From an uncultured Eubacteriaceae bacterium (GTDB lineage Bacteria; Bacillota; Clostridia; Lachnospirales; Lachnospiraceae): 63,114 nt of DNA. A program made the position numbers and the translations under genes. Within the stretch, counting starts at the first letter, position 1; every line of letters starts with the position of its first letter. The notes below the pieces were generated by a model that worked only from the letters and a program-made list of their open reading frames with translations, made no database searches and had not been told where the DNA came from. This document shows positions 1 to 63,114 of this stretch, piece by piece. The stretch spans positions 1 through 63,114 of the forward strand of contig CANRVK010000001.1 of assembly GCA_947643285.1 (NCBI GenBank). Direction: 5' to 3'.

Positions 1-1
1 G

Positions 2-166
2 ACAGTAAGACCGTATCATATATCGGACACTTGTGCAGAGTGTGGGTCACGTATTGTAAGATATAATAAAGGGAAGTTATATGTATGTCCAAAGGGACAT
101 AGAGGAAATAGTGGGTTAAATGCGGCGAGGAATATCGGGCAGCATTTTTTGAGGAACTATAATTAG
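2..166 (+). CDS. TnpB / IS605-OrfB-like protein, C-terminal fragment (5' part outside the window)
   Basis: Frame 2 reads TVRPYHISDTCAECGSRIVRYNKGKLYVCPKGHRGNSGLNAARNIGQHFLRNYN then TAG at 164-166. This gives a zinc ribbon (CxxC ... CPxxH) plus the NAARNI motif typical of TnpB-type C-termini. It is absent from the ORF track because the window edge truncates it. Confidence 0.5.
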   Translation, partial: TVRPYHISDTCAECGSRIVRYNKGKLYVCPKGHRGNSGLNAARNIGQHFLRNYN

Positions 167-185
167 ATAAGGTATATATAATAAC

Positions 186-210
186 TAAAAGCTAGAAAAA
201 TTAGCTTTTA
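186..210 (+). other. Perfect 9-bp-stem hairpin downstream of the tnpB-like stop (possible IS-end or omega-RNA-region structure, or a weak terminator)
   Basis: TAAAAGCTA-gaaaaat-TAGCTTTTA read directly from the sequence. Confidence 0.35.
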
Positions 211-386
211 AAAAGCTGATTTTTATATAAATCTGGGGAAACCGCAGAAGAGGAAGAGAGAAAGAGCTGTCTTCTTTGGGTACAGCACCGCCCGTTTCTA
301 CCGAAAGGAAAGAGAAGAAGGTACAGACAAAGAAGGAGAAATCCTGTTGTGCTGAGAGTTATGAAAGAAAAAAACAGGGAAGAAAG

Positions 387-1562
387 ATGAAAAAAGTGCT
401 GATAATAACAACGGTAAGTGGATTTGTACCACAGTTTGAAATGAATAATGTTTCTATTTTACAGGAAATGGGATATGAAGTTCACTATGCCAGCAATTTT
501 CATAATCCACACTATGGTTCAGATAATCATCGACTAGATGGAACAGGTATTATCTGTCATCAGATAGATTTTATGCGTTCTCCTTTTCATGTGATGGCAA
601 ATCTAAAGGCATATAGACAACTTTGTAGACTTTTGCAAGAACAAAGATTTTATTTTATACATTGTCATACACCGATGGGAGGAGTATTGGGAAGATTGGC
701 TGCAGAACAGAATCGAAGGAAACAACATTCTGGCTGTGGGGTAATTTATACAGCACATGGATTTCATTTTTTTCGAGGCGCTCCACTTATCAACTGGATT
801 TTTTATTATCCGGTGGAACGTTGGCTTGCTCATTTTACAGATATATTAATTACCATTAATAGAGAAGACTATCAGCGGGCAAAGAAGTTTCACTTAAGGG
901 AAGTGAAAGGCAAACGGGGAAGAGTGGAAAAAGTAAATGGGGTAGGAATTGATGTGACATATTACCAAAGGATAGCGATAGATCGAGAGGCAGTCAGGAA
1001 AGAAATGGGGGTAAAAAAGGGACAGCTTTTGTTTCTTTCGATTGGGGAATTAAACCACAATAAAAATCACAAAGTGATGATAGAAGCACTTGCCAAAAGT
1101 AAGAGGGATATCTGTTATGTGATATGTGGGGAGGGGAAATGTAAAAAGGTGTTGGAGAAATTGATGAAAAAATATCAGTTAGAAGATAAGGTGCAATTAT
1201 TGGGATATCGAAAGGATATTCCAGAACTGTTAAAGGCATCTGATCTATTTGTGCTGCCTTCTTTTCGAGAAGGGCTTTCGCTTTCTTTACAGGAGGCGAT
1301 GGCTTGTGGCGTGCCAGTAATTGCTTCTGATATTCGAGGAAATAGGGAATTGATTGATAGGGGAAAAGGTGGATGGCTGATTCAGCCAAATGATAAAAAA
1401 GGGTTGATAAAAATAATAAATACACTAGAGAAAAGCAATCTGGCTTTTATGGGAGATTATAATGGCAGGAAAATAGAAGCGTATGACAGAAAGATTATGA
1501 TAGGGAAAATGAAAAAAATATATGATTCTATTGATAAGGAGATATTATGCTACATGGACTAA
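387..1562 (+). CDS. Glycosyltransferase, GT-B fold, family 4-like
   Basis: ORF 276..1562. An internal ATG at 387 (MKKVLIITTVSG) follows the purine-rich GGGAAGAAAG, whereas 276 is a TTG with a K/E-rich low-complexity extension. The C-terminal FVLPSFREGLSLSLQEAMACGVPVIASD region is the E-x7-E type motif of retaining GT4 enzymes. Confidence 0.8.
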   Translation: MKKVLIITTVSGFVPQFEMNNVSILQEMGYEVHYASNFHNPHYGSDNHRLDGTGIICHQIDFMRSPFHVMANLKAYRQLCRLLQEQRFYFIHCHTPMGGVLGRLAAEQNRRKQHSGCGVIYTAHGFHFFRGAPLINWIFYYPVERWLAHFTDILITINREDYQRAKKFHLREVKGKRGRVEKVNGVGIDVTYYQRIAIDREAVRKEMGVKKGQLLFLSIGELNHNKNHKVMIEALAKSKRDICYVICGEGKCKKVLEKLMKKYQLEDKVQLLGYRKDIPELLKASDLFVLPSFREGLSLSLQEAMACGVPVIASDIRGNRELIDRGKGGWLIQPNDKKGLIKIINTLEKSNLAFMGDYNGRKIEAYDRKIMIGKMKKIYDSIDKEILCYMD

Positions 1563-2335
1563 AGGTAAAAATAGATGTTTTTATAAAATATAGAAATCTA
1601 TTAGAAAATTTGGTATCTAGGGATATAAAAGTAAGATACAGACGGTCTGTATTAGGAATGCTTTGGACAGTATTAAATCCGCTTTTGATGATGGTGGTAA
1701 TTACGATTGTCTTTTCTACTTTATTTAAACAGAATATTGAACACTTTCCTATTTATTATTTGTCAGGTTCTCTTATTTTTTCTTTTTCTTCAGAAACGAC
1801 AAGTAATGCACTTTACTCTATTATAGGAAATGCCTCTTTGATGAAAAAAGTTTATATTCCAAAGTATTTATTTCCTGTATCGAAGGTAGTATCAGGTTTG
1901 GTAAATTTGGGATTTTCTTTAATTGCAATGTTTGTTGTTATGCTGGCGATGGGGGTGGAATGTCGTATTACTTTACTGCTTTTGCCGATTCCTATTTTTT
2001 ATACATTTTTATTTGCAACTGGGTTGGGACTTCTTTTATCTGCAGCAACGGTTTTCTTTCGTGATATTTCCCATTTTTATGGGGTATTTGTTATGGCATG
2101 GACTTATTTTACACCGATTTTTTATCCAGTGGATATTTTGCCAGAAACAGCAAGAAAAGTGATGGATTTTAATCCTATGTATCATTATGTGCAATATATG
2201 AGAGAGCTGATTCTGTATGGAAATTTTCCTAGTATGAGAGAGAATCTGATCTGCTTTTTATTTGGAGCAGGAATGTTATTAATTGGGACTTGGGTGTTTT
2301 ACCGAAAGCAGGATAAGTTTGTACTATATGTATAG
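1547..2335 (+). CDS. ABC-2 type polysaccharide/teichoic-acid export permease (Wzm/TagG/RgpC-like)
   Basis: 262 aa with multiple hydrophobic spans. The N-terminal LVSRDIKVRYRRSVLGMLWTVLNPLL signature is typical of ABC-2 glycan exporters. The start overlaps the upstream stop and the gene sits next to its ATPase. Confidence 0.8.
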   Translation: MLHGLKVKIDVFIKYRNLLENLVSRDIKVRYRRSVLGMLWTVLNPLLMMVVITIVFSTLFKQNIEHFPIYYLSGSLIFSFSSETTSNALYSIIGNASLMKKVYIPKYLFPVSKVVSGLVNLGFSLIAMFVVMLAMGVECRITLLLLPIPIFYTFLFATGLGLLLSAATVFFRDISHFYGVFVMAWTYFTPIFYPVDILPETARKVMDFNPMYHYVQYMRELILYGNFPSMRENLICFLFGAGMLLIGTWVFYRKQDKFVLYV

Positions 2336-2348
2336 GAAGGAAAAAGAA

Positions 2349-3077
2349 ATGGATGCAATGATACGGGTAAATGATGTATCTATGATGTTCAATATGAGCA
2401 GTGATCGAATTGACAATATAAAAGAATATATTATCAGACTGTTAAAGAAACAACTGATGTTTCAAGAATTTTGGGCGTTGAAGCATATTTCATTTGAACT
2501 GGAAAAAGGGGATTCATTAGGAATAGTCGGGTTAAACGGCTCTGGAAAAAGTACTTTGCTTAAGACCATTGCAGGAGTATTAAAACCGACGAAGGGAAGT
2601 GTCTATACAGGAGGAGCGATTGCACCACTGATTGAGTTAGGAGCTGGATTTGATGACGATTTGTCAGCAGAAGAGAATGTTTATCTAAATGGAGCGATTC
2701 TTGGATATTCAAAAGAATATATGGACAGTAAATATGAAGAGATTATTACATTTGCTGAACTGAAAGATTTTACACAAGTGCCATTAAAAAATTATTCTTC
2801 TGGTATGAAGGCACGCCTTGGATTCGCAATCGCAACGATGAATGTACCAGATATTTTAATATTAGATGAAGTGCTGGCAGTTGGTGATTATAAATTTCAG
2901 GAAAAGAGTTTTCATAGGATGGAAGAAATTTTACATTCTGGTGCAACTGTTTTATTTGTTTCTCATTCTGTAGAACAGGTGAGAAAAATCTGTAAGAAAG
3001 CACTTTGGCTTTCCAATGGAGAGATGAAGATGTTTGGAGATGCAGAGATGGTTTGTTCTCAATATGAGATGATGTAG
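2349..3077 (+). CDS. ABC transporter ATP-binding protein (Wzt/TagH/RgpD-like, short form)
   Basis: Walker A GLNGSGKST, ABC signature YSSGMKARLG and Walker B ILILDE are all present. The ATG at 2349 follows AGGAAGGAAAAAG, so the ORF-track start at 2283 overlaps the permease and is unlikely. There is no C-terminal carbohydrate-binding extension. Confidence 0.85.
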   Translation: MDAMIRVNDVSMMFNMSSDRIDNIKEYIIRLLKKQLMFQEFWALKHISFELEKGDSLGIVGLNGSGKSTLLKTIAGVLKPTKGSVYTGGAIAPLIELGAGFDDDLSAEENVYLNGAILGYSKEYMDSKYEEIITFAELKDFTQVPLKNYSSGMKARLGFAIATMNVPDILILDEVLAVGDYKFQEKSFHRMEEILHSGATVLFVSHSVEQVRKICKKALWLSNGEMKMFGDAEMVCSQYEMM

Positions 3078-3153
3078 AAGCAACAGAGATTATAAGAGTG
3101 TATTTTAAGATAAAATAATAAAAAGTTATCTTTTTATAAAAGAAGAGGGTATT

Positions 3154-4296
3154 ATGGTTGCAAAAAAGAAAGTATTGTTTGTAATTACACAATTCTATAA
3201 AGGTGGAGCAGAAGTTGCATTGTTAAATCTATTTCGGAATCTTTCGCCCCAAAAGTATAAAATAGATTTTCTTATTTTTGATCAGATGATTTTAAAAAAT
3301 GCACAATCTTTAATAGAAGAAATTCCTCCTTGGATTCGGGTGTGCAATGCTGCAGAAAGAGAAGGAAGATTTGCTGTTATTTTTAAAATTTGGTTTAAAT
3401 TATATCGAAAGATCACCAAACGGCAGTTATATCGAAGGAGTGCATATCAGTTTGTAAAAGGAAAGCGATATGATATGGCTTTTTCTTATGGAGAATGGTT
3501 ATCTCCAGAGTTTGTTGCTAAAAAAGTAAAGGCAAAGAAAAAGATGGTATGGATACATACAGATATCGATAAAGCCAATTATGTGGATGAAACGATTTTA
3601 TTCGGATTCGATAAGATGTATGATCGTTATATTTTTGTATCGGAACAGTCAAAAGAAAGTGCAATAAAACGGTTTCCTTTTTTAGAGGGAAAATCAGTCG
3701 TTGTGCATAATATGTGTGATGAAAAAGAGATACGTCTGGCAGCAGAAAAACCAGTTTCCAGTTTAGAATCCTATCCAAAACCTTGGCTGCTTAGTGTAGG
3801 AAATTTAAGAGAAGAAAAAAATTATCCCAGACAGGTTGAAGTAATGCGAATTTTAAAAGAGCGAGGAGCGGTTCTAACATGGTTTTGTATTGGATCGACA
3901 GCGAATTATTTTATCTGTCAAAAAGTAAAGGAATTGATTGAGCAGTATCAATTACAAGAACAGTTTGTTTTGTTAGGAGTAAAGAAAAATCCTTATAAAT
4001 TTATGAAACGGGCAGAAGCAGTTATGGTACTTTCTGATTTTGAATCTTGGTCTTTTGTAATTACAGAGGCAAAGGTTCTTGGAGTACCTGTTATTGCTAC
4101 TGCTACTTCTGGGGCAAAAGAACAGTTGGTGAATGGAGTAAATGGAATTATTACTTCGTTTGAACCGAAAGAAATAGCAGAGCAGATTTTAGAGTATTTA
4201 AAAGAACCATCAAAGAAAGAACAGATTTGTAAAAATCTTGAAGGGTTTTCTACAAATCAAGATGTAATCAAGGAGTTTGAAGGATTACTTTCTTAA
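3154..4296 (+). CDS. Glycosyltransferase, GT4-like
   Basis: 380 aa. The N-terminus KKVLFVITQFYKGGAEVALLNL and the C-terminal SWSFVITEAKVLGVPVIATATSG motif indicate a GT-B retaining-type enzyme. Confidence 0.75.
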   Translation: MVAKKKVLFVITQFYKGGAEVALLNLFRNLSPQKYKIDFLIFDQMILKNAQSLIEEIPPWIRVCNAAEREGRFAVIFKIWFKLYRKITKRQLYRRSAYQFVKGKRYDMAFSYGEWLSPEFVAKKVKAKKKMVWIHTDIDKANYVDETILFGFDKMYDRYIFVSEQSKESAIKRFPFLEGKSVVVHNMCDEKEIRLAAEKPVSSLESYPKPWLLSVGNLREEKNYPRQVEVMRILKERGAVLTWFCIGSTANYFICQKVKELIEQYQLQEQFVLLGVKKNPYKFMKRAEAVMVLSDFESWSFVITEAKVLGVPVIATATSGAKEQLVNGVNGIITSFEPKEIAEQILEYLKEPSKKEQICKNLEGFSTNQDVIKEFEGLLS

Positions 4297-4320
4297 TATG
4301 ATGCGAAAGGAGAAAGACAG

Positions 4321-5490
4321 ATGAAAAAAATATTGTATCTGTTTGATGATATAAATTATCAAAGCGGTGCACAAAAAGTTACTTTTTTTCAGATGAAAAC
4401 TTTAAGCAGTGATTATAAAGTTCATGTATTCTCTTTAAGCAAACCGCAGGAACACATTGATTTAAAAGGTATTTCGATAATTGGAAAGGAAGTTTGGGAG
4501 AGGACAGAGCTATTTTCTTATTCATTAAAAAAAGTTTTGTTTTTAAAAAGAATTTCTTTTCTAAAAAAGATACAGCGTTTTCTTTATTCTATTTCAATAA
4601 GAATAGGAAAGGGCGAATCATACTTGAATCATTTATTTTATCAGGAAATAAAACAAAGATTTGAAAAATATGATGTGATAATTGTGGTTAGTGAGGCATC
4701 AAAGTTAAGAGAATTGGTTTCTAATTTAAAACATCCTAAAAAGATACAATGGATTCATACAGATTATGCTCTATGGAGCGAATTTTCAGATTGGACAAGA
4801 ATGATAACAAAAAAGGATTCGATGATTTATAAAAAGTTTGATTGGATTGTTACTTTATCAGAATATAGCCGGAAAGGTTTACTAAAGAAGTTGCCAGATT
4901 TGAAGGATAAAACAATTGTAATTCCTAATTTAATAGATGGAGAAACTATTTTAGAAAAATCAAAGGAAGACTTGGATTTAAAATGGAACAATTCCAAATG
5001 TCATATCATTACTGTGGGAAGAGTAGATAAAGAAAAAGCATATGATCGTGTATTGGATATTTGTAGAAAGTTAAAAAAAGAAGGGTATTCATTTTGCTGG
5101 TATATTGTAGGAGATGGACCATTAAAAAGACATTTGGAAAAAAGGGTAAAAGAAGAGCAGTTAGGAGATTATGTAAAATTAGTGGGAAAATTGGAAAATC
5201 CATATCCTCTTATGAAACGTTGTGATTGGTTTGTGCTTCTTTCACAATATGAAGGAACACCAGTTACAATAGATGAAGCTATGATATTAGGAGTACCAGT
5301 GATTGCTACAGATGTTGGAGGGATTGCAGAACAGATGGGAAGATATAAAAAAGGAGCTGTTTTAAAAAGTGGAACATTGTATGAAGATTTTAAAAAGGAA
5401 ATAGAAAAAAAAGAACAGATAGAACCCATTGAATATAAAAGTTTTAATGAAAAAATTATTTGTAATTTAAAAGAATTATTGGAGAAATAG
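4321..5490 (+). CDS. Glycosyltransferase, GT4-like
   Basis: 389 aa. The motif SQYEGTPVTIDEAMILGVPVIATDVGG is present and an RBS AAAGGAGAAAG lies upstream. Confidence 0.75.
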   Translation: MKKILYLFDDINYQSGAQKVTFFQMKTLSSDYKVHVFSLSKPQEHIDLKGISIIGKEVWERTELFSYSLKKVLFLKRISFLKKIQRFLYSISIRIGKGESYLNHLFYQEIKQRFEKYDVIIVVSEASKLRELVSNLKHPKKIQWIHTDYALWSEFSDWTRMITKKDSMIYKKFDWIVTLSEYSRKGLLKKLPDLKDKTIVIPNLIDGETILEKSKEDLDLKWNNSKCHIITVGRVDKEKAYDRVLDICRKLKKEGYSFCWYIVGDGPLKRHLEKRVKEEQLGDYVKLVGKLENPYPLMKRCDWFVLLSQYEGTPVTIDEAMILGVPVIATDVGGIAEQMGRYKKGAVLKSGTLYEDFKKEIEKKEQIEPIEYKSFNEKIICNLKELLEK

Positions 5491-5492
5491 AA

Positions 5493-6655
5493 ATGTGGCA
5501 TAGTATAAAGGATTTTATTGCAGGGCATATATGGTCATTTTCTGCATACCAAAGAAAAGTGAATATTTTATCAGATAAGATTATCGATATGGAAAGGGAA
5601 CAAGAAGAAAAAGAAAAGGATAAAGTAAGTTTAATTAAAGAATTACAAGATAGAATCAGTTTTCAAAGTATACTAGATGAACTTATCAAACATATCAATG
5701 AGTTGGATATAGAGAAAAATAGATTAGTATAAAAATATGAGAAGCTAGAAGAAGAAAAAGAGCAATTATTCCAAAAGTACTATCAGATAGAAGAGGAAAG
5801 AGATGAGTTAAAGAAGGAAAAGGAAGGGTTATTACAAGAATATAATCAAGTGCAGGAGGAAAAAGATAAGTTAAAAGAAGAGGGAGAACAATTATTACAA
5901 AATTATAATCAAGAACAGGAAGAAAGAAATAGGTTAGAAGAAAAATATAAATTATTAGAAAGTGAAAATAAAGATATAAATGCAAGATGTATAAATTTAA
6001 GCGATGAAATTGAACATTATAAAAAAGAACAAATTAAGGAAAACGGGTTGGGAATACCATCTGGTGAGTTTTGGAATGAACATTATAAAAATAATGGAAA
6101 TTCTGGAACAGGTTCTTACCATCGTTTAGCAGAATTTAAAGCGGAAATAGTGAATCAATTTATTACAAAAGAAAAGATAAAATCTGTTATAGAAATTGGG
6201 TGTGGAGATGGAAATCAACTTTCTCTTATTCATTATAATAACTATACAGGAGTAGATGTTTCAGAAGTGATAGTGGAAAGGAATAAGAAAAATTATCAAA
6301 ATGATAACACCAAACAATTTTTTGCACAAAAACAGAAAGAAAAAAATATATAAATCAAAAGTATGATATGTCAATATCAATGGATGTTATTTTTCATTTA
6401 TTAGAAGATCAAATTTTTTATGAATATATGGAAGATTTGTTTTTGTTAGCGGAAAGATATGTTGTAATTTATAACAGTAATCATGAGGAATATACAAAAT
6501 GGTCGGAATATAGACATAGAAATTTTATTTCTTATATTCAGGAAAAGATAAGAGGATGGGAGTTATATCAATATATACCAAATCGGTATCCCTATAAAAT
6601 CGGTGAGGAAGAAACGACATCTGCATCAGACTTTTATATATTTAAGAAGAAATAG
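5493..6655 (+). pseudogene. Coiled-coil + class I SAM-dependent methyltransferase, interrupted (one in-frame TAA and one frameshift)
   Basis: ORF-track pieces 5493..5732 and 5850..6353 share one frame and are separated only by TAA at 5730-5732, and the E/K/Q/L heptad-like sequence continues straight across the stop. SAM motif I VIEIGCGDGNQL lies in piece 2. The expected downstream motif (KYDMSISMDVIFHLLED) lies in piece 3 (6368..6655) in another frame. That frame is open back to 6308, so the frame change falls within 6308-6353, which contains a T6 run (6318-6323) and an A7 run (6340-6346). Confidence 0.7.
5754..5942 (+). repeat. Three diverged tandem 63-bp (21-codon, three-heptad) repeats inside the coiled-coil region
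   Basis: The units are EKEQLFQKYYQIEEERDELKK, EKEGLLQEYNQVQEEKDKLKE and EGEQLLQNYNQEQEERNRLEE, starting at 5754, 5817 and 5880. Confidence 0.7.
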
Positions 6656-6657
6656 AT

Positions 6658-8385
6658 ATGGAGAAAAAAGAGATGAAAGTTTCAATTATCGTTCCAGTAT
6701 ACAATACAGAAAAATATGTAGCTAAAACATTAGATTCGTTGGTAAATCAGACATTAGATTCTTATGAAATTATAGTAGTGAATGATGGTTCTACAGATAA
6801 TTCACAGGAAATTATTAAAGAATATACTAAAAAGTATCCTAATTTAATTCAGGCATATTATAAAGAAAATGGTGGTTTAGGTTCAGCCAGAAATTATGGG
6901 TTGCAGTATGCAAAAGGAGAATACGTGGGTTTTGTGGATTCTGATGATTGGGTAGACGAAAAAATGTATCAAGCTATGTACCAAAAGGCAGTTGAAGAAA
7001 AATGTGATATTGTGTTATGCGATTTTACATCAATATATGATGGATGGAAAACAGGTTGGTGTTCAAAAGGTTATAGAGGACCTAATGATTATCCAACAAA
7101 ACAGGAATATATGTTATATTGTTTAGATCCTGCAACAGCATGTAATAAACTATTTAAGAAAGAATTGTTTTATTGTTCTAAATTTAAACAAGGATGGTAT
7201 GAAGATGTTGCAACTATTCCAATCTTGTTTTCTTATGCAAAAGAAATTGGATATCTCCCTATTCAACTTTATTATTATCGTCAACATAATGGATCGATTA
7301 CTCACAATAATAGGGATAGACGTACTTTGGATATTCAAGGTGCATGGTTAGAAATTATAGAAAAAGTAAAACAAGAATATAGGGAAGAAATAATTTGGGC
7401 TGTATATAATAGTATAATTACATTTATTTATTTTAAACCAGTTTTTGCAGATGAATTTATAGAGTTTGCAATAACAAATCAAAAATTATTTAAGAATAAT
7501 GTATATGTTAAAAGTGCTATAGAAAATAAAGAAATTGAAAATATTTTTATTAAGAAATTAATTCCAAAAAAGATACATTATTTTTGGTTTGGAAATAATC
7601 CGAAAAATGAATTGCAGAAAAAATGTATAGAATCGTGGAAAAAGTATGCCCCAGATTTTGAAATAATTGAATGGAATGAAAACAATTGTGATATTAATGA
7701 GTGTACTTATGTAAAAGAAGCATATGAGGAAAAAAAGTGGGCATTTGTAGCTGATTATTTTAGGATTAAAAGGATATATGAATATGGGGGGATTTATTTA
7801 GATACAGATGTTGAATTTTTAACAGATATTTCTATATTGCGGTTAAATACAGTTTTCTTTGCATTTGAAACAAAAACAGGAATTAATGCTGCTATATTTG
7901 GAGCACAAGAAAAGAATAATTTAATATATAAATGGTTTTTTACCTATAAGGGGGATCACTTAAAAAGAGAAGATGGAACACTTAATACATCAAATACGAT
8001 TGTAGTTCGATTAACAAAATTACTGACAGAGGGGTATAATGTCATATTAAATGGTCAAGAACAGGTTTTAAAAGGTGATATAAAAATTTATCCTCCTAAT
8101 GTATTAACATTAAATATGTATGATGGAAAATGTATTACACAACATCATTATGAGGCTTCTTGGTGGGGTGCAAAAGCAGGAATAACATCTTATAAATATG
8201 AAGTATTAAAGGATTATTTTTTTAATATTCAGATAGAAGAAATTCAAGATAAAATTTCTATTGAAATAAAACAGGAAGAAACTATAAATAATTTAATGCT
8301 TCAATTAGAGCAAATGAAAAATTCTACATGTTGGAAAATAACAAAACCATTACGTGGAATTATGCATTTAATGAAAAAATATTAA
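6658..8385 (+). CDS. Two-domain glycosyltransferase (N-terminal GT2, central GT32/DXD sugar-transferase-like domain) with a C-terminal coiled-coil tail
   Basis: VSIIVPVYNTEKYV...IIVVNDGSTDNS...FVDSDD marks the GT2 domain. KKIHYFWFGNNP...YFRIKRIYEYGGIYLDTDVEF...HHYEASWW marks the GT32-like DXD domain. The tail is IEEIQDKISIEIKQEETINNLMLQLEQMKNSTCWKITKPLRG. Confidence 0.7.
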   Translation: MEKKEMKVSIIVPVYNTEKYVAKTLDSLVNQTLDSYEIIVVNDGSTDNSQEIIKEYTKKYPNLIQAYYKENGGLGSARNYGLQYAKGEYVGFVDSDDWVDEKMYQAMYQKAVEEKCDIVLCDFTSIYDGWKTGWCSKGYRGPNDYPTKQEYMLYCLDPATACNKLFKKELFYCSKFKQGWYEDVATIPILFSYAKEIGYLPIQLYYYRQHNGSITHNNRDRRTLDIQGAWLEIIEKVKQEYREEIIWAVYNSIITFIYFKPVFADEFIEFAITNQKLFKNNVYVKSAIENKEIENIFIKKLIPKKIHYFWFGNNPKNELQKKCIESWKKYAPDFEIIEWNENNCDINECTYVKEAYEEKKWAFVADYFRIKRIYEYGGIYLDTDVEFLTDISILRLNTVFFAFETKTGINAAIFGAQEKNNLIYKWFFTYKGDHLKREDGTLNTSNTIVVRLTKLLTEGYNVILNGQEQVLKGDIKIYPPNVLTLNMYDGKCITQHHYEASWWGAKAGITSYKYEVLKDYFFNIQIEEIQDKISIEIKQEETINNLMLQLEQMKNSTCWKITKPLRGIMHLMKKY

Positions 8386-8400
8386 TGTGGAGAGAAATAG

Positions 8401-10932
8401 ATGAAAAATATTGTAAGTAAGATATGTATACTTATAAGTATTACCTTTAGTAGTGTATATTTACTGAAAATAATTGGAATGAAGGCAAGTTTGAATATAT
8501 ATCAGATAATTTTTATATTTTGCTATTTATTTCTTTTATTTATAGGGATGGTTTCTTTTATATGGAATAAAGGAATTGGAAAAAGTGATAAAAAGAGTAT
8601 ATTAATAGTTTCGATGATAAGTTTATTATTATGCTTTTTTAATAGAAATATAATAGTACCAAGAACATATGAAGATAAAATAATTGAAATTAGAGCAACT
8701 GGTGAGAAAAATGAATCGTCTGTTTCTTATGAAGTATGGATTAATTCAATAACAGCAAATGGAAATAAGATTGAATTTGAAGATATGAATGTGGAAGAAA
8801 GTTGGAAGCTTGTAGATGGATGTTTATTGTCTGATACAGAGAAACTAAGCAATTTATTAAAAATACAAGTAATTGAAATGGAAAATGTGAAAATTACTTT
8901 CGGAACACATGATTGGTCTGGAATAGTGGAAGTGAAATGTGGCGATCAAATAGAGAAAATTGATTTATATTCTATTAATAGTGGAAAAAAAGAAATAAAC
9001 ATAACGGGAAAATATAAGAACATAGGGATAGAATATATATGTTTGTTATTTGGAGGCTATTTAACTATTTTTCTATTTCTAGCATTTTTTCTATCTATAT
9101 TTGAATGGAAAAAAAAATATAAATGGAAAAATATAACGATTTGCGAAATACTTTTTGCAATTATGATAAATAATGGGCTGAAAGGTTTTTTTGCAGATAT
9201 AACGATTATTATAGAATTTATTTTAATAATTATAGTAAATTTTTTGTTTGAGGATATTAAAAGAAGAGATTTTATGCAACCTTATTTTACTATAAAAAGT
9301 AAAGCATTAATAGGACTATGTAATTTGTATGCAACTTTTGCTATTATTGGACATTTTCTTTTTATTAGTGGAGATAATGTAATAATTGATTTAGAGAGGA
9401 CTATTATATTTATTATAGGTTTTATCTTATTTTATCCTCAAATGGTAAGTCTTATTTACCTTTTAAAAATTATAAAAAATAAAGCAAGTATTTGTAGAAA
9501 AATAGAAGAAAGAAAATCATTAAAAAAAGTAAAAATTCGATGTTTTTTAGTAATGTTAATACCATTATTAATAATTTCGTTAGGTTATTTTCCAGGAAGT
9601 ATGACTTCAGATGGTGTGGATCAGTGGGCACAAGCAATAGGTGCTATACCAATTCAAAATGCACATCCAGCAATTCATACGTTATTTTTAAGAATATGTT
9701 CTAAAATAGCAGAAACACCATATACAGTTGTCATAGCACAAATAGTAATCTTTGTATTGATTTGGACATCTTTATTTGGATTTTTATATGAAAAAGGTAT
9801 GAGTTCAAAAGCGATATATATTGTAGCATTATTAATCGCTTGTATGCCAAATAATTATATGATGTTATGTTTGATTTCTAAAAATATATTATATGCATTA
9901 ATTATTTTATGGAATATGTATTTACTTATTAAATTAATAGATAATAGTAAAAATTTTTTTTGTTGGAAGCAAATAATAGAATTTAGTATTGCATTAGCAT
10001 TATTGAATACTGTAAGACATAATGGATTTTTAGGAACTTATGTTATTTGGTTTGTTTTAATTATGTGGGGAATATATAATAGGAAAATTTTAAAATATAA
10101 ACCTTTTTTAATAGTTGGACTTTCATGGTTGATTATTTTAGGAATAAATGAACCTCTATATCGTTATTTTGATGTACAAGGGATAGAAAAAAAAGCTTCT
10201 GTTTCTACCATTAAATCACCATTGTTAGCTCCAGCGGGAATGTTTATATTAGCAAATGAAGATATTCCTGATGAAGGCATGAAAATAGTTGAAAAGGTTG
10301 GTTCAATAGAAGAATGGAAAGAAAGCTATAATCCTTATAATGGAGATAAACTTGGTAGGGGAAATATAAGAAATAATATTTCAAAGTGTTCGCAAGAAGA
10401 GGCTTTTCAGTTATATTTTATTCTTTTAAAGAGTAATCCTTTATTAGTAATAAAAGATAGATTAAATGCTATAGATATTCTTTGGAATGTAATACAACCA
10501 ACAGATTCATATATTAGATATGGCGCATATAATTCAAGATATGTAGTAGGAATTTGGGCAACACCGATTTTTATTGATAAGATACCAAATATATTGAAGG
10601 AAGAAATAAGAAAAGAATATGGTGCTTATTTTAAAGAAAATAAATTAACAGTATTAGGGAATATAGGAATAAAGTTTTCTGGTAAGAATCAGTTATTAGA
10701 TGCTTTATTTTGGAGAAATGGAATTTATCTGATTTTAGGGATTTTATTAGTTTTCATAAATTATATTGATAAAAGAATGAAGTTTAATATAGTAATACTT
10801 CCCGCTGTTGCAACATTGTGTACGTTGGTGTTTGCGGCATCTTGGCAAATTTATCAATATTATTGGTTTTTTCCATTATCTATTATATTTTTTGGACTAT
10901 TTACTTTAAATATAAATAAGTGTAATAAATAA
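8401..10932 (+). CDS. Large polytopic membrane protein, candidate GT-C-type glycosyltransferase or polymerase (GacL-like role inferred)
   Basis: 843 aa with many hydrophobic spans. Two hydrophilic, probably extracytoplasmic, regions lie at about residues 85-205 and 590-760. The call rests on topology and on adjacency to the GT2 + small membrane protein + flippase genes, and no catalytic motif was verified. Confidence 0.4.
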   Translation: MKNIVSKICILISITFSSVYLLKIIGMKASLNIYQIIFIFCYLFLLFIGMVSFIWNKGIGKSDKKSILIVSMISLLLCFFNRNIIVPRTYEDKIIEIRATGEKNESSVSYEVWINSITANGNKIEFEDMNVEESWKLVDGCLLSDTEKLSNLLKIQVIEMENVKITFGTHDWSGIVEVKCGDQIEKIDLYSINSGKKEINITGKYKNIGIEYICLLFGGYLTIFLFLAFFLSIFEWKKKYKWKNITICEILFAIMINNGLKGFFADITIIIEFILIIIVNFLFEDIKRRDFMQPYFTIKSKALIGLCNLYATFAIIGHFLFISGDNVIIDLERTIIFIIGFILFYPQMVSLIYLLKIIKNKASICRKIEERKSLKKVKIRCFLVMLIPLLIISLGYFPGSMTSDGVDQWAQAIGAIPIQNAHPAIHTLFLRICSKIAETPYTVVIAQIVIFVLIWTSLFGFLYEKGMSSKAIYIVALLIACMPNNYMMLCLISKNILYALIILWNMYLLIKLIDNSKNFFCWKQIIEFSIALALLNTVRHNGFLGTYVIWFVLIMWGIYNRKILKYKPFLIVGLSWLIILGINEPLYRYFDVQGIEKKASVSTIKSPLLAPAGMFILANEDIPDEGMKIVEKVGSIEEWKESYNPYNGDKLGRGNIRNNISKCSQEEAFQLYFILLKSNPLLVIKDRLNAIDILWNVIQPTDSYIRYGAYNSRYVVGIWATPIFIDKIPNILKEEIRKEYGAYFKENKLTVLGNIGIKFSGKNQLLDALFWRNGIYLILGILLVFINYIDKRMKFNIVILPAVATLCTLVFAASWQIYQYYWFFPLSIIFFGLFTLNINKCNK

Positions 10933-11076
10933 TTTAATTGTAAAGCCTTCATCGTATGATTATATTATCATTAATGATTATTTAAAAGATAATACTATGA
11001 AAATTTGTATAGATTAACAGAGTAATTAGTATTTTAGAAAGAAATAAAAGAACAAAAGATTATAAGAGGAAGAACA

Positions 11077-11769
11077 ATGAGAGTGTTAATTGTGATACCA
11101 GCATATAATGAAGCAGAAAATATAGAAAGAGTAGTAGAAAATTTAAGATTAAATTATTCCCAATATGATTATATTATTGTGAATGATGGGTCAAAGGATG
11201 ATACGGCATGGATATGTAAAAGAAATGCTTATCCTCTATTGGATTTGCCTGTTAATTTAGGATTAGCAGGAGGGGTACAAGCCGGATTTCAATATGCTTA
11301 TGAAAATGGTTATGATGCCATGCTTCAGTTTGATGGAGATGGACAGCATCGACCAGAATATATCGAACAAATGGTAAAAGAAATGCAGAGCAAAAGGGCG
11401 GATATTGTGATAGGTTCACGCTTTGTAGATAAAAAAAAGGAGAAGTCTCTTCGTATGTTGGGAAGCAATATTATTCAAATAGCGATTCAAATCACAACAG
11501 GAAAATCTATCAAAGATCCTACTTCTGGTATGCGATTGTTTAATAGAAAGATGATGAAACAATTTGCTTACTTGATGAATTATGGACCAGAACCTGATAC
11601 TATATCTTATTTACTGCGCTGCGGATTTCAGATTCTAGAAATTCCTGTGGAAATGTTAGAGAGGACAGCAGGAGAAAGTTATCTAAATTTGAAATGTTCT
11701 ATTCTTTATATGATACGAATGTGTACTTCCATCATTTTTATTCAGCGTTTTAGAAAGAGGAGTGTGTAA
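11077..11769 (+). CDS. GT2 polyprenyl-phosphate sugar synthase-like glycosyltransferase (GacI/GtrB/DPM1-like, soluble short form)
   Basis: 230 aa. Motifs VLIVIPAYNEAENI, IIVNDGSKDDT and QFDGDGQHRPEYI are typical of the Dpm1/GtrB class. Confidence 0.7.
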   Translation: MRVLIVIPAYNEAENIERVVENLRLNYSQYDYIIVNDGSKDDTAWICKRNAYPLLDLPVNLGLAGGVQAGFQYAYENGYDAMLQFDGDGQHRPEYIEQMVKEMQSKRADIVIGSRFVDKKKEKSLRMLGSNIIQIAIQITTGKSIKDPTSGMRLFNRKMMKQFAYLMNYGPEPDTISYLLRCGFQILEIPVEMLERTAGESYLNLKCSILYMIRMCTSIIFIQRFRKRSV

Positions 11770-11771
11770 AA

Positions 11772-12155
11772 ATGTCACCAGTACTAAAGATATCGTTAAT
11801 TATCGTATGTATCATGACATGTTATTATACGTTGAGAAAGATAAGGAAATCTCAAATGCAAATAGAAGATTCTCTATTTTGGATATTAATTTCTATTGTA
11901 TTAGTCATAATTAGTATTTTTCCGCAGATAGCAGATTTTATGGCAAAATTTTTAGGGATAGGAGCGACCGTAAATTTTGTATTTTTAGCGATGATATTTA
12001 TTTTATTGATAAAAGTATTTATGTTATCACTAAAAGTTTCCCAATTGGAGGAAAGAATAAAGAATCTAGTGCAAAGGATTGCGATTAAAGAGTATGAAAA
12101 AGAAGAAATTTTAAAAGAATTGCAGCAAAAAGAAAAGGAAACAGTTCATTCTTAA
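11772..12155 (+). CDS. Small membrane protein, DUF2304/GacJ-like partner of the preceding GT2
   Basis: 127 aa with three hydrophobic segments followed by an amphipathic or coiled C-terminus (LKVSQLEERIKNLVQRIAIKE). The start lies 3 nt after the GT2 stop. The family assignment comes from my recollection of DUF2304 architecture. Confidence 0.5.
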   Translation: MSPVLKISLIIVCIMTCYYTLRKIRKSQMQIEDSLFWILISIVLVIISIFPQIADFMAKFLGIGATVNFVFLAMIFILLIKVFMLSLKVSQLEERIKNLVQRIAIKEYEKEEILKELQQKEKETVHS

Positions 12156-12182
12156 CAAAAATTAGAAAAGAAAGAGAACATA

Positions 12183-13148
12183 ATGGAAACAAATAAATTA
12201 GTATCTTTTTTAATATTAACATATAAAAATTTTGATGGAATTTATGAAACACTTCGTAGTTTATTTGAACAAGATTATCCTCAGATTGAATTAATTATTT
12301 CCGATGATGGATCTCCTAATTATGAAGAAGAATTACCAAAACTTAGGGAATATATTGAAATACATAAAAAGGATAATATTATTCATGTCGTATATAATCA
12401 TATATCTCCGAATAAAGGTACGGTTCATAATATCAATCAAGCTATTAAAATGGCGAAAGGCAGCTATATTAAAAATTTAGGGGCAGATGATGTATTGACT
12501 TGTAAAAATGCATTAACGAAATATGTAAAATTTTTGGAAAATCATTCTGTTGATATTTGCTTTGCCAAAATGAGGGGAATTACGACAGAAGGGAAGATAG
12601 TCAATAAATTAGCATCTTGTGAAGATAACTATAAATTGCTTAGAAGTTTAACGCCAGAGCAAACTAGAAATAAACTTTTTGCAAGAAATTTTCTTCCAGC
12701 ACCTGCATGGTGTGCGAAAAAAGGACTTTTTGAGAAATATGGATATTATCCAGAAGAAATACGGGTAATTGAAGATTATCCCTATTGGATACATCTTTGT
12801 TCGGAAAATGTACAATTTGGTTATTTAGATGATATTTTGATTGATTATAAGTTATCAGGAATATCGAGTACAGGTAAATATAGCATGATGTTTATGAAAG
12901 ATATGTATAAAATTTATGAGAAGTATATTTTTCCCTTTGATAGGAGATTTGGCAGAGTTCAGTTTTTATATAACAAGTTAAAGAAGATGGGATTAGATGC
13001 TTATTATGTAAAAGCAGAATGGGAAAATTATAATATCATTCAAAAACTAAAGGCATCTATAAAGTATGGAATATTTTTTATCTATATTTGGTGGGGAAAC
13101 TATAAATATAAAAAGATAAACGAATGGAGTAAGAAGAGATATCCATGA
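12183..13148 (+). CDS. Glycosyltransferase family 2
   Basis: VSFLILTYKNFDGIYETLRSLFEQDYPQIELIISDDGSP and a GADD motif are present. 321 aa. Confidence 0.75.
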   Translation: METNKLVSFLILTYKNFDGIYETLRSLFEQDYPQIELIISDDGSPNYEEELPKLREYIEIHKKDNIIHVVYNHISPNKGTVHNINQAIKMAKGSYIKNLGADDVLTCKNALTKYVKFLENHSVDICFAKMRGITTEGKIVNKLASCEDNYKLLRSLTPEQTRNKLFARNFLPAPAWCAKKGLFEKYGYYPEEIRVIEDYPYWIHLCSENVQFGYLDDILIDYKLSGISSTGKYSMMFMKDMYKIYEKYIFPFDRRFGRVQFLYNKLKKMGLDAYYVKAEWENYNIIQKLKASIKYGIFFIYIWWGNYKYKKINEWSKKRYP

Positions 13149-13287
13149 TAAAATATGCTTTTCATCAATATGAAGATGAACGTTGGTAGATCATTATTTT
13201 GTAAGAATTCAGACAGAAAAGATGAAAGATTTAGTACAAAATAATGCAGTACGAGAGAAAAAGTTAAGGGAATTAGAAGAAAAATAA

Positions 13288-14568
13288 ATGGATAGTGATA
13301 TTAAGATGATCAAATATGATGAAAAAATAATGAAAAAGATTATTTTGCAAGATGAAAAAAAAATAGAAAAACAAAGTGTTTTTTGGAATATGTTATTTAG
13401 TATTTTAACTTCCTTACAGTCAGCACTTATTTTATTAATTGTAACCAGAATAAATGGTACAGAAGAAGCAGGAGTTTTATCCATTGCATATGCAACTTCT
13501 TATTTAATGTACGCAATAGGTACTTATGGAGTAAGAAACTTTCAAGCGACAGATTCTAAAAAAATTTATTCTTATGATGATTACAGGAATATGAGAATGG
13601 TATCTTGTGGTTTTATGATAATAAGTAGTTTATTGTATTGTAGTTATAAAAAATATGATGGTGATAAAGCAGAAATCGTTTTAATGGTTTGTTTTTTAAA
13701 ACTATTAGAAGCAATAGAAAATTTATATCATGGAGAATTTCAAAGAGTAGGACGTTTAGATATTGCAGGATTTTTAGGAGTTATTCGGCTTTCGGCAAGT
13801 TATATTATGTTGATTGTGATATTATTCCTAACGAAAAATTTATTTATGGCACTATGCTCTGTCACAATTTTATCTTTTATCATACTTATTTTTACAAAAA
13901 TTCTATTTGGTATCTTATTTATAAGAGATAAGGGAAAAAGTAAAGGAAGAAAAGTAATGGAGCTTTTGAAGGTTTGCTTTCCATTATTTTTAACCTCATT
14001 TTTTAGTATTTATATAACAAATGCTCCTAAATACGCGATTGATGCTTGCTTATTGGAAACAGAACAAGCCTATTATGCGATTATTTCCATGCCAGTTTTT
14101 ACAATTAATTTATTAAGTGGAATTTTATACCAACCTAAATTAGTATATATGGCAAAATTGTGGAATGAGGATAAAAGAAAAATGTTTAAAAAAGTGCTCC
14201 GAAAACAGACACAAAGTATTGTCATGATAGGAATATTAATTTTGTTTTTTGGTCTTACCATAGGAATAAAATTATTGGAAATATTATATGGTGTTTCACT
14301 TTCTAATTTAAGAGTAGAATTTGCTATCTTATTGATAGGAGGAGGGATGGTGGCAATTTACAATTTTTTAACTGCATGTATTACGATAATAAGAAGACAG
14401 AAGTTTTTAATTTGGTTATCTATAATTATGATGTTATTATCCTATAGAATTTCTAACCCTATGGTTGAAAATGGGGGATTAATGGGAGCGTCATGTCTGT
14501 ATTTAAACTTAATGGTTTCAGAAATGGTAGCTGTTTTTATTGGACTTTGGATATATTTAAAGAAGTGA
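13288..14568 (+). CDS. MOP-superfamily oligosaccharide/lipid-linked sugar flippase (Wzx/GacK-like)
   Basis: 426 aa with about 12 hydrophobic spans. The size and topology fit polysaccharide-biosynthesis flippases. The exact start is uncertain (several in-frame ATGs and an A9 run at 13355-13363). Confidence 0.6.
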   Translation: MDSDIKMIKYDEKIMKKIILQDEKKIEKQSVFWNMLFSILTSLQSALILLIVTRINGTEEAGVLSIAYATSYLMYAIGTYGVRNFQATDSKKIYSYDDYRNMRMVSCGFMIISSLLYCSYKKYDGDKAEIVLMVCFLKLLEAIENLYHGEFQRVGRLDIAGFLGVIRLSASYIMLIVILFLTKNLFMALCSVTILSFIILIFTKILFGILFIRDKGKSKGRKVMELLKVCFPLFLTSFFSIYITNAPKYAIDACLLETEQAYYAIISMPVFTINLLSGILYQPKLVYMAKLWNEDKRKMFKKVLRKQTQSIVMIGILILFFGLTIGIKLLEILYGVSLSNLRVEFAILLIGGGMVAIYNFLTACITIIRRQKFLIWLSIIMMLLSYRISNPMVENGGLMGASCLYLNLMVSEMVAVFIGLWIYLKK

Positions 14569-14571
14569 GGT

Positions 14572-15675
14572 ATGAAAGTGAAAAAAATATTTATATGTGA
14601 ATATCCTTATGTTTTATATAAAGTTTTAATGAAAGCATCCTTAAATAAAGAGGATATTTATGATGTTGTAATTACGAATCGTTTAGAAAAAATGGTGGAT
14701 ATAATAGAAAAAATGAAAGAAAGTAAATTGTTTAGGAACGTATATTATTTTGATATAAAAAAATTAAATTTAAAATATTATATGGCATTGCATAAACGTA
14801 ATAAGAATGTAATAAAGGAAAGAATATATCAATTAAAAATATGGAAGTATTTTTATGATATTTCCTGTAAACAGAAATTAAAAGATATAAAAATAGAAAT
14901 AGATTTTTCTCAATATGATGAGATATATTGTACCGATGGTGCATTTGTAATAGCGAATTATTTGACGGTTAATAAAATACCCCATTTTATGATAGAACAT
15001 GCAAAAGATGTCTATATAAAGGCGAATTATTCTGCTTTGAGCAGTTTATTTCACTATGGTGAAATAATTTTAGACAAGTATCATATCACAACCGGAATTG
15101 AGATTGCTTCTCAATATTGTTTAGGCATGGAAGTAAATTCCGATAGAGGAAAAGATCAACTTCCATTTTTAAAAAAGCGTAAATTATTATTTTGGAATGT
15201 AGAAAAGCATCTGAAACAATTATCGGAGAAACAAAGGGAAACAATCTTAGATATTTACATGAAAAGTTATATAGGAAATTTTGATTATGATAAAGAGTAT
15301 AATATTTTATTAACAAATCCTTTATACATAGAAGGAGATTTAGAGAGCGAAGAAGATCAAATAAAAGTATATCAAGAAATTATAAAAATATATCAATTAA
15401 ATCAGGAGTGTAAATTATTGATAAAATCTCATCCTAGAGATAAGACAGACTATCACGGGAAACTAGAAGGAATTTTAATAGATAGTATGATCTCTTCTGA
15501 AATACTTTGTATTTCTAAAAAATTAAAGTTAAATAAAGTGGTTACACTATATTCTTCTTCAGCAGAAACTTTCATTGGAAATGTAAAAGAAGTTATAAAA
15601 ATAGCCAATGATAGAAAAGAAGGAACACTATATTGTAAAGAAATTTTAAAAAATAGAAATGTAATTAAAAATTAG
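14572..15675 (+). CDS. Hypothetical glycosyltransferase, sialyltransferase-like (GT52-like) by weak motif resemblance
   Basis: 367 aa. The N-terminus KKIFICEYPYVLYKVLMKA, the stretch LLTNPLYIEGDLESEED, and then LLIKSHPRDK resemble the D/E-D/E-G and HP motifs described for bacterial sialyltransferases. The cluster also encodes a CMP-sugar synthetase. This is from recollection only and was not searched. Confidence 0.3.
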   Translation: MKVKKIFICEYPYVLYKVLMKASLNKEDIYDVVITNRLEKMVDIIEKMKESKLFRNVYYFDIKKLNLKYYMALHKRNKNVIKERIYQLKIWKYFYDISCKQKLKDIKIEIDFSQYDEIYCTDGAFVIANYLTVNKIPHFMIEHAKDVYIKANYSALSSLFHYGEIILDKYHITTGIEIASQYCLGMEVNSDRGKDQLPFLKKRKLLFWNVEKHLKQLSEKQRETILDIYMKSYIGNFDYDKEYNILLTNPLYIEGDLESEEDQIKVYQEIIKIYQLNQECKLLIKSHPRDKTDYHGKLEGILIDSMISSEILCISKKLKLNKVVTLYSSSAETFIGNVKEVIKIANDRKEGTLYCKEILKNRNVIKN

Positions 15676-15684
15676 GAGGAAATT

Positions 15685-16539
15685 ATGAAGAAAACACTTA
15701 TTTTTGGAACAGGAAGTACTGGACAGAAAATTTATCATGAGATAAAAGAGTTTAAAAAGGTGGTAGGATTTTTGGATAATGATAAATCACGATGGGGGGG
15801 GGGAAAAATAAAATTAGATGGAATTCCTGTACTTGGTAATGCAGAAGTGCTGAATTCCATAGAATATGATGAAATTATTATTGGTTCTTTAACAGGATTA
15901 AATACTATTCGGAAACAATTGTTAGAAGCTGGGGTGGAAGAAGGAAAAATAAAAACAAATTATATTGAAACACAGGTGAATGCAAGGATTAATTTTTTAC
16001 GTGATTTTGCAAAGATAAATAAGGAAATTGCAAAAAAATACGCGGTTGCAGAAGGTGGAGTTTTTCAAGGTGATTTTGCGAAAGAAATTAATTTTTGTTT
16101 TCCAGATTCTGACTTGTACTTATTTGATACCTTTGAGGGATTTGATAAAAGAGATATTGATATTGAAAAAAAGAATGGATATTCTAACGAAGAGGAAGGT
16201 CATTTAAGTATAACAAGTGAAGAAATTGTTCTTAGTAAACTACCATTTAAGGAAAAAGCAGTAATTAGAAAAGGATATTTTCCAGAAACAGTAAAAGGAT
16301 TAGAAAATATGAAATACTTTTTTGTTAATTTAGATTTTGATTTATATCATCCTATTTTAGAAGGGCTAAGATATTTTATGCCAAGATTAGTTTGTGGAGG
16401 AGTAGTATTAATTCATGACTATTTTAATCCTGGGTATTTGGGAGTGGAGAAAGCAGTGGAAGATTACGAGAAAGAAAATAATATAATCTTACATAAGTTT
16501 CCGATAGGAGACCATTGTAGTTTAGGAATTATGAAATAA
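15685..16539 (+). CDS. TylF/macrocin-O-methyltransferase-family sugar O-methyltransferase with an N-terminal Rossmann-like domain
   Basis: YLFDTFEGF...FVNLDFDLYHPILEGLRYFMPRLVCGGVVLIHDY is the TylF-type pattern. The N-terminus is KTLIFGTGSTGQKIY. The gene contains the G10 tract. Confidence 0.65.
   Translation: MKKTLIFGTGSTGQKIYHEIKEFKKVVGFLDNDKSRWGGGKIKLDGIPVLGNAEVLNSIEYDEIIIGSLTGLNTIRKQLLEAGVEEGKIKTNYIETQVNARINFLRDFAKINKEIAKKYAVAEGGVFQGDFAKEINFCFPDSDLYLFDTFEGFDKRDIDIEKKNGYSNEEEGHLSITSEEIVLSKLPFKEKAVIRKGYFPETVKGLENMKYFFVNLDFDLYHPILEGLRYFMPRLVCGGVVLIHDYFNPGYLGVEKAVEDYEKENNIILHKFPIGDHCSLGIMK
15794..15803 (+). repeat. Homopolymeric G10 tract inside the methyltransferase CDS (candidate slipped-strand phase-variation site)
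   Basis: cgaTGGGGGGGGGGAaaa encodes W-G-G-G and is currently in frame. It is the only G or C run of this length that I found in this AT-rich window. Confidence 0.8.
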
Positions 16540-16573
16540 GTGTGTTTAAGCGATTTAGTTAGGAGGCTCTGGT

Positions 16574-16981
16574 ATGCAGATATTAAAGTATATGTTTCAA
16601 CAGCATGGAGATGAAAGAGGGCAACTGGTAGCGTTGGAGGAATTTAAGGATATTCCATTTCAAATAAAACGTGTTTATTACATGTATGATACCGGAGAAG
16701 GAGTTCACCGTGGTTTTCATGCACATAAATGTTTAGAACAGATTTTAATCTGTATCCATGGTTCTTGTAAAGTTCTTCTTGATAACGGAATAGAAAAAAA
16801 AATTGTTTCTTTAGAAAAGCCATATGAAGGATTATATATTGCAAATCATATGTGGAGAGAAATGTATGATTTCTCTTCAGATGCGGTTTTGATGGTATTA
16901 GCTTCCGAATATTATGATGAGTCAGATTATATTCGTGATTATGAGCAATTTATGGAAATGATAAAAGGAGAAAAATTATGA
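16574..16981 (+). CDS. dTDP-4-keto-6-deoxyhexose 3,4-ketoisomerase (FdtA/QdtA/WxcM-like cupin)
   Basis: 135 aa. The pattern [12 protein letters not shown]...[11 protein letters not shown]...HRGFHAHK is present. The stop overlaps the next start (ATGA). Confidence 0.7.
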
Positions 16982-18081
16982 AGATACCTTTTGTTTCATT
17001 TGAAAAGATGCATACAGAATTGCAGGAACAAATAGAAAAAAAGTTTTTAGAGATTTATAGAAATAATCATTTTATTATGGGAAGAGAGTTGGAAAAATTT
17101 GAGCAAGAATTTGCAGAATTTTGTGGGGTAAAATATGGAGTTGGATGCGGTACAGGATTAGATGCATTATATTTAATTTTACGTGCTATGGGAATTGGAA
17201 AAGGAGATGAGGTGATTATTCCATCCAATACTTTTATTGCAACTGCTTTGGCGGTTTCTTATACAGGAGCTATTCCGATTTTAGTAGAGCCATATGAAGA
17301 TACTTATACCATAAATCCCAATTTAATAGAAGAGAAAATTACAAAAAAAACAAAAGCTATTATTGCCGTACATTTATATGGAAGAATCGCAGATATGGAT
17401 AAGATTTGTTCTATTGCACAAAAATATGGATTAAAAGTAATCGAAGATGCAGCACAAGCACATGGAGCAAGTTATAAAGGAAAAAGAGCAGGTTCTTTTG
17501 GTGACGCAGCCGGATTTAGTTTTTATCCTGGTAAGAATTTAGGGGCATTAGGAGATGCGGGGATGGTAGTGACAAATGATATCGAACTAGCAAAAAAGGT
17601 GAGAATGTTAGGAAATTATGGATCGGAGAAAAAATATATTCATTTATATCAAGGAACAAATTCCAGATTAGATGAATTACAAGCAGCTTTTTTACGTATT
17701 AAATTACAAGAATTAGAGAAATGGAATCAAGAGAGAAATCGGATTGCAGAGAAATATTTGTCCTCCATACATAATTCATGGATAAAACTTCCCGTAAAAG
17801 GAGATAAAGAATGTTATTGTATTTGGCATGTGTTTGTACTCTATTGTGAAAAGCGGGATGATTTAAAAGAGTATCTAAATAATTATGGAATCGAAACGAA
17901 TATACACTATCCCATTCCCATACATTTGCAAAAAGCATATGAAAGTTTAGATTTTGTAAAAGGAGATTTTCCTTTAACCGAAAAACTTGCCAAGGGGGTA
18001 ATTAGCATACCTATGTATTATGGTTTGAAGGAAGAAGAGATTGAATATATTATAAACGTAATCAATAGTTATAAAAAATAA
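16978..18081 (+). CDS. DegT/DnrJ/EryC1/StrS-family PLP-dependent sugar aminotransferase (FdtB/QdtB-like)
   Basis: 367 aa with DAAQAHGA...[16 protein letters not shown]. It is translationally coupled to the isomerase. Confidence 0.8.
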
Positions 18082-18114
18082 AAAAGAAAGAAGATTTAGG
18101 TATAAAAGAAATCA

Positions 18115-18612
18115 ATGAATTTACGAAAATTAAAGGAAAAAGATGCAGAATTTATGCTGGAATGGATGCAAGATCATGAAGTCATAAAAGATTTATTTAC
18201 CGATTTTTCAAAAAAAACTATAGATGATTGTATTTCTTTTATTCAAGAAAGCATAACAGATCGTGAAAATATTCATTTAGCTATTGTGGACGATAAGGAC
18301 ACTTATATGGGAACAGTTAGTTTGAAACATATGAATACAGACCTAAAAAGTGCAGAATTTGCGATTACCATAAGAAAGAGAGCTATGGGAAAAGGTTATT
18401 CTATCTTTGGAATGAATCAGATATTTGAAATAGCCAAAAAAGAATGGAACTTAGATATAGTATATTGGTGTGTTTTAAAGAAAAATTTGAGAGCAATTAG
18501 ATTTTATGATAAGTATAAATTTGAATTGTGTTCCAATATTCCTTCTATTTATAAGAAATTTTATGAAAAAGATATATTGGAAAATTTGATTTGGTATAGG
18601 AAACAACTTTAG
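18115..18612 (+). CDS. GNAT-family N-acyltransferase (probable amino-sugar N-acetyltransferase)
   Basis: 165 aa. It has a RimL/RimJ-like GNAT pattern (AITIRKRAMGKGYS) and sits after the isomerase and aminotransferase. Confidence 0.6.
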   Translation: MNLRKLKEKDAEFMLEWMQDHEVIKDLFTDFSKKTIDDCISFIQESITDRENIHLAIVDDKDTYMGTVSLKHMNTDLKSAEFAITIRKRAMGKGYSIFGMNQIFEIAKKEWNLDIVYWCVLKKNLRAIRFYDKYKFELCSNIPSIYKKFYEKDILENLIWYRKQL

Positions 18613-18718
18613 TTTATATAGAAAAGATGAGCTAGATAGAGATGAAAGTGTTTTTTATATAGAACTTTTTTAAGGAGTAGTATATAATAAAAAAATTTTA
18701 ATTTATGGAGAAAAAATA

Positions 18719-19399
18719 ATGAAGATTGTTGCTGTTGTACCTATGAAATTAAATAGTAGCAGATTACCACAAAAAAATATAAAATGTTTTACAAATGGGA
18801 AACCACTTTGTTATTATATTTTGTCTACACTTTTATTATTAAGACACTCTATTGATGAAGTGTATGTTTATTGTAGTAACCCTGATATTCAAAATTATCT
18901 TCCAAAAGGAGTAAATTATTTGATGCGTTCAGAGCAATTAGATCAGGATAGTACAAAAATAAATGAAGTGCTTCAATGTTTTGCAAAAGATGTTTCAGCA
19001 GATATATATGTGATGGCACATACTACAGCACCATTTGTTACAGCAAAAAGTATTGAAAAAGGATTAAATGCAGTTTATTCAGGAAGTTATGACTCTGCAT
19101 TCGCAGCAAAAAAAATACAAGATTTTTTGTGGAAAGATGGTATACCATTTAATTATAATCTTAATTGTATTCCAAGAACGCAGGATTTACCCCTTTATTA
19201 TGAAGAAACCAGTGGATTTTATATTTATCGTTCAGAAATTATAACGGAATTTAATCGAAGGATTGGAAGGAATCCATATATTGTGGAAGTAGGTGAAATA
19301 GAGGGAATTGATATAGATGAACCAGAGGACTTTGAGATTGCAGATGCAGTTTTTAATTATTTTAGATATCAGAAGGAAAAAAAGAAAGAATACATTTAA
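18719..19399 (+). CDS. Acylneuraminate-cytidylyltransferase-family (CTP_transf_3; NeuA/SpsF-like) CMP-sugar synthetase
   Basis: The N-terminus KIVAVVPMKLNSSRLPQKNIK and the stretch PRTQDLPLYYEETSGFYIY match the NeuA-type layout. Confidence 0.7.
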   Translation: MKIVAVVPMKLNSSRLPQKNIKCFTNGKPLCYYILSTLLLLRHSIDEVYVYCSNPDIQNYLPKGVNYLMRSEQLDQDSTKINEVLQCFAKDVSADIYVMAHTTAPFVTAKSIEKGLNAVYSGSYDSAFAAKKIQDFLWKDGIPFNYNLNCIPRTQDLPLYYEETSGFYIYRSEIITEFNRRIGRNPYIVEVGEIEGIDIDEPEDFEIADAVFNYFRYQKEKKKEYI

Positions 19400-19411
19400 G
19401 AGGAAAGAAAA

Positions 19412-21001
19412 ATGTCAAAAATCGAGATATTGGATTGTACGCTTCGAGATGGTGGATACGTAAATAATTGGAGCTTTGGAACAAAAATGATTAGTAAAAT
19501 AGCAGAGAATATTAGTATGGCTGCTGTAGAATTAATCGAATGTGGTTTTCTTAGTCAACAAAAAGAAAGTTCTTCAGAAAAAAGTATTTTTTATACGATT
19601 TCGGAAGCAGAGAAGTATTTTGAAAGAGTGAAACAAAATAATTTACTTCTTATGATTAATAGCGGAGAATATTGTATAGATGAGATAGAGGCTTATTCTG
19701 GTGGAAAAATAAAATCCATACGTATTGCCTTTCACAAACATCAATTAGATGAAGCACAAACAATGTGTTTAAAATTACAAGATAAAGGATATAAAGTATT
19801 TTTCCAGCCAATGGTCACAATGCGTTATACAGATGAAGAATTGCTGAAGTTAATCAAATGGGCAAATGAAAGTAAGCCAGAAGCATTTTATATAGTAGAT
19901 AGTTTCGGTACAATGAGAAAAAAGGATATTCTTAGAATGTTTTATTTAATTGATAATAATCTTTGTAAAACTATAAAAATAGGATTTCATTCTCATAATA
20001 ATCTACAACTTTCTTTTTCTAATGCACAAGAATTGATTGCATTACATTCAGAACGTAAAATTATTATTGATACTTCTGTGTTTGGAATGGGAAGAGGAGC
20101 AGGTAATCTTTGCACAGAATTGATGCTTCAATATATTAATGAAAATATTGAAAATAAATATAATATTTTGCCTATTTTAGAAATCATGGACGAGCATATT
20201 ATGCCAATTTTCAAGACACATTCATGGGGGTATTCTGTACCTTATTATATTGCAGCTGTAAATGATTGTCATCCAAATTATGCCACATATTTAACAAGTA
20301 TGCAGACATTGTTTATAAAAGATATTAATCATATTATGAGAAAAATTCAGCCAGAGAAACGATATTTGTTTGATAAGGATTATATTGATCAATTATATTT
20401 TGAATATCAAAAAAATTTGATAGATGATACAGAAGCAATTGAGAAAATCAAAACTCTTTGTTTTAATCAAAATGTTTTAGTTTTAGCTCCAGGAAAAACA
20501 TTAATAACACATAGAAAGAAAATTTTACAATATATTAAAGAAAAAAATCCGATTATTATTAGTATTAATCATATTTCTGATTTTGTATCATGTGATAGAA
20601 TATTTATAAGCAATTTAAAACGTTTTAGAGAAATTAAGGATGAGGTTAGACAGATTGAAAATAGGATAATTTGTACGTCTAATATTGTATGTGAAGAAAA
20701 AGTTTGTGTTGTAAATTATTCTTCTTATATAGAGGAAGAAGGAACTATATCTGATAATTCAGGTATTATGATGTTAAATATTTTAAAAAGTGCAAAGGTG
20801 AAAAAGGTTGCATTAGCAGGATATGATGGTTTTGATGATAATTGCTTTAATAATTATTATGATGAAAAAATGATAGGTAGTATTGATTTTGAAAAAATGA
20901 ATGATATTAATCGTGCTATTATTACTTATTTAAAAAGAAATAGGGATAGTTTAGATGTGATATTTATTACACCTTCCTTATATGAAAAGTATAAAGGATA
21001 A
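19412..21001 (+). CDS. HMGL-like (pyruvate-utilising TIM-barrel aldolase/synthase) domain fused to a Rossmann-like C-terminal domain resembling DUF115/Maf or GT42
   Basis: The N-terminus IEILDCTLRDGGYVNNW...HSHNNLQL is the HMGL-like DRE-TIM pattern. The C-terminal half has VLVLAPGKTL...IIISINH...DRIFISN...KKVALAGYDGFD, which resembles the nucleotide-binding pattern of DUF115/CstII-like proteins. The C-domain call is from recollection. Confidence 0.5.
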   Translation: MSKIEILDCTLRDGGYVNNWSFGTKMISKIAENISMAAVELIECGFLSQQKESSSEKSIFYTISEAEKYFERVKQNNLLLMINSGEYCIDEIEAYSGGKIKSIRIAFHKHQLDEAQTMCLKLQDKGYKVFFQPMVTMRYTDEELLKLIKWANESKPEAFYIVDSFGTMRKKDILRMFYLIDNNLCKTIKIGFHSHNNLQLSFSNAQELIALHSERKIIIDTSVFGMGRGAGNLCTELMLQYINENIENKYNILPILEIMDEHIMPIFKTHSWGYSVPYYIAAVNDCHPNYATYLTSMQTLFIKDINHIMRKIQPEKRYLFDKDYIDQLYFEYQKNLIDDTEAIEKIKTLCFNQNVLVLAPGKTLITHRKKILQYIKEKNPIIISINHISDFVSCDRIFISNLKRFREIKDEVRQIENRIICTSNIVCEEKVCVVNYSSYIEEEGTISDNSGIMMLNILKSAKVKKVALAGYDGFDDNCFNNYYDEKMIGSIDFEKMNDINRAIITYLKRNRDSLDVIFITPSLYEKYKG

Positions 21002-21670
21002 TAATTTCATATATTTATTGTAGAAATATATAAATTATTATTTATAATGATCTATTTAAAAAAGAATATAGAGAACTTTTTAGAAAATGTATATTTATTT
21101 ATTATAGTGACTGCTAGTTGTTTTATTATGTTAGCATTAACTCCTCGGTCATGTATCAGGTGAGATATTTCATTTTTCAAAAAGTTGTGTTATAGCAAAT
21201 GAAAATATTGCATAAAAACAAGATGAAAAAAGTGTAGCTCTTCAAAAGGATATATAATTTTTTAATAAATATACTAAAAATATTATTCTTTGGAAGATAC
21301 AGTATTTGCAATAAGCTATTTTCGAGATATGAAAGATAAATTGGATTAAAAACGAGATAAGGTTTTATATGGTGGATATACAATAGATAATTTAAAAGCT
21401 TTATTTTACATTTCATTAGCTATTATACTTTGGATTGTACAATATGTAGGTAAAATACCAATTTTAATAATATTTAAAATTAATGATCTAATATTTAGGT
21501 ATGCATTTATTTAATAAGAAAATAATTAGAAGATTTGTATATTCAATAAATTATAGACCAAAATTATATCACATATAGTTCCTCTGTCTTAATAAACCTT
21601 TAATTCTATGTAAAAACCCTGATATATAAAAAAATAATTTATGTTATATACCATTCAGTCTTTTCATAAG

Positions 21671-21804
21671 TTAGAACAGTCAACAACCGAGCGGAGGCAA
21701 GGAAATATTCCAAAAGAAGCCCCTTGGAAGACGTCGGTACTAAATTCGCAGTTCCGCAGGAAGCGGAGCTGCGAATTTAGTACCGCTACGTCTGGAACGG
21801 AGCG
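21671..21804 (-). repeat. Structured palindromic element, copy 1 left part (interrupted by the IS4 element)
   Basis: TTAGAACAGTCAACAACCGAGCGGAGGCAAGGAAATATTCCAAAAGAAGCCCCTTGGAAGACGTCGGTACTAAATTCGCAG...CTGCGAATTTAGTACCGCTACGTCTGGAACGGAGCG. The strand field gives the strand carrying the A-form consensus defined in the findings. Confidence 0.85.
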
Positions 21805-23366
21805 CAATGTCATTAAGTTAAAAAAATGACCCTTGAGAATAAAATAAAAATCTCAAATTTTTGAGTATTATGCGGATTTTAGCATACTTTAATAAAACAG
21901 ATGGAAATCTGCCTCAACTTATGTTATACTTTCTATGATTCACATCGATCTGTAATTAAATTTATGTGGTCGCTGTGTTGATTTTTTTCTTAAGCTGCTT
22001 CGGTCTGGGCGGATTGGGAGCAGCTCTCTTGAAATAAGAAAATCTGCATTCTTGGAAAGCATATTCCCACATAATTTCAAAAATTTGCAGCATATATGGA
22101 TTGCATTTGTAATGTTAAGCTGACAAATATATTTACTTTGATACGTTCTTTTGGTTAACTGATTGGTAACTGCTCTGGAATAATTGGAAAGAATCAATCG
22201 TGCCCATAGTTCCATTTCGATCGCCTCCACTTTTTTAGAATGAAAATCCAAAAGACCAACGGAATACTTTAAATGCCGAAAAGATGTTTCGATCCCCCAG
22301 CGCATATGATAGAGTTCTTTTAATGAATTCTTATCAAATTTATCAGAAGGAAGATTAGTCAGCAAACATTCGTATGCCCCATTTCCCAGCGGAATCCTTA
22401 CCACGCGAAATGCCATATGGTATTCTTTTACATTTTCATTCAAAAAATATGGTGTAGAAGTGGAATGAACTCTGTGATATGCTTCCAGGTTACTTCTAAG
22501 GTTAGATCGTATTTTGTGTACGAATATTTTGTCATAGATAAAATCGAATTCTTCTTCGTCAGGATGGGAAATTCCTTTTAATATACCACCTGTATTCCAA
22601 TCTTTTGCTCGTATCAGAAAAAACTGGTTCTTACTGGCAATATGAGCCATAAGAGAGTATTCTTGATAGCCTCTGTCAAAGATAAAAATAGAATGAGGAG
22701 CAAATGAATGTTTCTCAAAAAGGTGATGGAAAGCATTTCTTTCATTATGTCCTTTCCTTGGCTCGATATATGCTGCTGCATATTGATGGTTCATCAAGTT
22801 ATAAACGGCATTGAGATGAAGCTGATGGTAGCATTGCTGCCCCTTTCTACAGAAATAGCGATAGGCTTTGTTTTCTTTTTCAAGAGGGATGAGAAGAACA
22901 GAGCCATCTACAGCAAATAGGGAAAAACCATGATATTGCTGAGAAGAAAACTCCTTGGAAAATGCATGAAAAAGATGCTCAAAAGCAACTGGTTTCAATT
23001 TATCCCGCTGTTGAACAAAGGCAGAAGAGGTAGGTGTATCAATAGAGTAATCAAAAAACTTTTGTAATTCACTGGATATAGAACCACGTTCCATAGAGAT
23101 TAGGGACATGATTGTATTTTGGAAAGAAAGTTTTGAATTTCGGCTGAAATCTTGAAAGGGTCTTTTCACAAAATCCTCTTTATGTTGTGCCATCTGTTCG
23201 ACATGTTTCCATAATAAGTTTTTTACAGATAAGGAAATATTCATATGCTGTACCTCCAAAATGTATCTATTTAGAGACTACACAACATTTTTTTAAGCAT
23301 TTGTCAAGCACTTTTTTGAGATTTTTATTTCATTATCAAGGTACTTTTCTTAACTTAATGACATTG
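21805..23366 (-). mobile_element. IS4-family insertion sequence with terminal inverted repeats and a 10-bp target-site duplication
   Basis: The left end CAATGTCATTAAGTTAA (21805-) is the reverse complement of the right end TTAACTTAATGACATTG (-23366). The direct repeat GAACGGAGCG lies at 21795-21804 and 23367-23376. A single transposase ORF lies inside. Confidence 0.9.
21940..23259 (-). CDS. IS4-family DDE transposase
   Basis: FAVDGS, IFIFDRGY and YHMRWGIETSFRHLK (the Y-2-R-3-E-6-K signature of the IS4 family) are present. 439 aa. Confidence 0.9.
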   Translation of the reverse strand: MEVQHMNISLSVKNLLWKHVEQMAQHKEDFVKRPFQDFSRNSKLSFQNTIMSLISMERGSISSELQKFFDYSIDTPTSSAFVQQRDKLKPVAFEHLFHAFSKEFSSQQYHGFSLFAVDGSVLLIPLEKENKAYRYFCRKGQQCYHQLHLNAVYNLMNHQYAAAYIEPRKGHNERNAFHHLFEKHSFAPHSIFIFDRGYQEYSLMAHIASKNQFFLIRAKDWNTGGILKGISHPDEEEFDFIYDKIFVHKIRSNLRSNLEAYHRVHSTSTPYFLNENVKEYHMAFRVVRIPLGNGAYECLLTNLPSDKFDKNSLKELYHMRWGIETSFRHLKYSVGLLDFHSKKVEAIEMELWARLILSNYSRAVTNQLTKRTYQSKYICQLNITNAIHICCKFLKLCGNMLSKNADFLISRELLPIRPDRSSLRKKSTQRPHKFNYRSM

Positions 23367-23445
23367 GAACGGAGCGAAAGCGTGGCTTCGCTGGAATATT
23401 TCCTTGCCGTAGCGCCCCTTTCGTCAAAATGTTCTCTTCCCTTTT
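23367..23445 (-). repeat. Structured palindromic element, copy 1 right part
   Basis: GAACGGAGCGAAAGCGTGGCTTCGCTGGAATATTTCCTTGCCGTAGCGCCCCTTTCGTCAAAATGTTCTC continues the consensus exactly where the left part stops. Confidence 0.85.
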
Positions 23446-23539
23446 TCCTTAATTTCGCTCTTATTAAGGATAAAATTGGAATTATAGCTAAATAATAGCA
23501 ATTTATAAATATTTAATAGATTTTTCATTCATTCATTGC

Positions 23540-23568
23540 TTGACTTTTTTTTCACAAAATGAGATAAT
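23540..23568 (+). promoter_or_regulatory. Sigma-A-type promoter upstream of pckA
   Basis: TTGACT (23540-23545), a 17-nt spacer, then GATAAT (23563-23568). Confidence 0.5.
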
Positions 23569-23602
23569 AAAAAAAATTTGATATGATTAAGGAGGAATTA
23601 AA

Positions 23603-25276
23603 ATGTCAACAAAAGCTTATTATCCAATCAGTGAAATCGGTGCTAACAAGCCGGGTTTTTCTAGAACACGTTCTATTATTGAAACAGCTTTTTATGGAAA
23701 CAATGTAGTAAAAGTAAACACATTAAAACAGGCATATGAACTGGCAAAAAATTCTCCGGGAACAATTGTTACAGATATGCCTGTATATAGAGGAGAAGAA
23801 TTTGGTCTTGAAAAGGATGCAAAAGTTCTTTTATTCAATGATGGTTCAATCACAGGACGTTATGCAGCAGCTAGAAGAATAGCTGGAGAACCGAATGTAA
23901 ATTGTGATGAATTAGATAAAATGGTGATGGATGCTGTATATGATATAAGATGGAAAAAAATGTATCATGCAGAAGTATATGTTGGACTTGATCCAGAATT
24001 TATGGTGAAAGCTCATTTATTGATTCCAGAAGGCGAAGAAAATCTCATGTATTCTTGGATGTTAAATTTCCAATATATGTCTGATGATTATGTGAAGATG
24101 TATAAAGATTCTAAACCGGTAGGAGATGGAAAAGAGCCAGATATCTATATTTTCTCCAATCCTCAATGGCCGGGAACAAATAAGCCTGGATATGATCCAA
24201 AATGCTTATGCTATTTTAATACAGACCAAAACTGTGCTGCTATCTTAGGAATGAGATATTTCGGAGAACATAAAAAAGGCACATTGACGATGGCTTGGGC
24301 TATTGCAAATCGTAATGGATATGCTTCTTGTCATGGCGGACAGAAAGAATATTTACTGGCAGATGGAAAGAAATATGTTGCTTCTGTATTCGGTTTATCT
24401 GGTTCTGGAAAATCCACTCTCACTCATGCAAAACATGGCGGAAAATATGAAATTAAAGTGCTTCATGATGACGCATTTATCATCAATTCTGATACCTGTG
24501 CTTCTATCGCATTAGAGCCTACATATTTTGATAAAACTCAAGATTATCCGACAGGCTGTGATGATAATAAGTATCTTTTAACCGTTATGAACAATGCAGC
24601 AACTTTAGATGAAGAAGGTAAGATTCAGCTTGTGACCGAAGATATCCGCAATGGAAATGGACGTGCTATTAAATCTAAATTGTGGTCTCCAAACCGTGTA
24701 GACAAAATTGATGCTCCTGTAAATGCTATTTTCTGGATTATGAAAGATCCTACCATTCCTCCTGTAGTGAAATTAAAAGGTGCATCATTAGCATCTGTGA
24801 TGGGAGCAACTCTTGCTACAAAGAGATCTTCTGCAGAAAGACTGGCAGAGGGTGTAGATCCGAATGCATTAGTAGTAGTTCCTTATGCTAATCCATTTAG
24901 AACTTATCCATTAGCAAATGACTATGAAAAATTCAAAAAATTAGTTGCTGAGAAAAATGTAGACTGTTATATCGTGAATACCGGAGATTTCATGGGTAAA
25001 AAAGTAAAACCTGCTGATACTCTTGGAATTTTGGAAGCGATTGTAGAAGGAAAAGCAGAATTTAAACAATGGGGACCTTTCTCTGATATCGAAATTTTTG
25101 AATGGGAAGGTTTTATACCAGATATGAACGATGCAAATTATCTAGAACAATTAAAAGCTCGTATGCAGGATAGAGTGAAATTTGTAACATCTTGTGATAC
25201 CGCAAAAGAAGGTTACGATAAACTTCCAGAAGATGCTATTGCAGCTATTCAAAAAGTTGTCGATGAATTAAAATAA
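23603..25276 (+). CDS. pckA: Phosphoenolpyruvate carboxykinase (ATP)
   Basis: 557 aa with the kinase-1a loop FGLSGSGKSTLTH and overall PEPCK-ATP-like length. A strong RBS TAAGGAGGA precedes the start. Confidence 0.8.
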   Translation: MSTKAYYPISEIGANKPGFSRTRSIIETAFYGNNVVKVNTLKQAYELAKNSPGTIVTDMPVYRGEEFGLEKDAKVLLFNDGSITGRYAAARRIAGEPNVNCDELDKMVMDAVYDIRWKKMYHAEVYVGLDPEFMVKAHLLIPEGEENLMYSWMLNFQYMSDDYVKMYKDSKPVGDGKEPDIYIFSNPQWPGTNKPGYDPKCLCYFNTDQNCAAILGMRYFGEHKKGTLTMAWAIANRNGYASCHGGQKEYLLADGKKYVASVFGLSGSGKSTLTHAKHGGKYEIKVLHDDAFIINSDTCASIALEPTYFDKTQDYPTGCDDNKYLLTVMNNAATLDEEGKIQLVTEDIRNGNGRAIKSKLWSPNRVDKIDAPVNAIFWIMKDPTIPPVVKLKGASLASVMGATLATKRSSAERLAEGVDPNALVVVPYANPFRTYPLANDYEKFKKLVAEKNVDCYIVNTGDFMGKKVKPADTLGILEAIVEGKAEFKQWGPFSDIEIFEWEGFIPDMNDANYLEQLKARMQDRVKFVTSCDTAKEGYDKLPEDAIAAIQKVVDELK

Positions 25277-25329
25277 AAAGATAAAAATATTTGACAAAAT
25301 TGGAAAAGAGTAGAAATAGATAGAATGAC

Positions 25330-25380
25330 AAAAAGACTGCTGCAAAAAATTATCGCGAGATTTTTTGTAGGGGTCTTTTT
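25330..25380 (+). terminator. Probable intrinsic terminator after pckA
   Basis: AAAAAGAC..GCAAAAAAT-loop-ATTTTTTGTAGGGGTCTTTTT forms a long imperfect hairpin ending in a T-run. Confidence 0.5.
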
Positions 25381-25577
25381 GTGTTATAATAACTTAATCT
25401 GCGGAATTTGTAGACATTTATGATTAGTTATCATGCAAAAAGTGTGTTATCCTAAAAAAATAAACAATATTTTAATTTTTTCTATAAAAATATTATAAAA
25501 TAAAGCGATTATTCCGATAAATATAGAAAATTATAATGTAAATTTTTAGCAAATTTATCTGATTTGGAGGCAGCAAA

Positions 25578-26024
25578 ATGGAAACCGAAAAAAATCGATT
25601 GAATAAAAAAGGTCAAGTGCGAAATTGTAAGCGTTGCGGAAGAGTATTTCACTATTTTGGTTATGGCTATGGATATTGTGAACGATGTACCAAAATTGAT
25701 AATGAAACATTTCATAAAGTGAAAGAATATATTTGGACTCATGCTAATGCTACGGTATTAGAAGTGAGTGGTGCTCTTGGAGTGAGTGAAAGGCAAATAT
25801 ATCAATATTTAAGAGATAGCCGATTAGAAGTTCCAGAAGATTCTCCTATTTTCCTGAAATGTGAGATCTGCAATACAGATATTCGATATGGCAGATATTG
25901 CCCTGAGTGTGCGATACAGATGAACAAAGATTTCACTAGCAATATTCGGGCTGACAATTTTGAAATAGGAGAAAAGCCAAAAAATATGAAAGGAAGAATG
26001 CATTATCTCTCTTCAAAAGATTAA
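25578..26024 (+). CDS. Zinc-ribbon protein resembling the YvyF/TIGR03826 flagellar-region family
   Basis: VRNCKRCGRVF...CERC at the N-terminus, a central helix-turn-helix-like VLEVSGALGVSERQIYQYL, and a second CxxC...CPEC pair. The family was recalled, not searched. Confidence 0.4.
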   Translation: METEKNRLNKKGQVRNCKRCGRVFHYFGYGYGYCERCTKIDNETFHKVKEYIWTHANATVLEVSGALGVSERQIYQYLRDSRLEVPEDSPIFLKCEICNTDIRYGRYCPECAIQMNKDFTSNIRADNFEIGEKPKNMKGRMHYLSSKD

Positions 26025-26112
26025 GAAAATATCCGTTTACACTATTATTTTAACTCTCTATAAAGTATGATTTAAATAAAAGTAGGAATAAAATTTTTGT
26101 ATTCTAAATGAT

Positions 26113-26140
26113 AATGCGCTTTTAAGCGCATTTTTATTTA
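26113..26140 (+). terminator. Intrinsic terminator
   Basis: AATGCGCTT-tt-AAGCGCATT followed by TTTATTTATTTTT. Confidence 0.65.
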
Positions 26141-26259
26141 TTTTTAGTTTATTCTTAGTATTTCAGGCATAAAGAGAAGACAGGATAATATATATATTAT
26201 AGGAAATACAGGATTTTTCATATTTTACTAAAATTACTAAGGAATACGACAAATTAAAC

Positions 26260-26288
26260 TTGAAAAATTGGATAGAATACAGTATAAT
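26260..26288 (+). promoter_or_regulatory. Near-consensus sigma-A promoter driving the candidate RNA
   Basis: TTGAAA (26260-26265), a 17-nt spacer, then TATAAT (26283-26288). Confidence 0.6.
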
Positions 26289-26294
26289 AATTTA

Positions 26295-26527
26295 TAGAAA
26301 AAATAGTTCTGTTTCCTGAGGTGTTCGATACTCTTATTTTTTTGAACCTACATTTACGATTATGGGATTCCTATATTGCTGGTCAGGATGTCAAGCCTCC
26401 TCTGAGTGGAAGGCAGAATGTCAGCTGCGGTCACCCACCTAGCTGTGGCTAGGCGTCAAAATAATAAGAAACGGCATTTTGGGGCATAACAAAAGAAGAA
26501 AAAGCAGTCTTTGGACTGCTTTTTTTA
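26295..26527 (+). ncRNA. Candidate structured small RNA or cis-regulatory leader of unknown class
   Basis: It is bounded by the promoter above and by the terminator AAAGCAGTC-tttg-GACTGCTTT+TTTT (26501-26527). It contains local hairpins (GCCTCC-tctgagt-GGAAGGC, CCTAGC-tgtg-GCTAGG) and a possible closing helix (CTTATTTTTTT near 26333 with AAAATAATAAG near 26459). No convincing ORF or RBS is present. Confidence 0.4.
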
Positions 26528-26703
26528 ATTATGCGAAGACCCGTACAGAGGAAATACGCCGCTAAGGCGCGCACGGGTCGCGCGGCGAGTAAGGAAGATG
26601 TCTCTTCCCTACTCGATTTCTATTTTTTGACATTTTTGATACATTTTTTTATTCTGAAAATCATATAATAGAAAAACAGTTGTCCAAAGTTTAGGGAGAG
26701 ATC

Positions 26704-28434
26704 ATGAGAAAAAGAAAAAAGGGAAGCCAAATAAGGGTGATAGCTTTCATTTTATTGTGCTTATCAGGATTGTTGCTCTGGAAAATGAGTTTCCAAAAAG
26801 AAGAAGAAAGACAAGAAAATCCGACAGAAACGATGGCTGAGGAACGAATATTTGAAAATGCATGGATTGTAACTTATCAGGATGGAATCTTATATGTATA
26901 TGCAGAAGGAAAGCTGCAGGAGTTTTATGCAGAGGGAATAGAAGAATTAAAGGATGTATTAGCAGACATTGAAGTGATAGATAATAGAGTAGTCAGAATC
27001 GCGATGAAAACAGATACCATTCGTGGAAAAGTATTAGCTATCAGTAAGGATTTTATTGAAATTGAAGGATATGGCAAGATACCCATGTCAGAAAATTTTG
27101 CGGTGTATAAAAATTATGGAACGCTAGAACAGCTTTCCTATACGAATATTTTAGTAGGATATGATGCGCAGGAATTTATTGTAGGAGATGGAAAAGTCTG
27201 TGGAGCAGTCATACAAGAGCCAATAGAAGCGAAAAATATCAGAGTACTTTTGATGACAGACAATTTTGAAGGACAATATCATAATGAAATCCAAATCTAT
27301 TCAGAAAAGGGCTTTTACTTATTTTGTGGAGAAGAACAAGTAGAATATCCCCCTAATACAGAATTGATGTTTAATTTAGAGTGTGAGGAGTTAAAAAATG
27401 GATCTGTTCAAATAAAACCTCTGTCAGAAGAAGATAAAACTACTATTTTATCAATAAGCCGTAGTCAAGGACATCCTTCTTATTATGGGAACTTAGAAAT
27501 TAGAAAAGAAACAGAAGGTCTTATTTTAATCAATGATATTTCCTTAGAAAAATATTTGTATTCCGTCGTGCCCAGTGAAATGCCAGCCAGTTATGGGATA
27601 GAGGCATTAAAAGCACAGGCAGTCTGTGCTAGAAGTTATGCATATCGTCAGATATTAGCGAATAAATTGAGCGAATTTGGGGCACATGTCAATGACAGTA
27701 CAAGTTATCAAGTTTATAATAATCAAGGAGATTCTGAGCAGGCGATACAGGCAGTGGAAGAAACAAAAGGACAAATTATGACATATCAGGGAGATGTCAT
27801 AGAAGCTTATTATTTTTCTACTTCTTGTGGACATACTACAAATGCAGATATCTGGGGAGAAGGGATAAATTTGCCTTATATACAAGGAAAATATGTAGGG
27901 GAATCGCAAGAGGAAATAGATTTTGTGGAGTTTATTAAGAATAGAGATTATGATTCTTATGACAGAGAGTTTCCTTGGTATCGCTGGAATATATTTTTTA
28001 GTTTAGAGGATATCGACCGCTGTTTGTCTGAGAAAGGGCTATTAGAGCAGACGGGACATGTGGTGAAAATGGAAGTGACACGAAGAGGTGTGGGAAGTAT
28101 TGCGAAGGAATTAACGATTGTGGGGGAGAAAGGGACAGCTATTATAGAAAAAGAATATGCGATTAGAACCTTTTTAACGCCTAAAAATCAGGCACTGAAT
28201 AGAAATGATGGAGAAGTATTACAGAATTTTTCTATGTTGCCGAGTGGATTTTTTATACTAGAAGAAGTGCAAGAGGAAGGGGTGTTAGAGGGATATCAGA
28301 TTTATGGAGGAGGATTTGGACATGGAGCAGGTATGAGTCAGAATGGAGTAAAAACTATGGTGGGAAATGGGATGTCATATTTAGATATTTTAAAGTTTTT
28401 TTATACGGGGATAGAGATTGAAAATGTGTATTAG
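26704..28434 (+). CDS. SpoIID/LytB-domain protein (sporulation-type lytic transglycosylase family), N-terminal membrane anchor
   Basis: YLYSVVPSEMPASYGIEALKAQAVCARSYA and GFGHGAGMSQNG are SpoIID-family motifs. The N-terminus has a TM segment after the K/R-rich start. Confidence 0.8.
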   Translation: MRKRKKGSQIRVIAFILLCLSGLLLWKMSFQKEEERQENPTETMAEERIFENAWIVTYQDGILYVYAEGKLQEFYAEGIEELKDVLADIEVIDNRVVRIAMKTDTIRGKVLAISKDFIEIEGYGKIPMSENFAVYKNYGTLEQLSYTNILVGYDAQEFIVGDGKVCGAVIQEPIEAKNIRVLLMTDNFEGQYHNEIQIYSEKGFYLFCGEEQVEYPPNTELMFNLECEELKNGSVQIKPLSEEDKTTILSISRSQGHPSYYGNLEIRKETEGLILINDISLEKYLYSVVPSEMPASYGIEALKAQAVCARSYAYRQILANKLSEFGAHVNDSTSYQVYNNQGDSEQAIQAVEETKGQIMTYQGDVIEAYYFSTSCGHTTNADIWGEGINLPYIQGKYVGESQEEIDFVEFIKNRDYDSYDREFPWYRWNIFFSLEDIDRCLSEKGLLEQTGHVVKMEVTRRGVGSIAKELTIVGEKGTAIIEKEYAIRTFLTPKNQALNRNDGEVLQNFSMLPSGFFILEEVQEEGVLEGYQIYGGGFGHGAGMSQNGVKTMVGNGMSYLDILKFFYTGIEIENVY

Positions 28435-28451
28435 ATTGTGTGGGTTTCCTG

Positions 28452-28640
28452 TTTTTGATTTTCGCCCGGTTTCCGCTGTGGGAAGGAAGTATTCCAACGA
28501 AACTGCGCTTTCGCTCCGTGTAAGACTACGTGGTACTAAATTCGCAACCCTTATCAGGGCTGCTCATTAATGGGCAAGCGTCTTCTAAGGGGTTTCTTTT
28601 GGAATACTTCCTTCCCACGGCTGCTTTGATGATAAGATGA
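28452..28640 (+). repeat. Structured palindromic element, copy 2 (somewhat diverged)
   Basis: GGGAAGGAAGTATTCCAACGAAACTGCGCTTTCGCTCCGTGTAAGACTACGTGGTACTAAATTCGCAA-CCCTtatcAGGG-CTGCTCATTAATGGGCAAGCGTCTTCTAAGGGGTTTCTTTTGGAATACTTCCTTCCC. It starts 18 bp after the SpoIID-domain stop. Confidence 0.85.
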
Positions 28641-28728
28641 CTTTTTATGAAGCTTAGTGGTATGTTTTTTTATGAACAAGTTTTTGGGGTATATGGTTTC
28701 ATAGCTTTAGGGGGATGGTATATGTTTG

Positions 28729-29589
28729 TTATACTGAGGATTTTTCTTTTTTATGTTTTAGTTTTAACATAAAATGAGAGATACATGGCTGAAAGAATAT
28801 ATTGATTTCGCCTCCTAAAAATAAAATATACATACAAACATAGAGCCACAGCATTAATAATATAATAGTAGTTAAGCTTCCATACATATAAGAATAATTT
28901 CCAAAGTTATCTATATAGATGGAGAAGAAGAAAGAGAATAACATCCATCCTGCCGCTGAAAATAATGCCCCGGGAAGCTGTTGAAAGAAAGGAGCTTTGT
29001 GGTTAGGGAGGACTTTATAAATCAGTGCGAAAAATAAGGTTAAAGTGCATAATACAAACATGGCTCTTGCGCTGATGAAGATATTGGCTATGGTTTCTAA
29101 AAAGGGGTATCGGGTGATAATAAACAGGTATAGTTTATTTCCAAATACTAAAAGCATTAAAGAGAGGATAATGATGACCACGAAACCAATTGTATATAGA
29201 CAAGACATGATTTTCAGTACCAAGTAGTTACGTGATTCGTCGATATCATATACGGAGTTTAAGCCTGATATAATGGATAGCGCCCCACGGGAAGCGGACC
29301 AGACAGTGGCAATTGCGGATACCGATAATAAAGTTCCAGAAGATTTTTTATAGAGGTCTTCCGTGATGCTGATGAAGAGAGGAATAAAAGAATCGGGTAT
29401 CACTTTGACCGCGAGGGTTTGAAACTGAGTTTTTGTGATGGGCAGAAATTGAATGGAGTTTAAAAGCATCATAATCATAGGAAAGATAGAAATAATTAAA
29501 AATAGAGCTGCCTGACCGGAAAAGGCATTTACATAATCACTTTCTACTTTATGGAGAAACTGGCGAACAATACGATACATTTTAAGCAT
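28729..29589 (-). CDS. YihY/BrkB-family integral membrane protein
   Basis: 286 aa, multi-pass, with an N-terminal VNAFSGQAALFLIISIFPMIMMLL pattern typical of YihY family proteins. Confidence 0.7.
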   Translation of the reverse strand: MLKMYRIVRQFLHKVESDYVNAFSGQAALFLIISIFPMIMMLLNSIQFLPITKTQFQTLAVKVIPDSFIPLFISITEDLYKKSSGTLLSVSAIATVWSASRGALSIISGLNSVYDIDESRNYLVLKIMSCLYTIGFVVIIILSLMLLVFGNKLYLFIITRYPFLETIANIFISARAMFVLCTLTLFFALIYKVLPNHKAPFFQQLPGALFSAAGWMLFSFFFSIYIDNFGNYSYMYGSLTTIILLMLWLYVCMYILFLGGEINIFFQPCISHFMLKLKHKKEKSSV

Positions 29590-29969
29590 AAAATAATTCC
29601 TTTCTATTTAAATTTAGATTTAGTGAGGCATGATAGATATATGATTATGTAAAAATTTTCTGCGTTTTGCTGGAAGATAGTGTTATATGCTATGGTATTA
29701 TATTTTTCCGAAGCATATGTGCAATTCGCGAAAGATTTTTTTACTCATGGCTTTTTTATGGAAAAGCATAAGTTTTTTATCTGATATAATCTTGCCACAA
29801 TAAGCATACTACAAACGAAACATTCGGTAAAGAGTAATAAAAAAATTTAAGAATTGCGAAAAAGGTAAAAAAGAAAGGAATCATAAAAAAGAACAAAGAA
29901 TTATGATAGGATAAATAAAAAAGAAGTGCTATAATAGAAAGAAATAAAATACAAACATAGGAGTTTTAT

Positions 29970-31682
29970 ATGGAAAAGTGGATGATTTATAGTAAAAGAG
30001 CGGATTTTAAGGCAATCGGAGAGAAATTTGAAATAGACCCTGTATTGGCGAGAGTGATTCGGAATCGAGATGTGATAGGGGAATCGGAGATAGGGTTATA
30101 TTTACATGGAACAAAAGAAGATATGTATTCTCCTTTTTTGATGAAGGATATGGAAAAGGGAGTGAATATTTTAGTAGAGAAGATAGAAAAAAAGAAAGCG
30201 ATTCGGATTATTGGGGACTATGATGTAGATGGAGTAAGTTCTCTTTATATTTTATGGATGGCATTTAGAAGGTGTGGCGCAGTCGTAGATGGAGAAATTC
30301 CACATAGAATTATGGATGGATATGGGATAAATGAGCGGTTGATAGAACAGGCGTATCAAGATGGAATCGATACGATTGTTACCTGCGATAATGGGATTTC
30401 GGCAAGAGAACAAGTGAAATTTGCGAAAAGTTTGGGAATGACAGTGATTATCACTGACCACCATGATATCCCTTATGAGCAAATAGAAGGAAATAGAAAT
30501 TATATATTGCCAGAAGCAGATGCGGTGATTAATCCAAAACAGAGTGATTGTGAATATCCATTTAAAGGACTTTGTGGAGCAGGAGTGGCGTATAAATTAG
30601 TGATGGCTCTTTATGAACGGTTAGGATATTCAAAGGAAGAGGCGGAGGAATTTTTAGAGTTCGCGGCAATCGCGACAGTGGGAGATGTGATGGATTTATT
30701 AGGAGAAAATCGCATCTTAGTAAAAGAAGGTCTAAAGAGATTACATAAAACGAAAAATCTGGGGCTGAAATCTCTGATATCAGTAAATGAAATCGAGGCG
30801 GAAAGCATAAATGCCTATCATATTGGATTTATTTTAGGTCCTTGTTTAAATGCAGGAGGACGTTTAGATACGGCAAAAAGAGCGCTGGAATTGTTGATGG
30901 CAGAGGATAAAAAGATAGCAGATGAGGCGGCAGGAGAACTCAAGGCATTGAATGACAGCAGGAAAATGATGACAAAAGAAGGAGTGGAGCAGGCAGTTTC
31001 TTTAATCGAAAGTACGGATTTAAAACAGGATAAAGTATTAGTCGTTTATCTGCCAGAGTGTCATGAGAGTTTAGCAGGGATTATCGCGGGGCGTATTCGT
31101 GAAAAATATTATAAACCTGTTTTTGTATTGACAAAGGCGGAAGAGGGAATAAAAGGTTCGGGGCGTTCTATTGAAACATATTCTATGTATGAAGAATTAG
31201 TAAAGAGCAAAGAATATCTGGAAAAATTTGGAGGTCATCCGATGGCAGCAGGATTATCTTTAAAAGAAGAGAATCTGGAACTCTTTCGGCGCTCTGTCAA
31301 TGAAAAGACGACTTTGACAGAGGCAGATTTGATACCAGTGCGTTGGATTGATGTAGCGATGCCAATGTATTATGTAACAGAAAAATTTATAGACAGTTTG
31401 ACTATATTAGAACCTTTTGGAAAGGGAAATGAAAAGCCAGTATTCGCTGAGAAAAATCTGAAAATTTTGATGCAAAATATAGTGGGAAAGAATAGAAATG
31501 CAGTTAAACTGTTATTAGAAGAAGAAAATGGAAACCAGATTGATGCGATTTATTTTGGAAATGGAGAGGAGTTTATAGAAGATACGATAACAAAAGAGAA
31601 AATATCTGTTTTATATTATCCATCTATTAATGAATATCGGGGGAATAAGAAGATTCAGATGGTGATCACTCATTATTTATAA
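29970..31682 (+). CDS. recJ: Single-stranded-DNA-specific exonuclease RecJ
   Basis: DHH motifs IIGDYDVDGVSS, TCDNG and ITDHHD are present, and the recJ-apt-rel gene order is conserved. Confidence 0.9.
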   Translation: MEKWMIYSKRADFKAIGEKFEIDPVLARVIRNRDVIGESEIGLYLHGTKEDMYSPFLMKDMEKGVNILVEKIEKKKAIRIIGDYDVDGVSSLYILWMAFRRCGAVVDGEIPHRIMDGYGINERLIEQAYQDGIDTIVTCDNGISAREQVKFAKSLGMTVIITDHHDIPYEQIEGNRNYILPEADAVINPKQSDCEYPFKGLCGAGVAYKLVMALYERLGYSKEEAEEFLEFAAIATVGDVMDLLGENRILVKEGLKRLHKTKNLGLKSLISVNEIEAESINAYHIGFILGPCLNAGGRLDTAKRALELLMAEDKKIADEAAGELKALNDSRKMMTKEGVEQAVSLIESTDLKQDKVLVVYLPECHESLAGIIAGRIREKYYKPVFVLTKAEEGIKGSGRSIETYSMYEELVKSKEYLEKFGGHPMAAGLSLKEENLELFRRSVNEKTTLTEADLIPVRWIDVAMPMYYVTEKFIDSLTILEPFGKGNEKPVFAEKNLKILMQNIVGKNRNAVKLLLEEENGNQIDAIYFGNGEEFIEDTITKEKISVLYYPSINEYRGNKKIQMVITHYL

Positions 31683-31710
31683 GGATAAGAGATAGGGATT
31701 AAGAAGTAGT

Positions 31711-31800
31711 TAGGGGGAAGTTTTGATCGGAGGTTCGCACGGCAAGAAATTATTCCAGCGAAGCCGCGCTCTCGCCCCGTGAAAGACTACGCGGTACTAA
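31711..31800 (+). repeat. Structured palindromic element, copy 3a (5' arm only)
   Basis: TAGGGGGAAGTTTTGATCGGAGGTTCGCACGGCAAGAAATTATTCCAGCGAAGCCGCGCTCTCGCCCCGTGAAAGACTACGCGGTACTAA. Confidence 0.8.
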
Positions 31801-31893
31801 TAAAAACTACCTCCAGTTAGAAAATTTTGATATTATAGGAACAAAAAAGTATGAACAAGTTTGTCGATTATTAAGCCACTTATATAAAACAAT

Positions 31894-32003
31894 CGCAAGA
31901 AGCGAAACGGCGAATTTAGTGTCCGCGTAGTCTTACACGGAGCGAAAGCGCGGCTTCGTTGGAATAGGGATTCGTTCCTATGCGAACCTTTAGTCAAAAT
32001 AGT
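31894..32003 (-). repeat. Structured palindromic element, copy 3b (same arm in inverted orientation)
   Basis: CGCAAGAAGCGAAACGGCGAATTTAGTGTCCGCGTAGTCTTACACGGAGCGAAAGCGCGGCTTCGTTGGAATAGGGATTCGTTCCTATGCGAACCTTTAGTCAAAAT. Confidence 0.8.
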
Positions 32004-32162
32004 AAGATTGATAAAAGTTTTTAATGATAGAAAGCTTCACAAGAAAGGAAAATTGTGCTATGATATTTTTAGCTCATTTATAAAAAATAGACCATGATAT
32101 ATAGAAGATAAATAGAAAGAAACAAACTGAGAAATAAAGAAAAAGGGAGAGAATGAAGAACT

Positions 32163-32693
32163 ATGAAGAAAATAGAAGAGTATGTTAGAAGTATTCCAGA
32201 TTTTCCAGAGGAGGGAATTATTTTCCGAGATGTCACTTCTGTATTGCAGGATGCAGATGGACTAAGATTATCGATTGACTTAATGCAGAAGGAGTTGGAA
32301 GGTGTAGAATTTGATGTGATTGTTGGACCAGAGTCCAGAGGATTTATTTTTGGAGTGCCAATCGCCTATAATTTGCATAAGGCATTTGTGCCTGTCAGAA
32401 AAAAAGGAAAACTTCCTTGTGAAACTGTTCAGATGAAGTATGATTTGGAATATGGAAGTGCTGTGATAGAGATGCATAAAGATTCGATAAAACCGGGACA
32501 AAAAGTTGTAATTATTGATGATTTAATGGCTACAGGAGGAACGATAGAAGCGATTGTAAAACTTATAGAAACATTGGGTGGCGAAGTGGTAAAGGTTGTT
32601 TTTTTAATGGAACTGGCAGGATTAAAGGGAAGAGAAAAATTGACTGATAAAAAGATTGAAGTTTCTTCTGTTATCTGTTATGAAGGAAAATAA
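32163..32693 (+). CDS. apt: Adenine phosphoribosyltransferase
   Basis: 176 aa with the PRPP-binding motif VVIIDDLMATGGT and a position between recJ and rel. Confidence 0.9.
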   Translation: MKKIEEYVRSIPDFPEEGIIFRDVTSVLQDADGLRLSIDLMQKELEGVEFDVIVGPESRGFIFGVPIAYNLHKAFVPVRKKGKLPCETVQMKYDLEYGSAVIEMHKDSIKPGQKVVIIDDLMATGGTIEAIVKLIETLGGEVVKVVFLMELAGLKGREKLTDKKIEVSSVICYEGK

Positions 32694-32775
32694 AAAGGAT
32701 TTTAAGTAGAGAAAGGATTGGAGAGAATAGAAAGATTTTCTGTTCTCTCCAATATTCAAATGGGAGAGGAAAAGA

Positions 32776-33603
32776 ATGATAAATAAAAAGATTGAAATAG
32801 AAATAAATGGAAATAATAAAGATCAGAATTTCAAAGCAGAATTAGATACTTATCTATTGGATGATTTAGCAAATATGAAAGTGGATAGGAAGAGACCAGC
32901 TGTTTTAATTCTTCCCGGAGGCGGATATCGGTTTACGTCAGACAGGGAAGCAGAACCAGTAGCGATTCAAATGAACGCGATGGGATTTCAGGCTTTTGTA
33001 TTGCACTATAGTTGTGAAGTAATGTTTCCTATGGCATTGCTGCAGGCGGCGAAAGCGATTCATTTGATTAGAGAACATGCAAAGGAATGGCATATTGAGG
33101 AAAAGAAGATTGTTTTATTGGGATTTTCTGCAGGAGGTCATTTAGCTGCTAGTTTGGGGACTTTTTGGAATAAAGAATTTGTCTATGAAGCCCTTAAGAT
33201 AGAACCAAAAAGAATAAGACCAGATGGTTTGATACTTGCCTATCCAGTGATTACATCAGGGGAGTTTGCACATCAGGATTCTTTTCGGGCATTATTAGGG
33301 GAAGAGTATGAGGAGAGGAAGGAATTGGTTTCTTTGGAAAATCAGGTAGGAGAGGATATGATGCCTGTCTTTTTATGGCATACTTTTGAAGATGAAAGCG
33401 TGCCAGTGGAGAACAGTCTTTTATTTGCTCATGCGCTTAGGAAGAAGAATATTCCTTTTGAACTGCATATTTATCAGAGAGGAAGACATGGATTATCTCT
33501 TGCAAATGGAGAAACGAATCCGGCGAATGAAGAGAATTTGATAGTTTTAGAGTGCCAGAATTGGATTACGATGGCAGGAACATGGATAAGGAATTTAGCT
33601 TAA
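32776..33603 (+). CDS. Alpha/beta hydrolase (esterase/lipase-like)
   Basis: The oxyanion region LPGGGY and the nucleophile elbow GFSAGGHL are present. 275 aa. Confidence 0.7.
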   Translation: MINKKIEIEINGNNKDQNFKAELDTYLLDDLANMKVDRKRPAVLILPGGGYRFTSDREAEPVAIQMNAMGFQAFVLHYSCEVMFPMALLQAAKAIHLIREHAKEWHIEEKKIVLLGFSAGGHLAASLGTFWNKEFVYEALKIEPKRIRPDGLILAYPVITSGEFAHQDSFRALLGEEYEERKELVSLENQVGEDMMPVFLWHTFEDESVPVENSLLFAHALRKKNIPFELHIYQRGRHGLSLANGETNPANEENLIVLECQNWITMAGTWIRNLA

Positions 33604-33686
33604 AATAGATTCTGGATTAGAGGATATAGGTTATAGAAATACGTTGCTTTTTTCGACAAAAATAATTATAATATCCTTATTAATGG

Positions 33687-36017
33687 ATGGGAATGGTGAT
33701 GAATGTGACAGAGGAAAAAAAGAAAATATCTGTAGAGAAAGAAAATACGATAGAAAGATCAGAGGAACAACAATTATTAAAGCCAGCAGATTTTACAGAT
33801 CCCAAGATTTTATATGATGTTCTTGTGAAGGAGATTTTAAAGTATCATCCTTCTACAGATCTGAGTATGATTGATAAAGCATATAAAATAGCCAAAAAAG
33901 CTCATGAAGGGCAGATGCGTAAATCAGGAGAACCTTATATCATTCATCCTTTATGCGTAGGGATTATTTTAGCAGAGTTAGAACTAGATAAAGAAACGAT
34001 AGCGGCTGGTCTTCTGCATGATGTGGTAGAGGATACCGTTATGACAAAAGAGGAGATAACTGATATTTTTGGAGAAGAAGTGGCGCTTTTGGTAGATGGA
34101 GTCACAAAGCTGACACTATTAAATATTTCAAATGATAAGGTGGAAGTGCAGGCGGAAAATTTAAGAAAAATGTTTTTGGCGATGGCAAAGGATATAAGAG
34201 TTGTGCTGATAAAATTAGCGGATCGCCTACATAATATGCGCACATTACAATATCAGAGTCCGCAAAAGCAAAAAGAGATTGCCAGAGAAACGATGGATAT
34301 TTATGCTCCTATCGCTCATCGGTTAGGTATTTCTAAGATAAAGATGGAATTAGATGATTTATCTTTGAAATATTTGATGCCAGAAGTGTATTATGATCTG
34401 GTAAGGGATATCGCACAGACTAAGAAGTCAAGAGAAGAGTTTATTGATGGACTGGTAAAAAGTGTAAAAAGTAATATACAAAAGGCGGAAATAGGGGCAG
34501 AAATAGATGGAAGAGTGAAGCATTTCTTCAGTATTTATCGAAAGATGGTCAATCAAAATAAGACCTTAGACCAAATTTATGACTTATTTGCTGTTCGTAT
34601 TATTGTGGATACCGTGAGAGACTGCTATGCGGCATTGGGAGTGATTCATGAATTGTATACTCCTATACCGGGGCGGTTTAAAGATTATATTGCTATGCCA
34701 AAAGCGAATATGTATCAATCTCTGCATACAACAGTGATAGCGCCGAATGGACAGCCATTTGAAATTCAGATTCGTACCATAGAGATGCACAGGACAGCAG
34801 AATATGGAATTGCTGCTCACTGGAAATATAAACAGGGAGTGACTGGAAAAGATATCGCTAAGAGTGAGGAAGAGAAATTAAGCTGGTTAAGACAGGTTTT
34901 AGAATGGCAAACGGATATGTCTGATAATAAGGAATTTATTAATACGGTGAAAAGCGCTTTTAATTTATTTTCAGAGAGTATCTATTGTTTTACGCCTACA
35001 GGAGATGTGAAGACATTGCCGAATGGCTCGAATACCATTGATTTTGCGTATAGTATTCACAGTGCGGTGGGAAATAAGATGGTAGGAGCGAGAGCGAATG
35101 GAAAGATGGTTCCGATTGATTATGTGATTCAAAATGGAGATAGAATCGAGATCATCACTTCTCAAAATTCAAAAGGACCGAGCAGAGATTGGCTGAATAT
35201 TGTCAAAAGCACTCAGGCAAAAAATAAAATCAATCAATGGTTTAAAACAGAGCTAAAAGAAGACAATATCATTCGTGGAAAAGATCTGCTAGATAAGTAT
35301 TGCAGGGCGAAGGGAATTACACAGAGTGATATTTTAAAACCAGAATATATAGAAATCATCATGAAGAAATATGGATTTCGAGATTGGGATTCTGTATTGG
35401 CGGCATTAGGGCATGGTGGCTTAAAAGAAGGGCAGATTATTAATAGACTTTTGGAGGAATTTGATAAAAAACGTAAAAAAGAACTCACGGATTCCGAAGT
35501 ATTAGAAGCGATTTCTCAAAACAAAGAGAAAAATGCAAAAGTGAGAGTTGCAAAGAGTAAAAGTGGCATTATAGTAAAAGGAATTCATGACATATCGGTG
35601 CATTTCTCTAAGTGCTGTAATCCTGTGCCGGGAGATGAGATTGTGGGATTTGTGACAAGGGGAAGAGGTGTTTCTCTTCACCGTACAGATTGTATCAATA
35701 TCATTAATCTGCCGGAGAGTGAAAGAGTTCGTCTGATTGAAGCAGAATGGCAGGAAACATATGATGAAGGTTCAGAAGTATATGTGACAGAAATTAAAAT
35801 ATATGCGAATAATCGAACCGGAATGGTGGGAGATATTTCAAAAATATTGACAGAAAAGAAGATAGATATAAAAGGATTAAATTGTAAGGTAAATAAACAG
35901 GAGATTGCTACTATTGTGATGTCATTTGAAACACATGGAAAAGAAGAATTAAATCACATTATAGATAAGCTGAAAAATATTGAGGGTGTGATTGATATTG
36001 AGAGGGCTACTGGCTGA
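33687..36017 (+). CDS. rel: Bifunctional (p)ppGpp synthetase/hydrolase, RelA/SpoT family
   Basis: It has the HD domain (HPLCVG...LHDVVEDT), a synthetase region (YIAMPKANMYQSLHTTV) and TGS and ACT-like C-terminal domains. The exact start among the ATGs at 33687, 33693 and 33699 is uncertain. Confidence 0.9.
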   Translation: MGMVMNVTEEKKKISVEKENTIERSEEQQLLKPADFTDPKILYDVLVKEILKYHPSTDLSMIDKAYKIAKKAHEGQMRKSGEPYIIHPLCVGIILAELELDKETIAAGLLHDVVEDTVMTKEEITDIFGEEVALLVDGVTKLTLLNISNDKVEVQAENLRKMFLAMAKDIRVVLIKLADRLHNMRTLQYQSPQKQKEIARETMDIYAPIAHRLGISKIKMELDDLSLKYLMPEVYYDLVRDIAQTKKSREEFIDGLVKSVKSNIQKAEIGAEIDGRVKHFFSIYRKMVNQNKTLDQIYDLFAVRIIVDTVRDCYAALGVIHELYTPIPGRFKDYIAMPKANMYQSLHTTVIAPNGQPFEIQIRTIEMHRTAEYGIAAHWKYKQGVTGKDIAKSEEEKLSWLRQVLEWQTDMSDNKEFINTVKSAFNLFSESIYCFTPTGDVKTLPNGSNTIDFAYSIHSAVGNKMVGARANGKMVPIDYVIQNGDRIEIITSQNSKGPSRDWLNIVKSTQAKNKINQWFKTELKEDNIIRGKDLLDKYCRAKGITQSDILKPEYIEIIMKKYGFRDWDSVLAALGHGGLKEGQIINRLLEEFDKKRKKELTDSEVLEAISQNKEKNAKVRVAKSKSGIIVKGIHDISVHFSKCCNPVPGDEIVGFVTRGRGVSLHRTDCINIINLPESERVRLIEAEWQETYDEGSEVYVTEIKIYANNRTGMVGDISKILTEKKIDIKGLNCKVNKQEIATIVMSFETHGKEELNHIIDKLKNIEGVIDIERATG

Positions 36018-36053
36018 AAATTTCAGGAAATAAGATAAGAAATGAGGGAAAAA

Positions 36054-36713
36054 ATGGAAAATTTAGAAGTAGAACGTATTTTGGCTGGAGCGATGAGAAC
36101 AAATTGTTATATTGTTTCTGACAAAGTGACAAAAGAAGCCTTGATCATCGACCCAGCAGATGAAGCGGATAAAATAAAGAATAGTTTGTTACGAGGAGAA
36201 AAAAGACCTATCGCGATTTTATTGACACATGGTCATTTTGACCATATAAAGGCAGCCAAAGAGTTAAAAAAAGAATATGATATAAAGATTTATTGTATGG
36301 AAGAAGAAAGAAAAGTGTTAGAGAATCCAGAGTATAATTTATCTTCTTTATTCGGAACAGGGTTTCAGGTATCAGCGGATTCTTTTTTGAAAGATGGAGA
36401 ACAGATGCAGATAGGGCCATTTTTCATCACAGTTATTCATACCCCCGGACATACTGTGGGAAGTGCTTGCTATTATATTACAAAAGAAGATAAAACAGAG
36501 GGTATTTTAATGAGTGGAGATACACTCTTTCATGAAAGTGTAGGAAGGACAGATTTCCCTACAGGAAGTGCTTCTTCGTTAGTTCATTCTGTGAAAGAAA
36601 AGTTATTTTGTTTAGATGATTCCACTCCTGTATATCCCGGACATGACAGTTTTACTACGATTGGTTATGAAAAACAGAATAATCCTTGTGTAGGTGGGGA
36701 GATGGAATTATGA
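36054..36713 (+). CDS. MBL-fold metallo-hydrolase
   Basis: The LTHGHFDH motif is present. The ATG at 36054 follows GAGGG, so it is preferred over 36042. Confidence 0.8.
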   Translation: MENLEVERILAGAMRTNCYIVSDKVTKEALIIDPADEADKIKNSLLRGEKRPIAILLTHGHFDHIKAAKELKKEYDIKIYCMEEERKVLENPEYNLSSLFGTGFQVSADSFLKDGEQMQIGPFFITVIHTPGHTVGSACYYITKEDKTEGILMSGDTLFHESVGRTDFPTGSASSLVHSVKEKLFCLDDSTPVYPGHDSFTTIGYEKQNNPCVGGEMEL

Positions 36714-38173
36714 TAGAACTTCGTCTGAATCAGGAAAATTTTGAATATGATATCTATTCTTTGCTCAAAGCATTTTATCCAAAAGAAGTGATAGGGAAGA
36801 ATTTAAAAGAAGCGGAGATGATTTTGGATATTCAGTACAAAGAATATGAAATCATAGTCACGATAAAAAAGAGAGAAGAAAAAAGTGATATGGCTGCGGA
36901 AGAGAGAGAAACCGCAGCTAAAACTATTTCTATAAAGGGAATAGAGAAAAAGGAATGTAAAAATCTTTTAAAAAAAGCTGTTTATGAATTATTACAAGAA
37001 GAAACAAAAAAGGAATTGCCTTGGGGAACATTGACAGGAATACGACCGACTAAGATTCCATTTGCACTATTTCAACAGAAGAAAAGTGAAGAAGAAATTA
37101 TTTCTTATATGAGAGATACTTATCTGGCGAGTCAGAAGAAGATAGCATTGAGCATAGAGATAGCGAAAAAAGAGCAGGAGATTTTAAAAGAGATTGATTA
37201 TAAAGATGGATATAGTTTATATGTAGGGATTCCATTTTGTCCGAGCAGATGTTTATATTGCTCCTTTACATCTTATCCATTAGCTGCTTGGGAAAAACAT
37301 GTAGGGGAATATATAAAGGCACTAGAGCGAGAAATTTGCTTTGTGGTAGAAGTGATGAAAGAAAAGCATCTGAATACCATTTATATTGGAGGCGGTACAC
37401 CTACCAGTTTAAATCCAGAACAATTAGAACGGTTACTTAAGACATTGACCGAGAGGCTTGATTTACAGTATAATCAAGAATTTACTGTGGAAGCAGGGCG
37501 TCCGGACAGTATTACCAGAGAGAAATTAATGGTGCTAAAGAAGTATGGGGTGACGAGAATCTCTGTGAATCCACAGACCATGAGGCAGAAAACTTTGGAT
37601 TTCATCGGAAGAAAACATACCGTACAACAGACAAAAGAAGCATTTTGGCTGGCGAGGGAATGTGGATTTGATAATATCAATATGGATTTGATTATGGGGC
37701 TTTTAGGAGAAACAAGAGAAGATATGGAATATACGATGGAGGAAATTAAAAAATTAAAACCAGACAGCCTCACCGTTCATGCGCTGGCGATTAAGAGAGC
37801 TTCTAGATTAAACGAATTGAGGGAAGAATATAAAGATTATGTTTCTGTCCATGATGAAGAGATTGTTCAGATGACAGAGAGATATGCCAGAGAGATGGGA
37901 TTAGCGCCTTATTATTTATATCGTCAGAAAAATATGGCAGGTAATTTAGAAAATGTAGGTTATGCGAGTCCTGACATAAAAAAGGCAGGTATATACAATA
38001 TACTCATGATGGAGGAGAAACAGGACATCATAGCGTTGGGAGCAGGTTCTATTTCCAAGCGAGTTTATCCGAACGGACAGATTGAGCGGTGTGAGAATGT
38101 AAAAGATGTTTCCCAGTATATTGAGAGAATCGAGGAAATGATAGAAAGAAAACGTGTGTTATTAGAAGATTAA
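36710..38173 (+). CDS. hemZ: Radical-SAM coproporphyrinogen-dehydrogenase-like protein (HemZ/HemN family)
   Basis: The CPSRCLYCSF radical-SAM cluster motif is present and the protein is about 490 aa. The ATG at 36710 overlaps the upstream TGA (ATGA coupling). Confidence 0.65.
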   Translation: MIELRLNQENFEYDIYSLLKAFYPKEVIGKNLKEAEMILDIQYKEYEIIVTIKKREEKSDMAAEERETAAKTISIKGIEKKECKNLLKKAVYELLQEETKKELPWGTLTGIRPTKIPFALFQQKKSEEEIISYMRDTYLASQKKIALSIEIAKKEQEILKEIDYKDGYSLYVGIPFCPSRCLYCSFTSYPLAAWEKHVGEYIKALEREICFVVEVMKEKHLNTIYIGGGTPTSLNPEQLERLLKTLTERLDLQYNQEFTVEAGRPDSITREKLMVLKKYGVTRISVNPQTMRQKTLDFIGRKHTVQQTKEAFWLARECGFDNINMDLIMGLLGETREDMEYTMEEIKKLKPDSLTVHALAIKRASRLNELREEYKDYVSVHDEEIVQMTERYAREMGLAPYYLYRQKNMAGNLENVGYASPDIKKAGIYNILMMEEKQDIIALGAGSISKRVYPNGQIERCENVKDVSQYIERIEEMIERKRVLLED

Positions 38174-38243
38174 AAATTTTGCTATAATCGATAAAGACTG
38201 ACAAAAGAAGATAGAAATAGATAATTTGGCGGAGGAAATAATT

Positions 38244-38762
38244 TTGGATAGGAATGTAAATATAATAACAGACTTAAAAGGAAATAAAATTGTACTAATA
38301 AACGATATTGTATTTCAGGGAAAAAGGTCTGTAAATTGGGATGATGTAAAGAATTATCTTGAAACTTATGTCGGCGAATTTTATGAAATCGCCGATACAA
38401 AAGATATTGTGTATATTGGAAAAGAGTTACCGGATGAATATACTGGTTCGCGGTATACATATTCGCTGAAAGGAGCAAATGCGAAGGCAAATGCATCACA
38501 AGGGATACCAGAGATGCTTGAGATAGCGACTGGAAAGCATTTCAGGAAAAATTCCGGGGAAAAACATAATAGAAATGCTGCAAATGGCTGGTATAGGTAT
38601 AATTCACGTTTTGCGCTGCCTGTTTATGATGAAAATGGAGAAGTAGAGCGATATAATGTGTTTCATGCCTCTATGCTGATACGGCATGATGCAGACGGAA
38701 AAATGTATCTTTATGACATTATGGACATAAAAAAAGAAACGAGCAACCCTTTCGAATCATAA
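38244..38762 (+). CDS. Hypothetical protein (no family assigned)
   Basis: ORF 38226..38762. The in-frame TTG at 38244 lies 8 nt after GGAGG (38231-38235), so it is the more likely start. The C-terminal ...MLIRHDADGKMYLYDIMDIKKETSNPFES vaguely recalls C-terminal modules of mobile-element polyvalent proteins, but this is unverified. Confidence 0.45.
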   Translation: MDRNVNIITDLKGNKIVLINDIVFQGKRSVNWDDVKNYLETYVGEFYEIADTKDIVYIGKELPDEYTGSRYTYSLKGANAKANASQGIPEMLEIATGKHFRKNSGEKHNRNAANGWYRYNSRFALPVYDENGEVERYNVFHASMLIRHDADGKMYLYDIMDIKKETSNPFES

Positions 38763-38943
38763 GATTTTACTTGGCAAAAAACCCATCTCTTTTTTATAGT
38801 ATAGCGTATGTGGTGATTGCTGTCAAGCATGATTTTTGAAATCTTCAATAAGTCTTTTGAAACCTTACTACTAATAGGGGGCTGAAAGCCTTATAAAATA
38901 AGGGTTTAAGATTCCAAGAAGTTATGAATAGGTAATTGCGAAA

Positions 38944-39150
38944 GTCAAAAGGGACGCTGCGGCAAGGAAGTATTCCAGCGAAGCCACGCTTTCGCTCCGT
39001 TCCAGACGTAGTGGTACTAAATTCGCGGTTTCGCTTCTTGCGAAACTGCTCATTAAGTACCAACGTCTTCCAAGGGGCTTCTTATGGAATACTTCCTTGC
39101 CTCCGCTGGTAGTTGGCTGTTCTACTTTTTGAAAAATGAAACTTGTGATA
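38944..39150 (+). repeat. Structured palindromic element, copy 4
   Basis: GTCAAAAGGGACGCTGCGGCAAGGAAGTATTCCAGCGAAGCCACGCTTTCGCTCCGTTCCAGACGTAGTGGTACTAAATTCGCG-GTTTCGCttctTGCGAAAC-TGCTCATTAAGTACCAACGTCTTCCAAGGGGCTTCTTATGGAATACTTCCTTGCCTCCGCTGGTAGTTGGCTGTTCTAC. Confidence 0.9.
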
Positions 39151-39462
39151 ATCTATGAAGTTTTTGTGAGGAGATAGCAGGAAATAGATATTCGGAAAGC
39201 AACCGTTTTTCACAGTTTGACACCAGACAGACTATATCGAGAATAGATGAGCCACATGAGCTTATGCAACTTTTAAGGTTGTTGTAAAACAACAATAGAA
39301 TAATGGTAGAAGGTGCATGGAAATTATGATTTACAGTCCATGCACTTTTTTGTTTTTGAAAATATTGTCTTATATGTATTTAGGACGGTATTTTTTCGTG
39401 AAAAATAATCTTAATAGAATGAATTTATTATGATACATATTTGATATTCTCTTTTTGGTAAA

Positions 39463-40779
39463 CTATATATAGGATAACCATAAGTATAAGTATCGACAAA
39501 ATGAAATCCCACGTCTGATTACAGTTTGAGAGATACAGTTCCACCGATAAAACACCTTGCGAAAATCGCGCCGTTCTAGCGCTTCACTGTTGATAAAGAA
39601 TTGGATAACACCGCTATCTGACCAGAGTACGCGGTCTGCATCCTCCATTATTTCTGAGTGAATCTGCAGCAGTACAGTGTCATAATAAGCCTCATTTTTT
39701 GAACCCACTTTAAAGTCATAACAGTTACAGAGAGGATAGCCCAGCATATGATGGCTGCAGTACGATAATTCATCATGCAAGTAGTACAAATCCTCTTTTT
39801 TTAAGAGATTTCGTATGTTCTGATTTCCAATGTCTTTTCCTGTCAAGGCTATTTCCGCATCACGAAAGAGTTCGTTAAAGCGTTTGTCGAAAATATCCAT
39901 AGAAACCTCACGCGGTATGATATCGACACCTATTTCTTTCCAGATGGGATTATATTCCCTAAGATCTGGGTTGGTAGAAAGTGGAATATCCAATTCCAAA
40001 ACTTGTTCTTTTGTTACACTATAATCCACAGTTTCATGATACACCACACGAAACATTTCCTGACTGTCTGGCGCATTGTCGTCATAACCATACAGATATT
40101 CGTCATCATCAAGGGCAATGAAAAATTGTAACATTCCTTGCTGTGGCAGGCGTTCGTCTACGGTTGATTTATCAAAATTAATCTGTGCAATCAACATCAT
40201 CTTTTGCCCTGTTTTGTCCACAGGATATGGCATTTTTGGATTCCAATAGGGCAGACCGCCAAATTTGCTGTCAAATAAATCTGGTTTGACACCCTTTCGT
40301 AAAGTTAATGAATATGCTGGCATTTTGGTCTGTTCTTTGATAAGACTGGCAATCTGTTCAATCGGATAATCATAGATTTCTATTTCGTCAAAGTCAATCT
40401 TTGCACAAAGCATATCTAAAACCTGCGTATTGACAAGACGCTTCTTTTCGGGCAGACGGACATAGGTCAGCATCGGAAGATGTGTCAATAAGGCACAGTC
40501 TGTAAAGTTTGTCTGTGACAGGTCTAGTTTTTTCAGCTTCTTGCATTTTTCCAGAAATGAAAAGTCCGCAATAGTCAGAGGCTTTAATGTGTTAAATATC
40601 AGAGTATGTAGATTTTCCATCTCTTCAAGAACAGAAAAGTCATGTTCCTTGAAGCGGAAAAAGGATATTGTATCATAAGATGGCATTTTCGCCCGGTGTA
40701 AAATCTTCAGTGCCTTTATCTTCTTTAAATCATATGGAATCTGTGGAAGACGTCCGTCTATGTTTGCAATCGCTCGCAA
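39463..40779 (-). CDS. DUF1963 (YwqG-like) domain protein with an N-terminal leucine-rich-repeat-like region
   Basis: SKFGGLPYWNPKMPYP...MLIAQINFD...LPQQGMLQFFI is the DUF1963 pattern. The N-terminal LKKLDLSQTNFTDCALLTHLPMLTYVRL is LRR-like. The frame stays open upstream to 40860 and a strong AAGGAGGG sits there, so the true start may be a non-canonical ATA/ATT near 40846-40854. Confidence 0.6.
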   Translation of the reverse strand: MRAIANIDGRLPQIPYDLKKIKALKILHRAKMPSYDTISFFRFKEHDFSVLEEMENLHTLIFNTLKPLTIADFSFLEKCKKLKKLDLSQTNFTDCALLTHLPMLTYVRLPEKKRLVNTQVLDMLCAKIDFDEIEIYDYPIEQIASLIKEQTKMPAYSLTLRKGVKPDLFDSKFGGLPYWNPKMPYPVDKTGQKMMLIAQINFDKSTVDERLPQQGMLQFFIALDDDEYLYGYDDNAPDSQEMFRVVYHETVDYSVTKEQVLELDIPLSTNPDLREYNPIWKEIGVDIIPREVSMDIFDKRFNELFRDAEIALTGKDIGNQNIRNLLKKEDLYYLHDELSYCSHHMLGYPLCNCYDFKVGSKNEAYYDTVLLQIHSEIMEDADRVLWSDSGVIQFFINSEALERRDFRKVFYRWNCISQTVIRRGISFCRYLYLWLSYI

Positions 40780-41135
40780 AAGATGTGGGTCAATAGTCCT
40801 CTGTATCCACTGTGTATAGTTCGCCTTACTGTTAAATGTATCGGTTATTATAATCCCTCCTTATTAAAATATCTCTTATCCTTTGAAAACATTAAGTTTA
40901 TCGCAGGTGAGTTTTTCTTTGTATGATATCTTTTCATAAGCATTACAAACTTTGAAAAGATGAGAAAAACAAAGTCATATAAATATTATAACACAAAATA
41001 TATAAGAAATGGTAAATGAAAGAAAATACTTTTAAAAAATTTAAAGAAAGAAAAAGATAAGATGATTTCTCTTTATCATATAATCCGTTCTATTCATTCT
41101 ATTGTATTTTTCATTTTTTTAAATGAACATGTGTA

Positions 41136-41753
41136 TCAATTATGTAAAATTTCTTCCCTCCATGCTATAATCTGTGAAAATAACTCTTCCATATCAATTT
41201 TGGAGAAATCTGTTGTATCAACTTTAATCTGAGTGCTATCAGTAAATAAAGAGTCAAAACCTCTTTGTTTTATCCCATTTACATAATTTTCATAAGAAAT
41301 AGATGTTCCTTTTAGTTTCTTTGAGTTGCTTTCCTGTTTTTCTGGATAACAATCATTCACAACATGCCCTCTGTGTCTGTCAGGACTGCTTTCACGTTTT
41401 AGAAAGCGCTGGTAGATCACTTTGTAATCGCCGGTTAAAGTGATTGTCAATACAGAATATTGATATTTTGTTAAAAGAGCTTTTATTCCATGTTCTGATG
41501 AATATTCAAAATTATTCTCTAGAATAAAAGATTGTCCTGCTTTCATAAGTTGACCTGCGACATAGTACATAATTTCCATGCTGGCAATTCCAAGATTTAC
41601 TTTTTCCTCTCTCGACTGAAAACCGACATGATCAAATAACAATTCTTTTATGGTATCCTTTGAAATAACTGGCAGCTTCAACTTCTTTGACATAGCTTCT
41701 GCCATAGTACTTTTTCCCGCTGCTGGAATTCCTGTCACTAATATACAATACAT
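41136..41753 (-). CDS. P-loop kinase/ATPase (AAA_33-like small-molecule or nucleotide kinase)
   Basis: Walker A ILVTGIPAAGKST at the N-terminus. 205 aa, placed 5 nt after the DeoR gene. Confidence 0.55.
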   Translation of the reverse strand: MYCILVTGIPAAGKSTMAEAMSKKLKLPVISKDTIKELLFDHVGFQSREEKVNLGIASMEIMYYVAGQLMKAGQSFILENNFEYSSEHGIKALLTKYQYSVLTITLTGDYKVIYQRFLKRESSPDRHRGHVVNDCYPEKQESNSKKLKGTSISYENYVNGIKQRGFDSLFTDSTQIKVDTTDFSKIDMEELFSQIIAWREEILHN

Positions 41754-41757
41754 TCGT

Positions 41758-42540
41758 TCATACTCCTTTTATATCAACCGTTTCTATAACCACTCCAAGT
41801 TCTTTTACCTGTATCAGAAAATCTTCAGATACATTGTTATCTGTAATCAATAGATCATAATCTCTTATCTGACATACAGAGTGAATAGAATTTTTCCCTA
41901 TTTTTTTAGATGGATATAATCCAATGTTCATAGAGCTATTCTCCATAATAGCTTTTCCAAATTCCACACCAGCAGTATCATGAATAGATGCTCCAAAATC
42001 TAAAGATAATGCAGTGTGTGACAAAAATGCTTTATCTATTCGAATATTTTTTACCATTTGAATGGTATAAAAATCATGGAAGTGACCACGATGTGACATT
42101 TCACCTCCCAATAAAATAACGGATATATTCATTTTTTTCCGCAATACTTCTGCAATGGTAACGGAATTTGTCAATACAGTTATTGATATGTCTTCTGGCA
42201 GGTTTTCAGCCATATAATACCCAACCAAAGATGTAGTAATATAAATGACATCCTTATTTTCAATATATTTAGTTGCTTTTTTGGCAACTGCCAAATAATC
42301 AATCTGTATCTCTTTTATATCTATTGGATTATAAGTTGGAGTTGGATAAATTTCTTTTGAATGAACTGCAATAGCACCTCCATGTGTTCTCTGTAACAAT
42401 CCTTTGCTTTCCAATACCCTTAAATCCCGCCTTGCACAGTCCGCAGAAATCTGATAAAAATCTTGAATTTCTGATACCAAGATTCGTCCAGTTTCATTTA
42501 TTTTTTTAATAATATCCTTTTGACGTTCTTCCATAAACAT
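41758..42540 (-). CDS. DeoR/GlpR-family transcriptional regulator
   Basis: It has an N-terminal wHTH (RQKDIIKKINETGRILVSEIQDFYQISADCARRDLRVLESKGLLQRTHGGA) plus a DeoR C-terminal sensor domain. The ATG at 42540 lies 7 nt after GGAGG and is preferred over 42555. Confidence 0.8.
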   Translation of the reverse strand: MFMEERQKDIIKKINETGRILVSEIQDFYQISADCARRDLRVLESKGLLQRTHGGAIAVHSKEIYPTPTYNPIDIKEIQIDYLAVAKKATKYIENKDVIYITTSLVGYYMAENLPEDISITVLTNSVTIAEVLRKKMNISVILLGGEMSHRGHFHDFYTIQMVKNIRIDKAFLSHTALSLDFGASIHDTAGVEFGKAIMENSSMNIGLYPSKKIGKNSIHSVCQIRDYDLLITDNNVSEDFLIQVKELGVVIETVDIKGV

Positions 42541-42772
42541 AATCCATACCTCCATTGCATGTTTATAATTGTTTTATAGTGTTTATATTTTATTATAATT
42601 GTTTATTCTTAATTATACAAGCATTTTTTGTTAAAATAAAAATGATAATAATTATTTCACCCTTTGTTATAGCTTTAAACTTTTTTCTACAAGTGTTACA
42701 AAAAAGATTGACTATCTCACCAACAGAATGATGAGCATGGAAAGAAAAGATTTTGTGTCGAATAGTTTTTTA

Positions 42773-42820
42773 TCTGTAATACGAAAAATGCTTGACATTT
42801 CGTATTACAGAAAATAAAAT
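42773..42820 (+). promoter_or_regulatory. Promoter with an overlapping perfect inverted-repeat operator upstream of the small RHH gene
   Basis: TCTGTAATACGAAA (42773-42786) and TTTCGTATTACAGA (42798-42811) flank TTGACA (42792-42797). After a 17-nt spacer comes TAAAAT (42815-42820). Confidence 0.6.
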
Positions 42821-42849
42821 AGTATTTAGATTTAGAGAGGAGTGTACCT

Positions 42850-43020
42850 ATGGGAAAAAGAGGACGTCCGAAATTGGATGTTGTGAAAGAACGTATTGTG
42901 ACAATAAGAATGTCTGATGAGGAATATCATACGCTAAAGGAATACTCTGACAAACATCAACAGACTATAACAGAAACTATTAAAATGGGAGTTGACTTAT
43001 TATATAAAACTCATAAGTGA
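42850..43020 (+). CDS. Small ribbon-helix-helix-like DNA-binding protein (56 aa, not in the ORF track)
   Basis: An ATG follows the RBS AGAGAGGAG. The translation is MGKRGRPKLDVVKERIVTIRMSDEEYHTLKEYSDKHQQTITETIKMGVDLLYKTHK. The basic N-terminal beta-strand-like segment plus two helices resembles CopG/MetJ-type RHH proteins. Confidence 0.5.
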   Translation: MGKRGRPKLDVVKERIVTIRMSDEEYHTLKEYSDKHQQTITETIKMGVDLLYKTHK

Positions 43021-43194
43021 GGCGATTTCTTCTTTTGGAATAATCCCTCACATTAGGTGTTTATTGGTTTAATTGTGGATATAAGATTTTTTAAAAATGA
43101 AAATATATGGTTTTTGTTTGGTATTATGATAAATAAAAGGTTATGGATTGAATAGTAACAAGAGAAAGAATAAAAGCAGATGGGAGAAAAAATT

Positions 43195-44457
43195 ATGGCA
43201 TTGACAAAGAAGCCTGTAAATGGTATGAAGGATATTTTACCTAGAGAAATGCAGATAAGAGATTATGTGATGAGTTTAATGAAAGAAACTTATGGAAGAT
43301 ATGGATTTTCTTTAGTGGAAACTCCTTGTGTGGAACATATTGAAAACTTGTTGAGCAAACAAGGAGGAGAGAATGAAAAATTGATATTTAAGATATTAAA
43401 GAGAGGAGAAAAATTAAAATTAGATGAGGCAGAGAAGGAAGCGGATCTTGTGGATATGGGGCTGAGGTATGATTTGACATTGCCGCTTTCTAGATATTAT
43501 GCAAATAATGTAAATAATTTAGTGATGCCGTTTAAAGCGCTTCAAATGGGAGCTGTATGGAGAGCTGATAGACCGCAAAAGGGGAGATTTCGTCAGTTTG
43601 TGCAGTGTGATATAGATATTTTAGGAGATGCTACGTATTTAGCAGAGGTAGAGCTTATTTCTGCTACAACTACTTTATTGGGGAAACTGGATTTTAAAGA
43701 TTTTAAAGTGAGAATTAATGATAGAAGAATTTTAAAAGCAATGGCGACATTTAGCGGTTTTCCAGAAGATAAATTAGATATTGTCTTTATTATTTTAGAT
43801 AAAATGGACAAAATCGGGTTAGATGGTGTGGCAAAGGAATTAGAAGAGAGCGGATTTGAAAAAAAGAGTATTGATATATATTTGGGATTATTTGAAAAAA
43901 TGGTTTCTGACAGAGAAGGGCTTTGTTATTTAAAAGATATTTTAAAGGACGTTTTGGAAGAAAATGTAGTAGAAAATTTGGAAAATATTATGTGCTGTGT
44001 GGAAGAAACAAAGAGTACAACATTTGAAATTATATTTGACCCTACACTGGTAAGAGGAATGTCTTATTATACAGGAACGATATTTGAGATTGAGATGGAG
44101 GAATTAAAAAGTTCTGTAGCAGGTGGGGGAAGATATGATGAGATGATTGGAAAATTTACAGGAAATCCGATATGCGCTTGTGGTTTTTCCATTGGGTTTG
44201 AAAGAATCGTCACTATTTTATTAGACAGAAATTTTGAGATTCCATTTAAAAATACAAAAAAAGTGTTTCTATTGGAAAAAGGAATGATACAAGCAGATAT
44301 CTATAAAGTGATGAAAATGGCAGCAGAAGAAAGAAATGAAGGAACACAAGTATTAGTGGTACAGATGAACAAAAATAAAAAATTCCAAAAAGATCAGTTG
44401 ACAAAAGAAGGTTATACAGAGTTTCAAGAGTTTTATAAAGATACCTTTCAAAAATGA
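43195..44457 (+). CDS. hisS: Histidine--tRNA ligase
   Basis: GMKDILPREM, motif 2 FRQFVQCDIDILG and motif 3 GGGRYDEMI are present, with a C-terminal anticodon-binding-like domain. The ATG at 43195 follows GGGAG. Confidence 0.85.
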   Translation: MALTKKPVNGMKDILPREMQIRDYVMSLMKETYGRYGFSLVETPCVEHIENLLSKQGGENEKLIFKILKRGEKLKLDEAEKEADLVDMGLRYDLTLPLSRYYANNVNNLVMPFKALQMGAVWRADRPQKGRFRQFVQCDIDILGDATYLAEVELISATTTLLGKLDFKDFKVRINDRRILKAMATFSGFPEDKLDIVFIILDKMDKIGLDGVAKELEESGFEKKSIDIYLGLFEKMVSDREGLCYLKDILKDVLEENVVENLENIMCCVEETKSTTFEIIFDPTLVRGMSYYTGTIFEIEMEELKSSVAGGGRYDEMIGKFTGNPICACGFSIGFERIVTILLDRNFEIPFKNTKKVFLLEKGMIQADIYKVMKMAAEERNEGTQVLVVQMNKNKKFQKDQLTKEGYTEFQEFYKDTFQK

Positions 44458-44613
44458 GAATTGATAAAGAAATGATGTTTATATAATATAAAGTGGAACA
44501 GTTTTTATGCAAAAAGATAAGCTTTATGTATATATAAAGTTCTACATGAATTTTCTATAAAATACATTTTTTATTATTCAAAGATTCGTTGATATAGGAA
44601 AAGATTGGCAAAT

Positions 44614-44676
44614 GGTTCGCGCAGGAACGAATCTATTCCAACGAAGCCGCGCTCTCGCTCCGTTCCGTTGCGAACC
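44614..44676 (+). repeat. Structured palindromic element, copy 5 (mini version)
   Basis: GGTTCGCGCAGGAACGAATCTATTCCAACGAAGCCGCGCTCTCGCTCCGTTCCGTTGCGAACC. The 5' arm core is closed directly by the inverted terminal GCGAACC. Confidence 0.75.
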
Positions 44677-44850
44677 TTTTATTAATTTGTACCCCAAACA
44701 ATTATACTCTAAATTAAAAAAATGATATTTTATAAATGATAATAACATTTTTAAGATTCTCAAAAGGTTTGAATTTAATCATTCATGAATAGCTTTAAAT
44801 GATATAACAAATACTAAAGAAAAATAATGAAAAGAAGGTATTAAAATAAA

Positions 44851-45282
44851 ATGAATGAGGATACAAGGAAGTTATTGGAAGAATGTAATTCAGGCTGTAA
44901 GATGGCATTAGGAAGTATGAAACAAGTCAAGGAATATATACAAGATGAGAAATTAAAAAAAATTGTGGAAAGTTATAAGCAGAAACATGAACAATTAGAA
45001 ATAGAATCTTCAAATTTGTTGAAAGGGGCAGGAAATTCAGAAAAAGAGCCGGGAGTAATGGCGTCTATGTTTTCTTGGTTTACAACAGAGATGAAACTGA
45101 TGATAGAAGATGATGGTCATCAAATAGCGAAATTGATGATGGATGGCTGCAATATGGGGATTCAGTCTATCAGCGAGTATCAAAATAAATATAAAGAGGC
45201 TTCAAAAGAAGCGACGGAATTAGCGAAGAAATTAGTAAAAACAGAAGAGAATTTTATGCAGGAAATGAAACAATTTTTATAA
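44851..45282 (+). CDS. Hypothetical helical protein
   Basis: 143 aa with a good ORF. Its composition suggests a helical bundle. No family was recognised. Confidence 0.4.
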   Translation: MNEDTRKLLEECNSGCKMALGSMKQVKEYIQDEKLKKIVESYKQKHEQLEIESSNLLKGAGNSEKEPGVMASMFSWFTTEMKLMIEDDGHQIAKLMMDGCNMGIQSISEYQNKYKEASKEATELAKKLVKTEENFMQEMKQFL

Positions 45283-45636
45283 AGTGATATATTAACAAAA
45301 CATACTTAAAGAGAATGAAAAGGTTTTTAAAAATAAATTAATATTCTAATGTGGTATTATGTTGCATCTATAAGTTTCGCAAATATCTTATGATATCTGC
45401 GAAACTTTCTTTACTATAGAAGAAACATATAGATATTCTATCAATGATTTATGACTTGCACATTTAATACAAATAGGATAAAATATAAAAGGGATTATCA
45501 AAAAAAGATATAGAAGCAAGAAAAGAAATATTTAAAACTACATATGAAAATGTGAATGGAAATATTAATAGAAAGTTATAAAAAAGAAGATACTTAGAAA
45601 TAGAAAAACAAATACTAACAAATGGAGGAGAGTATA

Positions 45637-45990
45637 ATGGATATTTATAAATTTTCCCTTGATACACAAGATGGCGTAAAGATTATAAGACAGATTATGG
45701 AAGCAGAAGAAAAACCAAAAAGTTATAATATTTATGAAGATTACTTTTTTTCACCTATAAAATTATTGAAAAGCGATATTGGGAAGATTACAAAAAGACA
45801 TGGAACAGAAGTTTATATGGCAGAAGATAATTTTGAGAAAATAAAAGAAGTTTATATTGAATATTTGAAAGATAATATTACTTTACAAGAGGAAATGATT
45901 GAAAAGGCACAGAATGATTTACAAGTTTTAAAAGATAATTTAAAGGGATTAGAACAGATTACAGAACAGAGTATAGAAAATAAGGAATAG
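45637..45990 (+). CDS. Hypothetical protein
   Basis: ORF 45622..45990. The ATG at 45637 follows GGAGGAG. The C-terminus is coiled-coil-like. Confidence 0.4.
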   Translation: MDIYKFSLDTQDGVKIIRQIMEAEEKPKSYNIYEDYFFSPIKLLKSDIGKITKRHGTEVYMAEDNFEKIKEVYIEYLKDNITLQEEMIEKAQNDLQVLKDNLKGLEQITEQSIENKE

Positions 45991-46064
45991 TAGATAAAAA
46001 ATGGAAATATTGGAGTGAAGAGTATGATCCAAAGGCAGATTATGAAAAAAAATTTTAGAATAAG

Positions 46065-46095
46065 AGCATCTGGTAAATAAATCAGGTGCTTTTAT
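46065..46095 (+). terminator. Intrinsic terminator
   Basis: AGCATCTG-gtaaataaat-CAGGTGCT followed by TTTATT (one G-T wobble in the stem). Confidence 0.5.
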
Positions 46096-46274
46096 TATAG
46101 CTAAAATAGAAAGACAGAAAAAAGCTTTTTGATAGAATTTGAGAAAAGACAGAAAAAGAAATATATTAATACTACTAATAATTGAATTAAGATATATTCA
46201 TTTTTCTAATGAAATAAAATATGTTAAAATAAAAAATAAAAATAACGACATGTTAAAAAAGAGAGAGGTATGAA

Positions 46275-49200
46275 ATGAGCAGGGTAAAAAGAGTTTATGT
46301 AGAGAAGAAAAAAGCATATGCTGTAAAAGCAAAAGAACTATTAGAAGAAATTGGAAGTTATTTAGGAATTAAAACTGTGACAGGTATGCGGGAATTAATC
46401 TGCTATGATATTGAGAATATTTCAGAAGAAATCTATAAAAGAGCATGTAATACCGTTTTTTCAGAACCACCTGTAGATGAATTATACGAGGAAGAGTTTC
46501 CAGTGAATGAAAAAGAACAGGTATTTTCTGTGGAATTTCTTCCGGGACAATTTGATCAGAGAGCGGATTCCGCCGTACAATGTGTGAAATTTCTAAAGGA
46601 AGATGAAGAACCTATCATCAAAACAGCAGTTACTTATGTGATAGAGGGAAATATTTCGGAAGAAGAATTGGCTCGCATTAAAAATTATTGTATTAATCCC
46701 GTAGATTCCAGAGAAAAAGAGATGAAAAAACCGGAAACATTAGTCACTGTTTTTCCAGAACCTGCAGATGTCTTAATTTTTGAAGATTTTATAGATAAGT
46801 CAGAAGAAAAGCTAAAAGAATTATATTTATCATTAAATTTGGCTATGACATTCAAGGATTTTTTGCATATACAGAATTATTTTAAAAACGAGGAGAAAAG
46901 AAATCCATCTATGACAGAAATCAGAGTATTGGATACTTACTGGTCTGATCATTGTCGGCATACCACATTCTCCACAGAGTTAAAAAATATTATATTTGAA
47001 GACGGATTTTATCAAAAACCTTTAAAAGAAACTTATGAGCAATATTTATCAGATAGAAAGGAAATCTTTGGAGAAAGAGAAGATAAATTTGTATGTTTGA
47101 TGGATTTAGCGTTGATGGCGATGCGGAAATTAAAAAAAGAGGGCAAATTAGAGGATCAAGAAGAATCAGAAGAGATTAACGCTTGTAGTATTGTAGTTCC
47201 TGTAGAAATTGATGGAAAAGTAGAAGAGTGGCTAGTGAATTTTAAAAATGAAACACATAATCATCCAACAGAAATTGAACCATTCGGCGGCGCTGCTACT
47301 TGTTTAGGAGGAGCGATTCGCGATCCTTTGTCAGGTCGTACTTATGTATATCAGGCGATGCGTGTGACAGGAGCAGCAGACCCTACGGTTTCTGTAAAGG
47401 ACACCATGAAAGGAAAACTGCCTCAGAAGAAATTAGTGCGAGGAGCGGCAAATGGATATAGCTCTTATGGAAATCAGATTGGATTAGCGACCGGATATGT
47501 GAAAGAGATCTATCACCCTAATTATGTAGCTAAAAGAATGGAAATCGGAGCGGTCATGGGAGCTGCACCTAGAAAGAGTGTGATTCGGGAGAGTTCTGAT
47601 CCGGGAGATATTATCATCTTACTAGGCGGAAGAACAGGGCGTGATGGCTGTGGCGGTGCGACAGGTTCTTCTAAAGCACATACAGAGAGTTCGATTGAAA
47701 CTTGTGGTGCAGAAGTACAAAAAGGAAATGCCCCTACAGAAAGAAAGATACAGCGTCTTTTCCGCAGGGAAGAAGTGAGCCGCCTCATCAAGAAATGTAA
47801 TGATTTCGGAGCAGGCGGCGTATCGGTTGCGATTGGAGAATTGGCAGATGGGCTTAAGATAGATTTAGATAAAGTACCAAAAAAATATGCAGGTTTAGAT
47901 GGAACAGAAATCGCTATCTCGGAATCACAGGAGCGTATGGCTGTTGTGGTAGATAAAAAAGATGTGAAAGCATTTTTAGATTATGCGAAGGAAGAGAACT
48001 TAGAAGCAGTAGAAGTCGCAGTGGTGACAGAAGAACCTCGATTGATTTTAAATTGGAGAGGAAAAGAGATTGTGAATATTTCCAGAGCATTTTTAAATAC
48101 CAATGGAGCACATCAGGAAACAGATGTGATCGTTCAGATGCCAGAAGAACAGCCAGACTATCTGAAAAAACCAGAGGTTTCTGATGTAAAAGAAAAATGG
48201 CTTTCCACTCTGTCAGATTTGAATGTATGTTCTCAAAAAGGATTAGTAGAAATGTTCGATAGCTCTATCGGCGCAGGGTCAGTTTATATGCCATATGGAG
48301 GAAAATATCAGCTCACAGAAGTTCAGACAATGGTCGCAAAGCTTCCTGTTTTAAATGGAAAAACAGAAACCGTGACCATGATGAGTTATGGATTTGATCC
48401 TTATTTATCTAGTTGGAGTCCTTATCATGGAGCTATTTACGCTGTTTTAGAATCGATTGCAAAGATTGTGGCAGCAGGTGGAGATTATAAGAAAATTCGT
48501 TTCACCTTCCAAGAATATTTCCGCAGAATGACAGAAGATCCGACTCGCTATAGCCAGCCATTTTCTGCTCTGCTCGGAGCATATCGCGCGCAATTAGAAT
48601 TTGGTCTGCCTTCTATCGGCGGAAAAGACAGCATGTCTGGAACTTTTAATGAGATTGATGTGCCTCCTACCTTAGTTTCTTTTGCGGTAGATGTGGCGAA
48701 GTATCCAGAACTCATCACACCAGAATTAAAAACGCCGGGAAATGTGCTGGTAAAATTTGAAATACCAAAAGATTCTTATCAGCTTCCAGTATTTCCACAA
48801 GTGCAAAAGTTATATGAAGGAATACAAAAGGCAATAAAAGAGAAAGCGATTCTATCTGCCTATGTGTTAGATGCCAAAGGCGTTGCCGCTGCTATCAGCA
48901 AAATGGCATTTGGAAATCAGTTAGGAGTGAGAATAGAAGAAGATGTGAAGTCACAGGATCTGTTTTCGCCAGAGTTTGGAGCTATCATTGCAGAAGTTCC
49001 AGTAGATAAATTAGAACTGATTTCTGTACCATATCAGAAAATAGCAACTGTGATAAAGGAAAAAGAGTTCATTTATAAAGATGTAGTAATTTCCATAGAA
49101 GAAGCATTAAACGCATGGACAAAAACATTAGAAAAAGTATTTCCAACAAAAGGAACAGATGATAAAACACCGATAGAATCTTCTTTATATCAAGCAGATA

Positions 49201-50027
49201 AGATTCATATCTGTAAGAATAAAATAGCGAAACCACGAGTATTTATTCCTGTATTTCCGGGGACGAACTGTGAATATGACAGCCAAAAGGCATTTGAACG
49301 CGCAAACGCAGAGGTGCATGTTCAGGTATTTAAAAATCAAACAGCACAGGATATCCGAGAATCCGTAGAAGTATTTGAGAAAGAAATTAATCAGGCACAG
49401 ATTATCATGTTCCCGGGTGGATTCAGCGCAGGAGATGAACCAGACGGTTCTGCGAAATTCTTTGCCACTGCATTTCAAAATGCGAAATTAGCGGAAGCAG
49501 TACAGAAGCTATTAAAAGAAAGAGATGGATTAGCACTCGGAATCTGTAATGGTTTTCAAGCGCTGATTAAATTAGGGTTAGTTCCTTATGGAGAGATTAT
49601 AGGACAAAAAGAAGATTCTCCTACTCTTACCTTTAATACCATTAATCGCCATATTTCAAAGATGGTATCTATCAAAGTGGTATCAAATCTGTCTCCTTGG
49701 CTTCAAAAGGCGAAATTAGGAGGAATTTATACCAATCCAGCTTCTCATGGGGAAGGGCGTTTCGTAGCACCTAAAGAATGGATAAAGAAATTATTTGAAA
49801 ATGGACAAGTAGCGACTCAATACTGTGATTTAGAGGGCAATCTATCTATGGACGAAGAGTGGAATATCAATGGATCTTATGCTGCAATAGAAGGTATTAC
49901 CAGTCCAGATGGAAGAATTTTTGGAAAAATGGCACATTCCGAAAGAAGAGATGATTCTGTCGCTATAAATATCTATGGAGAACAGGATTTACAGATATTT
50001 GAATCTGGTGTGGAATATTTTAAATAA
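46275..50027 (+). CDS. purL: Phosphoribosylformylglycinamidine synthase, single-chain large form
   Basis: 1250 aa with FGAM-synthase AIRS-like domains (ETHNHPTEIEPFGGAATCLGGAIRD) and a C-terminal glutamine amidotransferase (GICNGFQAL, HGEGRF). Confidence 0.9.
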   Translation: MSRVKRVYVEKKKAYAVKAKELLEEIGSYLGIKTVTGMRELICYDIENISEEIYKRACNTVFSEPPVDELYEEEFPVNEKEQVFSVEFLPGQFDQRADSAVQCVKFLKEDEEPIIKTAVTYVIEGNISEEELARIKNYCINPVDSREKEMKKPETLVTVFPEPADVLIFEDFIDKSEEKLKELYLSLNLAMTFKDFLHIQNYFKNEEKRNPSMTEIRVLDTYWSDHCRHTTFSTELKNIIFEDGFYQKPLKETYEQYLSDRKEIFGEREDKFVCLMDLALMAMRKLKKEGKLEDQEESEEINACSIVVPVEIDGKVEEWLVNFKNETHNHPTEIEPFGGAATCLGGAIRDPLSGRTYVYQAMRVTGAADPTVSVKDTMKGKLPQKKLVRGAANGYSSYGNQIGLATGYVKEIYHPNYVAKRMEIGAVMGAAPRKSVIRESSDPGDIIILLGGRTGRDGCGGATGSSKAHTESSIETCGAEVQKGNAPTERKIQRLFRREEVSRLIKKCNDFGAGGVSVAIGELADGLKIDLDKVPKKYAGLDGTEIAISESQERMAVVVDKKDVKAFLDYAKEENLEAVEVAVVTEEPRLILNWRGKEIVNISRAFLNTNGAHQETDVIVQMPEEQPDYLKKPEVSDVKEKWLSTLSDLNVCSQKGLVEMFDSSIGAGSVYMPYGGKYQLTEVQTMVAKLPVLNGKTETVTMMSYGFDPYLSSWSPYHGAIYAVLESIAKIVAAGGDYKKIRFTFQEYFRRMTEDPTRYSQPFSALLGAYRAQLEFGLPSIGGKDSMSGTFNEIDVPPTLVSFAVDVAKYPELITPELKTPGNVLVKFEIPKDSYQLPVFPQVQKLYEGIQKAIKEKAILSAYVLDAKGVAAAISKMAFGNQLGVRIEEDVKSQDLFSPEFGAIIAEVPVDKLELISVPYQKIATVIKEKEFIYKDVVISIEEALNAWTKTLEKVFPTKGTDDKTPIESSLYQADKIHICKNKIAKPRVFIPVFPGTNCEYDSQKAFERANAEVHVQVFKNQTAQDIRESVEVFEKEINQAQIIMFPGGFSAGDEPDGSAKFFATAFQNAKLAEAVQKLLKERDGLALGICNGFQALIKLGLVPYGEIIGQKEDSPTLTFNTINRHISKMVSIKVVSNLSPWLQKAKLGGIYTNPASHGEGRFVAPKEWIKKLFENGQVATQYCDLEGNLSMDEEWNINGSYAAIEGITSPDGRIFGKMAHSERRDDSVAINIYGEQDLQIFESGVEYFK

Positions 50028-50086
50028 AAAGGGAGTTATAGATACTCTTTTAGATTTAAGATATAGTGAAATGATTGTATGATGTA

Positions 50087-50274
50087 TAGGGGGAAGGGGT
50101 TGGCGAAAGGTTCGCTCCAGAAAGACCCTATTCCAACGAAACCGCGCTCTCGCTCCGTTCCAGACGTAGTGGACACTAAATTCGCAAATCCCGCTTCTTG
50201 CGGGTTTGCTCATTAAGTGCCAACGTCTTCCAAGGGGTTTCTTTTGGAATAGGGTCTTTCCTCCGCTAGTTTTC
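50087..50274 (+). repeat. Structured palindromic element, copy 6
   Basis: TAGGGGGAAGGGGTTGGCGAAAGGTTCGCTCCAGAAAGACCCTATTCCAACGAAACCGCGCTCTCGCTCCGTTCCAGACGTAGTGGACACTAAATTCGCAAAT-CCCGCttctTGCGGG-TTTGCTCATTAAGTGCCAACGTCTTCCAAGGGGTTTCTTTTGGAATAGGGTCTTTCCTCCGCTAGTTTT. Confidence 0.9.
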
Positions 50275-50428
50275 CTCTCTTGTTTGTCACATAAGCAGGG
50301 GTACATTTGGCAACGGTGAGTGAAGACAGTTCATCTTGAACATTGACAAGGGGTTGACTTTGTTACTGTTAAAATGCAGGAAAATGTTAAGAATATTTGC
50401 ATACAAGTGATATAGTATATCAGAGAAA

Positions 50429-50914
50429 ATGCGAAAGGAAATTGCGGAGATGAACTTTTTAGTTGAATTAAAAAAGATTACTCGGGAAAATATAGATGAA
50501 GTTCTTGCATTGAAAGTTTCTGCAGAACAAGATAATTTCGTAGAGAATACAGCACGTAGTTTAGCAAAGGCGTGGGTATATAAAAATACCGCTTTTCCTT
50601 TTGCTATATATGTACACAACACAATAGTTGGTTTTATAATGTTAGGTTATTATGAGTTGAAGAACCAATATACTGTTTGGCAATTTTTGATTGATGAGCG
50701 ATATCAACATAAAGGATATGGAAAAGTCGCTTTGAGATTAGGAATACAATTTTTGATAGATGAATTTAACATTAATGAAGTTTATCTTGGAGTAAAGTTT
50801 GAAAATATTGTAGCAAAAAAACTATACTCCTCTTATGGTTTTGTCGAAACCGGTGAAACAACGGATACTGCACTTGAAATGAAGCTTATTATTAGTGAAA
50901 AAATGACGAAATAA
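50429..50914 (+). CDS. GNAT-family N-acetyltransferase
   Basis: The acetyl-CoA-binding pattern QFLIDERYQHKGYGKVAL is present. The protein is 154-161 aa depending on the start (50429 or 50450). Confidence 0.75.
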   Translation: MRKEIAEMNFLVELKKITRENIDEVLALKVSAEQDNFVENTARSLAKAWVYKNTAFPFAIYVHNTIVGFIMLGYYELKNQYTVWQFLIDERYQHKGYGKVALRLGIQFLIDEFNINEVYLGVKFENIVAKKLYSSYGFVETGETTDTALEMKLIISEKMTK

Positions 50915-50943
50915 CAGTTGTAATACAGATCTTTTCAGTTTTT

Positions 50944-51140
50944 TTAGAATAGACGATAAACTAGCAAAGGCAAAGAAGGAATTCCAAAAGAAACCCCTTG
51001 GAAGACGTTGGTACTTAATGAGCAGTCCTGTTAAGGGCTGCGAATTTAGTATCCGCTACGTCTGGAACGGAGCGAGAGCGCGGTTTCGTTGGAATCCTTC
51101 TTTGCCTTTGCGAACCTTTCGTCAAAGTGTTCTCTTAACT
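50944..51140 (-). repeat. Structured palindromic element, copy 7
   Basis: TTAGAATAGACGATAAACTAGCAAAGGCAAAGAAGGAATTCCAAAAGAAACCCCTTGGAAGACGTTGGTACTTAATGAGCAGTCCTgttaAGGGCTGCGAATTTAGTATCCGCTACGTCTGGAACGGAGCGAGAGCGCGGTTTCGTTGGAATCCTTCTTTGCCTTTGCGAACCTTTCGTCAAAGTGTTCTC. Confidence 0.9.
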
Positions 51141-51405
51141 TTTCACTATCTTATCTCTTTCGATTTATGCTTATAGGATTTATAGCTAATCATTTGTTTT
51201 ATAAGAAATTTTTCTATTATAATTAATTTATTTGACAAAAATTCTTATAAAAATATTATGATTTTAATGTTATCTTTAAAAGAATATAGAATCATTTTAT
51301 AAAGGGGGAAATAAAAAATTATGAAAGATCTAGGGGAAGTGAGAGAGGTCTTTTTAAAACATGATTATAAGGAACGAAGAGCAAAGGAAGTAGAAGGGTT
51401 TATTA

Positions 51406-51879
51406 ATGAGTATAAATAAAACAAATTATAAATCGTATCATAAAATAATTGTTTTCTCACTTGTTTTAATTATTTTATTCGGCTTAATCATAGGACAAAA
51501 AGAGAGTTCTGAGGAAAAATATGATTTTTTTGGAACTTGGCGTATTGAAAAGGTGGCATTAACTTCAGAGATGTATACAGGGACAACCTTAGATGGGGTT
51601 CGAGAAGAGGATTTGTATGATTCAGAAGATTATCTTGGGTATGAATTAGAATATTCTTCTAAAATTTTTCGGCTAGGAGATGCAAAATATAAAAATCCAA
51701 ATTATGTTATAACAGATATAACAATAAAGAGTTTTGATGATGGAGTAGAATTTGAAGAAGAGATAGCATATAAAAAATATAATTTTGTTCCAGTAGGAAC
51801 ACAATGTGTATTATTGAATCATGATATTATGCTTATAGGATTGTGGGGAAAGGTTCTTATAGCATATAGAGTGAAATAG
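51406..51879 (+). CDS. Hypothetical membrane-anchored protein
   Basis: 157 aa with an N-terminal hydrophobic anchor (IIVFSLVLIILFGLII). No family was recognised. A possible 32-codon upstream ORF (51321-51419, RBS AAGGGGGA) overlaps its start. Confidence 0.45.
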   Translation: MSINKTNYKSYHKIIVFSLVLIILFGLIIGQKESSEEKYDFFGTWRIEKVALTSEMYTGTTLDGVREEDLYDSEDYLGYELEYSSKIFRLGDAKYKNPNYVITDITIKSFDDGVEFEEEIAYKKYNFVPVGTQCVLLNHDIMLIGLWGKVLIAYRVK

Positions 51880-52008
51880 AGAGTATTTATTATACTATTT
51901 ATTTCTTGGTAAATGATGTAGAAGATAAGGCAATTATATGCGGTATTCCATGATTCTAATAAAATGAAATAACATAATTAGAACTTTAAATAAGGAAAGT
52001 AAAAATAG

Positions 52009-53346
52009 ATGAAAAAAATAAACTATGTTTTAATATTATGTATAATAATTCTATTTTTCATAGGTTTAAGTTTTGTCTATGATAAAGTTTCTGAAGAGGT
52101 AGAAAAAGAAATTATAAAAGAGTCTACTTTTGAAGAAAAAGCAATACCAAAAATAGTAGATATTATTATAACTAACAATTATTATGTTGCTCTTTGTGAA
52201 GATGGAACGGTGTGGAGTTGGAATATTAATCAGAAAACTGAGAATGTTCAGAAAGTATGTCTGTTAAAAGATATCATTAAGATTATGGAAGTGGGAACGG
52301 AAGAGGTTACAATATATGCTCTTTCAAAAGATGGATTTATCTATGCGTGGGGAAGTAATAAAGGGTTATTCATTACTACAGAAGAGGATTCTGATAAAAT
52401 ATTTTATGAACCAGTTAAGTTAAAGGGACTATCAGATATTATAGAAATAGATGCTAATAATGGAAAAGCGTTTGCATTGGATAGAAATGGTACATTTTAT
52501 GTATGGGGAGTATCTCTATATTGGAATGATGTAGAAGACTTAAAACCGGGATTTCCTCAAGAAAAAAAGAACTTGGTTGAGGGAGTAAAAGTTTTAGTTG
52601 CTGGTGCTGGGGAATATAATTATTTTATTCGAGAGGATAAAAGTATTTTTTCAATTATGGAAGCAAGCTTACTTGATTCACGGCATATATATCCTTATAT
52701 TTTTCCAAAATTTGAAAAAAAAGGGTATGAAACCAACAAAAATTTTACAAATTCCATATTTTTATTAGAAAATGCTATTTCTTTAAGTCAAGGGTCAAAA
52801 TTGGGTTTGACGGTTTTACATGAACTTGGAATCTGTGATAATATTGAGAAGATAGGGGCAGATGGATATACTATATTTATATATAGGGAAGATAATACTC
52901 TTTGGTATTGGAATAGTGATAGAATTATATATCATGATAATATAGCTGCTCTTGCAAACCCTGAAACCGCTCTTATTAATTATAGTGGCAGTTTTGAAAA
53001 AATTGATTTTGAAAATGTGTTAGGAAATGAGAGAAGTAATAGTACTTTGAAGATTGTAGATATTTGTGCAGGATTAGAAAATGTGCTATTTTTAACAAGT
53101 GATGGGCAAGTTTTTATGAGCGAATATAAAACAAGTGAAATACGAGATATTGAGTATTATAATACAACAAATACAAACATAAACCGAACAGAAGTTACAA
53201 GTGTTATTTCAGATATGCATTTAAAAGAACTAATTTTTAGAAAATTAGATTTTCAAGAAATTATTAGTATTAACACAGATGGTAATTTTTGTTTTTCTCT
53301 TGTAAATGAAAAAGGGGAGTATTTTTGTTTGAATTTAATAAAATAA
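52009..53346 (+). CDS. Membrane-anchored protein with RCC1/BLIP-II-like beta-propeller repeats
   Basis: It has an N-terminal TM segment (YVLILCIIILFFIGLSFVY). Repeated motifs ALCEDGTVWSWN, ALSKDGFIYAWGSN, ALDRNGTFYVWG and FLTSDGQVFM are present. Confidence 0.5.
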   Translation: MKKINYVLILCIIILFFIGLSFVYDKVSEEVEKEIIKESTFEEKAIPKIVDIIITNNYYVALCEDGTVWSWNINQKTENVQKVCLLKDIIKIMEVGTEEVTIYALSKDGFIYAWGSNKGLFITTEEDSDKIFYEPVKLKGLSDIIEIDANNGKAFALDRNGTFYVWGVSLYWNDVEDLKPGFPQEKKNLVEGVKVLVAGAGEYNYFIREDKSIFSIMEASLLDSRHIYPYIFPKFEKKGYETNKNFTNSIFLLENAISLSQGSKLGLTVLHELGICDNIEKIGADGYTIFIYREDNTLWYWNSDRIIYHDNIAALANPETALINYSGSFEKIDFENVLGNERSNSTLKIVDICAGLENVLFLTSDGQVFMSEYKTSEIRDIEYYNTTNTNINRTEVTSVISDMHLKELIFRKLDFQEIISINTDGNFCFSLVNEKGEYFCLNLIK

Positions 53347-53397
53347 AAATATAACAATAGAGAGTATTTATCATACTCTCTATTCCCTTTTTTATAC

Positions 53398-54261
53398 TTA
53401 ACGCTTTTCACCCATAAAAAAGAGGGCGATTGTACCCGGACCGGAATGAGCGCCGATGGTAGGAGAAACATAATGAATGAGAATATTTTCTATTCCGAAA
53501 CGCTCTTTGACTAGATTCCCCACATATTGCGCATCTTCATAAGAATCTCCATGACTGATAAAAACAATGTCATTTTCATATCCTTCGATTTGTTCTGCCA
53601 TTCTGTCTACTAGAGCATGAAGAGATTTTTTCCTGCCGCGTACATTGAAGAGAGGAATCAAATGTCCTTCATCATCTACATGTAAAATAGGTTTTACATT
53701 GACTAATGTCCCTAAAATAGCCGTTGTTTTAGAAACTCTTCCTCCTCTGTGCAGATGAAATAAATCATTTACAGTAAAATTATGGCACAGGTGAAGTTTA
53801 TTTTCTTCTAACCATTGAACGGTTTCTTCTATTGAAGCACCTTTATCACGCAGAGAAGCGGCTTTATGAACCAAAAGACCTTCTCCTAAAGAAGCACATA
53901 AAGAATCTACTACATATATTACTGCATCAGGATAGCTTTCTTTTAATTCATTTACCGCTAGAATCGCATTAGAATAGCTGCTGCTAAGACCAGAGGAAAA
54001 TGCAATATGAAGAATAGCTTTTCCTTGTTTCATATATTTCATAAAAAGTGATTTCACATCTTCTGGATTGCAAGCATTTGTAGTAGGCATAAGACCATTT
54101 CGCATCTTATTATAAAAATCCTTCGGAGTGAGATTTTGCTCGCCACCATAATGAATACCGTCTAAAACATAGTAAAGTGGAATGATATCAATATGATGTT
54201 CTTTTAAATATTGCTCTGGTAAATCACTGGTGGTATCTGTTGTAATAATAAATGAATCCAT
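53398..54261 (-). CDS. DegV-family fatty-acid-binding protein
   Basis: 287 aa with the N-terminus FIITTDTTSDLP and overall DegV-like layout. Confidence 0.8.
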   Translation of the reverse strand: MDSFIITTDTTSDLPEQYLKEHHIDIIPLYYVLDGIHYGGEQNLTPKDFYNKMRNGLMPTTNACNPEDVKSLFMKYMKQGKAILHIAFSSGLSSSYSNAILAVNELKESYPDAVIYVVDSLCASLGEGLLVHKAASLRDKGASIEETVQWLEENKLHLCHNFTVNDLFHLHRGGRVSKTTAILGTLVNVKPILHVDDEGHLIPLFNVRGRKKSLHALVDRMAEQIEGYENDIVFISHGDSYEDAQYVGNLVKERFGIENILIHYVSPTIGAHSGPGTIALFFMGEKR

Positions 54262-54454
54262 AAAATATCTCTCCTTTTAAAATAATCTATGAAAAATTAT
54301 TTCGTTTAATCCTATGTAAACAATAATTCTAATAATTAGCTCCTTTCTTTTCCTTTTAAATTGGAATTTAAGCTATATTATAACACCTACATAAAAAATA
54401 ATCTATATTTATCTATTCTTAACAGCACGGATAGTTACAGTTCAGCCTATTTGG

Positions 54455-54655
54455 ACATCAAAGGTTCGCTCCGGCAAGGAAGTATTCCAACGAAACCGCG
54501 CTCTCGCTCCGTTCCAAACGTAGCGGTACTAAATTCGCAGCCCCTAACAGGACTGCTCATTAAGTGCCAACGTCTTCCAAGGGGTTTCTTTTGGAATATT
54601 TCCTTGCCTTCGCTAGTCTGTTAACGGTTCTACTCTGTGAAAAGCGAATTTCACC
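54455..54655 (+). repeat. Structured palindromic element, copy 8
   Basis: CATCAAAGGTTCGCTCCGGCAAGGAAGTATTCCAACGAAACCGCGCTCTCGCTCCGTTCCAAACGTAGCGGTACTAAATTCGCAGCCCCTAACAGGACTGCTCATTAAGTGCCAACGTCTTCCAAGGGGTTTCTTTTGGAATATTTCCTTGCCTTCGCTAGTCTGTTAACGGTTCTACTCTGTGAAAAGCGAAT. Confidence 0.9.
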
Positions 54656-54711
54656 ATAACAAATAAAATAAAAAGACGGAACTGTTACCACGGATAAGTA
54701 AATTTTATTAG

Positions 54712-55443
54712 TTATAGAGTTTGTATTTTCAATTTATATGTTTTAATTATATCCAATGTGTTTGTGCTTAATTTTTCGTTATCTTTCGTGTTTATATACA
54801 AATCATAATTATCAGCAGTTTCTACTTTACAAAAAGAGGTTGCAGAATAATCAAATGGATTACTACTATTTGTAATAATTCCAGAATAAATAGCCTCTTC
54901 TTTCATTGCATATAAGATTTCATCGATATCATTTGGCATATACCAAATATTTGTAAAATCCACTTTATTTATTCCTTCTTCATCTAGACAATAATTATTA
55001 TGATAAATAATTCGTTTATTGATAAAATTTTTTCGATAGGGCGATTCACTGCCATATGCAATATTCATAATGATATCTTTTATTTTGTCAACAAAGTTAT
55101 CATGATACATATGAAAACAATTATCTACCAGATTTTTATAATATTCATCTGCTTGACTTATACCGAGTGGTTGCATATACTGTAACAGTTTATTTTTTAT
55201 TAAAAAGTTTATGATCAATAATTTTATCTGTAGATGTTCTTCAAGACTTAATCCAATTGTATCATTACAGTATCCTTCAAAATATTCTTCTTTTAAATCA
55301 CTATAAGATTCTTTTGACAGTTCATGTATTTTTGTATCACAACGATAAAAAACTAAGGATTCGTTTTTTTTTCTAATACTATCTAATATATTATACTCTT
55401 TATCTAAACTTATAAATCCAACATCTTTTATTATATATTTCAT
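54712..55443 (-). CDS. Hypothetical protein, no recognisable family, in a visibly more AT-rich segment
   Basis: A 243-aa ORF, the only long ORF between repeat copies 8 and 9. An RBS-like AGGGAGA lies upstream of the ATG. Confidence 0.45.
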   Translation of the reverse strand: MKYIIKDVGFISLDKEYNILDSIRKKNESLVFYRCDTKIHELSKESYSDLKEEYFEGYCNDTIGLSLEEHLQIKLLIINFLIKNKLLQYMQPLGISQADEYYKNLVDNCFHMYHDNFVDKIKDIIMNIAYGSESPYRKNFINKRIIYHNNYCLDEEGINKVDFTNIWYMPNDIDEILYAMKEEAIYSGIITNSSNPFDYSATSFCKVETADNYDLYINTKDNEKLSTNTLDIIKTYKLKIQTL

Positions 55444-55850
55444 AGTAATCTCCCTTCTAGTACTAAACAGAACAAATAATAATAATAAACAACTTCTTAA
55501 AAGCTATTTAAGATAATTTATACCATTATATCATCTTAGAATATAATTGTATTTATAAATTATATTTATAAGTCTATATTAACCCCTAAAATAGTAAAGA
55601 ATATTTGTAAACTTACTATATGAATAAAAATGTTCTAGGACAGTTTTACTATCTACTTTAAATCCTTTATCAATTCTTTCTATTTTATTCCCATTACTAT
55701 CATAAACATCTGATACTCTCTTTTCAGCTCCTCTTTTATTCTTATCTTATTATTGTCTTAAAACTTCTTCCTATCCGTTTTCTTCTAATCATTGATTTTT
55801 TTTTCAAAAGATTTCCAATCTCTTGTTTTAGAAATATATTTATTGGGAAA

Positions 55851-56052
55851 GATTCACTTTCCACAGATTAGAACAGCCGACAAGCTAGCGGAGGCAAGGA
55901 AGTATTCCAAAAGAAACCCCTTGGAAGACGTTGGTACTTAATGAGCAGCTCCATAAGGAGTTGCGAATTTAGTACCGCTACGTCTGGAACGGAGCGAGAG
56001 CGCGGTTTCGTTGGAATACTTCCTTGCCGTAGCGTTTCCTTTGGTCTTCAAA
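55851..56052 (-). repeat. Structured palindromic element, copy 9
   Basis: GATTCACTTTCCACAGATTAGAACAGCCGACAAGCTAGCGGAGGCAAGGAAGTATTCCAAAAGAAACCCCTTGGAAGACGTTGGTACTTAATGAGCAG-CTCCataaGGAG-TTGCGAATTTAGTACCGCTACGTCTGGAACGGAGCGAGAGCGCGGTTTCGTTGGAATACTTCCTTGCCGTAGCG. Confidence 0.9.
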
Positions 56053-56205
56053 CAAAATTAAATTTAGCAGGAAAAGAACAGATAAAAATAAAATAATAAA
56101 ATCATTTCTTTACTAAGGGTGTAATATGAGTTATGATAGAATATGACAGGACTGGAAGTTTAAGGTAAACGAAAAAGTTATTATGCAAAAAAAGGGAGGA
56201 TTTTT

Positions 56206-57705
56206 ATGATTGATAAAGCGATTAGAAAATTAGTGGTTTATGGTCTGGAAACAGGGTTATTAACAAAAGAAGATGAAGTCTATACAACAAATCAGATTTT
56301 AGAGATTTTAAAAAAAGAGGATTATGAAGAACCTGTTTTAGAAAAAGAGGATATTCCCATAGATTTAGAACAGACACTAAAAGAAATGTTAGATTATGCT
56401 TATCAAAATAAGCTGATAGAAGAAAATGGAGTGGTATATCGGGATTTATTTGATGCAAAGCTCATGAACTGCTTGATGCCAAGACCGAGTGAAGTGAAAC
56501 GAGAATTTTTTAAACTTTACCAAGAATCTCCAAAAAAAGCGACAGAATATTTTTATAAATTGAGTCAGGACAGTGATTATATCCGCAGATATCGAATCAA
56601 AAAAGATATGAAATGGACAGTGGATACTACATATGGCACATTAGATATCACAATTAATTTATCCAAGCCAGAGAAAGATCCCAAAGCGATTGCAGCGGCG
56701 AAATTGGCAAAACAGAGCGGATATCCAAAATGCTTACTCTGTAAAGAGAATGAAGGATATGCAGGAAGGATTAATCACCCAGCGAGAAATAATCACAGAA
56801 TCATTCCCATCACAATAAATGAACAAGAATGGGGATTTCAATATTCTCCTTATGTATATTATAACGAACATTGTATCGTATTTAATGGAGAACATATCCC
56901 CATGAAAGTAGATAAGAACACTTTTATCAAACTTTTTGATTTCATTAAACAGTTTCCACATTATTTTTTGGGTTCTAATGCAGATTTGCCGATTGTAGGA
57001 GGATCTATTTTAAGCCATGACCATTTTCAGGGAGGAAATTATGAATTTGCGATGGCGAGAGCGCCGATAGAAATCCCTGTGACGATTCCAGAATATGAAG
57101 ATGTGGAAACAGGGATCTTAAAATGGCCATTAGCCGTTATCCGCACGCGCAGTAAAGATGAAAAACGTTTGATAGAACTAGGAGATTATATTCTCAGAAA
57201 ATGGAGAGAATATACAGACGAAGAGGCATTTATTTTCGCTTATACAGATGATGAACCACATAATACCATTACCCCGATTGCCAGAAAAGTAGGAGATACT
57301 TATGAACTGGATTTAACTTTAAGAAATAATATCATAACACAAGAACATCCTCTCGGCGTTTATCATCCTCATGAGGAACTACATCATATCAAAAAAGAAA
57401 ATATTGGATTAATTGAAGTGATGGGGCTTGCCGTTTTGCCATCTAGGTTAAAAGAAGAGATGGAATTATTAGCGGATTATTTAGTGGAAGGAAAGGATAT
57501 CCGATCAGAGGAAAGAATAGAAAAACATGCAGATTGGGTAGAAGAATTTTTGCCAAAATATAAAGAGATCACAAAAGAAAACGTGGACAGAATCATAAAA
57601 GAAGAAATCGGACAGGTATTCACAAAAGTATTAGAACATGCAGGAGTTTATAAATATACAAAAGAAGGAAGAGAAGCATTTTTAAAATTTATAGCGACAT
57701 TATAA
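56206..57705 (+). CDS. galT: UDP-glucose--hexose-1-phosphate uridylyltransferase (GalT, long Firmicute type)
   Basis: 499 aa with the GGSILSHDHFQGG motif and a strong RBS AAGGGAGGA. Confidence 0.85.
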   Translation: MIDKAIRKLVVYGLETGLLTKEDEVYTTNQILEILKKEDYEEPVLEKEDIPIDLEQTLKEMLDYAYQNKLIEENGVVYRDLFDAKLMNCLMPRPSEVKREFFKLYQESPKKATEYFYKLSQDSDYIRRYRIKKDMKWTVDTTYGTLDITINLSKPEKDPKAIAAAKLAKQSGYPKCLLCKENEGYAGRINHPARNNHRIIPITINEQEWGFQYSPYVYYNEHCIVFNGEHIPMKVDKNTFIKLFDFIKQFPHYFLGSNADLPIVGGSILSHDHFQGGNYEFAMARAPIEIPVTIPEYEDVETGILKWPLAVIRTRSKDEKRLIELGDYILRKWREYTDEEAFIFAYTDDEPHNTITPIARKVGDTYELDLTLRNNIITQEHPLGVYHPHEELHHIKKENIGLIEVMGLAVLPSRLKEEMELLADYLVEGKDIRSEERIEKHADWVEEFLPKYKEITKENVDRIIKEEIGQVFTKVLEHAGVYKYTKEGREAFLKFIATL

Positions 57706-57785
57706 TAAAAAGGGATATATTTAGAATAAAAAAATATAACCGAAAAGAAGACAGCATTTTGAATGAAAAGGAATGGAGAATAGAA

Positions 57786-60734
57786 ATGATAGAAGAAAAT
57801 CAGAGAAAAAAGAACAATTTTTTAAAGTGCCAGAAAGAATATGAATTGATAGAAGCGAGAGAACTTCCAGATATCGCTTCCTATGGATATTTGATGAAAC
57901 ATAGAAAGTCTGGAGCACGTTTATTTTTAATAGAAAATGAGGACGAAAATAAGGTATTTAACATCTGCTTTCGCACACCAGCACCAGATGATACAGGCGT
58001 GCCGCATATCTTAGAACATTCTGTTTTATGCGGTTCTAAAAAATTCCCAGCAAAAGACCCATTTGTGGAATTGGTGAAGGGTTCTTTAAACACTTTTTTA
58101 AATGCGATGACATATCCAGATCACACCATGTATCCTGTAGCGAGCTGTAATGACAAGGACTTTCAAAATCTGATGGATGTGTATATGGATGCTGTATTAA
58201 ATCCAAATATTTATGAGAGAGAAGAAATATTCAGACAAGAGGGCTGGAGTTATAGCTTAGAAGACCCAGAAAAAGATATCATTTATAATGGCGTAGTTTA
58301 TAATGAGATGAAAGGAGCATTTTCTTCTGCAGACGATATGTTGTATAGGGAAATTTTTAATTCCCTTTTTCCTGATACGAGTTATGCCAATGAATCTGGG
58401 GGAGATCCAGAATTTATACCCGATCTGAAATACGAGGAGTTTTTAGAGTTTCATAAAAAATATTATCATCCTTCTAATAGCTATATTTATTTATACGGAA
58501 ATATGGACATGGAAGAAAAGCTGCTCTGGCTGGATAGAGAATATTTAAGCCATTATGATTTTCTATCGGTTTCTTCTGAAATTTCTGAACAAAAACCTTT
58601 TACACAGAAAAGGGAAGTAGAAAAATCTTATTCCATTTCCGATGGAGAAAATGAACAGGATAATTCATTTTTATCTTATAATGTAGTGATATCGAGCATA
58701 CTGAAAAAAGAAATCAACTTAACATTCAATATTTTGGAGTATGTGCTGATCTCCGCTCCGGGTGCGCCATTAAAAAAGGCATTAATTGATGCAGGAATCG
58801 GAAAAGATGTATATGGAGGTTTTCAAGGTGACACTAGACAGACAATTTTTTCTATTGTAGCTAAAAATACCAATATAGAAGAAAAAGAAAGATTTCTCTC
58901 TATTATAGAAGAAACATTAAAGAAATTAGTAAACGAAGGAATCGACAAAGATGCTTTAGAAGCAGCGATTAATTATCTGGAATTTTCTTATAGAGAAGCA
59001 GATTTTGGAAGGAGTCCAAAGGGACTGATTTTTGGAATCCAAGCGATAGGAACATGGATTTATGACGAAAGTGAACCATTTCAGAAATTAGAATTAAATC
59101 AATTATTTCCTTTGATGAAAGAGAAAATGAACACGAGATATTTTGAGGAATGTATTCAAAAATATCTATTAGAAAATACACATGCTTCTGTGGTGATGAT
59201 AAAACCAGAAAAAGGGCTGACCGCAAAAAAAGAAAAAGCTGTGGAAGAAAAGCTTAAGGCATATAAAGCTAGTTTATCCAAAGAAGAGATAGACAATTTA
59301 GTAGAAAAGACAAAGAGCTTGGCAAAATATCAGGAAACTCCTTCTACGAAAGAAGAGTTAGAAAGTATCCCTATGCTGAAAAGAGAAGATATCGATAAAG
59401 AAACACAAAAATTTATCATAGAAGAGAAGAAAATAGGGGATATAAAAGTATTACACCATGATTTGTTCACAAATGGTATTGGATATTTTAATTTTGTTTT
59501 TCAGGTAGAAGGATTAGAATTAGACTTAGTTCCTTATATAGGGCTTCTGAAACATGTATTGGGATTTGTGGATACAGAGAACTACAGTTATGGAAGTCTA
59601 TTCCATGAAATCAATAAAAATACTGGTGGAATCAGTGTGAGTTCCGCTGTATATGGGAATTGTCAAGATGCGGATAAAGTGAAGATTACCATGAATGTGG
59701 TAGGAAAAGCACTTTATGAGAAGCAAGATTTCGTATTTAAAATGATAGAGGAGATTTTATTCCGCTCTAAACTAGAAGATACCAAACGCCTATATGAGAT
59801 CATCGCAGAAATAAAATCTAGATTACAGATGAGTCTTTCTTATTCTGGAAATGTTACTGCGAAAATGAGAGCATTATCTTATATTTCTCCTGCTCAATTT
59901 TATGGAGATAGGATAAATGGAGTGGGATTTTATAAGTTTATAGAGAGTCTGGAGAAAAATTTTGAACAGGAAAAACAAAAAATTGTAGAAAATTTAACAA
60001 GATTAATTCATTTTGTATTCCGAAAAGAAAATTTATTATTGAGTTATACAGCAGATGAAAAGGGATATGAACAGATCGAAGAAGGGCTGAAAAATTTAGC
60101 TGAGAAACTCTATTCTGATAAAGTAGAAAAAGTAAAGGAAAAACTTCCGCTGGAAAAGAAAAATGAAGGATTGAAGACTTCCTCACAGATACAGTTTGTC
60201 GCAAGAGTGGGAAATTATAAAAGAGCAGGTTTAGAATATGATGGAAAACTGAAAGTGCTTTCTGTTATTATGGATTATGAATATTTGTGGATAAATTTGC
60301 GTGTGAAGGGCGGCGCATATGGCTGTGGCAGCGGATTTTCCAGAAATGGGGACAGCTATTTTGTTTCTTATCGTGATCCGAATTTAGAGAAAACAAATCA
60401 AGTCTATAATGGTATTACAGAGTATGTGAAGAATTTTACTGTGGACGAAAGAGATATGACAAAGTATATTATTGGAACAATCAGTGATTTAGATACCCCA
60501 CTCACAGCCAGTGCAAAGGGAACAAAAGCACTTTTTGCTTATTTGACAGGACTTACACAGGAAATGCTTCAAGAAGAAAGACAGCAGATCTTAAATGCGA
60601 CACAAGAGGGAATACGAGAATTAGCGCCTATTATGGAGGCGATTTTAAAAGAACAAGTAGTATGTGCTTTGGGAAATGAAAATAAAATAGAAAATTCTAG
60701 TTTGTTTGAAAATAAGATCAATTTATTTGAATGA
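57786..60734 (+). CDS. M16-family (pitrilysin/PreP-like, M16C) zinc metallopeptidase
   Basis: The inverted zinc motif HILEHSV is present and the protein is about 980 aa. The ATG at 57786 lies 7 nt after GGAG and is preferred over 57759. Confidence 0.8.
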   Translation: MIEENQRKKNNFLKCQKEYELIEARELPDIASYGYLMKHRKSGARLFLIENEDENKVFNICFRTPAPDDTGVPHILEHSVLCGSKKFPAKDPFVELVKGSLNTFLNAMTYPDHTMYPVASCNDKDFQNLMDVYMDAVLNPNIYEREEIFRQEGWSYSLEDPEKDIIYNGVVYNEMKGAFSSADDMLYREIFNSLFPDTSYANESGGDPEFIPDLKYEEFLEFHKKYYHPSNSYIYLYGNMDMEEKLLWLDREYLSHYDFLSVSSEISEQKPFTQKREVEKSYSISDGENEQDNSFLSYNVVISSILKKEINLTFNILEYVLISAPGAPLKKALIDAGIGKDVYGGFQGDTRQTIFSIVAKNTNIEEKERFLSIIEETLKKLVNEGIDKDALEAAINYLEFSYREADFGRSPKGLIFGIQAIGTWIYDESEPFQKLELNQLFPLMKEKMNTRYFEECIQKYLLENTHASVVMIKPEKGLTAKKEKAVEEKLKAYKASLSKEEIDNLVEKTKSLAKYQETPSTKEELESIPMLKREDIDKETQKFIIEEKKIGDIKVLHHDLFTNGIGYFNFVFQVEGLELDLVPYIGLLKHVLGFVDTENYSYGSLFHEINKNTGGISVSSAVYGNCQDADKVKITMNVVGKALYEKQDFVFKMIEEILFRSKLEDTKRLYEIIAEIKSRLQMSLSYSGNVTAKMRALSYISPAQFYGDRINGVGFYKFIESLEKNFEQEKQKIVENLTRLIHFVFRKENLLLSYTADEKGYEQIEEGLKNLAEKLYSDKVEKVKEKLPLEKKNEGLKTSSQIQFVARVGNYKRAGLEYDGKLKVLSVIMDYEYLWINLRVKGGAYGCGSGFSRNGDSYFVSYRDPNLEKTNQVYNGITEYVKNFTVDERDMTKYIIGTISDLDTPLTASAKGTKALFAYLTGLTQEMLQEERQQILNATQEGIRELAPIMEAILKEQVVCALGNENKIENSSLFENKINLFE

Positions 60735-60856
60735 GAATGGAAAAAGTGATCCGATAATACTTTCGGCAATTTTACCAATTTACATCTTGTGTTGTGTAAA
60801 AGCTAGTAGGTATGATAAAATCAAATCGACAAATCAGGATTTATGGAGGAGATAAA

Positions 60857-61039
60857 ATGGAAAAGAAAGAACGATTTAAGATAGCTTATTCACAAGGAAC
60901 TTTGGATGTAGTGCAAATTTTGGTAGATACGGAAACTGGTGTGAATTATGTGTTTCGTAAAGCTGGATATGGGGGAGGAATGACACCGCTGTTGGACAAA
61001 GATGGAAAACCTGTTATTTCTCCGACTGCAAACAACTAA
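60857..61039 (+). CDS. Small conserved hypothetical protein (DUF6440-like by recollection)
   Basis: MEKKERFKIAYSQGTLDVVQILVDTETGVNYVFRKAGYGGGMTPLLDKDGKPVISP. The ATG at 60857 follows GGAGGAG. Confidence 0.45.
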   Translation: MEKKERFKIAYSQGTLDVVQILVDTETGVNYVFRKAGYGGGMTPLLDKDGKPVISPTANN

Positions 61040-61200
61040 CTTCAGTCATTCAAATTCCGGTTTATCGGGCAGTCATCTGTCTTTGGATAACTGCCCACAT
61101 ATATAGCTATTTTGACGAAAATTAGGAAATAGAACTCCCATCAACACAGAAGGTAAAAGGGAGAAAAAAGTTAGTGATCAGTAATTGCTTCAGTAATTAT

Positions 61201-61388
61201 GAGGGGAAAATGAGGGAAAAAGGTTCGCCCCTGTGAACATCTATTCCACCGAAGCCGCGCTTTCGCTCCGTTCCAGACGTAACGGACACTAAATTCGCAA
61301 ATCCCGCTTCTTGCGGGTTTGCTTATTAACGTGCCGGCGTCTTCCAAGGGGCTTCTTTTGGAATAGATGTTCGCAGGGGCTAGTTTTT
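61201..61388 (+). repeat. Structured palindromic element, copy 10
   Basis: AAAAAGGTTCGCCCCTGTGAACATCTATTCCACCGAAGCCGCGCTTTCGCTCCGTTCCAGACGTAACGGACACTAAATTCGCAAAT-CCCGCttctTGCGGG-TTTGCTTATTAACGTGCCGGCGTCTTCCAAGGGGCTTCTTTTGGAATAGATGTTCGCAGGGGCTAGTTTTT. Confidence 0.9.
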
Positions 61389-61519
61389 AGATATTTTTCG
61401 GTACGAAATAAAGATAGTTATTCGTACAAAATTTATAAATTCAAATATAAATCTAAATTTTGGAAATCTAGGTTTTTAGGATTTAACTTTTAGATAGTTA
61501 TATTTGTTTGTCTAGTCTT

Positions 61520-62800
61520 TTAACTGCTGATGCTTTCGGGTTCTTCTTTTTCTGGAAGACAATAGATATGAATTTTATCAATACGATTTTTATCTAATGT
61601 TTCTACTATAAAAGTGAGATTGCCTTCTGTAATAGAATCTCCTACTTGAGGCAGTCTATCTAAAACTTCCATAATATGACCTCCCAAAGAATCATAATCC
61701 TCTGAGGTGATATGACTTTTTAGCAGTTCATTGATATCATCTAATTTGATTTGACCATCTACTAGATACTCATTTTCTGTCAGCATAGTGAAATCTTCTT
61801 CTTCGTCTTCATCGTATTCATCTTTAATATCTCCAACGATTTCCTCTAATAAATCTTCTAAGGTGATTAATCCAGCAGTGACTCCATATTCATCTAAAAC
61901 AATTACAATATTTACGGACGCTTTTCGCATTTCTACCATTAATTCAGAAAGCTTTTTGTATTCATAAGTATAATATGGTTCACGCAGATAATCCTGAATC
62001 CGGAAGGGGGCATCGTGCTGATATAAAAGGAGATCTTTCATATTGACAATACCGATTACATTGTCTGTGGATTCTTCATAGACAGGTATTCTGGTAAAAT
62101 GGTGCTGACGAAAGATTTCGATTAACTCTTCATAGGCACAGTCAATCGATGCGAAAGTCATATCAATACGAGGTATCATAACATCTTTTGCTCTGGAATC
62201 TCCGAAATCAAACACATTATTAATCATTCGGCGTTCTTCGCTTTCAATCACTCCTTCTTCATGACTGACATCTACGATTGTGCGCAGTTCACTTTCTGTT
62301 ATAGTATTTTCCTTTGCATTTGGATTCACCCTTAATAAAATTAATAGTCCCATAGATAATTTATTCACAATAAATATCACAGGTGTTAAAACTGTCATAA
62401 GGGTTTTAATAATACCAGCCACTTGAAGCGCTATTTTCTCCGCATGTATAGTAGCGAGAGTTTTTGGGGTGATTTCACCAAAAATTAAAACTAATAGGGT
62501 TAAAGTACCAGTGGCGATTCCAGCACCAGCACTGTCGAATAAATCTGTCGCTAATATAGTGGCGATAGAAGATGCGGAAATGTTGACAACATTATTACCG
62601 ATTAAAATAGCACTCAACATTTTCCCAGAATTTTCAATTACCCAGCCTAGGGTAATGGCTTTTTTATTTCCTTCTTCGATTAAAGTACGAACACGAATAC
62701 GATTTACAGTACTCAAAGCTGTTTCAGAAGATGAAAAAAAAGCAGATAATGCTAACAAAACAATTAGTATCAAAAATTGTGCGGCGACACTCGGGTCCAA
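61520..62800 (-). CDS. CNNM/TlyC-family membrane protein (DUF21 + CBS pair + CorC_HlyC domains; putative divalent-cation transporter or hemolysin-like)
   Basis: 426 aa with an N-terminal 4-TM DUF21 pattern (FFSSSETALS), a CBS pair region and a C-terminal transporter-associated domain. Confidence 0.8.
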   Translation of the reverse strand: MDPSVAAQFLILIVLLALSAFFSSSETALSTVNRIRVRTLIEEGNKKAITLGWVIENSGKMLSAILIGNNVVNISASSIATILATDLFDSAGAGIATGTLTLLVLIFGEITPKTLATIHAEKIALQVAGIIKTLMTVLTPVIFIVNKLSMGLLILLRVNPNAKENTITESELRTIVDVSHEEGVIESEERRMINNVFDFGDSRAKDVMIPRIDMTFASIDCAYEELIEIFRQHHFTRIPVYEESTDNVIGIVNMKDLLLYQHDAPFRIQDYLREPYYTYEYKKLSELMVEMRKASVNIVIVLDEYGVTAGLITLEDLLEEIVGDIKDEYDEDEEEDFTMLTENEYLVDGQIKLDDINELLKSHITSEDYDSLGGHIMEVLDRLPQVGDSITEGNLTFIVETLDKNRIDKIHIYCLPEKEEPESISS

Positions 62801-62950
62801 AAGATCAACTCCTTTTACTTATAAAAAATTACGCCATAGGGCGCATGAGGTTATACAATTATGCTGATAATACAATATTTTCTATAGTATTGTCAAGTTT
62901 TTCAGATAAATTTTAGAAATATTATATTACAGTTTCGTTTACTTTAAAGA

Positions 62951-63114
62951 CAGAGGGACGCTACGGCAAGCACCTATTCCAACGAAGCCGCGCTCTCGCT
63001 CCGTTCCAGACGTAGCGGTACTAAATTCGCGATTTCGCTTCTTGCGAAACTGCTCATTAAGTACCAACGTCTTCCAAGGGGCTTCTTTTGGAATAGGTGC
63101 TTGCCTCCGCTAGT
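62951..63114 (+). repeat. Structured palindromic element, copy 11 (runs to the window end)
   Basis: CAGAGGGACGCTACGGCAAGCACCTATTCCAACGAAGCCGCGCTCTCGCTCCGTTCCAGACGTAGCGGTACTAAATTCGCGA-TTTCGCttctTGCGAAA-CTGCTCATTAAGTACCAACGTCTTCCAAGGGGCTTCTTTTGGAATAGGTGCTTGCCTCCGCTAGT. Confidence 0.9.

Follow-up and report, generated by a model that had tools for sequence, protein, structure and literature searches.

The repeats in this stretch of DNA represent a family of small mobile elements (MITEs) of gut Clostridia that had not been described before. Its copies, of approximately 165–255 bp in a mouse-gut Lachnospiraceae genome, are probably non-autonomous MITEs that are mobile while keeping a constrained folded core, and not gene-specific regulators. 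The window, i.e., the whole stretch of 63,114 nt that was analysed, contains 11 elements; according to an HMM and a covariance model (CM), all copies are located at 21.6–63.1 kb and none at 1–21 kb (Table 1). The core GCGCTCTCGCTCCGT occurs 13 times at ≤3 mismatches vs. 0.2 expected, and GTACTAAATTCGC 12 times vs. 1.35 expected, which bears out the repeat family proposed in an earlier note on this DNA. A match at 35083-35097 lies inside an ORF and is due to chance. Family-wide, 371 non-overlapping matches (>350 copies) were found in the fetched contigs. Overlap with a predicted ORF is limited to 4 of 168 copies, so the family is intergenic, as had been claimed. The element body has a GC content of 50%, compared to 32% for the AT-rich genome. 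The family has no match in Rfam, even at E ≤ 10, in agreement with the same note, and none to plasmids or phages.

The copies previously counted do belong to the family, but their number is 11 instead of 12, as those reported separately at 21.7 and 23.4 kb are the halves of one copy with an IS4-like insertion sequence between them. This 1.56-kb element interrupts the copy within GGAACGGAGCG; it has perfect 17-bp terminal inverted repeats (CAATGTCATTAAGTTAA) and a target duplication of 10–11 bp (GAACGGAGCG). The right arm of the split copy carries GCGAATTTAGTAC, exactly complementary to its left arm, at the site where GCTCATTAAGTAC is usually found. Three other descriptions had to be corrected as well: the copies at 31.73 kb(+) and 31.9 kb(−) turn out to be two opposing, truncated left arms, the 44.6-kb copy is a deletion derivative, and the window ends within the last copy, of which the convergent partner is found 273 bp past this point on contig L195 of the same organism. 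The copy at 28470..28627 has the variant P2 allele GTAAGACTACG, while its ortholog in a related MAG (L029) has TCCAGACGTAG. In the copy at 38930..39150 the palindrome reaches further outward, with ATAGGTAATTGCGAAAGTC paired to ACTTGTGATAATCTAT. The copy at 50104..50272 is conserved in the relative L172, and the one at 55882..56041 served as reference for the core (55905-56017). The insertion sequence splitting one copy, the tail-to-tail pairing and the gene conversion among copies are observations that were absent from the earlier note.

Table 1. Family members and an inserted element in the window.
Feature	Position	Strand	Evidence
Copy 1, 3′ part	21660..21805	-	nhmmer 21687-21806, model positions 47-161; CM 77.7 bits; sequence
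IS4-like insertion sequence splitting copy 1 (non-family)	21806..23365	-	DDE_Tnp_1 match 7.5e-24 for ORF 21940-23259(-); junction sequences
Copy 1, 5′ part: left terminus, basal helix, 5′ loop	23366..23445	-	nhmmer 23365-23422, model positions 3-60; sequence
Isolated full copy, 36 bp past SpoIID-domain gene	28470..28627	+	nhmmer; CM 86 bits
Copy truncated to its left arm, behind recJ; convergent-pair member 1	31730..31800	+	nhmmer
Truncated copy, left arm and apex; convergent-pair member 2, 91-bp gap to member 1	31892..31991	-	nhmmer, CM
Isolated full copy, "long" subfamily	38930..39150	+	nhmmer; CM 113.3 bits; sequence
Mini derivative, left arm fused to complement of its own base at CGTTCC microhomology	44610..44686	+	nhmmer; CM 22.9 bits; sequence
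Full copy, 77 bp past purL; left half of convergent pair around GNAT gene 50429-50914	50104..50272	+	nhmmer, CM
Full copy, right half of pair flanking GNAT gene	50958..51120	-	nhmmer; CM 114 bits
Complete 254-bp element, ends TTACAGTTCAG...GGAACTGTTAC	54435..54688	+	filled/empty site comparison
Full copy, convergent with 54.4-kb copy; pair surrounds ORF 54712-55443(-)	55882..56041	-	nhmmer; CM 118.7 bits
Isolated full copy, between PreP-like peptidase gene and 3′ end of CNNM gene	61217..61386	+	nhmmer; CM 102.6 bits
Copy truncated by window end	62950..63114	+	nhmmer, CM

The mobility of the family is best illustrated by the 54.4-kb copy, which has short terminal inverted repeats and is flanked by a 9-bp target duplication, CACGGATAG (54426-54434) and CACGGATAA (54689-54697). 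This copy is missing from L172, of which the flanks are 95% identical at the nucleotide level; the empty site CACTGATAG occurs once and reads AACAACACTGATAG joined to GTAAATTT, compared to CACGGATAG, 254 bp and CACGGATAA in the filled site. A deletion in L172 is an unlikely reading of this difference, because exactly one copy of the duplication would need removing. Two other copies from this subfamily likewise carry 9-bp duplications, i.e., CATAAATAA (perfect) in L063 and TTTTTTAGT/TTTTTTAGG in L024. At least one subfamily has thus been shown to insert with a 9-bp target duplication and short terminal inverted repeats, the evidence being three copies and one empty site of that single subfamily. 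The earlier note, which argued against a simple MITE, had itself named this footprint as speaking for one. A generic search for target duplications with terminal inverted repeats among 121 copies did not outperform its control (40 matches vs. 25–46), no autonomous insertion sequence with matching ends was found, and the flanks in one low-copy lineage are inverted instead of direct repeats. For the most part, the family is old and stable, since 4 of 5 comparable insertions are common to relatives at 93–95% identity. The termini vary among subfamilies and the interior is the conserved part, the opposite of what would be expected if a transposase bound the terminal repeats.

This interior is a folded core of approximately 105 nt. 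It consists of helix P1, a 14-nt 5′ loop CGCUYUCGCUCCGU facing AAGG, P2 (9 bp), a 2-nt bulge, P3 (6 bp), a 3×3 UAA/UAA loop, P4 and a variable apex. In an alignment of 31 sequences from 7 lineages, double-sided changes affect 18 of the 27 pairs. Double-change cells number 102 vs. 29.4 ± 3.9 after shuffling, with 0 of 500 shuffles attaining 102, and 79.5% of the cells are paired compared to 31–40% with the partners slid. RNAalifold recovers P1–P4 independently, and the covariance model gives matches of 80–120 bits on a single strand, distant lineages included. The basal helix has 79 distinct sequences among 114 copies; its own arms pair at 0.859, vs. 0.668 (maximum 0.698) for arms swapped among copies. 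The long imperfect hairpin with three covarying helices and conserved asymmetric loops, as described in the earlier note, is hereby confirmed and generalised. Two of its refinements held in part. The two versions of the middle helix, said never to be mixed, are indeed nearly exclusive (G-C 102, A-T 29), although a few intermediates exist (A.C 4, G.T 4). Likewise, the unpaired segments are the most conserved between lineages, but not within the high-copy family (column scores of 0.856 for paired and 0.821 for unpaired positions). The apical helix varies freely. The structural constraint is stronger than could be seen from this DNA by itself, as the core is kept in at least seven clostridial lineages in which every helix has been re-coded and the element termini are not kept, the 5′ loop and the 3′ AAGG being invariant.

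Covariation might also arise without any selection on structure, if the arms of a quasi-palindrome were homogenised by template switching within the hairpin and by gene conversion between copies. Between orthologous copies, whole blocks are indeed replaced on both arms instead of single positions, copies in L087, L108, L116, and L170 are chimeras with arms of two subfamilies, the 21.7-kb copy has the exactly complementary right-arm part mentioned above, and pair partners are barely more similar than random copies. However, asymmetric loops and conserved mismatches would not survive template switching, whereas lineages that share no helix sequence have all retained the 14-nt loop, the AG bulge, the UAA/UAA loop and the U.C/C.U mismatches. 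Template switching can therefore account for restored complementarity but not for what is conserved, and as a full explanation we hold it very improbable.

The same invariant loops within re-coded helices in seven lineages could point to a structured RNA that primarily serves the host, e.g., in protein binding, in 3′-UTR or intercistronic processing or stability, or as a self-cleaving ribozyme. Its spread in MITE-like fashion within one lineage would in that case be secondary, as with SINEs that descend from functional RNAs. Low-copy genomes have the element in sense orientation, flanked by Pfam-validated housekeeping genes that run co-directionally with it (all 10 neighbours on the strand called the A-form), and the 7-nt apical loop is conserved among the low-copy lineages as AAARRAC. 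Moreover, it is GC-rich in an AT-rich genome, and its two conserved internal loops approximately 15 bp apart with a 2-nt bulge may recall small ribozymes or protein-binding RNAs. Against this, besides the lack of Rfam matches, stands that neighbouring genes have no function in common, that half of the copies in high-copy genomes are antisense to their neighbours (38 co-directional with the upstream gene, 37 opposite), and that several near-identical copies occur at unrelated loci even in "low-copy" genomes. No promoter and no hairpin-plus-U-tract terminator signature is associated with the elements, so that the terminator role suggested before is not supported. Nor is the argument from T.G positions for RNA read from the A-form strand reproduced: in the larger sample the basal-helix wobbles are near parity (G.U 94, A.C 91), which shows no strand preference, and two informative P3 positions give opposite signals. 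A primary host function is therefore considered unlikely.

Copies are frequently arranged in pairs. Among neighbours less than 1 kb apart, 46 are tail-to-tail and 1 is divergent, a bias for which simple transposition gives no explanation. The DNA between tail-to-tail pairs is empty or contains accessory genes (GNAT, RelB/YoeB, an R-M system, and others), most pairs enclosing zero genes. At least two pair members were inserted singly, because each has its own target duplication, and no duplication surrounding a whole pair was found. Such a bias fits REP families (PMC3733652), and a REPIN-like element, mobilised as ssDNA by a domesticated enzyme of the HUH/Y1 type (RAYT- or IS200-like) reading the hairpin and loops, would explain both the dimer orientation and a replication-strand bias. 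Of 28 unpaired copies, 21 have the A-form on the G-rich (leading) strand, GTAG is present at the 5′ foot of P3 with CGTC in the opposite arm, and ssDNA substrates typically conserve structure while varying helix sequence. The copies in L028 and L056 lie within locus-specific palindromes, as do some REPs (PMC3733652). Nevertheless, 9-bp direct target duplications are not the product of a Y1 transposase, a single arm lacks a short REP-type palindrome, the core of approximately 105 nt far exceeds known RAYT or IS200 substrates, and a non-exhaustive look at the fetched loci revealed no Y1/RAYT gene. This origin thus seems highly doubtful.

For a MITE with a constrained core, the following mechanism can be proposed. 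A DDE-type transposase, as candidate enzyme, may act in trans and make the staggered cut. The core would be a cis-acting module that is read single-stranded, its loops being recognised by sequence and its helices by shape alone, so that only copies that keep the fold would propagate or persist. Block conversion and chimeric copies are observed; arm complementarity is probably maintained, and variants spread, by gene conversion and by template switching within the hairpin. Isolated copies have a median 5′-side gap of 71.5 nt, and the gene on that side is co-directional in 13 of 18 cases. Most unpaired copies, 20–75 nt behind a co-directional gene, would be transcribed as a long 3′-UTR or intercistronic hairpin, which could block exonucleases or undergo cutting by RNase III. 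New copies may land tail-to-tail beside residents, such that pairs would come to enclose a short spacer or a small islet of accessory genes.

Several known systems use similar principles. Bcr1 from the Bacillus cereus group (Group A) is likewise a MITE-like chromosomal repeat of a Firmicute; it is approximately 155 bp long, has 5-bp direct-repeat flanks and positions that vary between strains, and is transcribed, with compensatory changes preserving structure at the RNA level (PMC3184786). Its sequence is unrelated, its duplication measures 5 bp and its two hairpins form a cruciform-like fold, whereas the family described here duplicates 9 bp and folds into one long hairpin with a cross-genus core; a tail-to-tail bias is unreported for bcr1 in that review (PMC3184786). 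The ERIC/IRU elements of Enterobacteriaceae are imperfect palindromes of approximately 127 bp of the MITE class, with terminal inverted repeats and target duplications, present in few to hundreds of copies across related genera in transcribed intergenic regions (PMC3184786). ERIC belongs to another phylum, though, shows no sequence similarity and has a TA target, and neither a large conserved asymmetric loop nor pairwise tail-to-tail arrangement is described for it. Wilson & Sharp 2006 reportedly found cross-genus conservation and compensatory changes in ERIC.

REPs and REPINs also form hairpin doublets in which inverted dimers, head-to-head and tail-to-tail, dominate and head-to-tail ones are almost absent (PMC3733652; PMC3116915). 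They persist vertically for long, are mostly intergenic near the 3′ ends of upstream ORFs, and are in part embedded in palindromes (PMC3733652; PMC3116915). However, REPs are units of 20–40 bp with a GTAG or CGTC head, they leave no target duplication and they are mobilised by RAYTs, unlike the element described here. Integron attC sites similarly conserve structure over sequence, set the strand by asymmetric extrahelical features, have a variable terminal structure and accompany small accessory-gene cassettes, e.g., TA systems and GNATs. In contrast to attC, the present element has a target duplication, no R″/R′ (GTTRRRY) boxes and no adjacent integrase; its copies are scattered, not arrayed, and flank cargo in inverted, not direct, orientation.

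A 9-bp duplication is a hallmark of IS4-family Tn5/Tn10, and is the feature shared with composite transposons of that type. Inverted copies of small elements bracketing cargo genes are known from IMU in Enterobacter cloacae and from the 439-bp MITEs that straddle Acinetobacter integrons (PMC3184786). Compared to these units, pairs in the present family are mostly gene-free, and at least two of their members have a duplication of their own. The family is a well-documented addition to the known class of bcr1-, ERIC- and REPIN-like repeats, and not a novel type of system.

The repeat family announced in the earlier note is real. The window has 13 matches to its 15-nt core GCGCTCTCGCTCCGT at up to 3 mismatches, compared to 0.2 expected, and 12 occurrences of a second segment, GTACTAAATTCGC, compared to 1.35 expected. 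Repeat finding, a covariance model and an HMM trained on eight copies from the window agree on the placement of the copies. There are 11 elements in the window; elements of the family are 165–255 bp long, are devoid of ORFs and have a G+C content of 50.5%, versus 32% for the window. The copies are confined to the 21.6–63.1 kb part, the operon-dense first 21 kb holding none. A candidate at 35083–35097 lies inside an ORF and was rejected as a chance match. The A-form, i.e., the strand with the 14-nt 5′ loop CGCUYUCGCUCCGU, folds at −79.1 kcal/mol in one copy (z = −7.1 versus shuffled sequence), and the complement strand of this copy at −86.3 kcal/mol (z = −8.6).

Two sites at 21.7 and 23.4 kb that had been counted as separate copies proved to be the halves of a single one, with an IS4-like element in between. 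This insertion sequence (IS) has perfect terminal inverted repeats (TIRs) of 17 bp (CAATGTCATTAAGTTAA) and a target duplication of 10–11 bp (GAACGGAGCG), and its insertion point is the conserved 5′ loop of the repeat copy. It was rejected as a specific parasite of the element, as its ends and the junction are absent from every other fetched locus. At 31.73 kb (+) and 31.9 kb (−), two truncated left arms lie face to face. The copy at 44.6 kb is a deletion derivative (mini copy), of which a short hairpin, GGTTCGCGCAGGAACG...CGTTCCGTTGCGAACC, is left; it looks like the product of a deletion with breakpoints at two CGTTCC microhomologies, of which the 5′ loop and the right basal helix hold one each. 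Solo left arms in several loci stop near the same point (model positions ~3–58).

In distant lineages the central core of ~105 nt alone is recognizable, but it is so at once. In the window, it corresponds to 56017–55905 on the minus strand. It comprises four helices, named P1 to P4 from base to apex. P1 is a long helix with a lineage-specific sequence, and the 5′ loop (R)CGCUYUCGCUCCGU sits opposite AAGG. P2 has 9 bp, e.g., GAGAGACGU/ACGUCUCUC or GUAAGACAU/AUGUCUUAC, of which just 6 pair in the family of the window. A 2-nt bulge on the 5′ side reads AG, UG or AA. P3 has 6 bp (CGGUAC/GUACCR, CGGCAC/GUGCCG, CGCUAC/GUAGCG, CGUUAC/GUAACG or UGGCAC/AUGCCA), above which lies a 3 × 3 loop, UAA/UAA, whose 5′ strand varies slightly. 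P4 is topped by an apex that ranges in length from 7 to over 100 nt.

To what extent these helices covary is apparent from an alignment of 31 sequences from about seven lineages, anchored on the conserved loops. Both sides change in 18 of the 27 pairs, versus 11.6 ± 1.3 in shuffles. The number of double-change cells is 102, versus 29.4 ± 3.9, a value that none of 500 shuffles reached, and 79.5% of the cells are paired, versus 31–40% with partners slid by 1–3 columns. RNAalifold, blind to the proposed structure, returns the same four helices, and a covariance model from this alignment scores copies, distant ones included, at 80–120 bits on one strand and ~15–25 bits on the other. In the high-copy family, the basal helix has 79 different sequences among 114 copies; pairing is 0.859 with the own arm, versus 0.668 (maximum 0.698) with arms swapped between copies. 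The middle helix of the earlier note has G-C in 102 copies, A-T in 29 and an intermediate in 8. The structural claim is stronger than the earlier note had put it. The accompanying claim, that the unpaired segments are the most conserved, holds between lineages, where the invariant columns are mostly in loops, but not within the high-copy family, in which the core is uniformly conserved throughout and variation is limited to the basal and apical helices. As several genera have identical loops on helices that are fully re-coded, the family offers a natural experiment of unusual clarity on selection for shape.

A pattern scan in which each species was represented by a single genome identified at least 69 loci. 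Most of those listed belong to MGBC136627, a Lachnospiraceae MAG from mouse gut, many contigs of which begin or stop inside a copy; the remaining listed loci belong to a Butyrivibrio MAG, to uncultured Clostridia and Lachnospiraceae from deer gut and to a human-gut MAG from the Hadza. Scanning metagenomes gave 120 further loci, and the HMM detects 371 non-overlapping copies in all fetched DNA, in several subfamilies that differ in their outer parts. For assembly this matters, as short-read assemblies of gut Lachnospiraceae break at near-palindromes of 170–250 bp, of which a genome has hundreds. Parts of the window are 93–96% identical to a MAG contig, L029, and a metagenome contig, L172, which by this measure are close relatives of the window organism. 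At Rfam gathering scores, a 6S RNA gene (RF00013, 68.1 bits), canonical and full length, is the only match in the window and no family covers the elements; neither four copies searched at E ≤ 10 nor 18 MAG loci gave a match for the element, in agreement with the earlier note, which had recognized no RNA family in it. In the searchable literature, no description of a comparable repeat from Lachnospiraceae or Clostridia was found. PLSDB plasmids and GenBank phages gave no match with blastn in distant mode and the pattern scan gave one weak match only in viral contigs; the family is therefore chromosomal.

The mobility of the element is best illustrated by contig L172, which is 95% identical to the 44.8–54.8 kb part of the window, yet lacks the 54.4-kb copy. 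The empty site reads ...AACAACACTGATAG|GTAAATTT... and the filled site in the window reads ...AACAGCACGGATAG[TTACAGTTCAGCC...GGAACTGTTAC]CACGGATAAGTAAATTTT.... The insert of 254 bp lies between two direct copies of a 9-bp sequence that is present once in the empty site, and its ends, set by this site, form imperfect TIRs of about 9–10 bp (TTACAGTTC... / ...GAACTGTTAC). Copies with the same termini in two other loci have 9-bp duplications as well, a perfect one in L063 at 6638 (−), CATAAATAA, and TTTTTTAGT/TTTTTTAGG in L024 at 3674 (+), so that the evidence for target-site duplications (TSDs) comes from three copies of one subfamily. A fixed 9-bp duplication combined with TIRs is the signature of DDE transposition, 9 bp being the duplication length of Tn5/Tn10-type IS4-family enzymes. 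The outer ends differ between subfamilies, with the end motifs TTACAGTTCAG... and AGAACAY.../...TTCTA, only the former being placed by an empty site, and a generic scan for TSDs and TIRs over all subfamilies did not exceed the control in these AT-rich flanks. Apart from the one empty site in L172, the four other copies that can be compared with L029 and L172 are found at the same sites; the family is mostly old. Close to the empty site, L172 carries a 1.56-kb insertion encoding an IscB-type protein of 427 aa (RRXRR and HNH), with a non-coding leader of ~200 nt upstream of the gene and flanking hairpins CCCCACTTGTAGAAGTGGGG and CCCACCACTTTAGAAGTGGGGG. It looks like an IS200/IS605-type OMEGA element and is absent from the window.

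In size (<~500 bp), multiplicity, TSD, TIR and empty site, the element matches a MITE. The suggestion that it is more than that holds only in part, its mobility being of a classical type. The reading that we favor, with moderate confidence, is a MITE family of which the interior, rather than the ends, is the conserved part. The element would be moved by a DDE enzyme supplied in trans, and its core would be a cis-acting module working single-stranded, with loops read by sequence and helices by shape only. Selection would act via the propagation or persistence of copies. Among the ORFs enclosed by pairs of copies in the fetched loci there is no autonomous IS with matching ends, and the terminal motif occurs in MITE copies alone; the ends of the IS4-like IS of the window are unrelated to those of the element. 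Two traits remain unexplained. The core is constant but the termini are variable and, in one GC-rich low-copy lineage, the element is bracketed by perfectly complementary, locus-specific 11–12-mers that are inverted and not direct repeats. The latter would reflect either insertion into palindromic targets or a palindrome growing outward.

How copies evolve can be followed in orthologs, which let gene conversion be told from compensatory change. Between the window and L029, the P2/P3 segment has been replaced as a block on both arms (TCCAGACGTAG versus GTAAGACTACG, with matching changes on the opposite arm), rather than by scattered substitutions, while the flanks show ordinary point changes. 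Several copies are chimeric, their left and right arms belonging to different P1 subfamilies, and in the IS-split copy a part of the right arm is the exact complement of the left arm. Based on these block replacements, chimeras and the right arm turned complement, gene conversion between copies would help to keep the arms complementary, as would, probably, template switching within the hairpin. Palindrome homogenization of this kind could proceed without selection, but as a full explanation this is highly improbable, as it conflicts with asymmetries that are conserved. Neither process accounts for the survival of the asymmetric loop, the bulge, UAA/UAA and a U.C/C.U tandem mismatch in lineages with unrelated helix sequences, for which selection on the fold and the loop sequences is required.

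The core may work as RNA or as single-stranded DNA. The earlier note took positions with T opposite G as a pointer to the functional strand, but wobbles contradict each other in the larger sample: the basal helix has 94 G.U versus 91 A.C, pair 1 of P3 (33 C.A versus 2 U.G) favors the other strand and pair 4 of P3 (47 U.G) favors the A-form. In high-copy genomes, the orientation toward the upstream gene is random overall (38:37), because many copies sit in inverted pairs. Of the unpaired copies, 21 of 28 have the G-rich strand as the one that carries the A-form, and 13 of 18 have a co-directional gene as their 5′ neighbor; median gaps are 71.5 nt (5′ side) and 171 nt (3′ side). In low-copy lineages, all ten Pfam-validated neighbor genes are on the A-form strand (RseP and IspG, PolA, SDR, RecJ, a PALP enzyme, LysR, MBL-fold, DUF2201 and GH94). 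This context fits transcription of the A-form as a 3′-UTR or intercistronic hairpin, but exposure on the lagging-strand template is an equally good fit, replication and transcription bias being inseparable with few cases and automated gene calls that are unreliable in GC-rich loci. An RNA with a function in the host, possibly as a catalyst or in protein binding, that was dispersed secondarily would agree with the low-copy neighbors and less readily with the random orientation in high-copy genomes; we consider it unlikely. A gene-specific riboswitch or leader was rejected, as the neighbors are unrelated housekeeping genes. Consensus scans for promoters and terminators found nothing element-specific, merely incidental sub-hairpins inside the elements, the 3′ end of which is typically CTAGTTTR. 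Rho-independent terminators have a GC-rich stem followed by a U-tract and are oriented with the upstream gene; the element shows neither, and the terminator role raised in the earlier note is dropped. For the favored MITE, an RNA hairpin may affect neighboring transcripts, and long hairpins placed in many 3′ UTRs and intergenic regions are of interest for gene expression.

Neighboring copies obey a striking orientation rule, which the earlier note had not noticed. When less than 1 kb apart, 46 pairs of neighbors are convergent (A-form + then −, thus tail-to-tail), 1 is divergent and 2 are direct, whereas at 2–8 kb the reverse class is ahead by 57 versus 8, contig breaks inside copies inflating this class. 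Convergence at short range and the reverse at 2–8 kb is the pattern expected of a string of pairs. The window has four tail-to-tail pairs including the last one, whose partner was predicted and then found 273 bp past the window end on a contig of the same organism. The shortest gaps, of 90–165 bp, are merely two abutting tails. Where a pair encloses no ORF of 90 codons or more and genes are called to either side of it, these genes are co-directional in 16 of 19 cases. Longer gaps hold small accessory genes, the products of which are three GNAT acetyltransferases, RelB/YoeB, an AraC regulator, a C26 peptidase, a PstI-type restriction-modification pair, BioY, DUF2716, DUF5131, HAD, MCP and uncharacterized proteins, and none of the pair-enclosed ORFs is a transposase. 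Spacers of tail-to-tail pairs also contain a second non-coding repeat of ~190 bp, in either orientation and without Rfam match, with a GGGGUAA...UUACCCC hairpin preceded by TATAAT. Directly downstream of MAG tail-to-tail pairs lie a T-box leader and a NiCo riboswitch; those pairs are therefore upstream of the leader of the next gene and not within it. L172 lacks an RCC1-repeat ORF with its surroundings and has a deletion of ~200 bp inside the GNAT gene enclosed by the 50.1/51.0-kb pair.

Positions of individual copies and associated features (window or fetched locus)
Feature	Sequence	Position	Details
IS4-like IS	window	21806-23365	DDE_Tnp_1 transposase, 439 aa; 1.56 kb
6S RNA gene	window	26310-26489 (+)	
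Mini copy	window	44610-44686	
54.4-kb copy	window	54435-54688 (+)	
Deletion in GNAT gene	window	50635-50836	deleted in L172
RCC1-repeat ORF	window	52009-53346	51755-53356 missing from L172
IscB-type insertion	L172	280-1841	window site 54310/54311
Flanking 12-mers	L028	5626-5637/5782-5793	CTGTTTTGTCGT/ACGACAAAACAG
Flanking 11-mers	L056	7346-7356/7552-7562	GTTTCGCTCTG/CAGAGCGAAAC
~190-bp spacer repeat	L008	1862-2050	
~190-bp spacer repeat	L021	4877-5091	
~190-bp spacer repeat	L036	3785-3951	
~190-bp spacer repeat	L033	395-492	
~190-bp spacer repeat	L045	4784-4851	
T-box leader	L013	3979-4180	
NiCo riboswitch	L050	525-643	

As to their origin, the pairs are not duplications, partners being 0.83 identical versus 0.79 for random copies and often belonging to different subfamilies. 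They are not composite transposons with a TSD of their own either, as there are no matching 9-mers outside the pairs and two members carry their own TSDs. Because the 54.4-kb copy and the L063 copy each own a TSD, pairs would not need to move as units. Since pairs are neither duplications nor necessarily units, the bias must come either from orientation-specific insertion beside the tail of a resident copy or from selection; an insertion preference may underlie it. The predominance of inverted dimers is common to REP/REPIN sequences, which is the point of contact with REPIN-like mobilization of single-stranded DNA by an HUH enzyme. That alternative is contradicted by the TSD and is very unlikely. 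In an unsystematic look at about 1.2 Mb of fetched loci, no RAYT (Y1) gene was noticed. The near-absolute tail-to-tail rule and the enclosed genes make it possible to test how small elements select their site and orientation, and the pairs allow a test of whether gene cassettes are moved or insulated.

A more far-reaching possibility, decidedly unlikely, is that the core is an undescribed functional nucleic-acid module of Clostridia spread through genomes on MITE backbones, e.g., a self-cleaving or protein-recruiting RNA or the folded single-stranded DNA site of an as yet unknown recombinase, and that pairs delimit accessory cassettes. If so, cassettes with toxin-antitoxin systems, restriction-modification systems and GNATs would be of a new kind, mobile or insulated, and an active RNA or an enzyme's single-stranded DNA site would be a new motif class, missing from Rfam.

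The closest functional analogues of the element are bcr1, ERIC elements, REP dimers/REPINs and integron-bracketing MITE pairs. Elements of the bcr1 family in the Bacillus cereus group are ~155 bp long, have direct repeats, are transcribed and show compensatory changes (PMC3184786). REP dimers and REPINs resemble the element in the dimer rule and in persistence, head-to-head and tail-to-tail dimers being common in REP families and head-to-tail ones nearly absent (PMC3733652). However, a REP unit is a palindrome of 20–40 bp with a GTAG/CGTC head and no TSD, whereas the arms of the element have no such short palindrome and its TSD measures 9 bp; what GTAG and CGTC the element has lie within helices P2/P3. 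The integron-bracketing MITE pairs are alike in the arrangement of cargo. Integron attC sites themselves have GTTRRRY R″/L″-L′/R′ boxes and lie in direct arrays next to intI, whereas the consensus of the element has no such boxes and its copies are inverted around cargo; no integrase was found among the enclosed or adjacent ORFs scanned. Altogether, the element is well supported as a structured repeat that gut Lachnospiraceae carry in high copy number and that had not been described, and it belongs within a known class, since each of its unusual traits has a precedent in some family.
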